Positions 1 to 64,000 of a stretch of DNA of 64,000 bases are shown piece by piece. Source of the DNA: Leucoraja ocellata. Taxonomy: Eukaryota. The notes under the pieces are model-generated. The model was not told the origin of the DNA. It did not search any database and saw only the letters and a list, made by a program, of their open reading frames with translations. The position numbers were made by a program, and so were the translations under genes. Location: contig JAWMAR010000086.1 of the NCBI GenBank assembly GCA_036785375.1, forward strand, positions 2,418,001-2,482,000, written 5' to 3'. Within the stretch, counting starts at the first letter, position 1. Every line of letters starts with the position of its first letter.

Positions 1-94
1 CATAAAACATTAAAACATTATAACTTAAACATGTGAATGAAATAAAATACCAGAGCAAAAGGAGGCTATGTTTTTATGTCTGGCTGTGGCGGCT

Positions 95-570
95 TTGACA
101 GATGAAGTTCACCAGGTCATTACCTGGATTTAAGAATATTAGCTATATGGAGAGGTTCGACAAGCTTGCATTGGTTCCTCTGCAATGTCAGAGGCTCAGG
201 GGCAATCTGAGAGAAGTTTATAAAATTGTGAGATGCATAAACCTGGTAGATAGTCAGAGTTTTTTTCCCAGGGTGGAAATTACAAATTCTAGAGGGCATA
301 GCTTTGAAGTGAGAAAGCTTTAAGGAGATTGAGGTGGCAAGTTTTTTTTACACATAGTGGTAGGTATCTGGAACTCGCTGCCAAGGAAATAGTGGAAGCA
401 GATATGATAGCAACTTTTAAGAGGCATTTGGACAGTCATATGAGCAGGAAGGAAATTGAGGGACATAGGTACATGCAGGCAGATGTACAATTTAAATTGG
501 CATCATGATCGGCACAGACATCACTGGCGGAAGGGCCTCTTTCCTGTGCTCTACTGTTCTATGTTCTACT
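95..570 (+). mobile_element. CR1-clade LINE 3' fragment (RT C-terminus and 3' tail), degraded
   Basis: ORF 102..323 (FTRSLPGFKNISYMERFDKL...RLRGNLREVYKI...RGHS) matches the CR1 ORF2 C-terminus; ends in a tactgttctatgttcta tail. Confidence 0.85.
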
Positions 571-1044
571 TAACATTTTACAAGTTTACTGTCTACAGGA
601 TTTGCATTCACTTTGCTAGCTGCTTTCTTTTGAAACTGTCTAAGGAAACTATATTCTGTTTTACCTCCTATGCTGATTTTACCTTCTGATTTTATCTTCC
701 TTGTTAATATTTCAGTCATTTGTTGCTGCTACTTATATTTTGCCCTGTCTCTGACTTGTCACCCACCTTTGTGTAAATATTTGCATTTGATTGAAGCTTG
801 ATATTCAACTTCCTTGGTTGGCAGCGGTTGGTCGATCCTGACCTAGGAACAGTTCAGAAGCGCTGCTCCACACCCTTGTACATCTGGGTGGACAGGATGC
901 AGTGCAGGGCCACCATCAGACAGTTAACACAATACCCGCACTTAAGAAGGAGTTGTAGACAGTTCAGGGGCTGGAAAGATAATAGAATCGAAAGACAAAA
1001 GCAGAACATTTAGTAGCAACCAAAACTTAAAAGCAAATAATCAA

Positions 1045-1438
1045 ATATAGACACAAAATGCTGGAGTAACTCAGTGAGACAGGCCAGCGGTATGAATATT
1101 GACTTATCTGACTTCAAGTAACCCTTGCTTTCCCTCTCTTCATCCCCCCCCCCTTCCAGTCTGAATGTCCCTCTGATTAAATTTTATCTCTGTATGCTTC
1201 GTTGTCAATTTCTCCTGGCTAACAATGATCTATTCCACATTTTCCTTGATGTTCACCCCCTTTGATGTCTCCTTTTCACACCTCAGACTTCCCTATCTCT
1301 GTCTCTCTCTCACCTGACTCTCAGGCTGAAGAAGGGTCTTGCCCGAAACGTCCAGAGAAGCTGCCTGTCCTGCTGAGTTACTCCAGCATTTTGTGTCTAT
1401 CTTTGGTGTGAACCAGCATCTGCAGTTCCTTCCTACAC
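1045..1438 (+). mobile_element. Penelope-like element 3' end with an inverted terminal-repeat fragment at its 5' side
   Basis: 14-bp TSD aagcaaataatcaa (1031-1044, 1439-1452); encodes PSGMNIDLSDFK* (PLE GIY-YIG C-terminus); hammerhead-like motif at 1326-1352. Confidence 0.8.
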
Positions 1439-1929
1439 AAGCAAATAATCAACTTGGATTTTAAAAGCTAAAGTCTTGCTTGATTAACATCCTGGAATTT
1501 CACAGAGACCACTCTGCCCATTGAATCCATGCTGGACCCATCTTGAGCAATGAATTCACTTCCTTTCCTATGCTCTTTCCTTGCTGCCCTGGAAACTATT
1601 TTCATTTGCAAAGAACCAATAGAATCCTGACAGTAACCAATTTTAGGATGGACAAAACTGGACATGTTTAATGCACAATAGCCACAAGGAAACAACCAGG
1701 GATGTCCAATGAAACCATTACACCCAGAAAGTAGTGAAAACATGGAACTCACACCCGTAGGCGAAAGAAGTACAGTAGTTAAGATGCATTTAAAGTTTGA
1801 TTGGCACTCCATTCTTTACCCTAAACATTCATTATCTCTATCACCAGCCACCTTGTTAACTGCAGTTACTTATTTCGCCTACTCCGACAGTGCCTTCTTT
1901 AATTTCTGCCACAAAGAACAGCAAGGGCT

Positions 1930-2190
1930 TGAGACACATGGAAGCTTCATCACCTGCATGTTCCCCTTCAAAAACCAGCCTGCCTTGGAATTATATTGTT
2001 GTCTTTCATTACCACTGGGTCTAAATCCTGGGAAGTCCCCACCCAGCACCACCATGAAAGTACCTTCTCCAGATGTTCTGCAACATTTCCACAGGGCAAT
2101 TCACCACTATTTACGCAGGGACAACTATCAGCAGGTAATAAATGCTGGCTTTATCAACAGTACCTATATCCCATGAAATGAATGAATCAA
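1930..2190 (+). mobile_element. Old LINE/SINE 3' end (aataaatgctggc...atcccatgaaatgaatgaat tail)
   Basis: Tail resembles reverse-oriented copies near 3335-3420 and 22770-22870. Confidence 0.5.
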
Positions 2191-3334
2191 AAGATAGTTT
2201 GTATGTGCACAAGGGAGAGGGATATTAGAATTATTATGAAAGCGTTAGACGGGGAGAGAGGATTCAATGTCTCACATCCACCATTTGGGCTGAATGGCTT
2301 GTTCCATCCTCCAGCCTTAAGTCACAGTCCCCAGTGGATACTCCTATCATATCCCAGCAGTGCAGGCTAATGCTGACACTAAGCCCTGAGGTTTAAGAGG
2401 ATATCTTCTGAAATAGATTAGCTGGTAATTCCTTCAGTACATTATTACCCATTGAAGTCATGACTTCCTTTACACTTGCTTGCCAATAGTAGCTATTTAA
2501 CTAGTCCTTGGGGGAAGATTCAAATTCCCATGGTGTGACAAAATTTAATACAGAAAAAGCAAATGCTTCCTTTAAAGTGAAATCCCATTATGTTTTCCGT
2601 AAGAAATTGAAATTAACTATGCCAGATATTTGTTGGTTAAATTGTGTATTGTACTGCATGAAATATGTCCTTTCAAAGGCCTAATTAAATTGTGGGTTAT
2701 GATGTTCTGCTGATTTCAAATGATCATTAATTTCCCTCTAAGTGATTTCATGTTGCTTTGTTTACAGCAGTAATTAAAAGCAATATCTATTCATTTCATC
2801 GGAATGTTGTGTTCACCCTGTGAAACTCATCCTAGCCTTAAAGGGAAGTGTTGTCCAATGGCACTGGAAGAGGTCTGGTCCATGTTAACAGTCAGGTGAT
2901 GGTTGCAAGCAGCTGCCCACCTGAAATGAGAATCCAATGGCATCTCCCTGACCTGCTGTCGGACTTGCTCCTTCCGTTTGTACAGACAGACAGGAGGTAA
3001 TCAATGCTGAGCATTGTCTTGTACCTTGGTGACAAGGCTTGACAGTGTTGAACCCAAATCCCATTGATCCCATAGTCAGGTCAAGGACCCTGCACTTGCA
3101 ACAACTGGGACTTGAAAATGGCACCAACTGTGTCTCTGTATACTACTACTATACACCTGTACAGTATCTGAGATGCTTATCTAAGATGTATCTAGGTGCT
3201 TATGTATAGTGATAACGTGTACTGAACTGTAAACAAAGCTGATTTTCACTGCACCTCAGTACATGTGACAGATAAAGCACCATACCATCCAAGTGCTGCT
3301 GTATACAACATTTCTATTTGCAGATTTTAATTCA

Positions 3335-3825
3335 GTTCATTGCCTTTTCAGGATGTGGGTATTGCTGTCAAAGCAAGTTCTTAATGTACATTCCCAATTG
3401 GCCTAAAGGAAGTGCCTTCTGAACCGATCCATTAACAGTGTAACCGGATGTCAAACTTTGGTTCTGCTTTTCTTTCCATGAATGATGCCTGACCTATTGT
3501 GAGTTTTTAACATTTCATATTCTTATTTGGAATGATCTTTAGGCTCTTTCAGAATCAACCACATTGCCACAGTTTGGAGACACACATTGGGCCAGACTGG
3601 GTAAGGAGAGCAGATTACATTCTCTGAAATACATTAGTCAACCAGATGAGTTTCAATGACAATCTGGTTGTTTTGTAATATTTTTATTTTTTAAATCCAG
3701 ATTGCTTAATGGTCTGAATTCAAATTCGGCAATTGCAGCAGTGAGAATAGAACATACATCTCTAGGTTATTAGATCAGTGTTTGGGATGACGTCTAATAA
3801 TTTAATCACTTTTATTACTCTGTAA
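3335..3825 (-). mobile_element. Old chondrichthyan SINE, degraded, with a small PLE-type fragment inside
   Basis: Blocks aatcaaccacattgc, ccagactgggtaagg, cattagtcaaccagatg and gaattcaaattc resemble a common shark/ray SINE body (recalled, not searched). Confidence 0.5.
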
Positions 3826-4787
3826 CACCAGCCAGCTCCTGGATTGTATCCACACTGAGAAACATGCAGTTGGCACAGGGATCCAAGTGACATTAAACTT
3901 GCATTTCAATATTAAATGAGGTTCACCTTTGTTCCAGTGCTGATGTTGGATGGGATGGAAGCTCCAAAGACATGCCAGCATGTAGAATTAAGAATGGGCT
4001 GGTGCGCAGAGCATTGATTACCTTCCCAGGAGAGGGGAGCTGGGTTAGGTATCAAAAACTAAAAAAAAAATATGGCTGTAGAGTTAGGGCAAAAAAAGTT
4101 GAGCTAGAATGGTTTTACAATGAGCCAGTCCAAACTTGACGATGTAAATGGCACCCCCGCTATAGTCATTTTGTAAGTCAGTGATAATAGCAATTAGTCC
4201 GTTTTGTTTCAATAGAAATGTATTGCAACATGTGTACTGGCACTGCTGTCTACCACATGGAAAACATCTGCATCCAATGAAAGGAATAAATAAAATTCGT
4301 GCTGAGGAGCTGTTCTAGCTATAAACTCTCGAAATGACTTTAGGTAGCATGATACAATCATAGCAACTGGAGGACAAAAGGACAAGGTCTCACTGTAGCT
4401 ATGCATCACATCTCTGAACAGAATCTAGCCGGGAGTTGAGTCTTTCTTTAAAAACAAAAATCTAAAAAGCTTCGAGACTGAACACTTGGGAACTCAGTTT
4501 CTTTTTTCAAAACAGGTGTTCTGTTTACCAATGAAAAAGATAGACAAATAAATTGTGATCGTCAACCATTCTACAATCTTTATCAAAATTTAGTGAGCAA
4601 CTGGCTGGAGCTTTCAGTACCACTTCGGATAGACAATTAATATTGATTCTGATTCTACGGTTGTATTGCAGTAAAGGTTCACACAAGAAGAAATGGCCCT
4701 TGGAAACACCAGCAAATTTTCGATATTTGTCACCGCTAAAAGGCATTGGACTTAATTTGAACTTCACTCTTAATTAATTTTCCTAAG

Positions 4788-5272
4788 AACTCTCCTTCCC
4801 ATTCCCACACTGACCTTTCTGCCCTGGGCCTCCACCATTGCCAGACTGAGGGCACATGCAAGTTGGAGGGTCAGCACCTTATATTACGCTTGGGTAGCTT
4901 TCTCATTCACATCCCCTTTTTTCTTGCCCCTCTGCCTTTCCTCCCCTGTGCCCCACCTGGACTACCACCAGATTCTCCCCAACCCCACTTCCCTGCTACT
5001 TTCCTCCCTCTAGCTTCACAATTTGCAACTGTTCAACCATCTCACACCTTCTGCTTTTATCTCTGCCTATTGTTTCAACCATCTGCTTATCAAAACCCTC
5101 CCCTCACCCGCATCCACCTATTACCTGCCAAGCTTTGTCCTGCCTCTCCCATCTTCTAGGTTTCTCCACTCCCACTACAATCAGTATGAAGAAGGGTCCC
5201 GACCCAAAACATTCCCTGTCTATGATCTCTAGAGATACTGCCTGACCTGTTGACTTATTTGTGTCCTTTTGG
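4788..5272 (+). mobile_element. Penelope-like element 3' fragment (GIY-YIG C-terminus and terminal repeat)
   Basis: Translates NSPSHSHTDLSALGLHHCQTEGTCKLEGQHLILRLGS; degenerate hammerhead-like motif near 5186-5213. Confidence 0.8.
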
Positions 5273-5814
5273 TAGATTCCTAAGTAGGATTAACGCACAA
5301 ATCCAAGAAGTTCTGATAGCGCCAGAGAGCCCTCGACAATGGGGAGGCAGGGAAGAGTTGGCTGCTTAATGCAGGTAAAGCCATTGTAATATAAAACATC
5401 TGAGAAACAGTGGATGCAATGGGGAGGTTCAAAGGACTTGTAGAAATGGATGCAGGGATGATTTCTCTGTGGCATTGAGAATTATTGTGAGTTCAACTTG
5501 TAACCTGCCCTCACTTAAAGTCAGCTTAGTTTTAAGACTGCAAATTTGTTTAGCTGTCTCAAAAATCCAATCTAATCTGCCAAGAGGATAAATAAGCAGC
5601 TTCTTACAAGAATTGTGAGTGTTGCCTTGAGTACACCTGGGAACTGAAAGAGTCTTAAAGGTAGGGTTACGTCAACATGAAAAACAATTTTAAAAATATA
5701 ATCTGAAAGGACAGTCTGACTCCCAACTGCAATTTAATATGGTGCTGTGACTACAATAAAAACTGATTTTAAAATGTGAGTCTAAAACATTTTGAAGGGA
5801 AACAAAGGAGAAGT

Positions 5815-6359
5815 AAGTTCATCAGTGATAGGGGCAGAATAAGGCCATTTGGGCCATCAAGTCTACTCCACCATTTGATCATGGCTGATCCATCTCTCCT
5901 TCCTAACCCCATTCTCCTGCCTTCTCCCCATAACCTCTGACACCTATACTAATCAAGAATCTATCTACCTGTATAACTGCATTAAAAATTATCCATTGTC
6001 GGATGTCACAGCCGTCGGTGGCCAAGAATTCCAAAGATTCACGACCTTCTGACTAAAGAAATTCTTCTTCATCTTCTTCCTAAAAGAACATTGTTTAATT
6101 CTGTGGCTATGACCTCTAGTCCGAGACTCTCCCACTAATGGAAACATCCTCTCCACATCCACTTTATCTAAGCCTTGCACTTTTCGGTACATTTCAATGA
6201 TGTCCCCCCCCCCCTTCATTCTTCTAAACTCCAGCGAGTACACGTCCAGTGCCGTCAAACACTCATCATATGTCGATCCACTAATTTCTGGCCTTATTCT
6301 TATAAACCTTCTCAGGACCCTCTCCGGAGCCAGCACATTCTTCCTCAGATATGGTGCGT
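5815..6359 (-). mobile_element. CR1-clade LINE 3' fragment
   Basis: ORF 5989..6336 (ERVLRRFIR...YSLEFRRM...GESRTRGHS...FFSQKVVNLWNS). Confidence 0.9.
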
Positions 6360-6421
6360 CAAATATGGTGCGTCAGATATGGTGCGTCAGATATGGTGCG
6401 TCAGATATGGTGCGTCAGATA
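6346..6421. repeat. 14-bp tandem repeat (cagatatggtgcgt), about 5.4 copies
   Basis: Read directly; one copy has a single substitution; lies at the 5' truncation point of the CR1 fragment. Confidence 0.95.
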
Positions 6422-6503
6422 AGGAGAAAGAGGACTCTTATTTCTACAACTCCTTTCAAGACTTTCCAACCGCATTGCACCCAGTCTGTCCCTTTTGAAA
6501 GAA

Positions 6504-6817
6504 GGCGGCACAGTGGTGCAGCAGTAGAGTTGCTGCCTTACAGCGCTTGTGGCACCAGTGACTTGGGTTTGATCCTGAATATGGGTGCTGTCTGTACGGA
6601 GTTTGTCCGTTCTCCCTGTGACCTGCGCGCGTTTTCTCCGAGATCTTCGGTTTCCTCCGACACTCCAAAGACGTACAGGTTTGTCGGCTAATTGGCTTGG
6701 TATAAGTGTAAATTGTCCCTAGTGTGTGTAGGGCAGCGTTAATATGCGGGGATTGCTGATCTGCGTGGACTCGGTGGGCCATAGGGCCTGTTTCCGCGCT
6801 GTATCTCTAAACTAAAC
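6504..6817 (+). mobile_element. tRNA-derived SINE (HE1/V-SINE type), near full length
   Basis: ggcggcacagtggtgcagcagtag head with A box; gggtttgatcc B box; gggcctgtttccgcgctgtatctctaaactaaac tail. Confidence 0.85.
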
Positions 6818-6897
6818 AACCATTGGATATTGAGTATTGAAGCAACCAATCTGTACACAAACAGCAAAGAGGCAAAGAATCAGATCCCCCATTTTTT

Positions 6898-7003
6898 CCG
6901 TAACGAGTCTGAGGAAGGGTCTCGACTTGAAACGTCACCCATTCCTTCTCTCCAGAGATGCTGCCTGGCCCGCTGAGTTATTCCAGCATTTTTTGTCTTA
7001 CAG
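6898..7003 (+). mobile_element. Solo PLE terminal-repeat fragment with hammerhead-like motif
   Basis: ctgaggaagggtctcgacttgaaacgtc (6909-6936) followed by ...gatgctgcctggcccgctgagttattccagcatttt; flanked by catttttt repeats. Confidence 0.75.
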
Positions 7004-7384
7004 CATTTTTTGTGTGGACTTTGATCAAATTTGGCAGAACTCAGGGCTACCTTCCGACTCTCCCTAAAGCACTACTTGTGTCAGCTCGCTCAGAAAGATA
7101 GGCAGCACCCCAGAAGGATGAATCCATTCAAAGTGCAGTGCTCCCACCATGCGTCACCAATATGTCAACTTGCATCACTTGCTGCAAGACCTGGATGAGA
7201 GGTGAATGTGTGGCCAGCTGCCCGGACAGCTTCAGGAAACAAAACACAGATTCTGCCAGATGCTGAGAATGGCAGGAAGTGCCTGTGCACAAACAGTACT
7301 TACATTTCAGGCACTGATCTTTCATCTGAACTTATGTGACATTTGGAAAGGATAAAACTATCCAACCATCATTCCCCATAATTT

Positions 7385-7860
7385 TCCTGGCCCACACGGG
7401 ACATGTGAACCACTCAAAGATGGGAACAGGAGACAGGCACTGGCCTCCGGAGACTGCTTTACCATTCTATTTGATTATATCTGATCAGTATCTCCATCTG
7501 TGTGTCTTGGTTCTGTAACCCCCTCATCCCCTTCTTGAACAAAAATCTATCCATCTCCGTCTTGAAATCTGCAAATAACTTAACTTCAATAGCTTTGGGG
7601 AAGATAGAGTTTCAGACTTCGGCAACACTTTACATGAAGAAGAGTTAATTTCCACCCTACATCGATGGCCCAGCTTAAATTTATAGTTATGGCATCAATA
7701 CCTTTGTACAGATGCTGCGGCTCTTTGTTTGGGCTTCTCCCCTTGGAGGAAATAGTTCTGTTTCTATTTCAATCCTTTCATCACCTTAAGCCCCTCAAGT
7801 ATATCGCTATTTAATCTTTTATCCTCAATGAATTAACTCATAATTGTGTCCTTTTGGGCG
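7385..7860 (-). mobile_element. Old CR1 3' fragment
   Basis: Degenerate similarity to the other CR1 3' ends (aaaatctatccatctccgtcttgaaat, ttatagttatggc). Confidence 0.5.
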
Positions 7861-8874
7861 AGTTTTCATTTATCCCTTCTTCTCAAGTTACTGACCCTCG
7901 CTGGTTTCTGTCCAATAACCCGCCCAAAATGTCTTCTTTCTATGTCATGTGGAAGTATGGAAATATGAAATATAGGGAAGGAGTTGGCAGTGACTGGGGA
8001 CTTGGCCTCTGAAAATGCCAAGATTCCAGGTTTTAATTTTGGTATGGTCACTCCACAACCCCTGCTGGGAAACAGCATTGTCTTCAGAAACCACAATCCC
8101 ACTGAGAAATATTTCAGTTTTCACTACCAAAGAGCATCAAGAGACCGCAGAATATTTTGACAGTCTCCACTGTAATATGACTGTAATATTTTTTATGTTG
8201 TTTTCTGATTTTTTTTTTTGTTGCTTAAATCAAATGAATAGACAAAGCATCACTCGAGTTTCAGTACAATGATTACAAACTAACTTTACACAATTCAAAA
8301 TATTCACAATCTAAGACATCGTTGTGGCAATCTATGTATAGAAAGTGCTTAATTGAATTCCACTTTGGTTTTTTATTATAACCTGTAGTAATACTTTGAT
8401 TTTAAAGATTTTTTGTGAGACCATTTCAAAGATAATCATCTTTAAAATCATAATGATAAGTTTGCAAATTGAAGTACAATTCCCTTTTATCCATTTGTGG
8501 GATGTTGGTGCCATTGAAAAGGGCAAACCTATTGACCATCCATGGCTGCTATAAGGTGAGGATTTACTTAAATTGTGTATTTTTTTCTGTTTTATTTTTA
8601 CAGTGGAACTAAATGGCTTGTGAGGCAACTTCAGAGGGTGGATAAAATATGGCTATTTGTTTTATTTTATTTTATCTACCCTCTGTGCCCATCACACCCA
8701 TTGTGACCTTCTTGTCCATCTACACTAAAAATCTTCAATTAGAGTCACCAAATCAACAAGGTTTATATTTTAACGGTGAGATAAGCCATCATCAAATTAA
8801 ATGGGTGCGACACTATACGAGTTGTCCTCCAACCCAGGAAACGTACTTTTTTGGAACTTATCTCAAAGTTATAC

Positions 8875-9205
8875 AGTCGGAGATACAACATGGAAACAGG
8901 TTCTTCCATTCACCAAATCTGCACCAACCATTTACGCTAATCCCACGGTAACCTTTTTCTTCAAAGCTCCCCTCACATTCTCATCAACTCATTCCCAGAT
9001 TCTATCACCCACATGTCTCTACATACAAGAGACAATTTACAGTGATCAACTAACCTACCAACCCACATCTCTTTGGGAAACTGGTGCACCAGGCGGAAAC
9101 CCACTTAGTCATGGGGAGCGTGTGTACACTTCAGGCTGCATTCAAGGTCAGGTTTCAACCTAGGTTTCAGGTTCAATGAGGCAGTGACTCTACCAGCTGT
9201 GTCAC
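8875..9205 (-). mobile_element. Old HE1-type SINE
   Basis: agatacaacatggaaacagg tail and caatttacag...ggaaacccac...gactctaccagctgtgtcac head in reverse orientation. Confidence 0.55.
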
Positions 9206-9264
9206 AGTGTTTCTCTGTGTCACTGCTTTTCTTTGGCAAATGCCATTTTTAAATTGATCTCAGT

Positions 9265-9510
9265 AAGGGTCTTTTGGTCTTCTCTAGCCACAGGCAAGGC
9301 CCCTGAAGGATGGAGAGCCACTAAGGTCCCATTATTTAAGAAGGGAAATTGAGGGAATCCAGGGAATTATAGAATCTCACGTTAGTGGTAGGGAAACTAT
9401 TGGATTTTACTAAGGATGAAGTATCTTATTAACGATAGAGTTTTGTGAGGAGCTGACAACTGTAATTGATTAGGGCCGATCAGTAGATGTTACCTACATT
9501 GAGTTTTGTA
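9265..9510 (+). mobile_element. Degraded CR1 RT fragment
   Basis: Resembles the PEDWR..VPLFKKG..PGNYR..TLVVGKL region. Confidence 0.5.
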
Positions 9511-9667
9511 GCGGATTGTAATGTAAGGGTTAAACAGGCTATGTCAGCTAAAATGGAGTTGTCCGCTACATTAGCAGCACCACATTTCAAACCCTGCTTA
9601 GGAAAACAAGTAGATGTTGTAGAAGAATGCATAGGCTAACTCGAAGGGACCAGTAAATCGAGACCAC

Positions 9668-9870
9668 CTTATAAGTTGTAGGAACAGAATTAGGCCATTC
9701 GGCCCATCAAGTCTATACCACCATTCTTTCATGGCTGATCTAATCTTTCCCTTTCCCATTCTCCTGCCTTCTCCCCATAAACCTTGGCATCCTCACAAAC
9801 AAGAACCTATTCATCTCCACCTTAAAAATATCCATTGATTTGGTCTCCACAGCCTACTGCGGCAGCTCCC
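9668..9870 (-). mobile_element. CR1 3' tail fragment
   Basis: gaattaggccattcggcccatcaag...catggctgatct...ttctcctgccttctccccataa, shared with 5815-5960. Confidence 0.75.
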
Positions 9871-9883
9871 CGCAAGGTCACTA

Positions 9884-10099
9884 ATGCCCCTGTCCCACTT
9901 AGGAAACCTCTGGAGACTTTGCACTCCACCCAAAGTTTCCGTGTGGTTCCCGGAGGTTTTTGTCAGTCTCCCTACCTGCTTCCACTACCTGCAACCTCCG
10001 GCAACCACCTGCAACCTTCGGGAGCTGCACGGAAACCTTGGGTGAGGCGCAAATTCTTCAGAGGTTTCCGTTCAGGTTTCCTAAGTGGGACAGGGGCAT
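9884..10099. mobile_element. MITE family A (PIF/Harbinger-like termini)
   Basis: TIR atgcccctgtcccacttaggaaac / gtttcctaagtgggacaggggcat, flanked by TA; second copy at 24588-24825. Confidence 0.85.
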
Positions 10100-10204
10100 T
10101 AGATAAGCTTTGCTTTCCCAGAGACATCAGAGACCAGCTCAGCATCTGATCGGACACATAACTTACGCCATTATGTTACCAGATAGTTAAGTTGATACAT
10201 AGTC

Positions 10205-10390
10205 ACCTGTTGTTCTCAGCGAGTCAGGCAGCATTTGTGGGGGGAAATGGAATTTAACCTTTCAGGTTGAGATCCTTCTTCTGGACAGTCCAAATGAAGG
10301 GTCGCAGCCTGAAAATCATCTATCTGTTTTCTTCCACGGATGCTGCCTGACTCACTGAGTCCCCCATGCAGTTGTCCAGCATCTGCCTTC
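10205..10390. mobile_element. Inverted pair of PLE terminal-repeat fragments, degraded
   Basis: ctcagcgagtcaggcagcat ... gatgctgcctgactcactgag. Confidence 0.65.
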
Positions 10391-10698
10391 ACTTCCCAAC
10401 AATAGATGATCGTTCATGTTAATCGGAGTACGCCAGGATGAGTTCAGGGAAGGGGCTAACCTGTCACTTAACACACATTCATAGACATATCTGTTCTGTC
10501 AATTAATATTTGAGGTGTTTGTTTATCTTGCAAGCCAATCTTCAGTGGTTAAAGAAGGGTTTTCAGGATGTCTGAATTCTCAAGGAATGGTACACGACTG
10601 CTCAGTGATGGTCTTGCCAATTGAGATGTACTCCCATTGTAAACCGTCAATTCTACTGTTTGTACCCAAAATATTGAAGCAAACTATGTAATTGTAAC

Positions 10699-10865
10699 AA
10701 TTTAGAACCAAAAAACTGGAGATGCTGGTTTATACCAAAGATAGGCACAAAGTGCTGAAGTAACTCAGCAGGCCAGGCAACTGGCATTTCAGGTTTGGAC
10801 TCTTCTGCAGTCTTCAGAAGATGCTACCTGACCCGTTGAGTTACTCCATCACTTTGTGTCCACCT
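10699..10865. mobile_element. Inverted pair of PLE terminal-repeat fragments
   Basis: 14-bp TSD tatgtaattgtaac (10685-10698, 10866-10879); cacaaagtgctgaagtaactca / tgagttactccatcactttgtg arms. Confidence 0.8.
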
Positions 10866-10907
10866 TATGTAATTGTAACTGTTGAAACAGTATTTAATTA
10901 CCTATTG

Positions 10908-11335
10908 CTTAAGAAGGAACTGCAGATGCTGGAAAATCGTAGGTAGTCAAAAATGCTGGAGAAACTCAGCGGGGTGAGGAAGCATCTATGGAGCAAAGGA
11001 AATAGGCGACATTTCGTGTCGATACCCTTCTTCAGGCTGATGTGGAGGTGGGGGGGGGGGGGGGGAGAGGGAAGGAGAAAGGAAGAGGTGGAGACAGCGG
11101 GCTGTGGGAGAGCTGGGAAGGGGAGGGGAACGAGGGAGAAAGCAAGGACTACCTGAAATTGGAGAAGTCAATGCTCATACTGCTGGGGTGTAAACTACCC
11201 AAGCGAAATAGGAGCTGCTGCTCCTCCGATTTGCGGTGGGACACTCTGGCCATGGAGGAGGCCCAGGACAGAAAGGTCGGATTCGGAATGGGAGGGGGAG
11301 TTGAAGTGCTGAGCCACCGGGAGATCAGGTTGGTT
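10908..11335 (-). mobile_element. Penelope-like element 3' fragment (GIY-YIG C-terminus and terminal repeat)
   Basis: ORF 11149..11361 ends RKSEEQQLLFRLGSLHPSSMSIDFSNFR*; hammerhead-like motif at 11008-11035 (-). Confidence 0.85.
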
Positions 11336-12226
11336 TTTGTGAACCGCCGCTCAGTTCTCATATGTTCTAATGTTAGAGGAAATGGACATTATGGATAATA
11401 GACGGGGTCCAATCTAGCAGAGTGCTTTGTGCTGGATAATATTCAGCCTCTTCAGTGCTGTTCAAGTTGCACTTATTCAGGCAGGTGGAGGGTATTTATT
11501 ATGCTTCTAACGTACGTACCTTGTTGGTAACGGGAAGGTATTGGTGTCATCAGGAGATGTCGCTTCCAACTGGAAAACAGATTCTGACCTGTTCTGCTGA
11601 AGGTTTTGATATGGTTGGTCAACTTGACTTTCTGGTATCTCCCAGGATGTTACTAATAGGAGATTTGGCAACAGCAATGCAATCGAATGTCATGAGTACA
11701 TGGTTACATTCATCTTCCTTTGAGATAGTTATTTAAATGGGGGAATGGGATTGATAGCATTCCATTAAGACCTGACACAGACTTGATGGACTGACGGACC
11801 TCCCATGTCAAAAAAGGAAAATGCAAGCCTGCCACGTGCAGTGAAGTGTAACTTGGCATTTATTAATTCAAGTGTTAATTTTATTTGGGCCTTGATGGAT
11901 GCAAGTACAGGCTGCGCCACAACCTGGATGCAGTGTATGATTCCAGCCAGTGCAGAGATTTCCCCCCAACACCCACCAACATCCAGATCATTGCAGTCTT
12001 CATTTCACCTCTGGAATTCAAATCTCTGGTCAACATTTTTCCTAAGGCTATGATAATCTCAGGAACAAAATGCTCTTGTCAAAACCCACATATAACAAGC
12101 CATTGGAGATAGAAGGATTTTGGAGCTATATGGACAATGCAGGTTGTAGGTAATTTGTAGGTAATTTGCCTATGCAGAATTTATAAATCACTACACAAAA
12201 ATCTGAGTTGCAGAATAAAATTTGCT

Positions 12227-12524
12227 GGGCACAACATGGAGTTGCTACCTTGCAGCACCAGAGACCCGGGTTTGATCCTGATTACGGGTGCTGTCTGTGC
12301 GAAGTTTGTAATTTCTTCCCCTGACCGCATGGGTGTTGCTTGCGTGCTCAGGTTTCCTCCCACATTCCAAAGACGTACAGGTTTGTAGGTGAATTGGCTT
12401 TGGTAAGATTTGTAAATTGTCCTTAGTGTGTAGGAATATATTGGTGTACGGGGATCGCAGGTCGGCGCGAACTCAGTGGGCCGAAGGGCCAGTTTCTGCG
12501 CTGTATCTCTGAACTAAACTAAAC
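12227..12524 (+). mobile_element. HE1-type SINE
   Basis: gagttgctaccttgcagcaccagagacccgggtttgatcc ... ctgtatctctgaactaaactaaac. Confidence 0.85.
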
Positions 12525-12627
12525 TTGTGTTAGAGAAGTAAATATGTCCACACAATTTTTTTCCCACCTCTCATTTCTTGAAGCATGCGCAGTTGTCACA
12601 GCTTCACCTTACAGAAACCTTACGTTT

Positions 12628-12846
12628 GGCGGCATGGTGGCGCAGCGGTAGAATTGCTGCCTTACAGTGTGCCCAGCACCAGAGACCCGGGTTCGATCCC
12701 AACTACGGGCGCTGCCTGTTATGAGTTTGTATATTTTCCCTGTGACCTTTGTGGGTTTTCGTTGAGATCTTTGATATCGCCCCAAACTCCAAAGGCGTAC
12801 AGGTTTTTAGGTTAATCGACTTGGTAAATGTAAAATTGGTCCTAAT
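12628..12846 (+). mobile_element. HE1-type SINE 5' part, split by a CR1 insertion
   Basis: ggcggcatggtggcgcagcggtag, gggttcgatccc; stops at aaattggtcccta and resumes at 16546. Confidence 0.85.
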
Positions 12847-15800
12847 TAGAAAATAGGTGCAGGGGGGGGGGGCATTTGGCATTTCGAGCCAGCACCGTCA
12901 TTCACTGTGGTCATGGTTGTTTATCCACAACCAGTAACCCGTGCCTGCCTTTTCCCCATATCCCTAGATTCCACTAGTCCCTAGACCTCTCTCTCTTTTA
13001 AATCCATCCAGCGAATTGGCCTCTGCTGCCTTCTGTGGCAGAGAATTCCACAATTTCGCAACTCAATGGGTGAAATTTTTTTTCTCATCTCAGTTTTAAA
13101 TGGCCTCTCCTTTATTCTTAGACTGTGCCCCCTATTTCTGGACTCCCCCAACATTGGGAACATTTTTCCTACATCTAGCTTGTCCAGTCCATTTATAATT
13201 TTATATGTTTCTATAAGATCTCCTCTCATCCTTCTAAATTCCAGTGAATACAAGCCCAGTCTTTCCAATCTTCCCTCATATGACAGTCTTGCCATCCCGG
13301 GGATTAACCTCGTGAACCTTTGCTGCGCTGCCTCAATAGCAAGGATGTCCTTCCTCAAATTAGGAGACCAAAATTGCACACAATATCCCAGATGTCGTCA
13401 CTCCAAGGCCCTGTACCACAGCAGAATTGCCTCTTTACTCCTATACTCAAATCCTGTCAATATGAAGGGCAACATGCCATTAGCTTTCTTCACTACCTGC
13501 TGTACCTGTGTGTTTACTTTCAGTGACTGGTGTACAAGGACACCCAGGTCTCGTTGCACTTCCCTTTTTCCTAATCTGACACCATTGCGATAATAATCTG
13601 CCTCCTTCTTCTTGCTGCCAAAGTGAATAATCTCACATTTATCTACATTATACTGCATCTGCCATGCATCTGCCCACTCACTGAACCTGTCCAAGTCACC
13701 TGCAATCTCCTAGCATCCTCTTCGCAGTTTACACTGCCACCCAGCTTTGTGTCATCTGTAAAGTTGTTAGGTAGACAAAAATGCTGGAGAAACTCAGTGG
13801 GTGAGGCAGCATCTATGGAGCGAAGGAAATAGGCAAAGTTTCGGGTCAAAACCCTTCTTCAGACAAGTTGCTAGTGTTACTTTTAATCCCATCATCTAAA
13901 ACATTAATATATATTATAAATAGTTGTGGCCCCAGCACCGAGCCTTGCAGCACTCCACTCGCCACTGCCTGCCATTCAGACAGGGACCCGTTTATTCCTA
14001 CTCTTTGTTTCGTGTCTGCCAACCAATTCTCTATCCATGTCAATACCCAACCCCCAATATCATGTGCTCTAATTTTCCCCACTAATCTCCCGTGTGGGAC
14101 CTTATCAAAGGCTTTCTGAAAGTCCAGATACACTACATCCACTGGCTCTCCTTCTTCCATTTTACTTGTCACACCCTCAAAAGCAGGATTTCCCCTTCAT
14201 AAATCCATGATGACTTGGACCAATCCTTTTACTGCTATCCAAATGCTTCGTTATTACTTCTTTAATAATTGACTCCAGCACCTTCCCCACCACCGATGTC
14301 AGGCTAACTAGACTGTAATTCCCCGTTTCCTCTCTCGCTCCTTTCTTGAAAAGTGGGATAACATTAGCTACTCTCCAATCCACGGGAACTGATCCTGAAT
14401 CTATCGAACATTGGAAAATGATCACCAATGCGTCCACGATTTATAGAGCCACTTCCTTGAGTACCCTGGGCTGCAGACCATCAGGTCCTGGGGATTTATC
14501 AGCCTTTAGTCCCATCAGTCTGCCCAATACTATTTCTCACCTAATGCAAATTTCTTTCGGCGTCTCTGTCTCCCTAGATCCTGTAGTACATCTGGGAGAT
14601 TGTTAGTTCTTCCTTAGAGAATAGAGAACCAAAGCACCTGTTCAACTGTTCTGCCATTTCCTTGTCCCCCATAATAATTGCACCTGTTTCTGCCTTCAAG
14701 GGACCCACATTGGGCTTTACTAATCTTTTTGTCTGAGCACACCTAAAGAGGCTTTTACTATTCTTCTTTATATTCTTGGCCAACTTACCCTCGTACTTCA
14801 TCTTTTCACCCCGTATTGCCCTTTTTGTTACTTTTTGTTGTCCTTTGAAAGTTTCCCAATCCTCTGGCTTCCAGCTACTCTTTGTTATGTTATACACCTT
14901 TTCTTTTACTTTTATTGCATCCCTAACTTCCCTTGTCAGCCACAGTTGCCTCTTACTCCCCTTAGAATCTTTCATCCTCTTTGGAATGAAATGATCCTGC
15001 ATCTTCTGGATTATGCTCAGAAATTCCTGCCATTGCTGTTCCACCATCATTCCTGCTAGGATCCTTTTCCAGTCGACCTTGGCCAGCTCCTCTCCCCTGC
15101 CTTCATATTCCCCTTTGTTCAACTGCAAAACTGACACTTTTGATTTAACCTTCTCCCTCTCAAATTGCAGATTAAAACTTATCATATCATGGTCACTACC
15201 TCCTTGCAGTTCCTTTACCTTGAGTTCCCTTATTAAATCTGGTTCATTGGACAACACTAAATCCAAAACAGGCCTCTCTCTGGTAGGCTCCAGTACAAGC
15301 TGCTCTAAGAATCCATCTCGGAGGCACTCTACAAACTCCCTTTTTTGGGGTCCAGTCAGAACCAACCTGATTTTCCCAGTCTACCTGCATATTAAAATCT
15401 CCCACAACCACCTTTGTTACATGCCAATTTTAACTTCTGCCGCAACTTGCACCCTATATCCAGGCTACTGTTTGGGGGCCTGTAGATAACTCCCATTAGT
15501 GTCTTCTTACCTTTACAATTCCTCAATTCTATCCACAGTGACTATACATTGTCAGTCCCCATGTCACTCCTCGCAAGGGACTGAATTTCATCCCTCGCAA
15601 ACAGAACTACCCCACCTCCTCTGCCCACCTGCCTGTCCTCCTGCAGCCATGTCTTTGTAATCCCTACAATATCATATCTACCAATCTCTAACTGAGCCTC
15701 AAGCTCATCCACTTTACTCCTTATACTTCGTGCATTCATATATAATACTTTTAAACCATTACTCACCTCACCTTTCACATTGATTCCTATTTCACTTGGC

Positions 15801-16545
15801 CATACTCTCCTATCCTTTCGTGAGCTTTCTGCCCCGTTACTTTTGGTGTCTTTTTTAACTTTTCCTATACTCTCTTCCCCTTTAACTCCATCCTTGTATT
15901 TCCAATTTGTCTCCCCCCATCCCCCACTATTTAGTTTAAACACACCTGTGTAGCAGTGGCAAACCTGCCTGCCAGAATGCTGGTCCCCCGTCTGTTAAGG
16001 TGCAACCTGTCCCTTTTGTACAATTCACCCTTACCCCAAAACAGATCCTAGTGGTCTAAGAATCTAAATCCCTGCCCCCTGCACCAGCTCCTCAGCCACA
16101 CATTCCAATCCCTTATCTCTCTGTTCCTGCCGTCACCAGCACGAGGAACTGGAAGCAAACTGGTGATAATCACCCAGGAGGTCTAGCTTTTCAGCCTTCT
16201 TCCGAGCTCTCTAAAGTCACGCAGCATAATCTCTTTCCTCTTCTTCCTGACGTCATTTGTGCCTCCATGCACTACCACTTCCGGCTGCTCACCTTCATCC
16301 CTGAGGATGCCCTGCAATCTGTCAGTGAAGTCCTGGATCCTGGCACCAGGGAGGCAACACACCACCCTTGAATCCCGGCTGTTGCTGCAGAAACTCCAGT
16401 CTGTACGTCTCACGATGGAGTCCCCGACTACCACGGCTCTGCCTGACGTCTGTTTCTCGGCTTTGCTTCAGCGCCACGTTTAGACTCGCAGACCTGTCCG
16501 CCGCTCAGACTGGCAGTGTCTTCTGCCCCGACAGCTTCCAAGAGG
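12847..16545 (-). mobile_element. Long CR1-clade LINE, disrupted: ORF1 SGNH esterase, ORF2 APE endonuclease and RT
   Basis: VVGDSIVR...CLPGARIQD...VHGGTND (16183..16434); LYMNARSIRSK...IVGITKTWL; GSDH; YLDFQKAFDKVPH, QGSVLGP; several frameshifts and deletions. Confidence 0.95.
13767..13864 (-). mobile_element. Solo PLE terminal-repeat fragment inserted in the CR1 RT region
   Basis: 6-bp TSD aagttg (13761-13766, 13865-13870); motif ctgaagaagggttttgacccgaaacttt on the minus strand. Confidence 0.85.
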
Positions 16546-16670
16546 GTGTGTAGGATTGCGTGTAGGGTAGTGTTAATGGGTGAGGATCGCTGGTCGGTTC
16601 GGACCCGGTGGGCCGAAGGGCCTGTTTCCGCGCTGTATCTCTAAACTAAACTAATAAAAACTAAACTAAA
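16546..16670 (+). mobile_element. HE1-type SINE 3' part
   Basis: gtgtgtagg...gggccgaagggcctgtttccgcgctgtatctctaaactaaactaa continues the SINE at 12628-12846. Confidence 0.85.
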
Positions 16671-17834
16671 AGCAGGATTTTCTAGATATGCAACCCACTG
16701 AGATGTAAATATGATTGGAACTATTTTATGACTTAAAGGTTTAATGTCGATAAACGTCCAAATGGTCTGCCTCTGCCATCCACATATGTCGATAGGTTTT
16801 TAAACTCTCTTGCCTTGGCAGGATGAGCGAAACATGACATTTTTAACAAAAGCTGTGGTCAACCCTTTGTGTGACAATAGCCTTTTTAATCTCAGAAATA
16901 AAACCATATGTGGAACCACACTGTTCAGTCATGCACTTCCACTTTAGTATTGGGAAATATTGATATTCCACACAGACTTGCCTGGAGGAACCAATCCAAG
17001 ATACTGTGCTCACAGCTGTGAGGAACATTTGCAAACAAAGTGCAAGAATGTATTGGCACAACTAGTACAAGGAGTGCATAAATTTCAGATCACTATCTAC
17101 TGCAGCAAATGCACCATTCCTGTGTTTATCGGGCAATCGTACTATGATGAATGAGGTAAGGGAGGTAGGAGGACGCTCCTTCCAGTTCCAACAACTAACA
17201 CGACTGGCCAAGATGCAAGACTAAATGTAAGCTCTTACATGCTAAAAAAGAAATTGTGAATTATTTGGCAACAGTCAAATTAATCTGCTGTCTATTTGGC
17301 TTTCTCTTGCTTTCGAATGTCTGTGCTTTACAGGAATTTACTTTTAAAAATATTTTTTGAAATGGCTAAACATGACAATTAATCACAAGTGACAATCAGC
17401 TTATAACACTTCCGAAGGATGTGGGGTGTACAACACTAATAGTATGTGGTCCAAGCTTAGTACACTCCAGGCAATCACTTACTGAACATGTTTCTATAAC
17501 ATTGCACGGAATAATGATGAATGATGTTGCGGTATTTAAACCACAAGATATGCGATTCTCTCTGGGGCATCAGCAAAAGGACATGAGAAATGATGCACTG
17601 GCTCTTAACATGAGAGCGTGACACGTCATACCATTGTTAAATGTCACAGAAACAAAGCTTTATGGACAAATCCTAAATGACCATATAAAAAACAGAAATT
17701 TATTTTTCATTATCCAACATTTACATTATCCACATATTCACCTGAAATCCCAAGGGTCACAGCCAGAATTAATTGCCAGGCACTTAAACAATTAAGAAGA
17801 GCAAAGTCGGAAATATGATAAAAAAAAACATAAA

Positions 17835-18408
17835 AGGCACAAAGTTCTGGAGTAACTCGGCAGGTCAGTCAGCATCGCCGACAAACATGGATAGATGACA
17901 TTTTGGGTTGAAACCCTTCTTCAGACTGATGGGTGGGTGGGTGGTGGGGGGGGGGGGGGGTTGTGGAGACAAGAAAGCTGGACGAGGGGAGAGACAGAAC
18001 ATATTGTAGCACGTAATAGATGGACACAGGCAAGGGTTTTTTGATAGGAATATAGTGCGAACAAAGGCCAGAGCTAAAAGTAGATGTGTGAGTGGACAGA
18101 AGAATTGTGAATTGTGAAGCCAGGGGGGGTAGTAGCAGGAGGGAGTGGGGAAGGAAGAAATAGGTGGGAGTCCAGGTGAGTCACAAGGGAGAGGAGTGGA
18201 GGGAGAAAGAAGGGATGAAAGGGGATGTGTGAGTTGGTTGGTATGAGGTTGGTATAAAATTGGAGAATTCAATGTTCATACCATGGGATTGTAAGCTACT
18301 CAAGTGGATTATGAGGTGCTGCTCCTCCAGGTTGAGTGTGGCCTAACTCTGGCAATGGAGGAGTGCCAGGAAGGAAAGGTTAATATGGGAATAGGAAAGG
18401 GAGTTAAC
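17835..18408 (-). mobile_element. Penelope-like element 3' fragment
   Basis: 18260-18408 is homologous to 11155-11310 (GIY-YIG C-terminus); terminal repeat with motif at 17897-17924. Confidence 0.8.
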
Positions 18409-19854
18409 ATGATAAGTTGTGTATTAACCAGGATCTGCAATTGCTTGTTTCCAGATTTAAAAAAAAAATCATAATTGATGTATTATGTGGTTAGAAACCT
18501 TCACTACTTTGATAAGTATGACCTTTTAGAACATTCCCAACTTATGATTTGTTGCATGGTTCAGTCCGCATCATCTATTGATCTTGCACACATTCACACG
18601 CCATAAGGGCAGCAGTGATGCTCACAGTGTTGCTCATGATGAGTTTAACCTACATGGGGGGTTTTCAAGTACGTAAGCCCCTGTCCATCTCTTGCCTGAT
18701 GTGTAATGGGTCTGATAAGCATGTTTCCTGGGTACACAATCATCTGCAGTTCCTTCTTGAACAGCATGTTTCCTGGATTCAGTTGAGGCAATGACTGATT
18801 GTCTAGACACAGGGGATGATGTAATTGTGGCATTTATAGTTTTTCAGAAGGTATCAAATAAGACATCTCAGAAAAGGTTTGTTACAAAGATTCTGAAATG
18901 CTGCAGCATTGATCAAAACTTTGTGGATTGTCTGAAAGTCAAAGGTCAGGATTAAAGGATGCTCTTTGGTTTGGAACAAGTTTGGAAAGAGTATCCCATA
19001 GAGATGGCTGGGCTACTTTTTTTCTCTCGACATGTTTCTGACTTGCACTTTGATATAGAAATGTTGCTGTCAAAATATGTAACAACATTAAAGTAAAGCA
19101 GTTGACAGTGAGGAAGACGTCGAGGCAGCAGATCAATGGTACATGCAATTAATTTGGAAAAGCGTAAGACAAGATACATTTTAGGAAGATAAATGATGAA
19201 AAGGAAGCTCATGGTAAGATGCTGTTGGGACGATACATAGCAGAACATATAAATAATTACTGCCTCAGTTAGAGTGGATGTTTATTCATAGAAAGGACAT
19301 TGTAGCTGCTGAGATCAAACAACTGATTTATCAAAATGGTTGGGCTGAGAAATAATAGCTAACAGGAGGGTTTTAGTAAGAATACAGTATATCCACAAAT
19401 GGGAAAACTAAGAGATCAGAAAATAATATTTAAAATTATAGTATAATAAGCAGAAAAAGTTGATGTACACTGGTGGAACCACAGTCACCCGCTGAGTTAC
19501 TCCAGCACTGGTTTTTTTGCACAAGGTTTTGGAGGTTGACAGCTGGTGAGATTCCTTCTCTGGTTGAATAGATGAGTTCCTACTTGCATTTCATTAGATG
19601 TTGGAGATATAATGGTAAATAAATACTTCTAATTAAACCATGGGTTAAGCTTTGTTAATTTGTATTGGTGGCATTTTACCTTAATCAGGTTGATATGCAG
19701 TTTATTTTCCACGTGAAATGTGATACCAGGGGTTTTGAAATGTGTTTTGAAACCCATTGCATGTTTAACAGCAAGCTCCACATTTTGCTGACATAATTAA
19801 CATCGACACTGCTATCGTTTCTTTCAAAGGAAATGTTTTGCCAACCAACCCAGT

Positions 19855-20175
19855 TAAACCCGTCCCACGGTACGAGTTCATTCCAAGAGTTCTCCCCAGT
19901 TTGCCCTGATTCGAACTCGGAGATTTACGGTAATGGCCACTCATCGGTACTCGGGGCTCTCGTGGACATTTTTCACCATGATGAAAAATCTTCACAAGTC
20001 TTCCCGTGCTTAGCTGCCGTTAGCGAGTCTTCCCGAGTACCTGCCGTTAGCGCTAAGAGACGTTTCCGAACTCCGACGTACCTGCTACGTTCATTCTCCG
20101 TGCTTACCACGAGTTTGATTTTTTTTTAACTCGGGAGAGCTCTTGGAATGAACTCGTACCGTGGGACAGGGCTAT
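19855..20175. mobile_element. MITE family B (Harbinger-like termini)
   Basis: TIR gtcccacggtacgagttcattccaagag / ctcttggaatgaactcgtaccgtgggac. Confidence 0.85.
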
Positions 20176-20942
20176 TAGGTCTGAAGGATATTTGGCCGTA
20201 TTGCACGGTTCATCTCACGAGTTGTACAATTCGGTGGGTTCACTCTGCACATGGAATCCTTCAAATGTTTATCAAGTTGCTGAAAGTGTGAGTTCATGAA
20301 TAGAAACATGAGCTTCTTGAACATAAACTACAGAGAAAGCCACAGTGCTGCTCTTTGCCCAATCAAATCAAAGGGCAGTGAAGTTTATAAGGACCGAGAA
20401 GCCAGACAGTTAGTAGAATATTCTTGCAAAATTAGTGGTGGCATAACTCAACCTGGAGAGCAGTTTGTTTGCATATCTGGGTCTAACCACACATCTGCCT
20501 CAACAACCTGATATTTATGACAAATTGTAGAGAACCACGTTTGAGTATCATCAGCTTCACAGCTATTTTATAAAATCTGCAGTTATACGAGCCCTTTCAG
20601 AGACCAAACCCCTCCAAAGTGCACTGCTTTCAGATAGTTAGTCAAACAGTTTTGTTCTATGGTCATTGAGGTAGTTTTGTGAAACTTTTTGCCAATTCCA
20701 AATTACAAATCATATATATTGGCAATAAAGCTACATATAAAAATATGTTATACTAATCTGGACACAGAGTGACATAATTGGTAGTAATTTCTGAAAACAT
20801 ATTTAGTGGTTTACAAATGTTTTAAACTCATGGGAGAAACCTCACACACATCATATTAACAGTAACTCTTTGTCCAAGGACAAACCAATGTAGTGTAACA
20901 TTTTCCATTGCCTTCCAGGCTTTTGTTTCAAAATTGACTGAT

Positions 20943-21237
20943 TTTTTAGTTTAGTTTAGGGATGCAGTGCGGAAACAGGTCCTTCGGCCCACCGCACCGA
21001 CCAGCTATCCTACACACACTAGGGACAATTTAGACTTATCCCAAGCCAATTACCCAACAAACCTGCACGTCTTTGGAGTGTGGGACGAAACAGAAGATCT
21101 TAGAGAAAACCCACGCCATCATGGGGAGAAAGTACAAACTTCGTACAGACAGCACCCGTAGTCGGGATTGAACCCAGGTCTCCGGTGCAGCATGCTCTGT
21201 AAGGCAGCAACTCTACCGCTGCGCCATCGTGCCGCCA
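20943..21237 (-). mobile_element. HE1-type SINE with internal deletion
   Basis: tttagtttag tail; ends ctctaccgctgcgccatcgtgccgcc. Confidence 0.85.
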
Positions 21238-21489
21238 TTAGGATGCTTGAAACTGCCATCAGTTTGCAGACCACATGTACTCTATATTTCAATTGCCTTT
21301 TGGTCCACAACATTGAGGGGCAAATTAGAGGCAATCCCATTTTTTGCATTAATAATAGATTTAGCCTGATCTATTCCAAGGCAGCCTGAAAATATATGGC
21401 GAGAACAAATATATTATACAAGACTGACAAGATGAAGAATTCCAAAATAATTGAGGTTTTCCTTCTATGCTTCTAAATAGGCATTTACA

Positions 21490-21695
21490 TAAGAAAAAAG
21501 AGTAGGCTTGTAATAATGTCTCTTTGTTCAAGATTCTCCCACTTGTGGAATCTCAACATCTCCCTGTCTTGCTCCCGCACTCCACCACCAAGGATCTTAA
21601 ATGTTTCAATAAGACCACCCCTCCTCAAAAAATATAAATGTAATTTATTTAGTTGCTCATGATGGCACAAACTTCTCATCCCAGGAACTACTCTG
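21490..21695 (-). mobile_element. Old CR1 RT C-terminal fragment
   Basis: ORF 21485..21679 (LRRGGLIETFKIL). Confidence 0.55.
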
Positions 21696-21741
21696 CCACA
21701 TCTCCTTTTACCTTTAACACTGGTATATTAACATACTCTTA

Positions 21742-22039
21742 AGGCCCTGTCCCACGATACGAGTTTACCCAAGAGCTCTTCCGAGTTTAAAAAAAAAATC
21801 AAACTCGTGATAAGTATGTAGAATGTACATAGCGGGTACATCAGAGCTCGTGGATGTCTCATAGCGGTTCGTAATGGTAACGGCAGGTACTCGGGAAACG
21901 CGGACACGCGTGAAGTTTTTTCAACAGGGTGAAAAATTTCCAAGAGTAAATAAATACTCATGATGCAGTACCACGAGTTTGATTTTTTTTTTAAATTCGG
22001 GAGAGCTCTTAGGTGAATTCGCATCATGGGACAGGGGCT
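21742..22039. mobile_element. MITE family B copy, inverted relative to 19855-20175
   Basis: ttaaggccctgtcccac ... gggacaggggcttaa; long subterminal inverted repeats (gagtttaaaaaaaaaatcaaactcgtg). Confidence 0.85.
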
Positions 22040-22227
22040 TAACACAAACAATCTTCCACCTTAGTCCTGCTGCAGGATCTTGACCCAATATGTTAGCATA
22101 CTTCTTTTGTCTGCCAGATGCTGCTTGAACCATTGAGTTTTTCCATCTTACTGTTCTTTGTTACAGATTCCAGCATCTATAGTTTATTTTGTGTTTTGAT
22201 CAGTCATTAACAAACATTGTGCATTGT

Positions 22228-22703
22228 AGGTTCACGAGGTTAATTCCTGGGATGGCGGGACTGTCATATTATGATAGAATGGAGCGGCTGGGCTGTATAC
22301 TCTGGAATTTAGAAAGATGAGTGGCGATCTTATTGAAACATGTAAGATTATTAAGGGATTGGAAACGATAGAGGCAGGAAACATGTTTCCGATGTTGGGG
22401 GAGTCCAGAACCAGGGCCACAGTTTATGAATAAGGGGTAGGCATTCAGAACAGAGATGAGGAAAAACCTTTTCACCCAGAGAGTTGTGAATCTGTGGAAT
22501 TCTATGCCTCAGAAGGCAGTGGAGGCCATTTCTCTGGATGCTTTCAAGAGAGAGTTAGATGGAGCTCTTAAAAATAATGGATTCAAGGGATATGGCGAGA
22601 AGGCAGGAATGGGGTACTGATTGTGGATGATCAGCCATGATCACATTGAATGGAAGCGCTGGCTTGAGGGGCCGAATGCCCTACTCCTGCACCTATTGTC
22701 TAT
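22228..22703 (+). mobile_element. CR1 3' fragment
   Basis: aggttcacgaggttaattcctgggatggcggg ... ctactcctgcacctattgtctat. Confidence 0.9.
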
Positions 22704-23340
22704 TAACTCTGTGGCAGTATTAATCTGCATGTTTGTTTTTACTCAATACATTTTTAAAAAATCATATTCTTTATTAAATATAGGTACTGTTGGCAAAGCC
22801 GACACTTAAGACCTGTCCATAAGTGCTCTCGAAAAGTTAATGGTGAGCCCTATTCTTGAACCACCGCTGTCCTTCTGGTGCTCAACTCAATAGTGCCAAT
22901 GGAAATATTCCATTACACTCCTGAATAATAGATGTTGGAACATAAGAGTGCCCAGAAGTGAATCAGTCATGACAGCATTCTCACCTCTGACCAGGTCTTA
23001 CAGTGTTTTTGTTGGCTGTTCTATTGGAATTTTAGTGAACTAGTGACTCCAAGATATTGCTGTTATTCTACTTAACGTAATTGGCAGGTAATTAGACTCT
23101 TTCATGTCAGAGGTAATAAACGCCTGACACTTTTGTGGCACAATTATAACTTGACCTTTACCAGCCATGCTTAGGAGTCATTGCAGGAGCTTCACAGGGC
23201 AGTGTCACATGCCAAATCATATTCAGCAGCCTCTTCCTCCACCCATAAATTCAGATGAGGGAATTTTGCTGATGACTGCCAAATGTTTAACTTCATCTGC
23301 AACTCCTTTCCTCAATAGTCAATTTGTTTGCCACCAAGGA

Positions 23341-23615
23341 TAGACACAAAATGCTGGAGTAACTCAGTGTGTCAGGCAGCAAGTCTGGAGAAAAGGAGTA
23401 GGTGATGCTTCAAGTCGGAACCCTTCTTCAGATTGAAATAAAGAGATGGGGGGGGGGGGGGGGGGGGGAGGTGCTACTGGAGGCGAGAGACGGTAGAACA
23501 AAACAGGGCTGGCAACAGATGACCTCAGGAAGGGTGGAGTCCATAATGACCCGTTGTTGGCTGAGGAGGATTTGCTAACGACAGGAATACAAGGATGTGG
23601 ACACTGGAGCTTGTA
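23341..23615 (-). mobile_element. PLE 3'/terminal-repeat fragment with poly-G tract
   Basis: tagacacaaaatgctggagtaactcag...cccttcttcaga. Confidence 0.75.
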
Positions 23616-23759
23616 GGACATCAATAGAGCATTAAGGACTTCACTCTTCCTGATTCATTCCATGTAGGAGCTGAGTGTTCCCATGGTTCAGAAATGCATG
23701 ATATTGCCAGTTGAAGCAGTTGCATTATCCCTTTCCTTTTCAGCAATGACACAGCTAAA

Positions 23760-24106
23760 TATAGACACAAAGAACAGTAAATACTGATGAACAAAAAAGG
23801 CACAAAGTGCTCCTGCAGCTCAGTGGGTCAGGCAGAATCTCTGGAGAACATGGATAGGTGACGTTTCAGGTTGGGACCCTTCTTCAGATTAATGCAATGT
23901 TGACTCATGTCAATATCATGTTGAAGAAAGGTCCCCGAAACATCATCTGTTCTCCAGAGAATGGGGTTAGGAGGCAGAGATAGATCAGCCTTCATTGAAT
24001 GGTAGAGTAGACTTGATGGGCCAAATTGCCCAATTCTGTTCCTACCACTTATAAGCTTTTGACCTTATGGCCTGCGAGTTATTCCAACACTGTGTCTTAT
24101 AATAAT
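23760..24106. mobile_element. Inverted PLE terminal-repeat pair containing a short CR1 tail (about 23960-24065)
   Basis: 9-bp TSD acagctaaa (23751-23759, 24107-24115); motif at 23860-23887 (-). Confidence 0.75.
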
Positions 24107-24587
24107 ACAGCTAAACGTGCCACAGACGACACTCCTGTAAAAAGTCAATGATATGTTCACTTGCCACTGAAGTTTGCTGCCCTATTCCCTTGCATTGCCA
24201 TGCATGGATGTCTCCGACAAACAAGATCCCATGAAATGGTTGCAGGAAAATCAATTTTAGTGCTCCCAGCAAAAATAATATTTGCTAAGAAGAAATTATC
24301 GATGACATACAACTATTCTTGAAATAAAATTGCCTGAAATGTAATTCTTGTCACCAATTTGCAGTGTCTTTAAAAAATCATTAATAATAAATAAATACGT
24401 GTCGAAAGATATTGCGGTTTATTTGTAAGACAGAACGTGTAACCAAACATTATATATACATGTTTTGTCTTCCAGCTCCTGCTGTGGACAGCCTGTTCTA
24501 ATCAGCATCATTGTCACAGCACTTGACTCTCTGGTACAACAGGCTGTCTTCTCACACAGAACCAGCACGGCATGTCCATGCACATTA

Positions 24588-24825
24588 ATGCCCCTGTCCC
24601 ACTTAGGAAACCTGAACGGAAACCTCTGGAGACTTTGCGCCCCACCCAAGGTTTCCGTGCAGTTCCCGGAGGTTCCCGGAGGTTTTTGTCCGTCTCCCTA
24701 CCCGCTTCCACTACCTGCAACCTCTGGCAACCATCTGCAACCTCTGGGAACCACACGGAAACGCTGGGTGGGGCGCAAAGTCTCCAGAAGTTTCCGTTCA
24801 GGTTTCCTAAGTGGGACAGGGGCAT
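24588..24825. mobile_element. MITE family A, full copy
   Basis: About 70-bp near-perfect TIRs starting atgcccctgtcccacttaggaaacctgaacggaaac; TA flanks. Confidence 0.9.
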
Positions 24826-25299
24826 TACACACAAACATGCCTATTCCACACAGTGGTGACTGAACCAGCAGCGGAGGAGCGACTAACTGGCCGTTGCCAT
24901 TTGCAACCAACTCTATGTCATATGAGTGATCTTAAGATTGGTCACAACGCACATCCATGTGCAAGAAAGAGAATGCATGCAGTATGTGATGAGACGGGCC
25001 TCACTGTGGTCTGGCACCCGCCGAGCTTTACGAATTCCCGCAGAGTTTTATTTCTCAGTCGTAAATCCTGGTTCATTGCTGCAACTAAAGCTCTTTCTTT
25101 GCGTTCAAAACTATTATGTAGACACTTCTTGATCTGCAAACTTTTATGCGGACAACTTCGCGATCAATTGGTGTCACGAGGTGAAATCCCACCACGACAC
25201 AATTGGAAATTTATTTAATTTCATAGAGAAAAATGGAGAATTAAAAATAATGGCTCATTGGCGAGATAACTGTATTGTTAAAGCCTCTCGGAAAATGTC

Positions 25300-26220
25300 C
25301 TCCAGACTCCAAACATCTAATATCTCGCTTTGTGAGTCTATCCACCACCTCTGTATCCACTACCCATCTGAAAGAAGCCTGGTCTACTGAGCTGAATTTC
25401 GAGGTGTCTGACGACACTTCGAATGAAGGTCTGACCAGAATTCAAACTTGTTCGATCAATGTCAGGTATAAACTGATTCAGTTTAAAGTCATCCACAGAC
25501 TCCATTACTCAAAGACCAAATTACATCGAATCTACCCTGCTATTTCTCCATTATGTGACAGATGCAAAAGTGCAGATGGTTCTTTAACACATATTTTCTG
25601 GCTCTGTCCTCATTTACAAAGGGACTGGTCTAAAATATTTAAGTGGTTTTCTGGGGTCTATGGAAAAGATATTCTCCCTGATTCAGAACTGGCACTTTTT
25701 GGATGCTCAGAGACTGCTTTGTACTTCACGTCTGAAGAACAACAAGCACTGATGCTTGGTATGGTGGCAGCCAAGAAAATGATCCTAACAGACTGGAAAT
25801 CATCTACATCCCCCTGCTTCGAAAAATGGCTCAATGGAATGATAATAATCATACAGATGGAAAGGATACGCTTCTACAACTCCAAGGTACCAAACAACTT
25901 TTTAAGTGTTTGGGGACCATTTATCAACCATCTCAAAGTCCAATAATTCCATAATTTCATATTATCTGCAGTGATGTAGTCCTGTGACCTTTACTTCTGC
26001 TTTTGCAATGCATGACTGTGTAGCACCATGTGGATTGTACCAATACTGTTATGTCTGGCGGCTTTGTTTTATTATTAATTTTTTTTTTTTTTTTTTTTTC
26101 CTTCCTTTATTTTCCTGTTGTCTTTTTCAGTTTTTATTTATTTTTTTGTTTGTTTTGTTCTGTATTGTTAAAAAATTGTATAAAATAATAAACATATTTT
26201 TAAAAAAAAATAAAAAAAAA
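25300..26220 (+). mobile_element. 5'-truncated L1/Tx1-clade LINE (ORF2 C-terminus, T-rich 3' UTR, poly(A))
   Basis: Open ORF to 25946 with QFKVIHRLHYS, CDRC-x8-HIFWLC zinc knuckle and AKKMILTDWK; A tail; 52-bp perfect flanking duplication. Confidence 0.92.
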
Positions 26221-26476
26221 TAATGGCTCATTGGCGAGATAACTGTATTGTTAAAGCCTCTCGGAAAATGTCACGGTCTGGTCTACAAGTGAACTTACAT
26301 CAGGCTTGATTCTCGACTGCCATCTGAAGTGATAGAGCCAATTGTACAGCTTGTTGTCGCAGGTCACTGAGGAAATTCAGCAGATTCCACCATCTCCTTC
26401 TGAGGGCCCACTGACTTGGTTACTAAACCCCAGCATTGTAGACAATATCCAAAGTCCATAAGATCATAAGGGATCA

Positions 26477-26786
26477 AAGGTTCAAAGGTCTGTATATTGT
26501 TATGTGTACCATTTAAGGTACAGTGAAACTCAAGTTACCATGCAGCCATACTAAAAATAAAAGCAACCAGACACACAACTACATAAAAGTTAACATAAAC
26601 ATCCACCACAGCAGATTCCCCACATTCCTCACTGTGATGGAAGGAAATAAAGTCTAATCTTCTTCCTCTTATTCTCCCGTGGTCGGGGCAGTCGAACCAT
26701 CCACAGCCAGATATCAAGGCCGCCACGTCGGGGCGATCGAAGCTCCCGTGTCGAGGCGATTGAAGCTTTTGCGGCTTGGAATTCCA
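26477..26786 (-). mobile_element. 3' part of a CpG-rich non-autonomous retroelement
   Basis: Shares the cacagtgaggaatg...gtggtggatgtttatgttaa block with 50470-50530 and 36400-36470. Confidence 0.65.
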
Positions 26787-27410
26787 GAAACATAGAAACA
26801 TAGAAAATAGGTGCAGGAGGAGGCCATTTGGCCCTTCAAGACAGCACCGCCATTCATTGTGATCATGGCTGATCGTCCCCTATCAATAACCTGTGCCTGC
26901 CTTCTCCCCATATCCCTTGACTCCACTAGCCCCTAGAACTCTATCTAACTCTCTCTTAAATCCATCCAGTGACTTGGCCTCTGCTGTCCTCTGTGGCAGG
27001 GAATTCTGCAAATTCACAACTCTCTGGGTGAAAAAGTTTTTTCTCACATCAGTCTTAAATGACCTCCCCTTTATACTAAGACTGTGGCCCCTGGTTCTGA
27101 ACTCGCCCAACTTTGGGAACATTTTTCCTGCATCTTGTCCAGTCCTTTTATAATTTTATGTGGTTCTATAACACCCCCCCCCCCCCCCCCCCCATCCTTC
27201 TAAACTCCAGTGAATACAAGCCTAGTCTTTTCAATCTTTCCTCATATGACAGCCCCGCCATCCCAGGGATCAATCTCGTGAACCTACGCTGCACTGCCTC
27301 AATCACAGGGATGTGTGTCATTCGCAAACTTGCTAGTGTTGCTCCTAATTCCCTCTTCCAAATCGTTAATATATATGATAAACAGTTGCGGCCCCAACAC
27401 CGAGCCTTGC
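26787..27410 (-). mobile_element. CR1 3' fragment with internal deletion
   Basis: (agaaacat)n tail; AVQRRFTRLIPGMAGLSYEERL; jumps near 27310 to the KFAND/QGSVLGP region. Confidence 0.88.
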
Positions 27411-29680
27411 GGCCCTTCGAGCCAGCACCGCCATTCAATGTGATCATGGGTGATCATCCCCAATCAGTACCCCGTTCCTGCCTTCTCCCCATATCCCCTG
27501 ACTTCGCTATCTTTAAGAGCCCTATCTATCTCTCTCTTGAAAGTATCCAGAGAACCGACCTCCACCGCCCTCTGAGGCAGAGAATTCCACACTCACAACT
27601 CTCTGTGTAAAAAAGTGCTTCCTCATCTCTATTTTAAATGGCTTACCCCTTATTCTTAAACAGTGGCCACTGGTTCTGGACTCCTCCAACATCGGGAACA
27701 TGTTTTCTGCCTCTCGTGTGTCCAAACCCTTAATACTCTCATATGTTTCAATAAGATAGCCTCTCATCCTTCTAAACTCCTGAGTATACAAGCTCAGACG
27801 CTCCATTCTCGCAACATATGAAAGTCCCACCACCCCGGGAATTATCCTTGTAAACCTATGCTGCACTCACTCAATAGCAAGAACGTCCTTCCTCAAATTA
27901 GGGGACCAAAACTGCACACGTTATTCCAGGTGTGGTCTCACTAGGGCCCTATACAACTGCAGAAGGACCTCTTTGCTCCTATACTCAACTCTTCTTGTTA
28001 TGAAGGCCAACATGCCATTCGCTTTCTTCACTGCCCGCTGTACCTGCATGCTTACTTTAATTGACTGATGAACAAGGACCCCAGATCCCGTTGTACTTCC
28101 CCTTTTCCGAACTTGACACCATTCAGATAATAATCTGCTTTCCTGTTTTTGCTACCAAAGTGGATAACCTCACATTTATCCACATTAAACTGCATCTGCC
28201 ATGCATCTGCCTACTCGCCCAACCTGTCCACGTGGCCCTTCATTCTCATAGCATCCTCCTCACAGTTCACACTGCCACCCAGCTTTGTGTCATCTGCAAA
28301 ATTGCTAATGTTACTTTGAATCCCTTCATCTAAATCATTGATGTATATTGTAAATAGCTGCGGTCCCAGCACCGAGCCTTGCGGTACCCCACTAGTCACT
28401 GCCTGCCATTCTGAAAGGGACCTGTTAATCCCTACACTTTGTTTCCTCTCTGCCAACCAATTTTCTATCCATGACAGGACTCAACCCCCAATACCATGTG
28501 CCCTAATTTTGCCCACTAATCCCCCATGTGGGACCTTATCAAATGCTTTCTGAAGTCCAGGTACACTACATCCACTGGCTCTCCCTTGTCCATTTTCCTA
28601 GTTACATTCTCAAAAAATTCCAAAAGATTAGTCATGCATGATTCCCCCTTTGTAAATCCATGTTGACTTGGACCGATGCCGTTACTGCTATCAAAATATG
28701 CCGCTATTTCATCTTTTATGATTGACTCCAGCATCTTCCCCACCACCGATGTCAGGCTAACTTGTCTGTAATTCCCTCTTTTCTCCCTCCAGCCTTTCTT
28801 AAAAGTGGGATAACATTCGCTACTCTCCAATCCACAGGAACTGATCCTGAATCTATAGAACATTGGAAAATTATCATCAATGCATTCACGATTTCTAGAG
28901 CCATCTTCTTAAGTACCCTGGGATGCAGACCATCAGGCCATGGGGATTTATCAGCCTTCAGTCCCATCAGTCCACCCAACACCATTTCCTGCCTAATGTG
29001 GATATCTTTCAGTTCCTCCGTCACCCCAGATCCTCTGGCTAGTACACCAGGAAGATTGTTTGTGTCCTCCTTAATGAAGACGGTTCCAAAGTACCTGTTC
29101 AACCCATCTGCCATTTCCTTGTCCCCATAATAAATTCACCTTTTTCAGTCTTCAAGGGTCCAACTTTGGTCTTAACTAATTTTTTCCTCTTCACATACCT
29201 ATAGAACCTTTTACTATCCTCCTTTATATTCTTGGCTAGCTTACCTTCATACCTCATCTTTTCTCCGCGTATTGTCTTTTTAGTTATCCTCTGTTGTTCT
29301 TTATACATTACCCAATCCTCTTGCTTCCTGCTCGTCTTTGCTACAATGTACTTCTTCTCTTTTATTTTTATACTGTCCCTGACGCCCCTTGTCAGCCACG
29401 GTTGCCCCTTACTCCCCTTGGAATCTTTCTTCCTCTTTGGAATGAACTCATCCTGCACCTTCTGTATTATTCCCAGAAATATCTGCCATTGTTGATCCAC
29501 TGTCATCCCTGCTAGGGTATCTTTCCAGTCAACTTTGGCCAGCTCCTCCCTCATGGCCCCATAGTCCCCTTTATTCAACTGTAACATTGACACCTCCGAT
29601 TTACCCTTCTCCCTCTCTAATTGTAGATTAAACCTGACCATATTATGGTCACTACCTCCTAATAGCTCCTTAACCTTCCA
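27411..29680 (-). mobile_element. CR1 ORF2 (endonuclease end, RT, 3' UTR), frameshifted
   Basis: ORFs 29099..29641, 28752..29114, 28516..28863, 28211..28456 ([15 protein letters not shown]) and 27522..27866. Confidence 0.95.
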
Positions 29681-29894
29681 TTGACCTCAATACATTTAGC
29701 AACCAGCAGAGGGCACGCCACTTTAATTATTACAAATTTAATTTAATCAAAAATACAGATGCTCTTTCTTTTAATGTATTTATGATCTTTCCGGATTTTC
29801 ATTGCTTAAAAATCAGTTCATTAAAAAAGCATTTGAAGTATACTTGCAATCTCTTGTCCATGCTTCTGTGCCTCCAACTTCCCTTCCATTGACT

Positions 29895-30270
29895 CCATTT
29901 GACGAGTTGCACCTTTGCCACTCCATCTTCACCCCTCTTCCATCGGGCAAAAGGTGTAGAAGTGTGAAAAGTCACACCTTCACATTCAGGTGCAGTTTCT
30001 TCCCAACTGTTATCAGGCAACTGAATCATCCTACCACAACTAGAGAGCAGCCCAGAGCTATTATCTACCTCATTGGAGACCCTTGGACTATCATTGACTG
30101 GCCTTTACTGACCTTATCTTGCACTAATTGTCATTCATGTTATTCCCTTTATCATGTATCTGTACACTGTGGAGGGTTTGATTGTAATCATGTATTGTCT
30201 TTCCACTGACTGGTTAGCATACAACAAGCTTTTCATTGTACCTCGGTACACGTGACAATAAATTCAAACT
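29895..30270 (+). mobile_element. Rex1/Babar-like LINE 3' end
   Basis: HSIFTPLPSGKRCRSVKSHTFTFRCSFFPTVIRQLN; cattgtacctcggtacacgtgacaataaa tail. Confidence 0.8.
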
Positions 30271-30271
30271 C

Positions 30272-31462
30272 CTTTTGCAACCTGGATTTGATCATCAGCA
30301 GACCTCAATCAGTGTGGATAGGAAACAACATCCCTTCCTCAAGGACCAGTAAGACAAGTGCATCTCAACATGTGCATATCCCCCTGCTCAACTCAGCTGG
30401 ATGAGTGGTATCTCAACAACAACCTCTCCCTCAACATCACCAAGACCATGGAGCTAAAAAAATGTGCAGGAAGGAACTGCAGATGCTGGTTTACACCGAA
30501 GCTGGATAAAAAATTCTGGAGTAACTCAGCGGGTCAGGCAGCATCTCTGGATAATAGGAATGAGTGACATTTCAGGTAGAGACCCTTCTTTGGGTCCAAA
30601 GAAGCATCTCAACCCGAAATATCCCCCATGCCTTCTATCCAGAGATGCTGCCTGTCCTGCTGAGTTAATCCAGAATTTAGTGTCTATCCGAGGAGCTGAT
30701 TGTTGATTTCAGAATAGGAAGTTGGGAGATCATATGTCATTTTTTATTTGTTTGTCGGTGGTGGACAGAGTAAGCAGCTTCATATTCCCGGGGATTGATG
30801 ACTTGCACCTGGCACATTGATGTAATCATGAAGAAAGCACGCTCTTGCCTCTATCTTCTTGGAAGTTTAAAGAGAGTACATACATGTCCAAATAGTGAAA
30901 CAAACTTCAACAGCTGTATTGTAGAAAGTAGAAACAAGGAACTGCTGGTTTACAAAAAAGATACAAATTGCTGGAGTAACTCAGTGAGTCAAGCAGATCT
31001 TTGGAGAATATGAATAGTTGATCTTTCAGGTCGGGATCCTTCGTCAAACTTCACAAAGTATCCTGACTGCTTGCATCATGGCCTGGCATGGCAATTCCAA
31101 TGCACAGGAATGCAAGAGGTGGATTCAGCCAGGTCCGTCATGGGCACAGCCATCCCCTCCATCAAAAACATCAATAAGAGACACTGCTTCGAGAAGGTGG
31201 CATCTATCATCAAGGATCCCCAGCATATGGTTCTTCCATATACTCTCTTCTCACAGCTACCATCGGACACGAGGTACAGGAGCCTGAAATCTAACACCAC
31301 CAGGTGGAGAAACAGCTACTCTCCTACAGCTATCAGTTTCTTGAACTAACCTGCATGGTCCTAATCCTACTTTGAAAAAGGAACATGACATGCCTGTGAT
31401 GCTGCTGCAAGAAGATTTCCGTTGTACCTCTACCTCACACTGCTTGTGCATGTGACAATAAG
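30272..31462 (+). mobile_element. Older Rex1/Babar-like LINE fragment interrupted by two PLE inserts (30456-30691, 30931-31054)
   Basis: WYLNNNLSLNITKTMEL, TWHIDVIMKKA, LFSQLPSDTRYRSLKSNTTRWRNSYSPTAI; insert TSDs ggagct and aaagta. Confidence 0.8.
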
Positions 31463-32790
31463 TGTTTCAGCTCGGCAGCTGTTCCTGATGTAAACTGTTC
31501 ATGCCACAGGTTAAAGTCTTTATTCAACATTCGAATGTCTGCCAGATATTCTACCCCACTCATGAAGGCTTGGAATCCTTGCAGGCATTTAGTTCCAAAA
31601 GACATTTGGCCGCCAGTAATTTATTCCTAAAACAAAAACGTGACCTGTATGCAAGCAGAGACAGCCAGTGTCAGCTGGTGATTTAATCGTGAGCCACAGG
31701 CACAGTTTGCATAGGCAGATTGACTCAAGGGATCATCTCCCCATTCAGTGTTATTAAAACAAGAAGCATCCTTGCTCTGATCTCAAAATACCAGTGAGGC
31801 TAAACTGCCGAGCTGACTAGAATTGTTGAATGCTTTATATTATTAGCCATGACGAAGGTTGAGATTAATTTTACTCTCTTCCTTTGGGTCTTGGATGTAC
31901 CTTTTTCGATTTCAAATCCCTCATTAGACAGTTGGGGTTCTGGAGATCCAGTCACATTTGAGTCAGTGTTAATTGTACTCTCAGCTTGCACACTACACAA
32001 GGATCAAATGCAACTGTTTGCTCCCCATTCACATCAACATTTCTCGAGAAGTCACAGTCTTCCATTCTAAATGTTTGCCTAACAGTTCATTTGGCAAACC
32101 GATGCACAGAAGACCCACCTGCTCCATATCTCCTCAACTTGTCAAGAGAGGACAAACCTTATCTTGTCTTACAACAAGCTAAGTAGCAATTCAGGGTCCA
32201 AGTAGAATTGTATTGTAACCAGCAACCTCTGATGGTGCATAACTCACCAAGGAACAGATTATTTATGTGACTTACAAAATCTTTCATGGACCACACTAAT
32301 TTGTCAAAAAATTGATAAAATATATTTTTGCCAAATTTTCCAATTGGCAAAAATGAGGGCCAGGGTTGAGTGAGATATTAAGACTTCCAAGATCTTAAAC
32401 CTGCTCTCAATCAACCTGCAACTTCTAGATTTATAAAGGCTGGAGAAGACTCTCTAGCAGATGGGATGTCTATTTAAACATCACAAGGCTGGAGCCTTAG
32501 TTCCATTGCCATTATTCACATTTTCTAACAACTTCATTCCTGCTTGTCTATTTATGATCCTTCTTTTACCAAAACACAAACTCCACCTCTTTTTGAATAA
32601 ACTACAATTTGCTTGGATTATATGCCTACATAACCCCAATTCTATCGGACCCAAACTCTGGAGTTCCCTTGGTGTTGGTGCCTTCTATTTCTACCTGAAG
32701 GTTTTGTTCCCAAATCTCACTACACCTGTCCCAGGACTTCCCAATCCCAATCCCAATCCTCCAGGTGTTGTCATTTTGCTGCTGTTGCTG

Positions 32791-32870
32791 CATTTGGAAA
32801 GTGGTGAAATCATTGGACAAAGTTAGCATGGATTTATGAAAGGTAAATCATGTCTGACGACTCTTATAGA
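32791..32870 (+). repeat. 80-bp exact copy of CR1 segment 33467-33546
   Basis: Base-by-base identity, including the ...AGT TAG CAT GGA... stop codon. Confidence 0.92.
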
Positions 32871-32942
32871 TGAATCTTTCTGAGACAAATACTTAAGAAC
32901 CTTGAATCAAAGCACTGCTGGCTGGCAGAGGGCAGAGAAGGA

Positions 32943-34783
32943 ATGAGAACTGACTGCAAAAGCTTTCATAGATATGTGAAGAGAAAAAGATTAGTTAAAA
33001 CAAATGTAGGTCCCTTGCAGTCAGAAACGGGTGAATTGATCATGGGGAACAAGGACATGGCAGACCAATTGAATAACTACTTTGGTTCTGTCTTCACTAA
33101 GGAAGACATAAATAATCTGCCGGAAATAGCAGGGGACCGGGGGTCAAATGAGATGGGGGAACTGAGTGAAATCCAGGTTAGCCGGGAAGTGGTGTTAGGT
33201 AAATTGAATGGATTAAAGGTCGATAAATCCCCAGGGCCAGATAGGCTGCATCCCAGAGGACTTAAGGAAGTAGTCCCAGAAATAGTGGATGCATTAGTGA
33301 TAATTTTTCAAAACTCTTTAGATTCTGGAGTAGTTCCTGAGGATTGGCGGGTAGCTAATGTAACCCCACTTTTTAAAGAGAGAAAACAAGGAATTACAGA
33401 CCAGTTAGTCTAACGTCGGTAGTGGGGAAACTGCTAGAATCAGTTATTAAAGATGGGATAGCAGCACATTTGGAAAGTGGTGAAATCATTGGACAAAGTT
33501 AGCATGGATTTATGAAAGGTAAATCATGTCTGACGACTCTTATAGAATTTTTCGAGGATGTAACGAGTGGATAAGGGAGAACCAGTGGATGTGTTGTATC
33601 TGGACTTTCAGAAGGTATTCGACAAGGTCCCACATAAGAGATTAGTATACAAACTTAAAGCACACGGTATTGGGGGTTCAGTATTGATGTGGATAGAGAA
33701 CTGGTTGGCAGACAGGAAGCAAAGAGTAGGAGTGAACGGGTCCTTTTCACAATGGCAGGCAGTGACTAGTGGGGTACCGCAAGGCTCAGTTCTGGGACCC
33801 CAGCTATTTACGATATATATTAATGATTTGGACGAGGGAATTGAATGCAACATCTCCAAGTTTGCAGATGACACGAAGCTGGGGGGGCAGTGTTAGCTGT
33901 GAGGAGGATGCTAGGAGGCTGCAAGTTGACTTGGATAGGCTGGGTGAGTGGGCAAATGCATGGCAGATGCAGTGCAATGTGGATAAATGTGAGGTTATCC
34001 ATTTTGGTGGCAAAAACAGGAAAGTAGAATATTATCTGAATGGTGGCCGATTAGGAAAGGGGGAGATGCAACGAGACCTGGGTGTCATGGTACACCAGTC
34101 ATTAAAAGTAGGCATGCAGGTGCAGCAGGCAGTGAAGAAGGCGAATGGTATGTTAGCATTCATAGCAAAAGGATTTGAGTATAGGAGCAGGGAGGTTCTA
34201 CTGCAGTTGTACAGGGTCTTGGTGAGACCACACCTGGAGTATTGCGTACAGTTTTGGTCTCCTAATCTGAGGAAAGACATTCTTGCCATAGAGGGAGTAC
34301 AGAGAAGGTTCAACAGACTGATTCCTGGGATGTCAGGACTTTCATATGAAGAAAGACTGGATAGACTTGGCTTGTACTCGATAGAATTTAGAAGATTGAG
34401 GGGGGATCTTAAAGAAACTTACAAAATTCTTAAGGAGTTGGACAGGCTAGATGCAGGAAGATTGTTCCCGATGTTGGGGAAGTCCCGATGATTTAAGGAT
34501 AAGGGGGAAATCTTTTAGGACCGAGATGAGGAAAACTTTTTTCACACAGAGAGTGGTGAATCTCTGGAATTCTCTGCCGCAGAAGGTAGTTGAGGCCAGT
34601 TCATTGGCTATATTTAAGAGGGAGTTAGATGTGGCCCTTGTGGCTAAAGGGATCAAGAGGTATGGAGAGAAGGCAGGAACAGGATACTGAGTTGGATGAT
34701 CAGCCATGATCATATTGAATGGCAGTGCAGGCTCGAAGGGCCGAATGGCCTACTCCTGCACCTATTTTCTATGTTTCTATGTT
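32943..34783 (+). mobile_element. CR1 ORF2 RT and 3' UTR, 5'-truncated and frameshifted
   Basis: ORFs 32943..33413, 33567..33896 (YLDFQK, QGSVLGP, FADD) and 33769..34491; ttctatgtttctatgttt tail. Confidence 0.95.
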
Positions 34784-36319
34784 TGGATAAAGAGGGTTAA
34801 GAATTGTTGGCCTGTTACTGTTCTATACTCTGTACATTTATTTAACTAAGCCACATTGAAGTGATTATAAACTATTATGAATCAGTTTTACATGTTAATA
34901 CATGTTGCAAGAGCTCATGGTTTCTGCATGATCATGACAATTCACCGATGAATATTTAGTTCACTTGATGCCTGCAGTACTTCTATATTTTGTTTTTTTT
35001 GGTTGTTTCAATCAACGTCAATATCCTAGAACTTACACTTACCATGTCTGTATTTACCGTATTATTATCAATATCCTAGAACTTACATGTACGATGTCTG
35101 CAGTTTCCCAATCCCACAGTGAAAACCTACTTGCAGCAACTTTCATATTCCTCATCAGCAAGTCCCTGATCTGTACCAGCCCATCTAAAGAAGAATCTCA
35201 TCAGACGTGTAGGGTGGGATAATGTCACTGGCTGATGCATGGCAGAGGGGCAAATGTGCAGAGCAAACCCTACCCAAATAAATAATGGAGGACATGTCTG
35301 CAGCTGGATCTGCCATATCCCCTTCCCAGTAACATCTCAGCCAACTTTCAATGACTTTCTGAATTTTCCCATACAAAAAGATAATTTTACATAGGCTTAG
35401 CTGGACACCAACATTTCATCAAGTGAGTTTGTTAATGTTTTGAACAACTATCACTTGCAATTGCTAGACTGGGGTTTTAAATCAGTCAACTATGACAATT
35501 TAAAATGAATTCATGCTAAAATGTTAATTAAAAATATAATCTCTTTTGTCTGTTTTGGATGTTATAGTTTTGCAAGAAACGATGCAAAATTTCTATTGAG
35601 TAACCACACTTCTAGTGAACTAAACATGACTTGCCTGTAAACTTAAAGCTTAACCCGGAAATGCAAAAGATAATTGCAATACCATAAACTAGCATATTCT
35701 TGGCATCAAGTGGCTGCAATTAGATTAAGATTGGGAAATTGGGCATATTGTTGTGAAACAGCAAATAATGATCATGTTGCGGAGCTAAGGCTGAGCCGAA
35801 GTACAGAAAGGGAGATATACGGTTCTAAGCAAACTGTCAACACAGTAGAATAGTTACTTTGAGCTACCGTATGTCCTCTTCAAAGTAGAGGCACCTCATT
35901 CCACCAAAATTGATTAATTAGCATTTTTTCCCCAAAGAAATAGGGCATGCTGTGATTCAAAAGATCCTTGAAGTGAAACTAAAAACTCTGGTTAGGTAAT
36001 TATATGTTGGTTAGAGAATAGTTACACTGAATATCAAACCTCACATTCAAAGTCATAACAACGCTCCACATACACTTGAAACAAATAACCTTGCCCTTTT
36101 GTTACAGCTGAAATTTTCATCTTAAAAGATCTTTTGTTACTCAACCGTTAGCCTCAGTATGTCAGTGAAAGGCATGATGAGGACTACACACAATGTGTTG
36201 CTGTTATTTCCATCATTTTCTTCTACCTTCCATTTAAAAGAAATCGCAAATTGTATACGTTCCATGCCTATTTTTAATTAATGAAATATCAATTTATCAT
36301 ACATGACAACAACAAGAGA

Positions 36320-37092
36320 ACGATACGATATGATGGCACTTTATTGTCAGACCGAGGTCTGAAATTTGTTTATGTTTACAGCCATACAATAAAATAAAGA
36401 ACACAACACACAATAGAGTCCAACATAAAACATCCCCACACAGCAGAATCAAAATGTTTCCCACTGTGAGGCAAGGCACCAAAGTCAGTCATCTTCCTCG
36501 ATGTTCCTGATGTTCACCCGTGGTTGGGGCCTCCTGAGCCTTCCGCAGTCGCCGCTACCGGTCAGGCCCGCCGCTCAGGCCCGCTCGTCGGGATGATGGA
36601 ACTCCGACGTCGGAACGGGAGGCCAACCTCAGTGGCTTGGACCTCCGAATCGGCCGCGCCCCACCGGAGTCCGCGGCTCTCGACGTCCCCGGGCGGAGAT
36701 TCACGCTGGCGGCCCTCGGCAAAGGACCCCAGGGACTCCGCGATGTTGAGGTCAGAGACGCCCGCACTGGGAGCTCCGCAAACCACAGCTCCGTGATGTT
36801 GGAGCAGCGGGCACAACGCTCTGGAGCGTCAAATGGCGATCTAGGTAGGTATCGCCCACTCCGCGGTGAATCCAGCGCCGCACCGCCGCTGCCGAAGCTC
36901 TGGTCTTCTAGCTCAGGTGGAAAAGGTTGCTCCGATCCAGTTGGTAGGCCGAGAGGAGGGGGGGGGGGGGGGGGGGGGAAGGACGCGAGAAATAGTCGCA
37001 TCCTCGCTAGGAAGTGGTTTCCCCAATTACCCTACCCCCCTCCCCCACATAAAAAACGAAAGAAATCTCCCAATCAAACTATTTAGACAAAC
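36320..37092 (-). mobile_element. CpG-rich non-autonomous retroelement
   Basis: High CpG core; tgacaataaa and a short repeat tail on the minus strand; architecture similar to 49965-50626. Confidence 0.65.
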
Positions 37093-37141
37093 TAGAATTG
37101 TATTCTACCTGCACGTTCTGATGGTGCACGAGTCACCAAGT

Positions 37142-37496
37142 CACAGAGTCATGGAGTCATACAGTGCGGAACCAGGCCCTTCAGCCCAACTTGCGCACAC
37201 CAACCAACATGTCCCATCTCCACTAGTACCACTCGCCTGTGTTTGGCCCATAAACCTATAAACCATTTCTATCCATGAACCTGTCCAATTGCTTCATAAA
37301 CATTACAATAGTCCCTGCCTCAACTACCTCCTCCAGCAGCACATTCCATATACCCACCATCCTTTGCGTGAAAAAGTTGCCCCACAGATTCCTATAAAAT
37401 CTACCCGCCTTACCTTAAACCTCAGGTTCTTGACTCCCCCACTCTGGGCAAGAGACTCTGTGTGTCCACCCGACCTATTCCTCTCATGATTTTATG
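37142..37496 (-). mobile_element. CR1/HER1-type 3' fragment
   Basis: gagtcatacagtgcggaaccaggcccttcagccc tail; putative TSD caagt (37137-37141, 37497-37501). Confidence 0.75.
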
Positions 37497-39984
37497 CAAG
37501 TAACATGTACTATATGTGATTTACAAAATCTTTCATGGTCCACACATGTTGTTGCCAGATTTTACTCATTTTAATCTCACTTTTATTTCATCCTGACTGA
37601 ATCTGTTTAATGTCAACAATCAAAACACTCACAGTGTTCTTTGAAATAAATAAGCCATTCACAATTTCTCCGAGTTCATACACTTTTTAACTCTAAACAA
37701 GATGAAACAATACATTCTTCACAAAGCATGATTTTCTTTTATACTCCATTGAAGTATTTACTTCAAATTTTCCACATTTTTGAGCCTTTACCTTTTAACC
37801 TTGCAGGAGTTGGAACTTCAGTGCACTCTGAGCGCCTGCTGATGACATCATTCCCAGCATGCCCTCTGTGTGTCAATAGACATCGGAGAGTCCCTTCTTC
37901 TTCCAGGGCTTCTGCGCTTTTTCTAATGGGCTTTGAAAGAAACTGGAAATTGAAGCAAGAAAGATTTCTTTATCTAGTGGGCCTGGTGCTAATTGAAAAG
38001 CAGAGTGATGGCTATTTTCTGTTAGGAGAGCTAGACAAGGGCACGAGTAAGGAAAAAGGGCTAAATTAAAAGAATTTCATGAAGGAGAAGTGAATTTTTG
38101 TAGAAGCATAAAGCAGTGAGGATGAATGATTATTTTTGAGTGCTCTGAAAATGCTTCCTGATCGTTCAGTCTAACTGCTGTAGGTTGCAAATCACTGCTG
38201 AAAGTCAACTCTACTGGTTTCAGTAGAACTTCAGAAGAGGGAATTAAATTATTGTACATGCGTTTTTAATGCCAACCATTGGACATGAATATCTCTCACA
38301 AATGCCTGCAAGACTTTTTCTCATTGTGAATTGATTAGACAAGTGATACCTCTGGGCAACAGTAACAGAACTTGTGCTTTCCCCAATGGCACAGAACAAG
38401 AACACCGCAACAGTTTTCTTCATAAATATTTATTTTGGATCGTTTTTGAACTATACAGAAACTTGGAAATTGAGTAAACAAACCTCATAATTGCATTACA
38501 TCATTTTCATTTGTTTAAATAAATTTTAATTGCCAAATGCTTTTTAAGTTGGCAAATTCCATCACACTCTGTATTTTCTTGGCATTGATGAATGCCAGAA
38601 TACACAGAAGCAAATTGTGCAACTCATTTATTCATTCTAAACATTTACATAATAGCATTGAGGCAGGCATGCTCTGCTCACCAGTAGCTGGCTGTGGTAA
38701 AATTATTGGGGTATAAGAGAAGCTAGCACAGGCGAAGGGAGAGGAGAAGGTTGGTAGGTTGGAGCAATGTTTCAATGGCATGGGTTTAAGGGGATTGCTT
38801 TGCCAGCTTTTCCCTAAAATCTCCAGAAAGAGTTGTTAACTGTGACCAGTAACCCTTAGTGTTTGTGACTAATCAGCCAAACTCCCTGCTGCAGAATGTG
38901 GAATAATGGAATCATTTTTTATTGCCTCCCCCGAGATACTGGACAGGTTAACAAATAACAGTTTTAAAGAGGGAATATACACACAGTATTTGGATGTAGG
39001 ATAACATAATGTAACAATAATGATGATCCATCCCTCCCCATGTTAGGGAAGAATTAAATTATAAACAATATTTATATCACTATGCTGGAAAGACTTTTAT
39101 TTGTGAAGGTGGCTTCTGCTCAAAAGATGGAAAGTACCAAGTATACTTTGAATGAAAGGGTGATGGCCACTGAATTAACTGACTGTTGTTTTGTATTCAA
39201 TCCTAGGATCAAGCATTTCAGGTTTAACATTTGAGTCGCTTTGAGGAATGAAGCATTTTGCTTGATGCTTTGCTAACCATGTTATGCTGCAATCATTGAA
39301 CCTGCTGTGGCTGTAATTTCAAAAGTCTTCATGCTTTGTGGAGTTTCTTCATGCCTATGGCAGGAAGTTCAATATCATGTGCTTCCCTGCATCAGCTTTC
39401 AGGGAGTTTCTCTTGGCTGAAATGTTGATTACCCATCTCAGAGGTATCTCTGTAAGATATCTACTTACATGTTGGGCAAACATTTGTGTAGCTGGGAGGT
39501 TATTTTGCCATTGAACGTACTATTGCTCTGTAGTTCTGCAAAAATTCAGTATGAGCAATCCAGATGAATCTTTCTACTTCACCTTTGGCCCATGGCCAGT
39601 GAGGAGTAATCCTGCAATGTGTGCGATCTCAATTAATGGTTCAATGGTTCTATATTATCACATGTACAGGAGTGTAGTGAAATTCTTTTTTTTTTTGCAT
39701 ACATTTCAGCAAAGTATTGCCATATCTGTGTTTTGCAAACTTCCTCAGGTCACCCTGAATCAGTTATGCTTCTCCTATATTTGCTCAAATATACAATCGA
39801 GTATTGGAACAGTTGTTTTCATCAAAGTAGAACTGACTACTTTTTAAAAACAGGGAATGCATCATGGTCAGCAATAATCATGAGCAACTTATCAGCAGAA
39901 TATAGGTTTGCAAAATCAGTTCTCTAGTTATTCCATGTCGCTTTGAGGAAATTCAATACTGTTAATTGACATTGTGGCAGTTTA

Positions 39985-41035
39985 TAGCAAAGTTACAACA
40001 TTTTGAGATTTTAAAAATCAAGTCTGTAATTTATCCCATCAGATAAAGCATAAAAATAAGTTTATTTTGTCACATTATTCACTTTCATATCTTCAGTATT
40101 AAAGAAGTTATGGCCATTTTCATACTCGGAAAGTAGCATCTTGTTCCCTATTGCTTTTCCATTGACTTAACACAAAAGCTGTGATCGAGGACAGTCAAAT
40201 GGCCATAACTTTCTTAAAAATTAAGAGAACTAAAATACATTTTCAGTTATTGTAGATTGAAGCATTCTGAAATAAAAATGAAACAATCTTACTTAGATGA
40301 CTTGAAATTAAAGCATATAATTAGTTAGTTACCTAATTGTAGCTAATTACAAAATTCAATTACTAGATCTAAACATCTATCAATTTCGTAAGAATAGATT
40401 AACATTTTTAAATAGCCCAAGTGTCCAAATAACATTCACAAAAGAATTCACAATATAACATAATTTTAAAATCTCATTGTCATAGATTTATAGGCCAAAT
40501 GGAAGGAAATTAATGTTTAATACCTGTAAATTAATGGCCATTTAAATCATCTTGCAAGTGGGTTTTCCTGGAGCGCGATCATTTGGAACGTTGTGGTATG
40601 CAGTGATTTAGACCCCCATATTGGCATGCCGGTTCGTATGGGGACTAAATCACAGTTTCACAACTTAAAACGTGAACTAAAGGCATCTTAAGGACCACTT
40701 TTATACATAAAAATAAACAACTTTCTTTTACGTCACCTACATGAAATCCGTCCCCGTTGTCAGCGTTGACGGCTTTAGAAGCAGATTTTAAAATGACTCC
40801 AGCGCTGAACTAGTCGGGCGATTAAAAAAAAATACGCAGAACGGCCGTCGGAATGATTCTTCAGCAAAAGCTTGCACTCCAACCAAATATATTCCAGGAC
40901 AAGGTAGGAAAAAAAACACGTTTTAACCCCGCCCCCCCCCCCCTCCCCCCTCAAAGGCGCCAAAAATGCGCACACGGCCAGTGGCAGAACTGCAGCGCTG
41001 CTGAAGGTCTGAAGGTAAATATTGTAACATACCTA
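39985..41035. mobile_element. Putative non-autonomous DNA transposon, about 1.05 kb
   Basis: Imperfect terminal inverted repeats tagcaaagttacaacattt / aaatattgtaacataccta; AT-rich left half and CpG-rich right half; no ORF. Confidence 0.55.
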
Positions 41036-42164
41036 CTGTTTGTTATGATAAACATTTTTTGATTTTGTATTCAGCCATGAAACAATTCCTGCAAACATCT
41101 TTTCTTTCTTAATATTTGATTAATTTTTGATTCCTTGATCGCCATCATAAGCAATGACTATAACATGTTACTTAACTGACTGGGATGATTTTACTCATAA
41201 CACACGATTCAAGATCGGTGCAATAATAATTTCAATAGAAACTTTGTATAAATGCCTCATCATTTAGGTAATGTTCCTATCCAGCAACTATAAGTGCAAT
41301 CTGTCTGTAATTAAGAAAGATTGAAAACAAAGTGAAGTTGATTACATATATGATTTAAGTAGGAGAGAGATGGGATGCATGACAATGAAATCTGGGACTG
41401 AAGGTTTCCAGAGCCAATTGGCTTCAAAGGAAAATAATTTGGACAATATATTATTTAGAAACTAGTAATTTTTATGAGTAATATATTAAGTATATGTTTA
41501 ATCAGAGGATTCTGTGCTGGCAGCAGGGTTGTAGCCACAGGGTAGGGAAAGCTAGAGAAGCAGAGACCCAGGTTATTCTGTGGTGCCTCCTGCCCTTGTG
41601 CCAGGCCTCATCAGTTACAATTACAATGACCTTGGTCAGAGACGATATGGCATAGGCTTCTGTACAAATTTTAGGACCAGGGTTCAAGTCAACCTTTGGC
41701 CTTTTAATAGTTATCCTTGGGAGATGTGAAGGGCAGGTGAGTGGAATGTTAATAGAATGTGAGATGGGAAAATGAGATATATCAGTCACTAAAATACAAA
41801 CAAATATTAAGTTGCATGTCGTCAAACAACATTTTTGGTGTGATGCAACTATATTTACCATATATTGTAGCTCATCGCTGTAACATAGGATTAACCTGGG
41901 ACAGAAAGTGATATGCAACAGGAAGAGATATGGGCAGCAATGGGAATGTAAGAGCTGAGAGTGAGAATGAGAGGTGAAGAGAAAGGGAACTAAAGGTGAT
42001 AATAATAGGAAGCATGATAGAGAGAGATGGAAGCAAGCTGTATGCCAAAGGTTTATGGCCTACTAATTTACACGCATCGAAATCTGGCCTTCAGCAATTC
42101 ATTTATGTAGAAGTAAGGTTCTGTCTCCTTGCAGCCAATAGCAAATGTAAATGAAAGAAATTTG

Positions 42165-42730
42165 CTGGAATTCTTTGAATAAGTAAATAGCAGGATAGAC
42201 AAAGGAGAGTCAGTATACCTAGTCACATACCTAGATTTTCAGTAAGCTTTTGATAAGGTGCCACACGGGAGGCTGCTAAGGAAGATGGGAACCCACAGTA
42301 TCAAAGAGTAGATACTAGCATGGATATCAGGTTGGCTGGATGGCAGAAGACAAAGAGTGGCAATGAAGGGGGCTTTTTCTGGTTGGCTGCCAGTGACTAG
42401 TGGAGTTTCACAGGGTTCGGAGCTGGGGCCGTTGCTCTACGTATTGTATATTAATGATTTGGATGAGGGGATTGAAGGCTTTGTGGCAAAGTTTGCGGAT
42501 GATACAAAAATAGGTGGAGGGGCAGGTAGTGTAGGGAAAGAGAGACTCTGCAGAAGAACTTGGATACGTTTGTAGAGTGGGTAGAGAAGTGCAGATGGAA
42601 TATAGCGTAGCAAAGTGCGGAGTCTTGCATTTTGGTAGTAGGCATAGATTATTTTCTAAATGGGGAGAGAATCCAGAAATCGGATGAGCAAAGGGACATG
42701 GGAGTGCTGGTGCAGGATTCTCAAAATCAC
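42165..42730 (+). mobile_element. CR1 RT fragment
   Basis: ORF 42357..42575 (VTSGVSQGSELGPLL...YINDLD...KFADDTKIGG). Confidence 0.88.
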
Positions 42731-44449
42731 ATGATCCTATCACTTATGACCCTATAATTTTATGAATTAAACGTTTGTGGAACTTATGCCAAGGTTAATT
42801 GAAATCCATCAATACCTAACCTGCAATGAGTTTATGATGAATTTAAAGAGCTATGCTGAACCTGTGGATGGAAGGGAAGGAATGGTGAGAAGCGTGAGCT
42901 GCAGAATTGAAGAACATTGCTGGGGGTTCCAGTGAGCTGGTGGTGTGCTCAATGACTATGGCAACAAGGTGTTAGTCACCACTAAACCTCCCTTCAGTTC
43001 AGCTCAGGGTCTTCTCCACAATAGGCCCAAGGTTGCATCGTTTTACCCCTGCAGTGTGTCACTATGTATTCTGCTCAAAAGCCAGGGTCAGCCTGATCCT
43101 GAGCTGATTGCCATGCACCCAACTGCATCTCTGGTGTGTACCCAGGGATTGGGTTGGACATTGGAGCTCAAGGTAGACAGATGGGCCGGTCAGGGAAGAA
43201 AATCAGGAAACAACAGGTTGAACAGTGATGCAGTGGGTTCACCAGAGTGCCTTGTGCTCGGGGTTCATGACGTGGTTGAATGTGGAGTGGAAGAAAGGAT
43301 GAACTTATTGCCTCTCCTGATAGGTGTCCCATTCTAGCACTGCGCTGGGAAGGCTGGGCTGCCTCAACCTGGCAGACATTCATAGCATGAAGTTCACAAA
43401 AGGAAACTGCATAGAATGGAATGTAAAACTGTTTCTCCCCAGCAGGGAAATTGCTTCAGAAGTGTGAGGGCAACTCATGTCTCAAAGTACCCAGTCCGAT
43501 TTCCAGGGTAATGTGAAGTGGTCATGATCATGTTTCGCTCTGAGAAAGAAAGACTTTCAACTGCACAATACCGAAGAACATAACATTATATAAAATAAAT
43601 TCTTGGCAATGGCGACAAATCAACATTGCACACTGATCCTTCTTGGCTGATCCTTGTGTGATCCTTATTCACACGGCGCATTTAATGCTATTTCAGAAGC
43701 AATTCTGCACCGATGGTGCTGAACAAGTAACATACAGACAAAAAATCCCTTAAACAGATGCCACAATAAACAAAGCAAATAAACTAAAGGCCTCTCCATA
43801 AGGACATAAAAAGGTTTTGAGTGGTCATTCCACCTCCCCTGTGTGGAGCTCACATTCCTCTTCTTTGTGGAACTAACAATTGTGTGAAGCATTACAAGGA
43901 GGACTGAATATAAAACGGTAAATTGTCCCTTTGCACATTCCGAAAATTCACAATAAAATAAAGGAGCTTGGATGTTTTTCTCAACGGTAGGTCTATCTCA
44001 ATCTTGGGGATTTAAATTTGAACAATATTCAAATGTTCTGCAAAACAACCCTTGTCCTCAGAGGAGATTCGGCACGGTTTGGAGTCATCTTCAATATTGC
44101 ACTCATTTCACAACATCTGGGCTGTTTCAGAACAAATGTAATTTCCTACTACTGAGTGCTTCATTTTACAAAGCAGAAACAAGGTCTCTAAATCCTTAGT
44201 ACATTTAGCATTTTTTGTTGTGCTTAAAATGATTTCCTTCCCTGGAGTGCAGCTTTCATTGTTGCTGTGACTGTAAGAATTTTTTTGAAAACATTTTCTC
44301 TCTTGAACTGTTAATCTTGATCAATAAACTCTTCCCTATTCCTGCCAATCTCACCCAGATAGGAACAATAACAAATCATATCATCAACCTAACCAAGATA
44401 GACATTCATATTTAACATCCTCAGCATGCAGACTAGGTCTAATATATGT

Positions 44450-44590
44450 GTGGATACGTGGATAGGAATGGTTCAGAAGGATATGGGCCAAAAACAGGCT
44501 GGTGGGACTAGTGTAGATGGGTATCTTGGTCGGCATGGGCAAGTTGGCCATTGGGCTTGTTTCTGTGCTGTGAGACCCAGTGACTATGTA
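44450..44590 (+). mobile_element. CR1/HER1 3' tail fragment
   Basis: ggatatgggcc...cttggtcggcatgggcaagttgg...tgtttctgtgctgt; a reverse-strand relative lies at 62395-62500. Confidence 0.7.
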
Positions 44591-45119
44591 TCTGGAGAGG
44601 AGGAGGAGGAGGAGGAAAATCAATGGCTCTTCACCAAGTCTCATACTTATGTCAACGGATTATGGTGAATTACTTTGTAGTCCTTACAAAATTATATTTG
44701 AACAGTTGTTCAAATAGAAGTAGATGGTATTTAATGGTGAAAAGCCCCATCTTTTGCTGCCTGGTGCTGAGAGATATCACATCAATTATATCTCCATTTC
44801 CTGCTGCACCTGTCTCCAATTTGTCTCAGGACTCTTGCTCATTTATTCAGTTACAATTATCTTGTCCTGTCAACCATCAATCTTCATTCACACTGGTGCA
44901 TATTCAGTTCGGCACTATTCAGTTTCTCTTACAGTCATCTATGGATTTTACTTTTTTAACATAAAACCAGATTCCAGTTTAATTTAACATATATTGCCTT
45001 ATCATTGGTTTAAAAGTTTGCGTATTTCAGCAGAATTCCAGAATTGATCACACAATCCAAACTGACATCAGTGCTATGCTGAGCAAGTCCGACAGTCCCC
45101 ATCTTTCAGATGAGGTTAT

Positions 45120-45700
45120 CGTGTGATTCAGCATAGATACAGACCCTTCGGCCCAATCTAAGCTCATACTGATAACCGTGTACCTGTCTATACTCACCCA
45201 ATTTATCAATACCTGTTCTACAGCCTACTATGCCTCAGCAATTCAACTGCTCCTCCAGATGCTTCTGAAATGTTGCTTGACTTACATGTCCCCACCACCA
45301 TCTCAGGCAGTGCATTCAAAACTTTAGCCATCCTCTGTATAACCATTCTCCCTCAGATTGCAGCTAAACCTCTTCTCAATTTATGCCACAGCCTCTGGGC
45401 ATTTCTCCCTCTGTTGTGGAAAAAATATTCTTACCATCTACCCTATCCATGCCTCTTCTGGGCAAAGCCATGGTTATTTCCTCATAAGGGCAACATTTCG
45501 TCTCAGGCAACATCCTGGTGAATCTGCTTTGCATCCTCTCGACTCAGATCCTTCCCCTAGTGTGAGAACTGTATAGATTAATCTAGCTGTGACTTGGCCA
45601 ATAAAGTTGGACCAAGACCTCTCTGATCTTTCATTCTGTATTCCAGCTAAGGAAGGCCAGAATCCCAACAGCCTTTGATTCTACCCTATCTTCCTGCAAT
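45120..45700 (-). mobile_element. Old CR1 3' fragment
   Basis: acagacccttcggccc, ccaccaccatctcaggcagtgcattc and ggcaacatcctggtgaatct blocks. Confidence 0.6.
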
Positions 45701-47105
45701 GCTATCTTCATTCGTTCTTCAATACACTGCTGGGTACACATCAGTCATAGTATATGTCCTATGAATATATGTAGTATATATCCTACCCTTATTTGACACT
45801 TCAAAATATATAATTTCAAAGTTACCAGAATCAAATGCTCTACCCAGCTTCCCAGTTGAGAAAGATCAAAGTCAAGGTTAATTTTATTTGTCACAGTCGC
45901 AGTTTTAAGTGTATCGCTGCTGGCAGGCAGCTGACTCGCAGCACCCCCACCGAACCACAGCAATATCATTTGTAACCCGAGACCACCTTCCTCACTATCA
46001 ACAGCAAACCAAGACCACTCTATCCTACTTTGCTGATAATATCGTTCATTAACTAACATACAGGGATACTTTAAGAAAAGCAGGAATTTCTACCCTTCTC
46101 CTTGATCTTCTTTCTCTCCAAGACCGTACAACCAAGAGTGATTCATTGATCATTTATCTTCTTGTAAAATCGTTGTTTGCAAAGGGCTGAAATGAAGATA
46201 ACAATAGCCACTGAGCTTCAACATGGTTCATTGTGAGCACAGTGTAGTGGTAGTGGTTGTTCCTGACAAATGGCAGATTTTGAAGCCAGTGGTGAGTGCA
46301 GACAGCTCATGTTGCACTTTGATATTAAAAATATGAACTTGAATGAGGCGAGGTCCCAGTGGGAAATTGCAGTGCAAAGCTGTTCAGATCCTTTGCGTGA
46401 GACTCTACATGCAGCGAGGATCCAAAGAAGTGAGAGAAACCATCCCACCAGCACCAGTCTCTGCCCACAAAGAAAAGAAAAAATCTGACAGTCAGCTGCA
46501 TCTTGACCTAAAACATAACTGGAACCGTCCAAAGCCGATGGAATGTAGTTCAAAGGCAATAAGAAAGCTTTAAAACTTTAAACATTAAATCGACAAACCT
46601 AAACACTTTAATGCAATCACATTTGAACAGTCACTTAACTCAAAGACTTAAAAAAAAGGATCTAAAACTTACGTCAGTATCTTGAGGAAGTTCAGTCAAT
46701 TGCATCAATTGGGAGCTCTCACCTAGTACAGGATCTTCTGTCGGGAGGTCAGAACCTCAATGCTCTCCAGCATCATGGGGTTGTCTCCTGCTCAGCAGCA
46801 AGTCACTGACAGTAACTTTTGGATGTGTGTCCTTACATGGAAATCTAAAGCCGCTCCTAGTTCAAGGTTAGGCTAGAGCCTGATATTAAAGATGTCCAAT
46901 TTTGCCATCTTTATCAAAGTCTTAAGTCGCTAAATAAATACAACTCTTTTTCTTTCCGGTAATGCTGAACATCAAATATTTTAATATTGATTCCATTATT
47001 TTACTGCCGGAGTGTCTTCATTTCTCATACAGTCCATTCATGGGGTAAATAAAGGTTCACAAATTCAGCATGGTGAAGCAGTTTAATGATTTAACTGATA
47101 AATCT

Positions 47106-47111
47106 TTTATT
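47106..47111 (-). promoter_or_regulatory. Candidate polyadenylation signal (AATAAA)
   Basis: Ends a repeat-free, U-rich minus-strand tract with TGTA motifs (tgtataaatttgtacaata) that looks like a 3' UTR. Confidence 0.35.
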
Positions 47112-49381
47112 CTGAATATATTTGCACAAGAATAAAGTAACACAACATTTCTAAGATTATAAACTTTTTTTTTTTTAAAGAGTATTGTACAAATTTATAC
47201 AAAATTTCTTTCAGGCTTGTCAGGTTCCACATAACGTTCAGAAAGCACAAGAAGACCATAAATAAAACAATCCATTGAAGCAGGATCTGGACACTCTGCA
47301 CTATGGTCAATAACAGCACAATTCCCTTCATTCACATTGTAAGACAGCTTTGCAACTTGCAACCCAGTAAGGCTACAGGGCTAGATGATTATTTATTTTA
47401 AAAAAGCTATTTAAACCTCATATAAACACACACACATGGCAGCATTGCTCTTCACCAATTCATCTAAGCATAAGCTTTAAAGAAAAATCAACATCAAATT
47501 GTACATGTAAAAGGGTCTTCAAAGTTTCACAGTTCCAGCACAACTAAAACTGCTTCATTGAAAATGTGTTCAAAACCAATCCATCTACTCACTGGCTATA
47601 CTTTATGTGGATGCAACAATTCTGTTTAATTTCTCTCAATTAATCTGAAATAATGACTTTTAAATGTGTATTTTCCCATTCATAGTTCTAGTGATATAAT
47701 CTTAATATTTTGAATTAATATTTTACTTATGAAACATTATGTTTCTTGCTTCGTTTTTCACATAAGAGCAAAGGGAGATAAAGGGTATTTGGTGTCATTG
47801 CCAAATTTGCTAAGTTTTAGCCACCAATTGAAGAGTGCAGTGCAATTCTTGATTCTATTTTACAAGTGGACTGAACTAGCCCTTGAGCTAATATAAACTT
47901 TAACAAGCTGACCAAGGCCCATTTATATTGGGATGCACTAAACAGAATAATTTTATTAAATATGAATTTTCAGTTCAAAAGACATAATCGAGCCAAACCC
48001 TACCTGTGTTTATTGGAAGAGTACACAAATATTAATACTGTGTAAATATGCCATTTTCTTAATAATTAACAGTTTGGAATTCCTGGGTGGGTTCAAGAGG
48101 TTTCAGGAGGACTCTAATCATGCAAATATTTAAAATGTGGAAGTAATCACAGCTGGGAAACTAAGGCCAGTTAACCTGACAAGTTGTGGTTAAATTGTTA
48201 AATCATAAAAAATATGTTTAATTGCATGTTCTCTGAAGAGATTTGAGACAAAAAATGACGCTGCAGATGTTGGAATCTGGAGCAAAAAGCAGACTGGTGA
48301 TGTCTGCAGTTTATTTGGGTCAAGCAGCATCTGTGGAGGCAAAGGACGGTCGCTCTATTGGGTCATGACCTTAGTTTCCTTTTTGTTCACCAGTGGTTGT
48401 TACAAATCCTCAAGATGTCATTCAGGAAAAGGAATCATGTACCATTAATCCTGCCAAATTTGTTGTACAAAATACTATATGATGACATTATCACACGCTT
48501 ACTGAAAACCATGTATTACAAAGTGCCACTTACTTGCCTACAAGATGAATGGCAATGAAGGAAAATTTCTGGAAGAAACATGGAAATTGATGCAGGGGAC
48601 TTCTATAATTGCAGCGTTTCTGTGTTGAAAGCAGTTAGTAGAGGAGTTTACAGCATTTGATGTTAGGAAGGTTGAAAATTATGATTGCTTTCATAATCTG
48701 TAGTAAAGATCTGTATGAAGGCATTTGGAGAAACTAATCACAAGCTTATGGATGGGTGAAACTTTAGGCAAATTCTAAAGCCATGAATATAAACAAAATT
48801 GCTACAGTTAGATCTAATGGTGTTAAAAAATTACGAGGTTGATGCTAAACATGCTAATACCATGCAAAGCCCTGAACTACTCAATAATGTTTCTGTACAT
48901 GTTAATAGCAGGTTCTCTACTGGCTCTGTGAGGCTCAAATAATTACAAATATCCCATTTTTCTTCTTAAATGATCCAACATGAAACAATTTTTTTGATAA
49001 AGCTGAGGGGATTTGCCAAAAAACTTTCAATTTATAAGAAGCTCAATTAAATTTAGGTCCGAAAATAAACTGTGAAAGAAATCTAAATTGTTATGTTTAT
49101 AAAAAATGCCATGTACACTCTTGCCAGGCAGGCAAGAGTGTTCCTCTAACACTGGGAGTGGGAGATACAAGGAATCTTGCTCACCATAGAGACAGCAATC
49201 CTATGTCATCTCTTTTTACTAGTGACACTCATGTAATGGAATTTGATCTACACATAGGACGTTTCTCATTCTAACAGAGAATGTCAAAATTAACTAAATT
49301 CTTTTCAAAGTAAAACAAAAACCAAAGAATAATTCTGCATTGTAGCAGAGTGAAATACATTCTTATCATTGGCAAACTGAC

Positions 49382-49514
49382 GTGTAGAAAAGAACTGCAG
49401 ATGCTGGTTTAAATCAAAGATATACTCAAAATACTGGAGTAACTCAGCGGGACAGGCAGCATCTCTGGAGAGAAGAAATGGGTGACGTTTTGGGTCGAGA
49501 CCCTTCTTCAGACT
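49382..49514 (-). mobile_element. Solo PLE terminal repeat, well preserved
   Basis: gaactgcagatgctgg...ggagtaactcagcgggacaggcagcatctctggag...gacgttttgggtcgagacccttcttcagact; short ctgac flanking repeat. Confidence 0.8.
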
Positions 49515-49964
49515 CTGACTTCATCCTCCTAAAACTACCAACAAATTTGTACTCTCAAATCAGGGAAATTAGACTCAATTTTTAAGCCACAACAAACAAG
49601 AAAATAAAACGTTGCCTTCAGGATTACATGAGTGCTTCATATTCACTTTATGGGAGGAATCGTTGATGAAATAAATGTCCCATGACACTGAGTTACAGAG
49701 TTAAAACCAAATGGAAGAATTAGAATTTATGGATTATAAAACCATCTGTAATTTAAAACTGAAAAACACTTATGGGGGAGCCATATTTGGCAAAGTTAGC
49801 TTGGATGGGAAAATCTAACATGCTGCCACAGTGAAACTAAGTATAATACAAACCCTGAAAATGCCTGGATTTGATTTTCAAATCAGTGGTAATCACATTG
49901 ATCTTGCATTTGCTTTTATGTTGGGGCTTTTTCTTTCATGGGTAATACTAGATTTAAAGAAGGG

Positions 49965-50626
49965 AAGAGGTGGTCGGTGGGGGCGCTGCGAGACGGCTGC
50001 CCTGCCTGCATTGTGTTCGTTATTTCTACATTTTTAACTTGTTTTTAGTGTGTCTCGGTGTGTCTTGTGTGGGGGGTGGTGAGGGAGGGTAAGGGTGGAA
50101 CCGCTTTTTCATGTTGCCTCCCTCGCAGCCTAACCGCATGGATTGGAGTGGCTTTTCGCGGAGTCGGGCCCGTAGTTTCAGCAGTGGACTTTTCATCGCG
50201 GAGTGGCCGAGCCCTTGCCGGGGTCGCCAGAAGGGAGTGCTCCGATTGCTGGCCCACAGACTGTTATATCCTGAAGCTGCGGTCTGCGGAGCTTCTAGCC
50301 GCGGGCGCGGCATGGACTTACCATCCGGAGCTTGGGTCCCCTCGCCGTGGACAGCCTCGGAGTGTGTTCGACCGTCCCGATGAGAGGGCCTGTACATCCG
50401 GTCGCCCAAAGCGGCGACTGCGGAGGTTTATGGCCCCGACCACGGGTGAACAATGGAGGAGGACTGACTGTACTTCCACCACAGTGAAGAATGCCGTGGT
50501 GGATGTTTGTGTTAAATCTTATTGTGTATTGTGTGTTCTCTTTTTTTATTGAAACGCTGCTGGCAAAATCATTTCACTGCACTGATATGTGCATGTGACA
50601 AATAAAACTGATTGATTGATTGATTG
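49965..50626 (+). mobile_element. CpG-rich non-autonomous retroelement with a Rex1-like 3' tail
   Basis: Ends atttcactgcactgatatgtgcatgtgacaaataaa followed by (ttga)n, similar to the Rex1-like tails at 30230-30262 and 31420-31460. Confidence 0.7.
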
Positions 50627-51769
50627 AAATGGGCCGAATCATATGACATTGATAACGTATTACTACATTGTATGTATTAGGGTTTTGACTTCATGGTCTA
50701 CCAGAGAAAGTGATTTGAACGGAAGACCCGAGAATTTGTGAAGTGTATTTGTAGACTACACAATTTATTTATCCACCTGTGATGCTATTTGTGGTGTATT
50801 GCCAACCTTTCATTGTCTATTCATTTTTCTTTGCACATCCTACCCTGAATCTTCTCGGAATAGGTTCTGGAAATAATTTATTTTACATTATTAGAATTTT
50901 TTTAAATGTTATTTTTGACCTCATGGATATCGTCACTTACGTCGCTGTGAATGGCCATTCTTTAACGCCAAGAAGCAGAGATTATTCTGTGAATGCATTG
51001 TGTTGTGCGAGTATTCGCGATAAAGTGGCCACAATTCTAAAAAGTGATACATGGAGGCAGTTTGCAACAAAACCTATTCTACTTCCTCATGGATACATTT
51101 TGGCATTTTACTAATGACATGCTGACTGTTTTAAGCATTTTTCTCCAATAGTTAAAATAGATGTGAAATAACATGACAAGGGTAGTATTTCTGAACAAGG
51201 TTGTGGTTAGTTAATGAGCTAGCACCACAATTACACAGGCAAGTAGTGGTTTTCTTGGGCATGCTGTCTTATTATCCAAATTATAATAGTGCCTGCCAAT
51301 AAAGCAGAACTAAAACAATTACTGGCTTCAGTACAAAATCCCCTACGGTAAGATTTACGCAGGGCAATGTGATGGAGCAATGTAAAAACTAATGAATGTA
51401 AAAACAAAATTAATAAAAAAACAAATTAACCTGTTCCGTTTTGGATTGGAGTAAAGCTGGAAACTAATATATTTTCGGTTCATTACTGTGTATCAGCTTT
51501 CTACAGATATCTACTGCATCAATTTGGGGAGAAACATGAAACAGAAAGGTATTGCAGAGTATTATTCCCTGAAGCAGGTTGTTAACACTATCAGTGATGG
51601 ATTAGCATCGTTATATTTGCCACTGAGTGTGAGACAACCTTCATATTTCATTAACTTTTACATTGTCAGGTTGACAAGGTATAATGATTGGTATTCCATA
51701 GGGAGCAATGTTTAGGCCTCAACTTTATTACAGTTTATATACCGACCAGCATTAATTATGTTTGTAATG

Positions 51770-52650
51770 ACTTAAAGTTGGGGGAGTCAATTGCAAAGAG
51801 AACATAAGGAGGCCACACTGATGTGGGTAAGTGGTGAGAAGGCAAAGATCTGTTAAGTTGGGCACAATATGGGAAAATATAACATTGTCCATTCTAACTG
51901 TAAAAATAATAAAGGACTTGACACAACCATGAAAGATTAGAAAGCAGTGAAATACACGGACACAATTCACAAACGAAGGCTAGGAGACTAGTGAGGAAAG
52001 CCACACAAATATTAGTCTTTATTTCTAGGTCAACGCAACACAAAGACAGGTAGGTTGTCCCTCACTTATGTGGAGCTACAACAGCTCTTGTTATTGAAGC
52101 CAGATGCAGGTTTGAGCAACTCAGCACCTCAGGCAACATCCCTGGAGAACATGGATATGTAGTGTTTCGGGTTGAGGCCCTTCTACAGACTTATTTCAGG
52201 TGTGGGGGAGGGAGGAGAAAGAAAGCTAGAAAAGATGTGCTCCACTGTTCCCTCCACTGCAATCAGTCTGAAGAAGGACCCCAACTTGAATCGTCACCTG
52301 CCCATGTTCTCCAGGAATGCTGCCTGACCCGCTGAGTTACCCCAGCATTTTGTGTCTTTCTTTGGTTAAACCCGCATCTGCAACAAGTTTTGGGTTTGTT
52401 GAAAGCAACTGAAAGAAGGATTTTTCTACCAGTACCTGGAATGGGGGAGCTGTCATATAAGGAAAGGTTAGATAGGGGTGACTTGCATCAGAAGCAGTTT
52501 AGAAAAGTGAGAAATGACTCAGTGGAAAAAGAACAAGATACTGAGGAGTGTTGAAAGGTGGATGTGGGAGGATGACTCCTCCAATGCAAGAATCTATAAA
52601 AAGGAGTCACAAGAGATAAACAAGAGATGTTGAATAAAGAAGCCACGAGG
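51770..52650 (+). mobile_element. Old CR1 RT C-terminal remnant with an inverted PLE pair inside (about 52120-52382)
   Basis: cctggaatgggggagctgtcatataaggaaaggttagatagg; PLE arms ctggagaacatgg / ccatgttctccag. Confidence 0.6.
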
Positions 52651-54084
52651 TATCAAGGAAAGAGAGTTCATGTCATGGCCCTGTTTCCACCAATCTTTCC
52701 ACCACCACGCACAAGAAGCACAAGACAGGCATCATTGTATGCGGATGCCGAGAAGTGATTTCAGCTCTGGCTGAACAACTCCTAATCTTGTGTGCGGACA
52801 AGAAGAAAATGACAAAGTTTAATATAGTTTCTCCAGAATAAAAGTTCGACTGATGTCAGAAAATTACGGCTAAGAGGATATATTAAATGTATATTTGAAG
52901 CATACATGTTCTGTGAATAGGAAAACAACCATTTAACCAAATTAGAATCATTAACAACGAATCAGGATCATTGCATACAACTAATTTAAGTGCTTCAAAT
53001 CAGTGATGGATGACCCTTTTGACAGCACAGATTACTATACAATATCTGAAATGAACTATACATTCGACTGATCAGAGGATTACAAGAATCACAAAACCGC
53101 TTGCAATTGCTCTGAAGCAACATGTTGGGCAAATATTGATTCAGATCCTTAGAGGCAGACTCTTCATTGAAATCAATTAATTTGCAAGGTTGCAGCTATC
53201 ATCAAAAAAAGAGACTTGAAAAACACTTACATATCAATCCGGTGCTTCAAGCAAGTAAATAAGAAAAGCAATGATCAAACCATTCCTTGTGATAAACTGC
53301 ATATGCATCTACTCTAATTTCCCTTACAATGTCTCACCAGGCTAACCTTAGCCTATAGAATCAAATTTAAGTAACAAACTGATTGTGCCACAGGGCTAGA
53401 AGCACCCCCCTTTTATAATTCCAATTTATTTTGAAACCTAAGCATCGAGAAGTTGAATAAAATCCAAGGTGGGTCAATTTATTTGTGAAACCCAAATATT
53501 TTAAGGTTGGCAAAGAAAAGTTAATGCCTTCCCTCGTATATTGTAAATTACCTTTTGGCAACGGATGTGTGAATTTGGGAGCTGAGGATGTTCATTCTCA
53601 ATGATGGCAAATACCTCCTTTGCAGTTCATTCTTGACTAATATCTAATTCTCAGAATCTTAATGTTAAATTGGCTCATTGTTTAGGACAATATTTACAAC
53701 ATAAATGATTTACAGCAATTCCACTGTAAGCTACTAAGTGACCAAAGCATAGATATTTGATTGTTTATCCATAACTTTTAAAATTTGGGGTGAAGATGCC
53801 TAAATACAATAAACTTAACATAATGTTTCAAAACAATAGGAAATATACATTATTTCTGAAATCATGAAATATTAATGACAAATTCATTGAAATGTGCCTC
53901 CAAGATTAATGAAAAGCTAAAATCTCCTTGATGTGCAAAGTTATCTCTGAAAGTTGCCAAAATGTCATGGCTGCACATCTTTGTATGTTTTGAATGGCTT
54001 GCCACTTGTTCTCTCCACACTTGTAAACTTTATCAGCAGTGTTGGCCAAAGTACATGAATAATTAATTCACTCTGTTATGACAG

Positions 54085-54515
54085 CATTTGATTCCATTTA
54101 TACCTCACGCTGCCTCGGCAAGACCAGTAGCATCATAAAGGACGAGCCACACCCTAGTCACTCTCTCTTCTCTCCTTTCCCATCAGGCAAAAGGTACAGA
54201 AGTGTGAAAAATGCACACCTCCACATTCAGGGACAGTTTCTTCCCAGCTGTTATCAGACAACTGAACTATCCTACCACAACTAGAGACAAGTGCTGAACT
54301 GCTATTTTTCTCTTTGATGTCCCTCGGACTATCCTTGAACGAACTTTGCTGGCTTTACATTGCACTAAACGTTATTCCCTTATCATGTATCTATACACTG
54401 TAAATGGATTGACTGTAACCATGCAATGTCTTTCTGCTGACTGGTTAGCAAGCAACAAAAAGTTTTTACTGTACGTCGCTACACGTGACAATAAACTAAA
54501 CAGAACTAAACTTAA
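54085..54515 (+). mobile_element. Rex1/Babar-like LINE 3' end
   Basis: SIYTSRCLGKTSSIIKDEPHPSHSLFSPFPSGKRYRSVK; homologous to 29895-30270; cacgtgacaataaactaaac tail. Confidence 0.85.
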
Positions 54516-57326
54516 CTGATTTAAATCAAAGTGCTAACATTTGATCTAATGTGAGTAACAATGAACTCATTAGAGAATACTTGCATTCAGCTCAGAGAAA
54601 GCCTCAAATGGAGGCAAGACCGCACGGGAAGAGGAAGAAAATTTGAGGTCGTTCACGTGTGCCTGTTAGCAGTGCTTGCAGGGGAGTAGGCCATTTACTC
54701 AACCAATTAAAAATGGGACATATTTAAAAATAGAGAGAAATATTAGCAAGGCATGTTACTTTGCTTTACTCACTGCTAGTGTTGTACTCACTGCTGAATT
54801 AGGCATCAATCTGTAAATGGAACTACCAAGGGAACATGTGGACAGAGGATAATACTGCCTGGACAGAGATTAAAAATGTTGACTAATTGCAAGTGGTCTA
54901 GCTTTTAGATTCCCTAAGCCTGGTTACAATTAAAATAACATCTGTGTCCATTGCTTAACCTGTTGCCCTGGCTGCGAGGTACCCCATTGATCACATGCCA
55001 TAACGATATTTTGACGTGCCCCAAATCCGACGTATATTTTTTCATGGCCTAACACCACCAGAACACAAGGTCTGGGCACTGCGTACTAAAAAATGCAGTG
55101 GATAAAGTTCTGGGCCATTGGAAATAAAACAATTAATGCCGAGTTAATGAAGTCCACTGCTAATTTGATGCTGCAGCAAAGAAAGCCAACGACTTAAAGC
55201 CTGCAGGCAAAAGGGTCACTGAAAGTCGCAGAATCCACTTGCAGGCTGCTGCCTCTGGCAACATCTCGTTCAAAGGTCCTACCCAAAGTGATTTTAACCA
55301 GCTGCGCCGTAAAACTAACCTTCTCTTACACAAAATGTATTAAATACTGTTTCCGTACACATTAACATTTTATTACTTACACATCATGAAATACTGAATC
55401 GCTCTTGCAGACGTTTTACAGCGTACCTCTGTTTTTGAATAAAAATAGATGACCCAAACAACCAAAATGTTGCAGTGATTTGCTGCCATCTTTTTTTTTT
55501 TTACTGATGCAGTTTAAATTATTTTGTCATTTGAATTATTTACTTTAGGAAAATTCTCCCACCCTATAGCCCCGGGCAGCTGATGTTGACAGAGCAATTA
55601 TTATATTTCAGAATAAATACTTTGGAGTAATGATTTTACATTGAAATAAAGAACTTGTATCCTCTCAGTAAATGCTCTGCACCGTCAAGCTGAAGCGTGA
55701 AATGGAAATCCTTAATATTAGCCCAAAGCTCTATTCAACTTGAAGGCACACCTTTTGGGGTTTTGCAGTCTTTACAATGTCTAGGGTTGGTATCAGCAGC
55801 ATGATTTGTAGGTAAATACAATGATTATCTGACTGATATGAAATCCCAAATTGCGCCTCTTGTTTTTTAATTTCCCCATAGAATCAAATGGTTTCCAAAT
55901 TTCAGCTTAATCTATTTTGGAATAAATTCAAATTTCATTTGCTGCATTCCAAACAATTTGGGAATTTTCCTGTACTTCAATTAAATGACTAACACAACTC
56001 ACATTTCTCATGTTACAGATATTCCTCAGAAGTAGATTGTCATAATCCAGCCTTCAAATTAATACTAGCCATTCAAAAATATATAATCTAAATTTTGGAA
56101 TGGCTTTTAGTATCATTCCCAATCTTTCAGCCTGTTCACTGCACTTTGAGAGAGGTATGTTTGACAATATTCAGTTGCTTTAAGTGAAACAGTTATATCA
56201 CATCATATTATCTAAATTCCACATCAACAACATTTCACTCACTCAATCGCCCTTGCACATTAACTATACTCCAATATTGAAACAAAAAGAGAAAATAGTA
56301 GCAGCATCTCATGCAAAAAAAGCATCAGTGTCCAAACTCAATTGCCACAATGACAGCTTTTTCATTCACAAGCCTTAGCACTATTTCTTATGTGGGGTAC
56401 AACAATCATTAAGCATTTGCTTCAGCAAACATGAAGGGCGTCAGGCATTGAATTATGGCTTAATGGGAGGAAATGAGGGCAGCAGGCATCCTTTGGTAAC
56501 AGAACAGCAAATGATAACATAATGGTATATAAAGCCACGGAATAATCAGTGGCCTTTGGTGCTTGAAATGGTTGCAATTACTCCTTCATAATGTTTAAGC
56601 TTTCCAATGTATATTACCATTAGGACAGGTGGCCATGCTTACATGTTACCTGCCCATTTAAATGGTGTTTAAATTAGTTACAGGCAGCCAATGTAAGCCA
56701 TGAACTAAAAATATCCTTCATCCGAATTCAAGTCGGCTAAACAAAAAAATGAACCTGATAAGTAAATCTAGATTTTTTTAATCATTTGTTTCTTTTGTAT
56801 AAATGCATTAACGTTCCCATAGGTTGCCTGGCAGGTTTCAGTACTGACAATCCAATTTGCTACCATTGTATGACCGTTAAATTTCTTTTAAACTCGTCAA
56901 TGGAGCATCTTAACCATTCTTCATATGGAGAGTCATAGATGAATCTTTCACACAGTGATACACCAGGATATGAATATGGTCAGTCTTCTACTGCCTGGGG
57001 ACAAAAGTTTCCAAGGCTACAGAGTGGTGGATCTAGAAAGCTGAGATGGATGTCCGTTCTCTGCGGTCATGATGGATAAGGCCTGGCACTACTTAGCAGC
57101 CAGAGCAGAACAAGCTGGATTCCTATCATTGACCATAAGGATGGGCTCAGACTAGAGCTCCCGCCACACTCAGTGTCATCCTCCTGTTACCAAGGGGAGA
57201 AACATAAAGTTAGTGACCACATCGCATCCTGTACCAGCAGTTCTCAATTGATCTCATAAGCTAAGGCAGCATTTAAGCACATTTATTTTTGCAGTCTTAA
57301 TACCATTTGCATTGCTTCAATTATGG

Positions 57327-57821
57327 AGATACAAGGAACTGCAGATGTTGCTTTACAAAAGAAGACAAAGCAAGTAACTAGGCAAGTCAGGCGGCACCTC
57401 AGGAGAACATGGATAGGCCATAGATGTTTTGGGTCTGGACATGGATAGTCTACAGAACATGGATAGTTGATGTTTTGGAGAAACACAGAACTGCAGAGGC
57501 AGGCTTATACCAAAGGTAGATTCAAGATTCTGGAGTAACTCAGCAGGTTAGCCAGTATCTCTGGAGAAAAGGGAATAGGTGACATTTCAGGCCGAGTCCT
57601 TTCTCTCTCTTCTTCTTCAAAAAAGGGTCCAGCCCCAAAATGTCACCTATTCTTTTCCCCAGTGAAGCTGCCTGAGTTACTCCAGTACTTTAAATCAATC
57701 TTTAGTCGACGTTTTGGGTCTGGTCCCTTCTTCAAACTCTGAAGAAGGATCCTGACCCATTATGTCACCCATCCTTGTCCCCCTGACTCGCTGAGTTTCA
57801 CCAACATTCTGCATCTTCTTC
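57327..57821. mobile_element. Nested PLE terminal-repeat elements (inner element 57479-57702)
   Basis: Outer 14-bp TSD tgcttcaattatgg (57313-57326, 57822-57835); inner 15-bp TSD tagt(t/c)ga(t/c)gttttgg. Confidence 0.8.
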
Positions 57822-59959
57822 TGCTTCAATTATGGGGCTTTTTAAAAAAACAAAACATTTGTGAGTCCCACTCTGAGATTCGGTATTGAAGGAATTGTGA
57901 AATGAATAACATTTCTTTGGTTCAATCGGTGTACAACTCAAGCTCAGGAAAATAAAATCAAGGTATCAGCACTGAACATGTCTGAAATATCAACAACCAA
58001 TTGCCTGAATGTTTAGCACTGGCAACTAATGAAGATTTTGCCCATTAATCTACAATATTATATGTATTTAAAACATAGAAGTGAAGATACTTGCTCTTTG
58101 CCTTTAAGACACATACCAAGTAATTGAATATCCTTTTAATTCCATCTGACTGCCACAAGGCAGGTCTGGATTATTAGAGCACACTTCTGGAGGTACAGGA
58201 CCTAGAACCTCCTATTCCTATTCCATGGCGCTGACTCATTCAAGGACACACACCAAAGACCAACTGCAACAAGGACATCATGTCACCAGTGTTCAATATC
58301 AAAGCAGCCCTTGCAGGTAACAGTTCCATCTCATCTCGGCTGTTACTAAAGTTCCTACACTGTCTGAGAAATTAAAGTATTTCACCCTGTAAGCAGTTAT
58401 ACAAACAGGCCCTTGCCACTCCCTTCTTAAACTGGTGTTTGTACTCAAGAAATAGGCAATGCACTAACAGCATTTTCTAGACTCTCACAACATGAGCTTT
58501 AGTTCAATTAGATAGGGAGACTTTGAAAGGAAGCAGTGCCATTGTTCTGGTGCATGGAACAAGGCGAACTACAATGTTTCTCATATTTTATAGCATGCCA
58601 CACTCCTTAAGCATGAGTAATTTCCTTTGAAATACACAGACTGCTTTAGGTGGGGTATGACCCGAGCATTAAACAGCAGGCTTCATTCTCTCTCTTGTGG
58701 ATGACACCCTACACCACAGCACAGGAACCCGGATTTGTGGACAAAATTAAATGTTCCGAGAAAAAGAGAACAATTGGGAAATACAGAGACAAAAAAATAA
58801 AAAAAAATCATCTTTTGTTTTGTTTTCCTGTTCCAAGCTAACCATGTGAAGCCCAGCTGCCAACAAAAAAAGTATGGATATGGGAATAAAATGATGCTGA
58901 CGCATTGGATCCTCACTTGATGTTTGTGGTAGTGGTGCGTCTGGCTACAGCCTTAATCAGAAACCTGCAGTGTACTAAGTAACTTGGCCTGCGGTGATGT
59001 AGGTGGCCCAGTGATATGATGCTAATGGCAGGACTGCAGGTGAATGCCAGGTTATTCCAGTAAAGATGATGATGCACATTCTAATGGGGAAAATACACAG
59101 AACTTGAAGAAGTCTGAATTAGTTTGCAGTGTTGGTTTTGTTGGGGGAAGGGACGGGGGTGGCACTTATTCCAAATCTGATTATTTCTCTGTGCTTGTTT
59201 ATAATCAGTAATTTATAATTAGTGTGGAAGAAAGTCAGGAGACTCCCTCCTCACAACCCACAGTGTTGACTCTGTAACTAGGCCTGGCAATACCCATAAA
59301 CTTGAAAGGAGCTGGGAAATGGCTCAGAGCAAAGGATACGATGCTCAACTAAAGGTAAACTTAGACCTAGTGTCAGGAAGTTCTTCACTCCAAGAATAAT
59401 CGCCAGTTGAAATCAGGTAATTAAATTATTTCGGGAATTATTCAATTCTGAATAGGTAAATTAAAACAAGCTAAGTAACCTTCCTCTTATGTAAGAAGAA
59501 CTATTTTACAGTTTTAACAATAGTCATACTATTGGAAAGTATTTACGTTGAAATAAAATGTGATAAAGTGCTGCCTAACCGCAAAAGAAAATCATTCATT
59601 CCAGTTGCCCTGAGCAGCATCTAGTTGCGTTATGTATTGGGTATCGTAACATAAAGTGACTGATACAATAAAAATCAAACAATTTGAAAATAAAAATATA
59701 ATTCTAGAAAGTCAAATCAATGCTATAGTTTTATTGTCACTTCTTCATTATTTGGATCTTTAATAAAATTGTGACTCTTACTTTCTAAGCTTTGTATCAC
59801 ATGTTACGACTCCCAATGTCTGCCCAAAGTTCACAGCACAGAACTGTCAAAGTTTCTGATTTGCATTTGCATCACAATTCCAATCTTCAATACTATTTTT
59901 ATGGCTAGGTGTATACAGAGTGGATTGAACTATATAATTTTACAGGATATGGCTAGAAT

Positions 59960-60230
59960 GAGATCCTCATTCCAGACGGTTAAACTAACTATTCTAACTT
60001 TGTCACTTCACACCAATATTATCCAAGATTTTCCTCTCTGCATTAGCCTCCATGCCTGACCTTGTTGGGCATGTCCCAAAGCCCTGCTATTCATGACACC
60101 TTAGGCTTCATTGATTGTATTATCAACCCTCTGACTGCCTCCATGAACCCCACAGCCACCCTGGCCTCACACTATCAAAAAGGTGTTCCCTTTCTCTTAT
60201 ATCCACCATCCTCTTCTCCACCATCACCCA
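59960..60230 (+). mobile_element. Possible very old Penelope RT remnant
   Basis: YYQPSDCLHEPHSHP loosely resembles the PLE YYKPTD...SSHP motif. Confidence 0.3.
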
Positions 60231-60367
60231 GAACATGGAGAACAGGAAGAGCTTGAAAAGGGAAGAGTATTACCTTGTAAAGGGAACTTGGGAGATTCAT
60301 GGCCACATCAAATCAAACTTACTAAACTAAATAAACACAGCAAGCTAATCTTTTGAAAAATCATGCT

Positions 60368-60642
60368 GACTATGAACCATCAAAAATCATAAATCGACAT
60401 AAAAAGCTACTTTTCAACACTACAAAATGTATTTTTGCTTTTAGAAATAATATTTGGAAAATAAGTTTAGGTGATGCAGATAATGTTGAAAAGTAGTTTT
60501 TTATGTTGATTTATGTTTTTTGATGGTTTATAGTCCATCAAAAATCTGCATCATCTAAACTTATTTTCCAAATAATATTTCTTAAAGCAAAAATACATAT
60601 TGGAGTGTTGAAAAGTACTTTTTTAATGTCGATTTATGATTT
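60368..60642. repeat. Complex AT-rich inverted repeat (A-B-A'-B'-A')
   Basis: Read directly; segment coordinates are given in the findings. Confidence 0.88.
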
Positions 60643-61455
60643 AAGAATGCTTAAATGTGGTTAATATTTGCTATAATTATATTTGATCTATTGAGATAAA
60701 AACTATGAACAATTATTTTTTGCCAGTGAAAATAAATTCAAATATATCAACAAAGAACACAGAAACAATGCACAAACAATTACTGAGTTCTGAGAAGCAT
60801 TGAAAATTGATAGCTCAACGAACAATTACTCTAGTTCAGAAAGGAAACTTAATTTTAAAAACTAATATGAAATATCAAACCACTCTAAGTTCGCTCTGGA
60901 CCACAATTATTTGCAGGATGTTAGTTTCATGTTAATATCACACCTAAGAAGGAAACTACAGAACAAAATCCAGTGAAAGTAACTGACCCTCCGCACCACA
61001 TCAAAACTTGCAGTAAAATGAAGAGAGGAGCTGACGCCACGGCAGGGGCACGACTTGTTGTGCATATAGGCTCATCCTATTAACAACGGGCAAAGTAGCA
61101 AGAAGGAAAAAAAGGGAACACAAAAAAAAAGACATAACAAGATGAGTTCATGCATTTTTTGCTGCTGGCAGAGATAATGTGGGCGTCCACCTAGAGCAGA
61201 AAGTCACAGTGTAAATCACAAAACAGAAAATACCCCACTATTAACAAATTAAAAAACACACACAATCACACGTCAATCAGCAAAGACATCAAGCTTGTGA
61301 GCAACAGTGTTACTGTACTTTCACGCATCTAATTTATGGGGAACTATTTTTGTCATCAGGAAAGATGAGGAATGTTCAGATCTTTCAGCTAGTTGTAGGT
61401 GAAGTTCATGCATTGATGCACAATGTGGATTTTTGTTTTCAGTGACTCAATCCCC

Positions 61456-61976
61456 AAGCACAGTGGTAGAGTCGCTGCCTTACAGCACCCGAGACCCAGG
61501 TTCAATTCTGTCAATGGGTGCTGTCTGTACGGTATATTCTCCCTGTGACCATGTGGGATTTCTCTGGGAGCTCCGGTTTAATACCACATCCCAAAGACGT
61601 GTAGGTCTGTATATTTTATCTCTGTTTGCTTTGTTGGTACCTTCTCTTAGCTAACAATGATCTATTCTACATTTTACTTGATCTCCATCTGCTTTGCCTC
61701 GTTTTCACACCTTACACTTCCTTATCTCTGTATTTCCCTCTCCCCTGACTCAGTCTGAAAAAGGGTCTCAAGACGAAACTTCACCCATTCGTTCTATCCA
61801 GAGATGCTGCCTGTCCCGCTGAGTTACTCCAGCATTTTGTGTCTATCTTCAGGTCTGTAGGTTAGGTCTGTAGCTATTGGCTAAATTGTCCCTAGTATGT
61901 AGGATAGAACTGGTGTACGGGTGATTGCTGATTGGCGCAGACTTGGTGGGCCTGTTTCAATGCTGTATTTCTAAAC
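61456..61976 (+). mobile_element. HE1-type SINE interrupted by a PLE 3' fragment (61612-61850)
   Basis: SINE head gtggtagagtcgctgccttacagc; 9-bp TSD aggtctgta (61603-61611, 61851-61859); the insert is homologous to 1180-1400. Confidence 0.85.
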
Positions 61977-63254
61977 ACGTGATGACAGCAATATTCTGTC
62001 TAATTGGATTATCGAAATTCATTGCTTTATCCTCAGGCAAATGGATCTCATTCAGGATCTGCAGTAATGAAGTGTTCACTTTGCATGTCAGGATACTGGC
62101 TACTTTCAACTCAAACAAAGAATTCCTCAGTCGTATGAGTGAAAGCCACGGCAGAGGAATTGTAAAATGTGAAAAGTCAGAACAAAACTGAAATACCGTA
62201 ACTTCTACATGTGAGCAGAAAGGGTTTCATCTTCGACAGTGCTCCATTATCACAATCGAATGGCTGCCTAATTTTACTGCTCCAGATTTGGAAGGGATTG
62301 CAACTTAGGATACTTGAGGATGCTTCCTGCTATAACACAGCTGGCACGAGGAAGTGCTCAAAGTTCATATGGAGTTCTAGATAAGAAGTAGTAAAGTCAA
62401 TCAGTGCGGAAACAGACTCTTCGGTCAAACTTGTCCATGCCGACCAAGATGTCCCTTCTACGCCAGTCCCATTTAAAGTCATAGAGACATAGAGTCAATG
62501 GAACTAGAGGGAAATTTACAAAAATGATTCTTCACATTGAGGGTATTTAGGATGGCAAATTCTCTTTACAATGCCATGAATGCTTTGTGGATCTGTCAAT
62601 ATTTTTGTTTTTTTTTAAAGAGAAATCAAGCAGATTTCCTTTGCTTGTTATCCAACATAGCCAGTACCCAGAGAGCCTCTACCTTACACACTGACTGGCT
62701 TCCTTAAATGGAATTCAGTCCAGAAATAGACCGATTTGTTATTTGATTGGCCTTCTTTTGTTGGAGAGTCTTATGACATTACAGAGACAATTTGTACAGG
62801 AGGAATTAAACTCCAAGCACTGGGGACAAAGTCGAGTCACAATTTACCAGATTTTTTTGCCTGAAAGTAGAGTATTCAGAGAAAGGATATCGAAAGCTGC
62901 AGTTAATTTTATGTTAACATTCCGAAAGAGTTATGATATGTTATCAAAATAAAAAAACTATGGTCCAGAGCAATGACACATTTGTGCAAGGTTGCTACCT
63001 GGACACATCCTTGCCAGATGCTACTTTTAAAAAGTAGCCAACAGCAATACTCCCTGATGTCCATTCACTTTCCTCGTTTCTCTTTGAATCCAAACTTTGC
63101 ATACTTACATGCTCATCAGAATCAAAGCATTCGTCGGGACCTTTCCTATGTCTGGGATTCTTAGCTAAAATACAAGGATCTGGTCCATCAGCTAAAAAGT
63201 CTGATTAAGGAAGAAACACAACACCAGAGAAACAAAAACACATTCCGTTGTTGA

Positions 63255-63425
63255 AACAAAGCACTGCAGATGCTGCTTTACCAAAGAAGGCACAAAATGC
63301 TGGTAACTCAGCAGGTCATGCAACATCTCTGGAGAACATGGATTAGTCTGAAGAAGGGTCCCAACCTGAAATGTTACTGATCCATGTTCTCCTGAGATGC
63401 TACCTAACCCGCGGAGTTGGTTCTC
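63255..63425. mobile_element. Inverted PLE terminal-repeat pair
   Basis: catctctggagaacatggat / atccatgttctcctgagatg arms around ctgaagaagggtcccaacctgaaatgtt. Confidence 0.75.
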
Positions 63426-64000
63426 CATTGCTGCTCATTTTAATTTTGCAGGTTAAAATAATTTTGTCCGTTGTGAATTAATAGTGTGGATATTGTGGCA
63501 TTATTTGGGGAGGGACTGCATGCTGAAAGGTTCAAGGGGAATTGGTCAAATTTGCAGGGTTGCCAGTATTCACGCATACTTTCAATGTAAATGAAGTTAG
63601 GGCTGAGCAAATGCACCATCTTACTGATTTCATAGTTTCAGCTGGATGCACCAATTTGTAGCTAAAGTTTAAGAAAATTAGAGTAAAATAAGAGCCACAC
63701 AATGCAAAGAAAAGAAGATCCAACAAGTCAACTTATATAGTTCTACAAAACAAAATCAAATTAAGTACGAAACAGTATTTCCAGAAATCGTACAATCTGG
63801 AAACTGAGCAGTTAAATAACCCATACAGAGGTGAATAATAGAATGAATAAATCAATCATCTTAAGCTGGGAGAATTTAGTTTCAGCTTGGTGGGTAATTA
63901 ATCGGTACAAATGCAACACATCTTAAATAATACCAAGAACATCACCATTGGACCTTCCTCAAATTTCTTACCTCAATTTATTCCTCAAATAGTACCTCAA

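What the first reader, a model, noticed from the sequence alone, without database searches (positions are those of the whole stretch)
1326..63375. High-copy Penelope-derived mini-elements carrying a minimal hammerhead-ribozyme-like motif
Seen: about 15 copies of a motif with consensus CTGAAGA-A-GGGT-(CTCG)-ACCC-GAAA-CG-TC, e.g. 1326-1352(+), 6909-6936(+), 11008-11035(-), 13835-13862(-), 17897-17924(-), 23860-23887(-), 49484-49511(-), 61755-61782(+) and 63348-63375(+). Each lies in the same ~130-bp repeat, which in longer copies follows a GIY-YIG C-terminus (…EEQ.L.FRLGSL.P..MNI.FS.F*). Established: CUGANGA/stem II/GAAA/UH is the hammerhead core, and Penelope-like terminal repeats carry minimal hammerheads whose palindromic stem III (here ACGT) is proposed to act as a dimer. 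Inference: this is a mobilised, non-autonomous, retrozyme-like family at roughly one copy per 3-4 kb. Caveat: stem I looks only about 2 bp (gt/ac in some copies, gc/gc in the copy at 11008), there is an extra A after the core, and most copies are mutated, so activity is unproven.
Basis: partly seen in the sequence, partly recalled or inferred. Interest (0 to 1): 0.7.

Follow-up and report, generated by a model that had tools for sequence, protein, structure and literature searches.

The report
Penelope retrotransposon ends carrying minimal hammerheads
These repeats are short, decayed end pieces of a known kind of jumping gene (a Penelope-like element, still present intact elsewhere in this probable shark or ray genome) that carry a known self-cutting-RNA motif; they are ordinary except that they are extremely numerous and about half begin at the motif's front edge, which likely marks where the element's RNA starts.

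Summary
The motif is real: 17 core-covering copies among 31 fragments in the window, 0 in a reversed control. Genome samples give one per 4.1 kb, about 0.8 million per assembly, 25 of 243 intact. It is the published minimal hammerhead in the terminal repeat (pLTR) of an autonomous Neptune-type Penelope element; a 1,217-aa intact copy with 99%-identical repeats exists in this genome. The extra A is a described hallmark; the claimed stem I covariation is a private mutation. It is not a retrozyme: no tandem arrays, and short copies mix with long ones in every subfamily. Extras: about half the copies start at an initiator-like TCA(+1)GT three bases before the core (79 starts against 13 expected), not at the cleavage site (5 against 4.5), which likely explains the 2-bp stem I; head-to-head pairs share one target-site duplication and pair one tailed with one tail-less arm (49 of 61). 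Unexplained: all 9 full-length copies that reach +1 run past it. Cleavage is untested. This scan has reported the same family many times, on this and other genomes.

The parts
1044..1431 (+). Truncated PLE 3' end (last EN codons, 3' UTR, hammerhead motif at 1326-1352, leader, tail) with an inverted tail-less stub at 1044-1084
4780..5271 (+). Truncated PLE 3' end with GIY-YIG remnant; motif at 5186 (C3 mutated)
6906..6998 (+). Mini copy starting at +1, tail-less; motif 6909-6936, the only window copy passing the strict descriptor (with wobbles)
10215..10360 (.). Old head-to-head pair
10714..10861 (.). Head-to-head pair truncated inside the leader (one tailed arm, one tail-less)
10914..11340 (-). 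Truncated PLE 3' end with frameshifted GIY-YIG C-terminus, UTR, motif 11008-11035, tail
13769..13864 (-). Mini copy (+2 to +97) of the youngest subfamily, inserted in another LINE; motif 13835-13862
17825..18400 (-). Truncated PLE 3' end with EN remnant; motif 17897-17924 (upstream limit approximate)
23339..23600 (-). Copy with partial UTR; motif 23404-23431 (upstream limit approximate)
23791..23950 (.). Mini copy (+3 to +101, minus strand; motif 23860-23887) with a short plus-strand stub at 23922-23950
30471..30688 (.). Head-to-head pair, tailed arm 30471-30590(-), tail-less arm 30599-30688(+)
30954..31050 (-). Old mini copy, +1 to +98
49389..49514 (-). Mini copy from exactly +1 to the tail end; motif 49484-49511
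52114..52382 (.). Head-to-head pair with both cores
57333..57829 (.). Cluster of five nested fragments including two head-to-head pairs
61600..61851 (+). Copy with 3' UTR; motif 61755-61782 (upstream limit approximate)
63263..63418 (.). Head-to-head pair; motif 63348-63375 on the plus arm
19487..19509 (+). Small leader fragment without the core (similar core-less fragments at 22115-22183 + and 48317-48370 -)

Best explanation
The repeats are dead, separately inserted end pieces of an autonomous Neptune-type Penelope-like retrotransposon whose terminal repeat holds the known minimal hammerhead motif, and the short ones are likely by-products of the element's own reverse transcription rather than a family of their own. 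Shown: parent structure (repeat, 1,217-aa RT plus GIY-YIG ORF, repeat; 3.9-kb unit), two 3' ends about 35 nt apart, a 5' pile-up at +1 to +3, target-site duplications, tailed plus tail-less head-to-head pairs. Inferred: Pol II starts at the A of an initiator-like TCA(+1)GT, so the RNA has only three bases before the core and helix I cannot exceed 2-3 bp; the element's protein nicks both target strands and starts reverse transcription inside the RNA at about +97 or +126 to +135 (as shown in vitro for anole PAc); priming in the first repeat of an uncut RNA runs out at +1 and yields a 95-130-bp mini, and priming on both strands yields the palindromic pair. The ribozyme probably matters only in source transcripts, as a weak dimeric or protein-assisted cutter; the dispersed copies are probably inert.
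For: Intact ORFs of 1,217 and 1,240 aa; direct repeats 96.6-99.7% identical in 10 loci; leader runs straight on into the ORF in full-length copies. RT, CX4CXXC linker, CCHH GIY-YIG, DKG motif visible; nearest named homologues are shark and ray proteins at 56-69%. First-look candidates fall from 131,534 (EN) to 28,981 (RT) to 852 (N-terminus) (different query types). 153 of 222 core-covering copies have no element UTR upstream; among the 110 without an inverted partner the match to consensus drops from T 0.82, G 0.69, A 0.54 to background at C 0.35, T 0.26; 79 starts at +1..+3 against 13.4 expected, 5 at +32 against 4.5. Target-site duplications: 20 of 91 solo minis against 1.1% in shuffled pairings, 28 of 61 pairs against 2.3%. 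Head-to-head 91 against tail-to-tail 6; 49 of 61 pairs are tailed plus tail-less, p=1.4e-7. Papers: internal RT starts, both strands nicked, uncut RNA is the template, protein-assisted hammerhead (PMC11167929); Penelope internal Inr/DPE promoter (PMC2377424).
Against: No direct start-site data: no RNA end pile-up at +1 or +32 in three fragmented cDNA libraries. The largest start class is +2, not +1 (mixture estimate 23% at +1, 36% at +2, 14% at +3). All 9 independent full-length copies that reach +1 run past it and none stops there, so an RNA starting at +1 cannot be their direct template. The DPE-like match is weak (4 of 5, read from the sequence). No compensatory change exists in helices I or II in this genome, only wobble-compatible ones; base-matched core positions are not significantly more conserved than the invariant leader. 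The predicted monomer fold is a different hairpin, helix I probability at most 0.03.
Confidence: 0.75

Rival explanations
1. The minis are a self-propagating, SINE-like non-autonomous family: each keeps the internal promoter and the RT start sites, is transcribed on its own and is re-copied in trans.
For: Fixed ends and target-site duplications; motif reads are 13,257 of 12.9 million in one RNA run; pLTR sequences alone mobilise DNA in trans in a rotifer (PMC3846280, passages).
Against: Short and UTR-bearing copies occur in all 8 subfamilies with the same mean identity (0.898, 0.894) and no separate clustering (p=0.27; 127 copies, 81 columns, so low power). Most minis lack the two pyrimidines before +1. 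RNA depth has the same shape as DNA depth along the element and 87-96% of reads in that run go on into unlike flanks, as passive read-through would give. No clear RNA-editing scar (2 borderline copies).
Confidence: 0.15
2. One reading: a retrozyme-like family spreading through hammerhead-cut, circular monomers.
For: Hammerhead motif, Penelope origin and high copy number; retrozymes derive from pLTRs (bioRxiv 10.64898/2026.07.22.740005, parts 1-3 read).
Against: No arrays of hammerhead-bearing units; no copies piling up at the cleavage site; the only regular arrays are of a 67-bp unit that lacks the CUGANGA half of the core.
Confidence: 0.04
3. The 5' boundary marks something other than a transcription start: a splice acceptor (pyrimidine tract plus CAG), a fixed RT stop or jump point, or a junction favoured by the near-palindrome around TCAG-T-CTGA.
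For: The sequence looks like an acceptor; D. virilis has an intron ending at helix I; starts spread over +1 to +3; full-length copies pass the point.
Against: Duplicated target DNA, not a carried exon, abuts the 5' end; a staggered-start model fits better than a donor-like model (-logL 312 against 327, 4 more parameters); no joint with GT..AG ends at this place is listed in RNA (lists were cut); solo copies show the boundary as well as pairs.
Confidence: 0.2

Closest known systems
Minimal hammerheads (min-HHR) in pLTRs of metazoan Penelope-like elements (Cervera and de la Pena 2014, PMC4209133; parts 1-2 of 4 read)
   Same: Same core, unpaired base between 9 and 10.1, G10.1-C11.1, palindromic 15.2/16.2, location in the pLTR, mostly dispersed single motifs, opposite-strand pairs.
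   Different: Helix I is 2 bp (paper: usually 4-5; 2 in D. virilis); helix II is 4 bp. About 86,000 descriptor-intact and 0.8 million homologous motifs estimated here against about 4,000 (coelacanth) and 9,000 (Xenopus) there, and 126,247 canonical motifs in axolotl (PMC7229834, passages); methods differ.
EN+ Penelope-like elements, Neptune clade (Craig et al. 2021, PMC8557442; Arkhipova et al. 2013, PMC3846280; passages)
   Same: Single RT plus C-terminal GIY-YIG ORF, Zn-finger linker, heavy 5' truncation, partial tandems, adjacent inverted copy, 30-40-bp tail at one end, 8-20-bp target duplications.
   Different: Most copies are only the 95-130-bp repeat end and share a sharp 5' boundary; ORF is long (1,217 aa) with a proline-rich repeat region.
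PAc Poseidon element of Anolis (Frangieh et al. 2024, PMC11167929; parts 1-2 of 4 read)
   Same: Two RT start sites bounding the tail, both target strands extended, uncut RNA as template, weak hammerhead.
   Different: Other clade; in PAc the start codon lies inside the hammerhead, here the long ORF starts at +168. The in vitro results are for PAc, not this element.
Non-LTR retrozymes (PMC7229834, passages; bioRxiv 10.64898/2026.07.22.740005, parts 1-3 of 5)
   Same: Type I hammerhead, pLTR ancestry, many monomer copies.
   Different: No tandem 170-400-nt units, no canonical hammerhead, ends not at the cleavage site.

Membership tests
PLE minimal hammerhead (min-HHR) | CUGANGA, GAAA and UH core in order | tested here: met
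   Invariant in 8 subfamily consensuses apart from CpG decay in one old cluster; H17 is C or U
PLE minimal hammerhead (min-HHR) | Unpaired base between 9 and 10.1; G10.1-C11.1; palindromic 15.2/16.2 | tested here: met
   Consensus; features listed in PMC4209133
PLE minimal hammerhead (min-HHR) | Helix I of 4-5 bp with compensatory changes | tested here: not met
   2 bp, wobble changes only; a 2-bp helix I is described for D. virilis, so this does not exclude membership
PLE minimal hammerhead (min-HHR) | Lies in both flanking repeats of a PLE | tested here: met
PLE minimal hammerhead (min-HHR) | Self-cleavage as dimer or with protein | not testable with these tools
   No genomic or RNA trace at +32, which does not test catalysis
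EN+ PLE, Neptune clade | One ORF with RT and C-terminal GIY-YIG | tested here: met
   Pfam RVT_1 E 7.9e-5 and GIY-YIG E 0.012, both below the curated cut-offs; motifs seen directly
EN+ PLE, Neptune clade | CX2-5CXXC linker, CCHH, DKG motif | tested here: met
   Seen in the ORF; definitions from PMC8557442; the linker excludes Poseidon
EN+ PLE, Neptune clade | Partial tandems, inverted truncated copy, tail, target duplication | tested here: met
EN+ PLE, Neptune clade | RT tree placement with Neptune rather than Nematis | not tested
   No labelled references held; assignment rests on the linker and on only Neptune and Poseidon being reported from vertebrates
Non-LTR retrozyme | Tandem units each with a complete hammerhead | tested here: not met
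   0 of 22 assessable neighbours share a spacer; 3 of 40 close direct neighbours have both cores, all irregular and decayed; 1 Mb of 3.4 Gb sampled
Non-LTR retrozyme | Unit-length linear and circular RNAs ending at the cleavage site | tested here: inconclusive
   No end pile-up, libraries unsuited
SINE-like non-autonomous family | Fixed ends and target-site duplications | tested here: met
SINE-like non-autonomous family | Own lineage apart from the autonomous element | tested here: not met
   p=0.27, mixed in all 8 clusters; low power
SINE-like non-autonomous family | Transcription from its own promoter | tested here: inconclusive
   RNA depth mirrors copy number

The most novel reading that the evidence does not exclude
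The genome records two template classes set by the ribozyme: uncut, capped RNA starting three bases before the hammerhead gives about half a million sterile minis that stop at +1, while RNA cut at both repeats and joined into a unit-length circle gives the fertile partial tandems, which never stop at +1 (9 of 9). That would be genomic evidence that PLE hammerheads work in vivo and are needed to make copies that can transpose again, with promoter initiator and ribozyme written on the same bases.
Probability: 0.15. Interest if true: 0.7.

Novelty: new member of a known kind. Interest (0 to 1): 0.33.

Why it matters
As a class it is known. Its value is as a dense record of how Penelope-like elements copy themselves, which is still open: hundreds of thousands of insertions fix the two RT start sites, show that the two target strands use different ones, and show that cut RNA is not what gets inserted as short copies. 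An intact young element is at hand for biochemistry. It may also be among the largest genomic sets of hammerhead motifs, though most are broken.

Tried and rejected
Rfam scan: no hammerhead or HDV-like hit at E<=5. Stem I covariation: rejected. Excess conservation of the core over the leader: not significant base by base; critical A positions do vary less than the two non-critical A's (39 of 858 against 32 of 342, p=0.003), a weak hint of selection in source lineages that sequence context could also give. Cleavage at the UC just before +1 as source of the 5' boundary: rejected by inspection, helices I and III cannot form. The 456- and 454-bp spacings in the window are not a shared unit. Relatives from metagenomes: 30 loci, no hammerhead recovered in 72 kb, most cover only RT, so cross-species covariation was not tested. 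Sequencing-run search: no RNA holder listed on record; raw RNA runs were added by species label and their identity with this genome's species is not shown. Within-element against between-element repeat distance (2.0% against 2.8%, 7 loci) does not separate circle from read-through. Lunse et al. 2017 could not be opened; I saw only its citation in a review. Searches for a prior description of this family in sharks or rays found none (four searches of open full text); Repbase and Dfam are not held and supplements of the papers were not read, so it may well be catalogued there.
Full report
Observation. All nine listed sites hold the motif. A profile built from 12 window copies finds 31 fragments in the window and none in the reversed window; 17 cover the whole core. 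Rfam gives no hammerhead match at E<=5. The window lies in a 3.44-Gb assembly; the nearest named protein homologues of the parent element come from sharks and rays, so the host is probably a cartilaginous fish.

Numbering. +1 is the A of TCAGT just before the core. The core C3 is +4, helix II is +12 to +23, GAAA is +24 to +27, and the predicted cut lies between +31 and +32.

The parent. Walking upstream from genome hits gave a GIY-YIG domain, then RT, then full-length copies in which the repeat runs straight on into the ORF start. L255 has an unbroken 1,217-aa ORF between direct repeats 99.0% identical over the 607 bases compared, unit 3,934 bp; L268 has 1,240 aa; 2 of the 20 loci fetched were unbroken from this start codon. 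The CX4CXXC linker, CCHH and DKG motifs fit Neptune or Nematis and exclude Poseidon (definitions in PMC8557442, passages); no tree was made. So the '130-bp repeat' is the hammerhead plus the leader of the next unit, that is the end of the pLTR with its optional tail.

Abundance. In 100 arbitrary 10-kb stretches (999 kb, mostly from large contigs) there are 566 fragments, 243 covering the core: one per 4.1 kb, about 0.84 million per assembly (bootstrap 0.71-0.97 million; the assembly holds duplicated regions). 25 of 243 pass a strict descriptor, about 86,000. Eight clusters are 82-94% identical to their consensus, with CpG decay dominating.

The ribozyme. The consensus has every listed hallmark of the minimal hammerhead of Cervera and de la Pena, including the extra base before helix II (PMC4209133, parts 1-2 of 4). 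Subfamily differences inside it are all tolerated ones: loop II, U-A to U.G in helices I and II, C to U at the cut site. There are no compensatory changes; the C-G pair at 11008 is private (1 of 47). Copies decay at core positions about as fast as in the invariant leader, with one weak hint of selection on source lineages. The monomer is predicted to fold into another hairpin, helix I probability at most 0.03, in line with the weak, dimeric or protein-assisted activity reported for other PLE hammerheads.

Ends. 3' ends are bimodal, near +97 and at or beyond +126, up to +135 in the youngest subfamily; in PAc this tail lies between two RT start sites (PMC11167929). Of 222 copies covering the start of the core, 153 have no element UTR upstream; among the 110 of these without an inverted partner, agreement with the consensus falls to background just before +1. 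Alignment starts number 79 at +1..+3 against 13.4 expected from the 4.5 per base seen at +5..+56; the cut site has 5. Part of the raw peak could come from poorly aligning pyrimidine-rich UTR, which is why the flank test matters. A mixture fit puts 23%, 36% and 14% of such starts at +1, +2 and +3 (129 copies). TCA(+1)GT fits the initiator consensus (BBCA+1BW, search listing); D. virilis Penelope has an internal Inr/DPE promoter (PMC2377424, passages) and a rotifer pLTR has an Inr-like TCACT (PMC3846280). If the RNA starts here, only three bases precede the core, which would explain the 2-bp helix I. This is inference.

Insertion events. Target-site duplications flank 20 of 91 solo minis (score 8 or more; 1.1% in shuffled pairings; 2 of the 15 best are element-internal repeats and should be discounted), so minis are separate insertions and their 5' flank is target DNA, not a spliced exon. 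Close opposite-strand neighbours are head-to-head 91 times and tail-to-tail 6 times; 49 of the 61 pairs with both ends classifiable (of 95) join a tailed and a tail-less arm (p=1.4e-7), and 28 of those 61 share one duplication of 8-20 bp (2.3% in controls). Each pair is thus one event, matching nicking and extension on both strands from two start sites. Inverted copies with a one-sided tail are described for PLEs.

Not a retrozyme, probably not a SINE. No shared spacers among same-strand neighbours; short and long copies are mixed in all clusters. In RNA runs added by species label the motif is abundant (13,257 of 12.9 million reads) on both orientations, most reads go on into unlike sequence, depth along the element follows DNA depth, and no ends pile up at +1 or +32; these libraries cannot show capped or cut ends.

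Against the simple model. Of 18 independent full-length or near-full-length loci picked by N-terminal similarity, 9 reach +1 and all 9 continue upstream (48 to over 1,100 bases); none stops at +1. Their templates must have been longer than a unit: circles after hammerhead cutting (proposed in PMC4209133), read-through RNA, or a strand jump between repeats. The sample is small; this is the basis of the novel case.

Verdict. A real feature and a new member of a known kind: minimal hammerheads in the ends of a Neptune-type Penelope element, mostly dead. Earlier notes of this scan report the same family and the same 5' boundary (17 notes in at least 13 genomes by words; 69 notes fitting in this genome); I had reached the reading before looking and tested it here.

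Noticed in passing
L211, L218 (also L070, L077, L087, L124): Minisatellite of a 67-bp unit (+24 to +90 of the leader) in arrays on both strands; it lacks the CUGANGA half of the core, so it is pLTR-derived tandem DNA without a ribozyme.
   Followed up: partly
L125, L150, L207: Solo minis with an inverted tail placed directly before +1 and a tail-less 3' end (3 of 63 tail-less, 0 of 28 tailed), as if the tail alone were copied on the other strand.
   Followed up: partly
L094:1124-1160 (RNA and DNA lays): Short 32-34-bp tandem duplications spanning helix II and the cut site occur in RNA reads and in contigs and in genome copies (L090, L155).
   Followed up: no
leader +53 to about +100: An ATG conserved in all subfamilies opens a short frame upstream of the main ORF start at +168 (read); no intron joint was seen in RNA.
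   Followed up: no
L255 ORF, roughly residues 160-490; L087:3428-4011: Long proline-rich, tandemly repeated region of variable length between the N-terminus and the RT.
   Followed up: no
window 12871-15994, 26823-29686, 32874-34690: Decayed LINE ORF2 fragments, CR1-like by recalled motifs (weak Exo_endo_phos_2 hit); the mini at 13769-13864 sits inside one with an apparent 8-bp duplication.
   Followed up: no
window 25251-25946 (+): LINE C-terminal remnant with a zf-RVT hit, E 9.2e-5.
   Followed up: no
window 6504-6718, 12249-12326, 12628-12842, 61479-61556: A second dispersed short repeat; looks like a tRNA-derived elasmobranch SINE (label recalled, not tested).
   Followed up: no
window 21756-22026 and 60375-60528: Long inverted repeats, possibly MITEs, that drew chance miRNA matches.
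   Followed up: no
window 61640-61870: A 100% identical second copy lies about 183 kb away on the same contig, a recent duplication or an assembly duplicate; such duplicates inflate genome-wide counts.
   Followed up: no
P0002, P0008: Stingray and devil-ray proteins named as a kinase-domain or chitinase-domain protein are largely this PLE's ORF: annotation fusions or exonised fragments.
   Followed up: no
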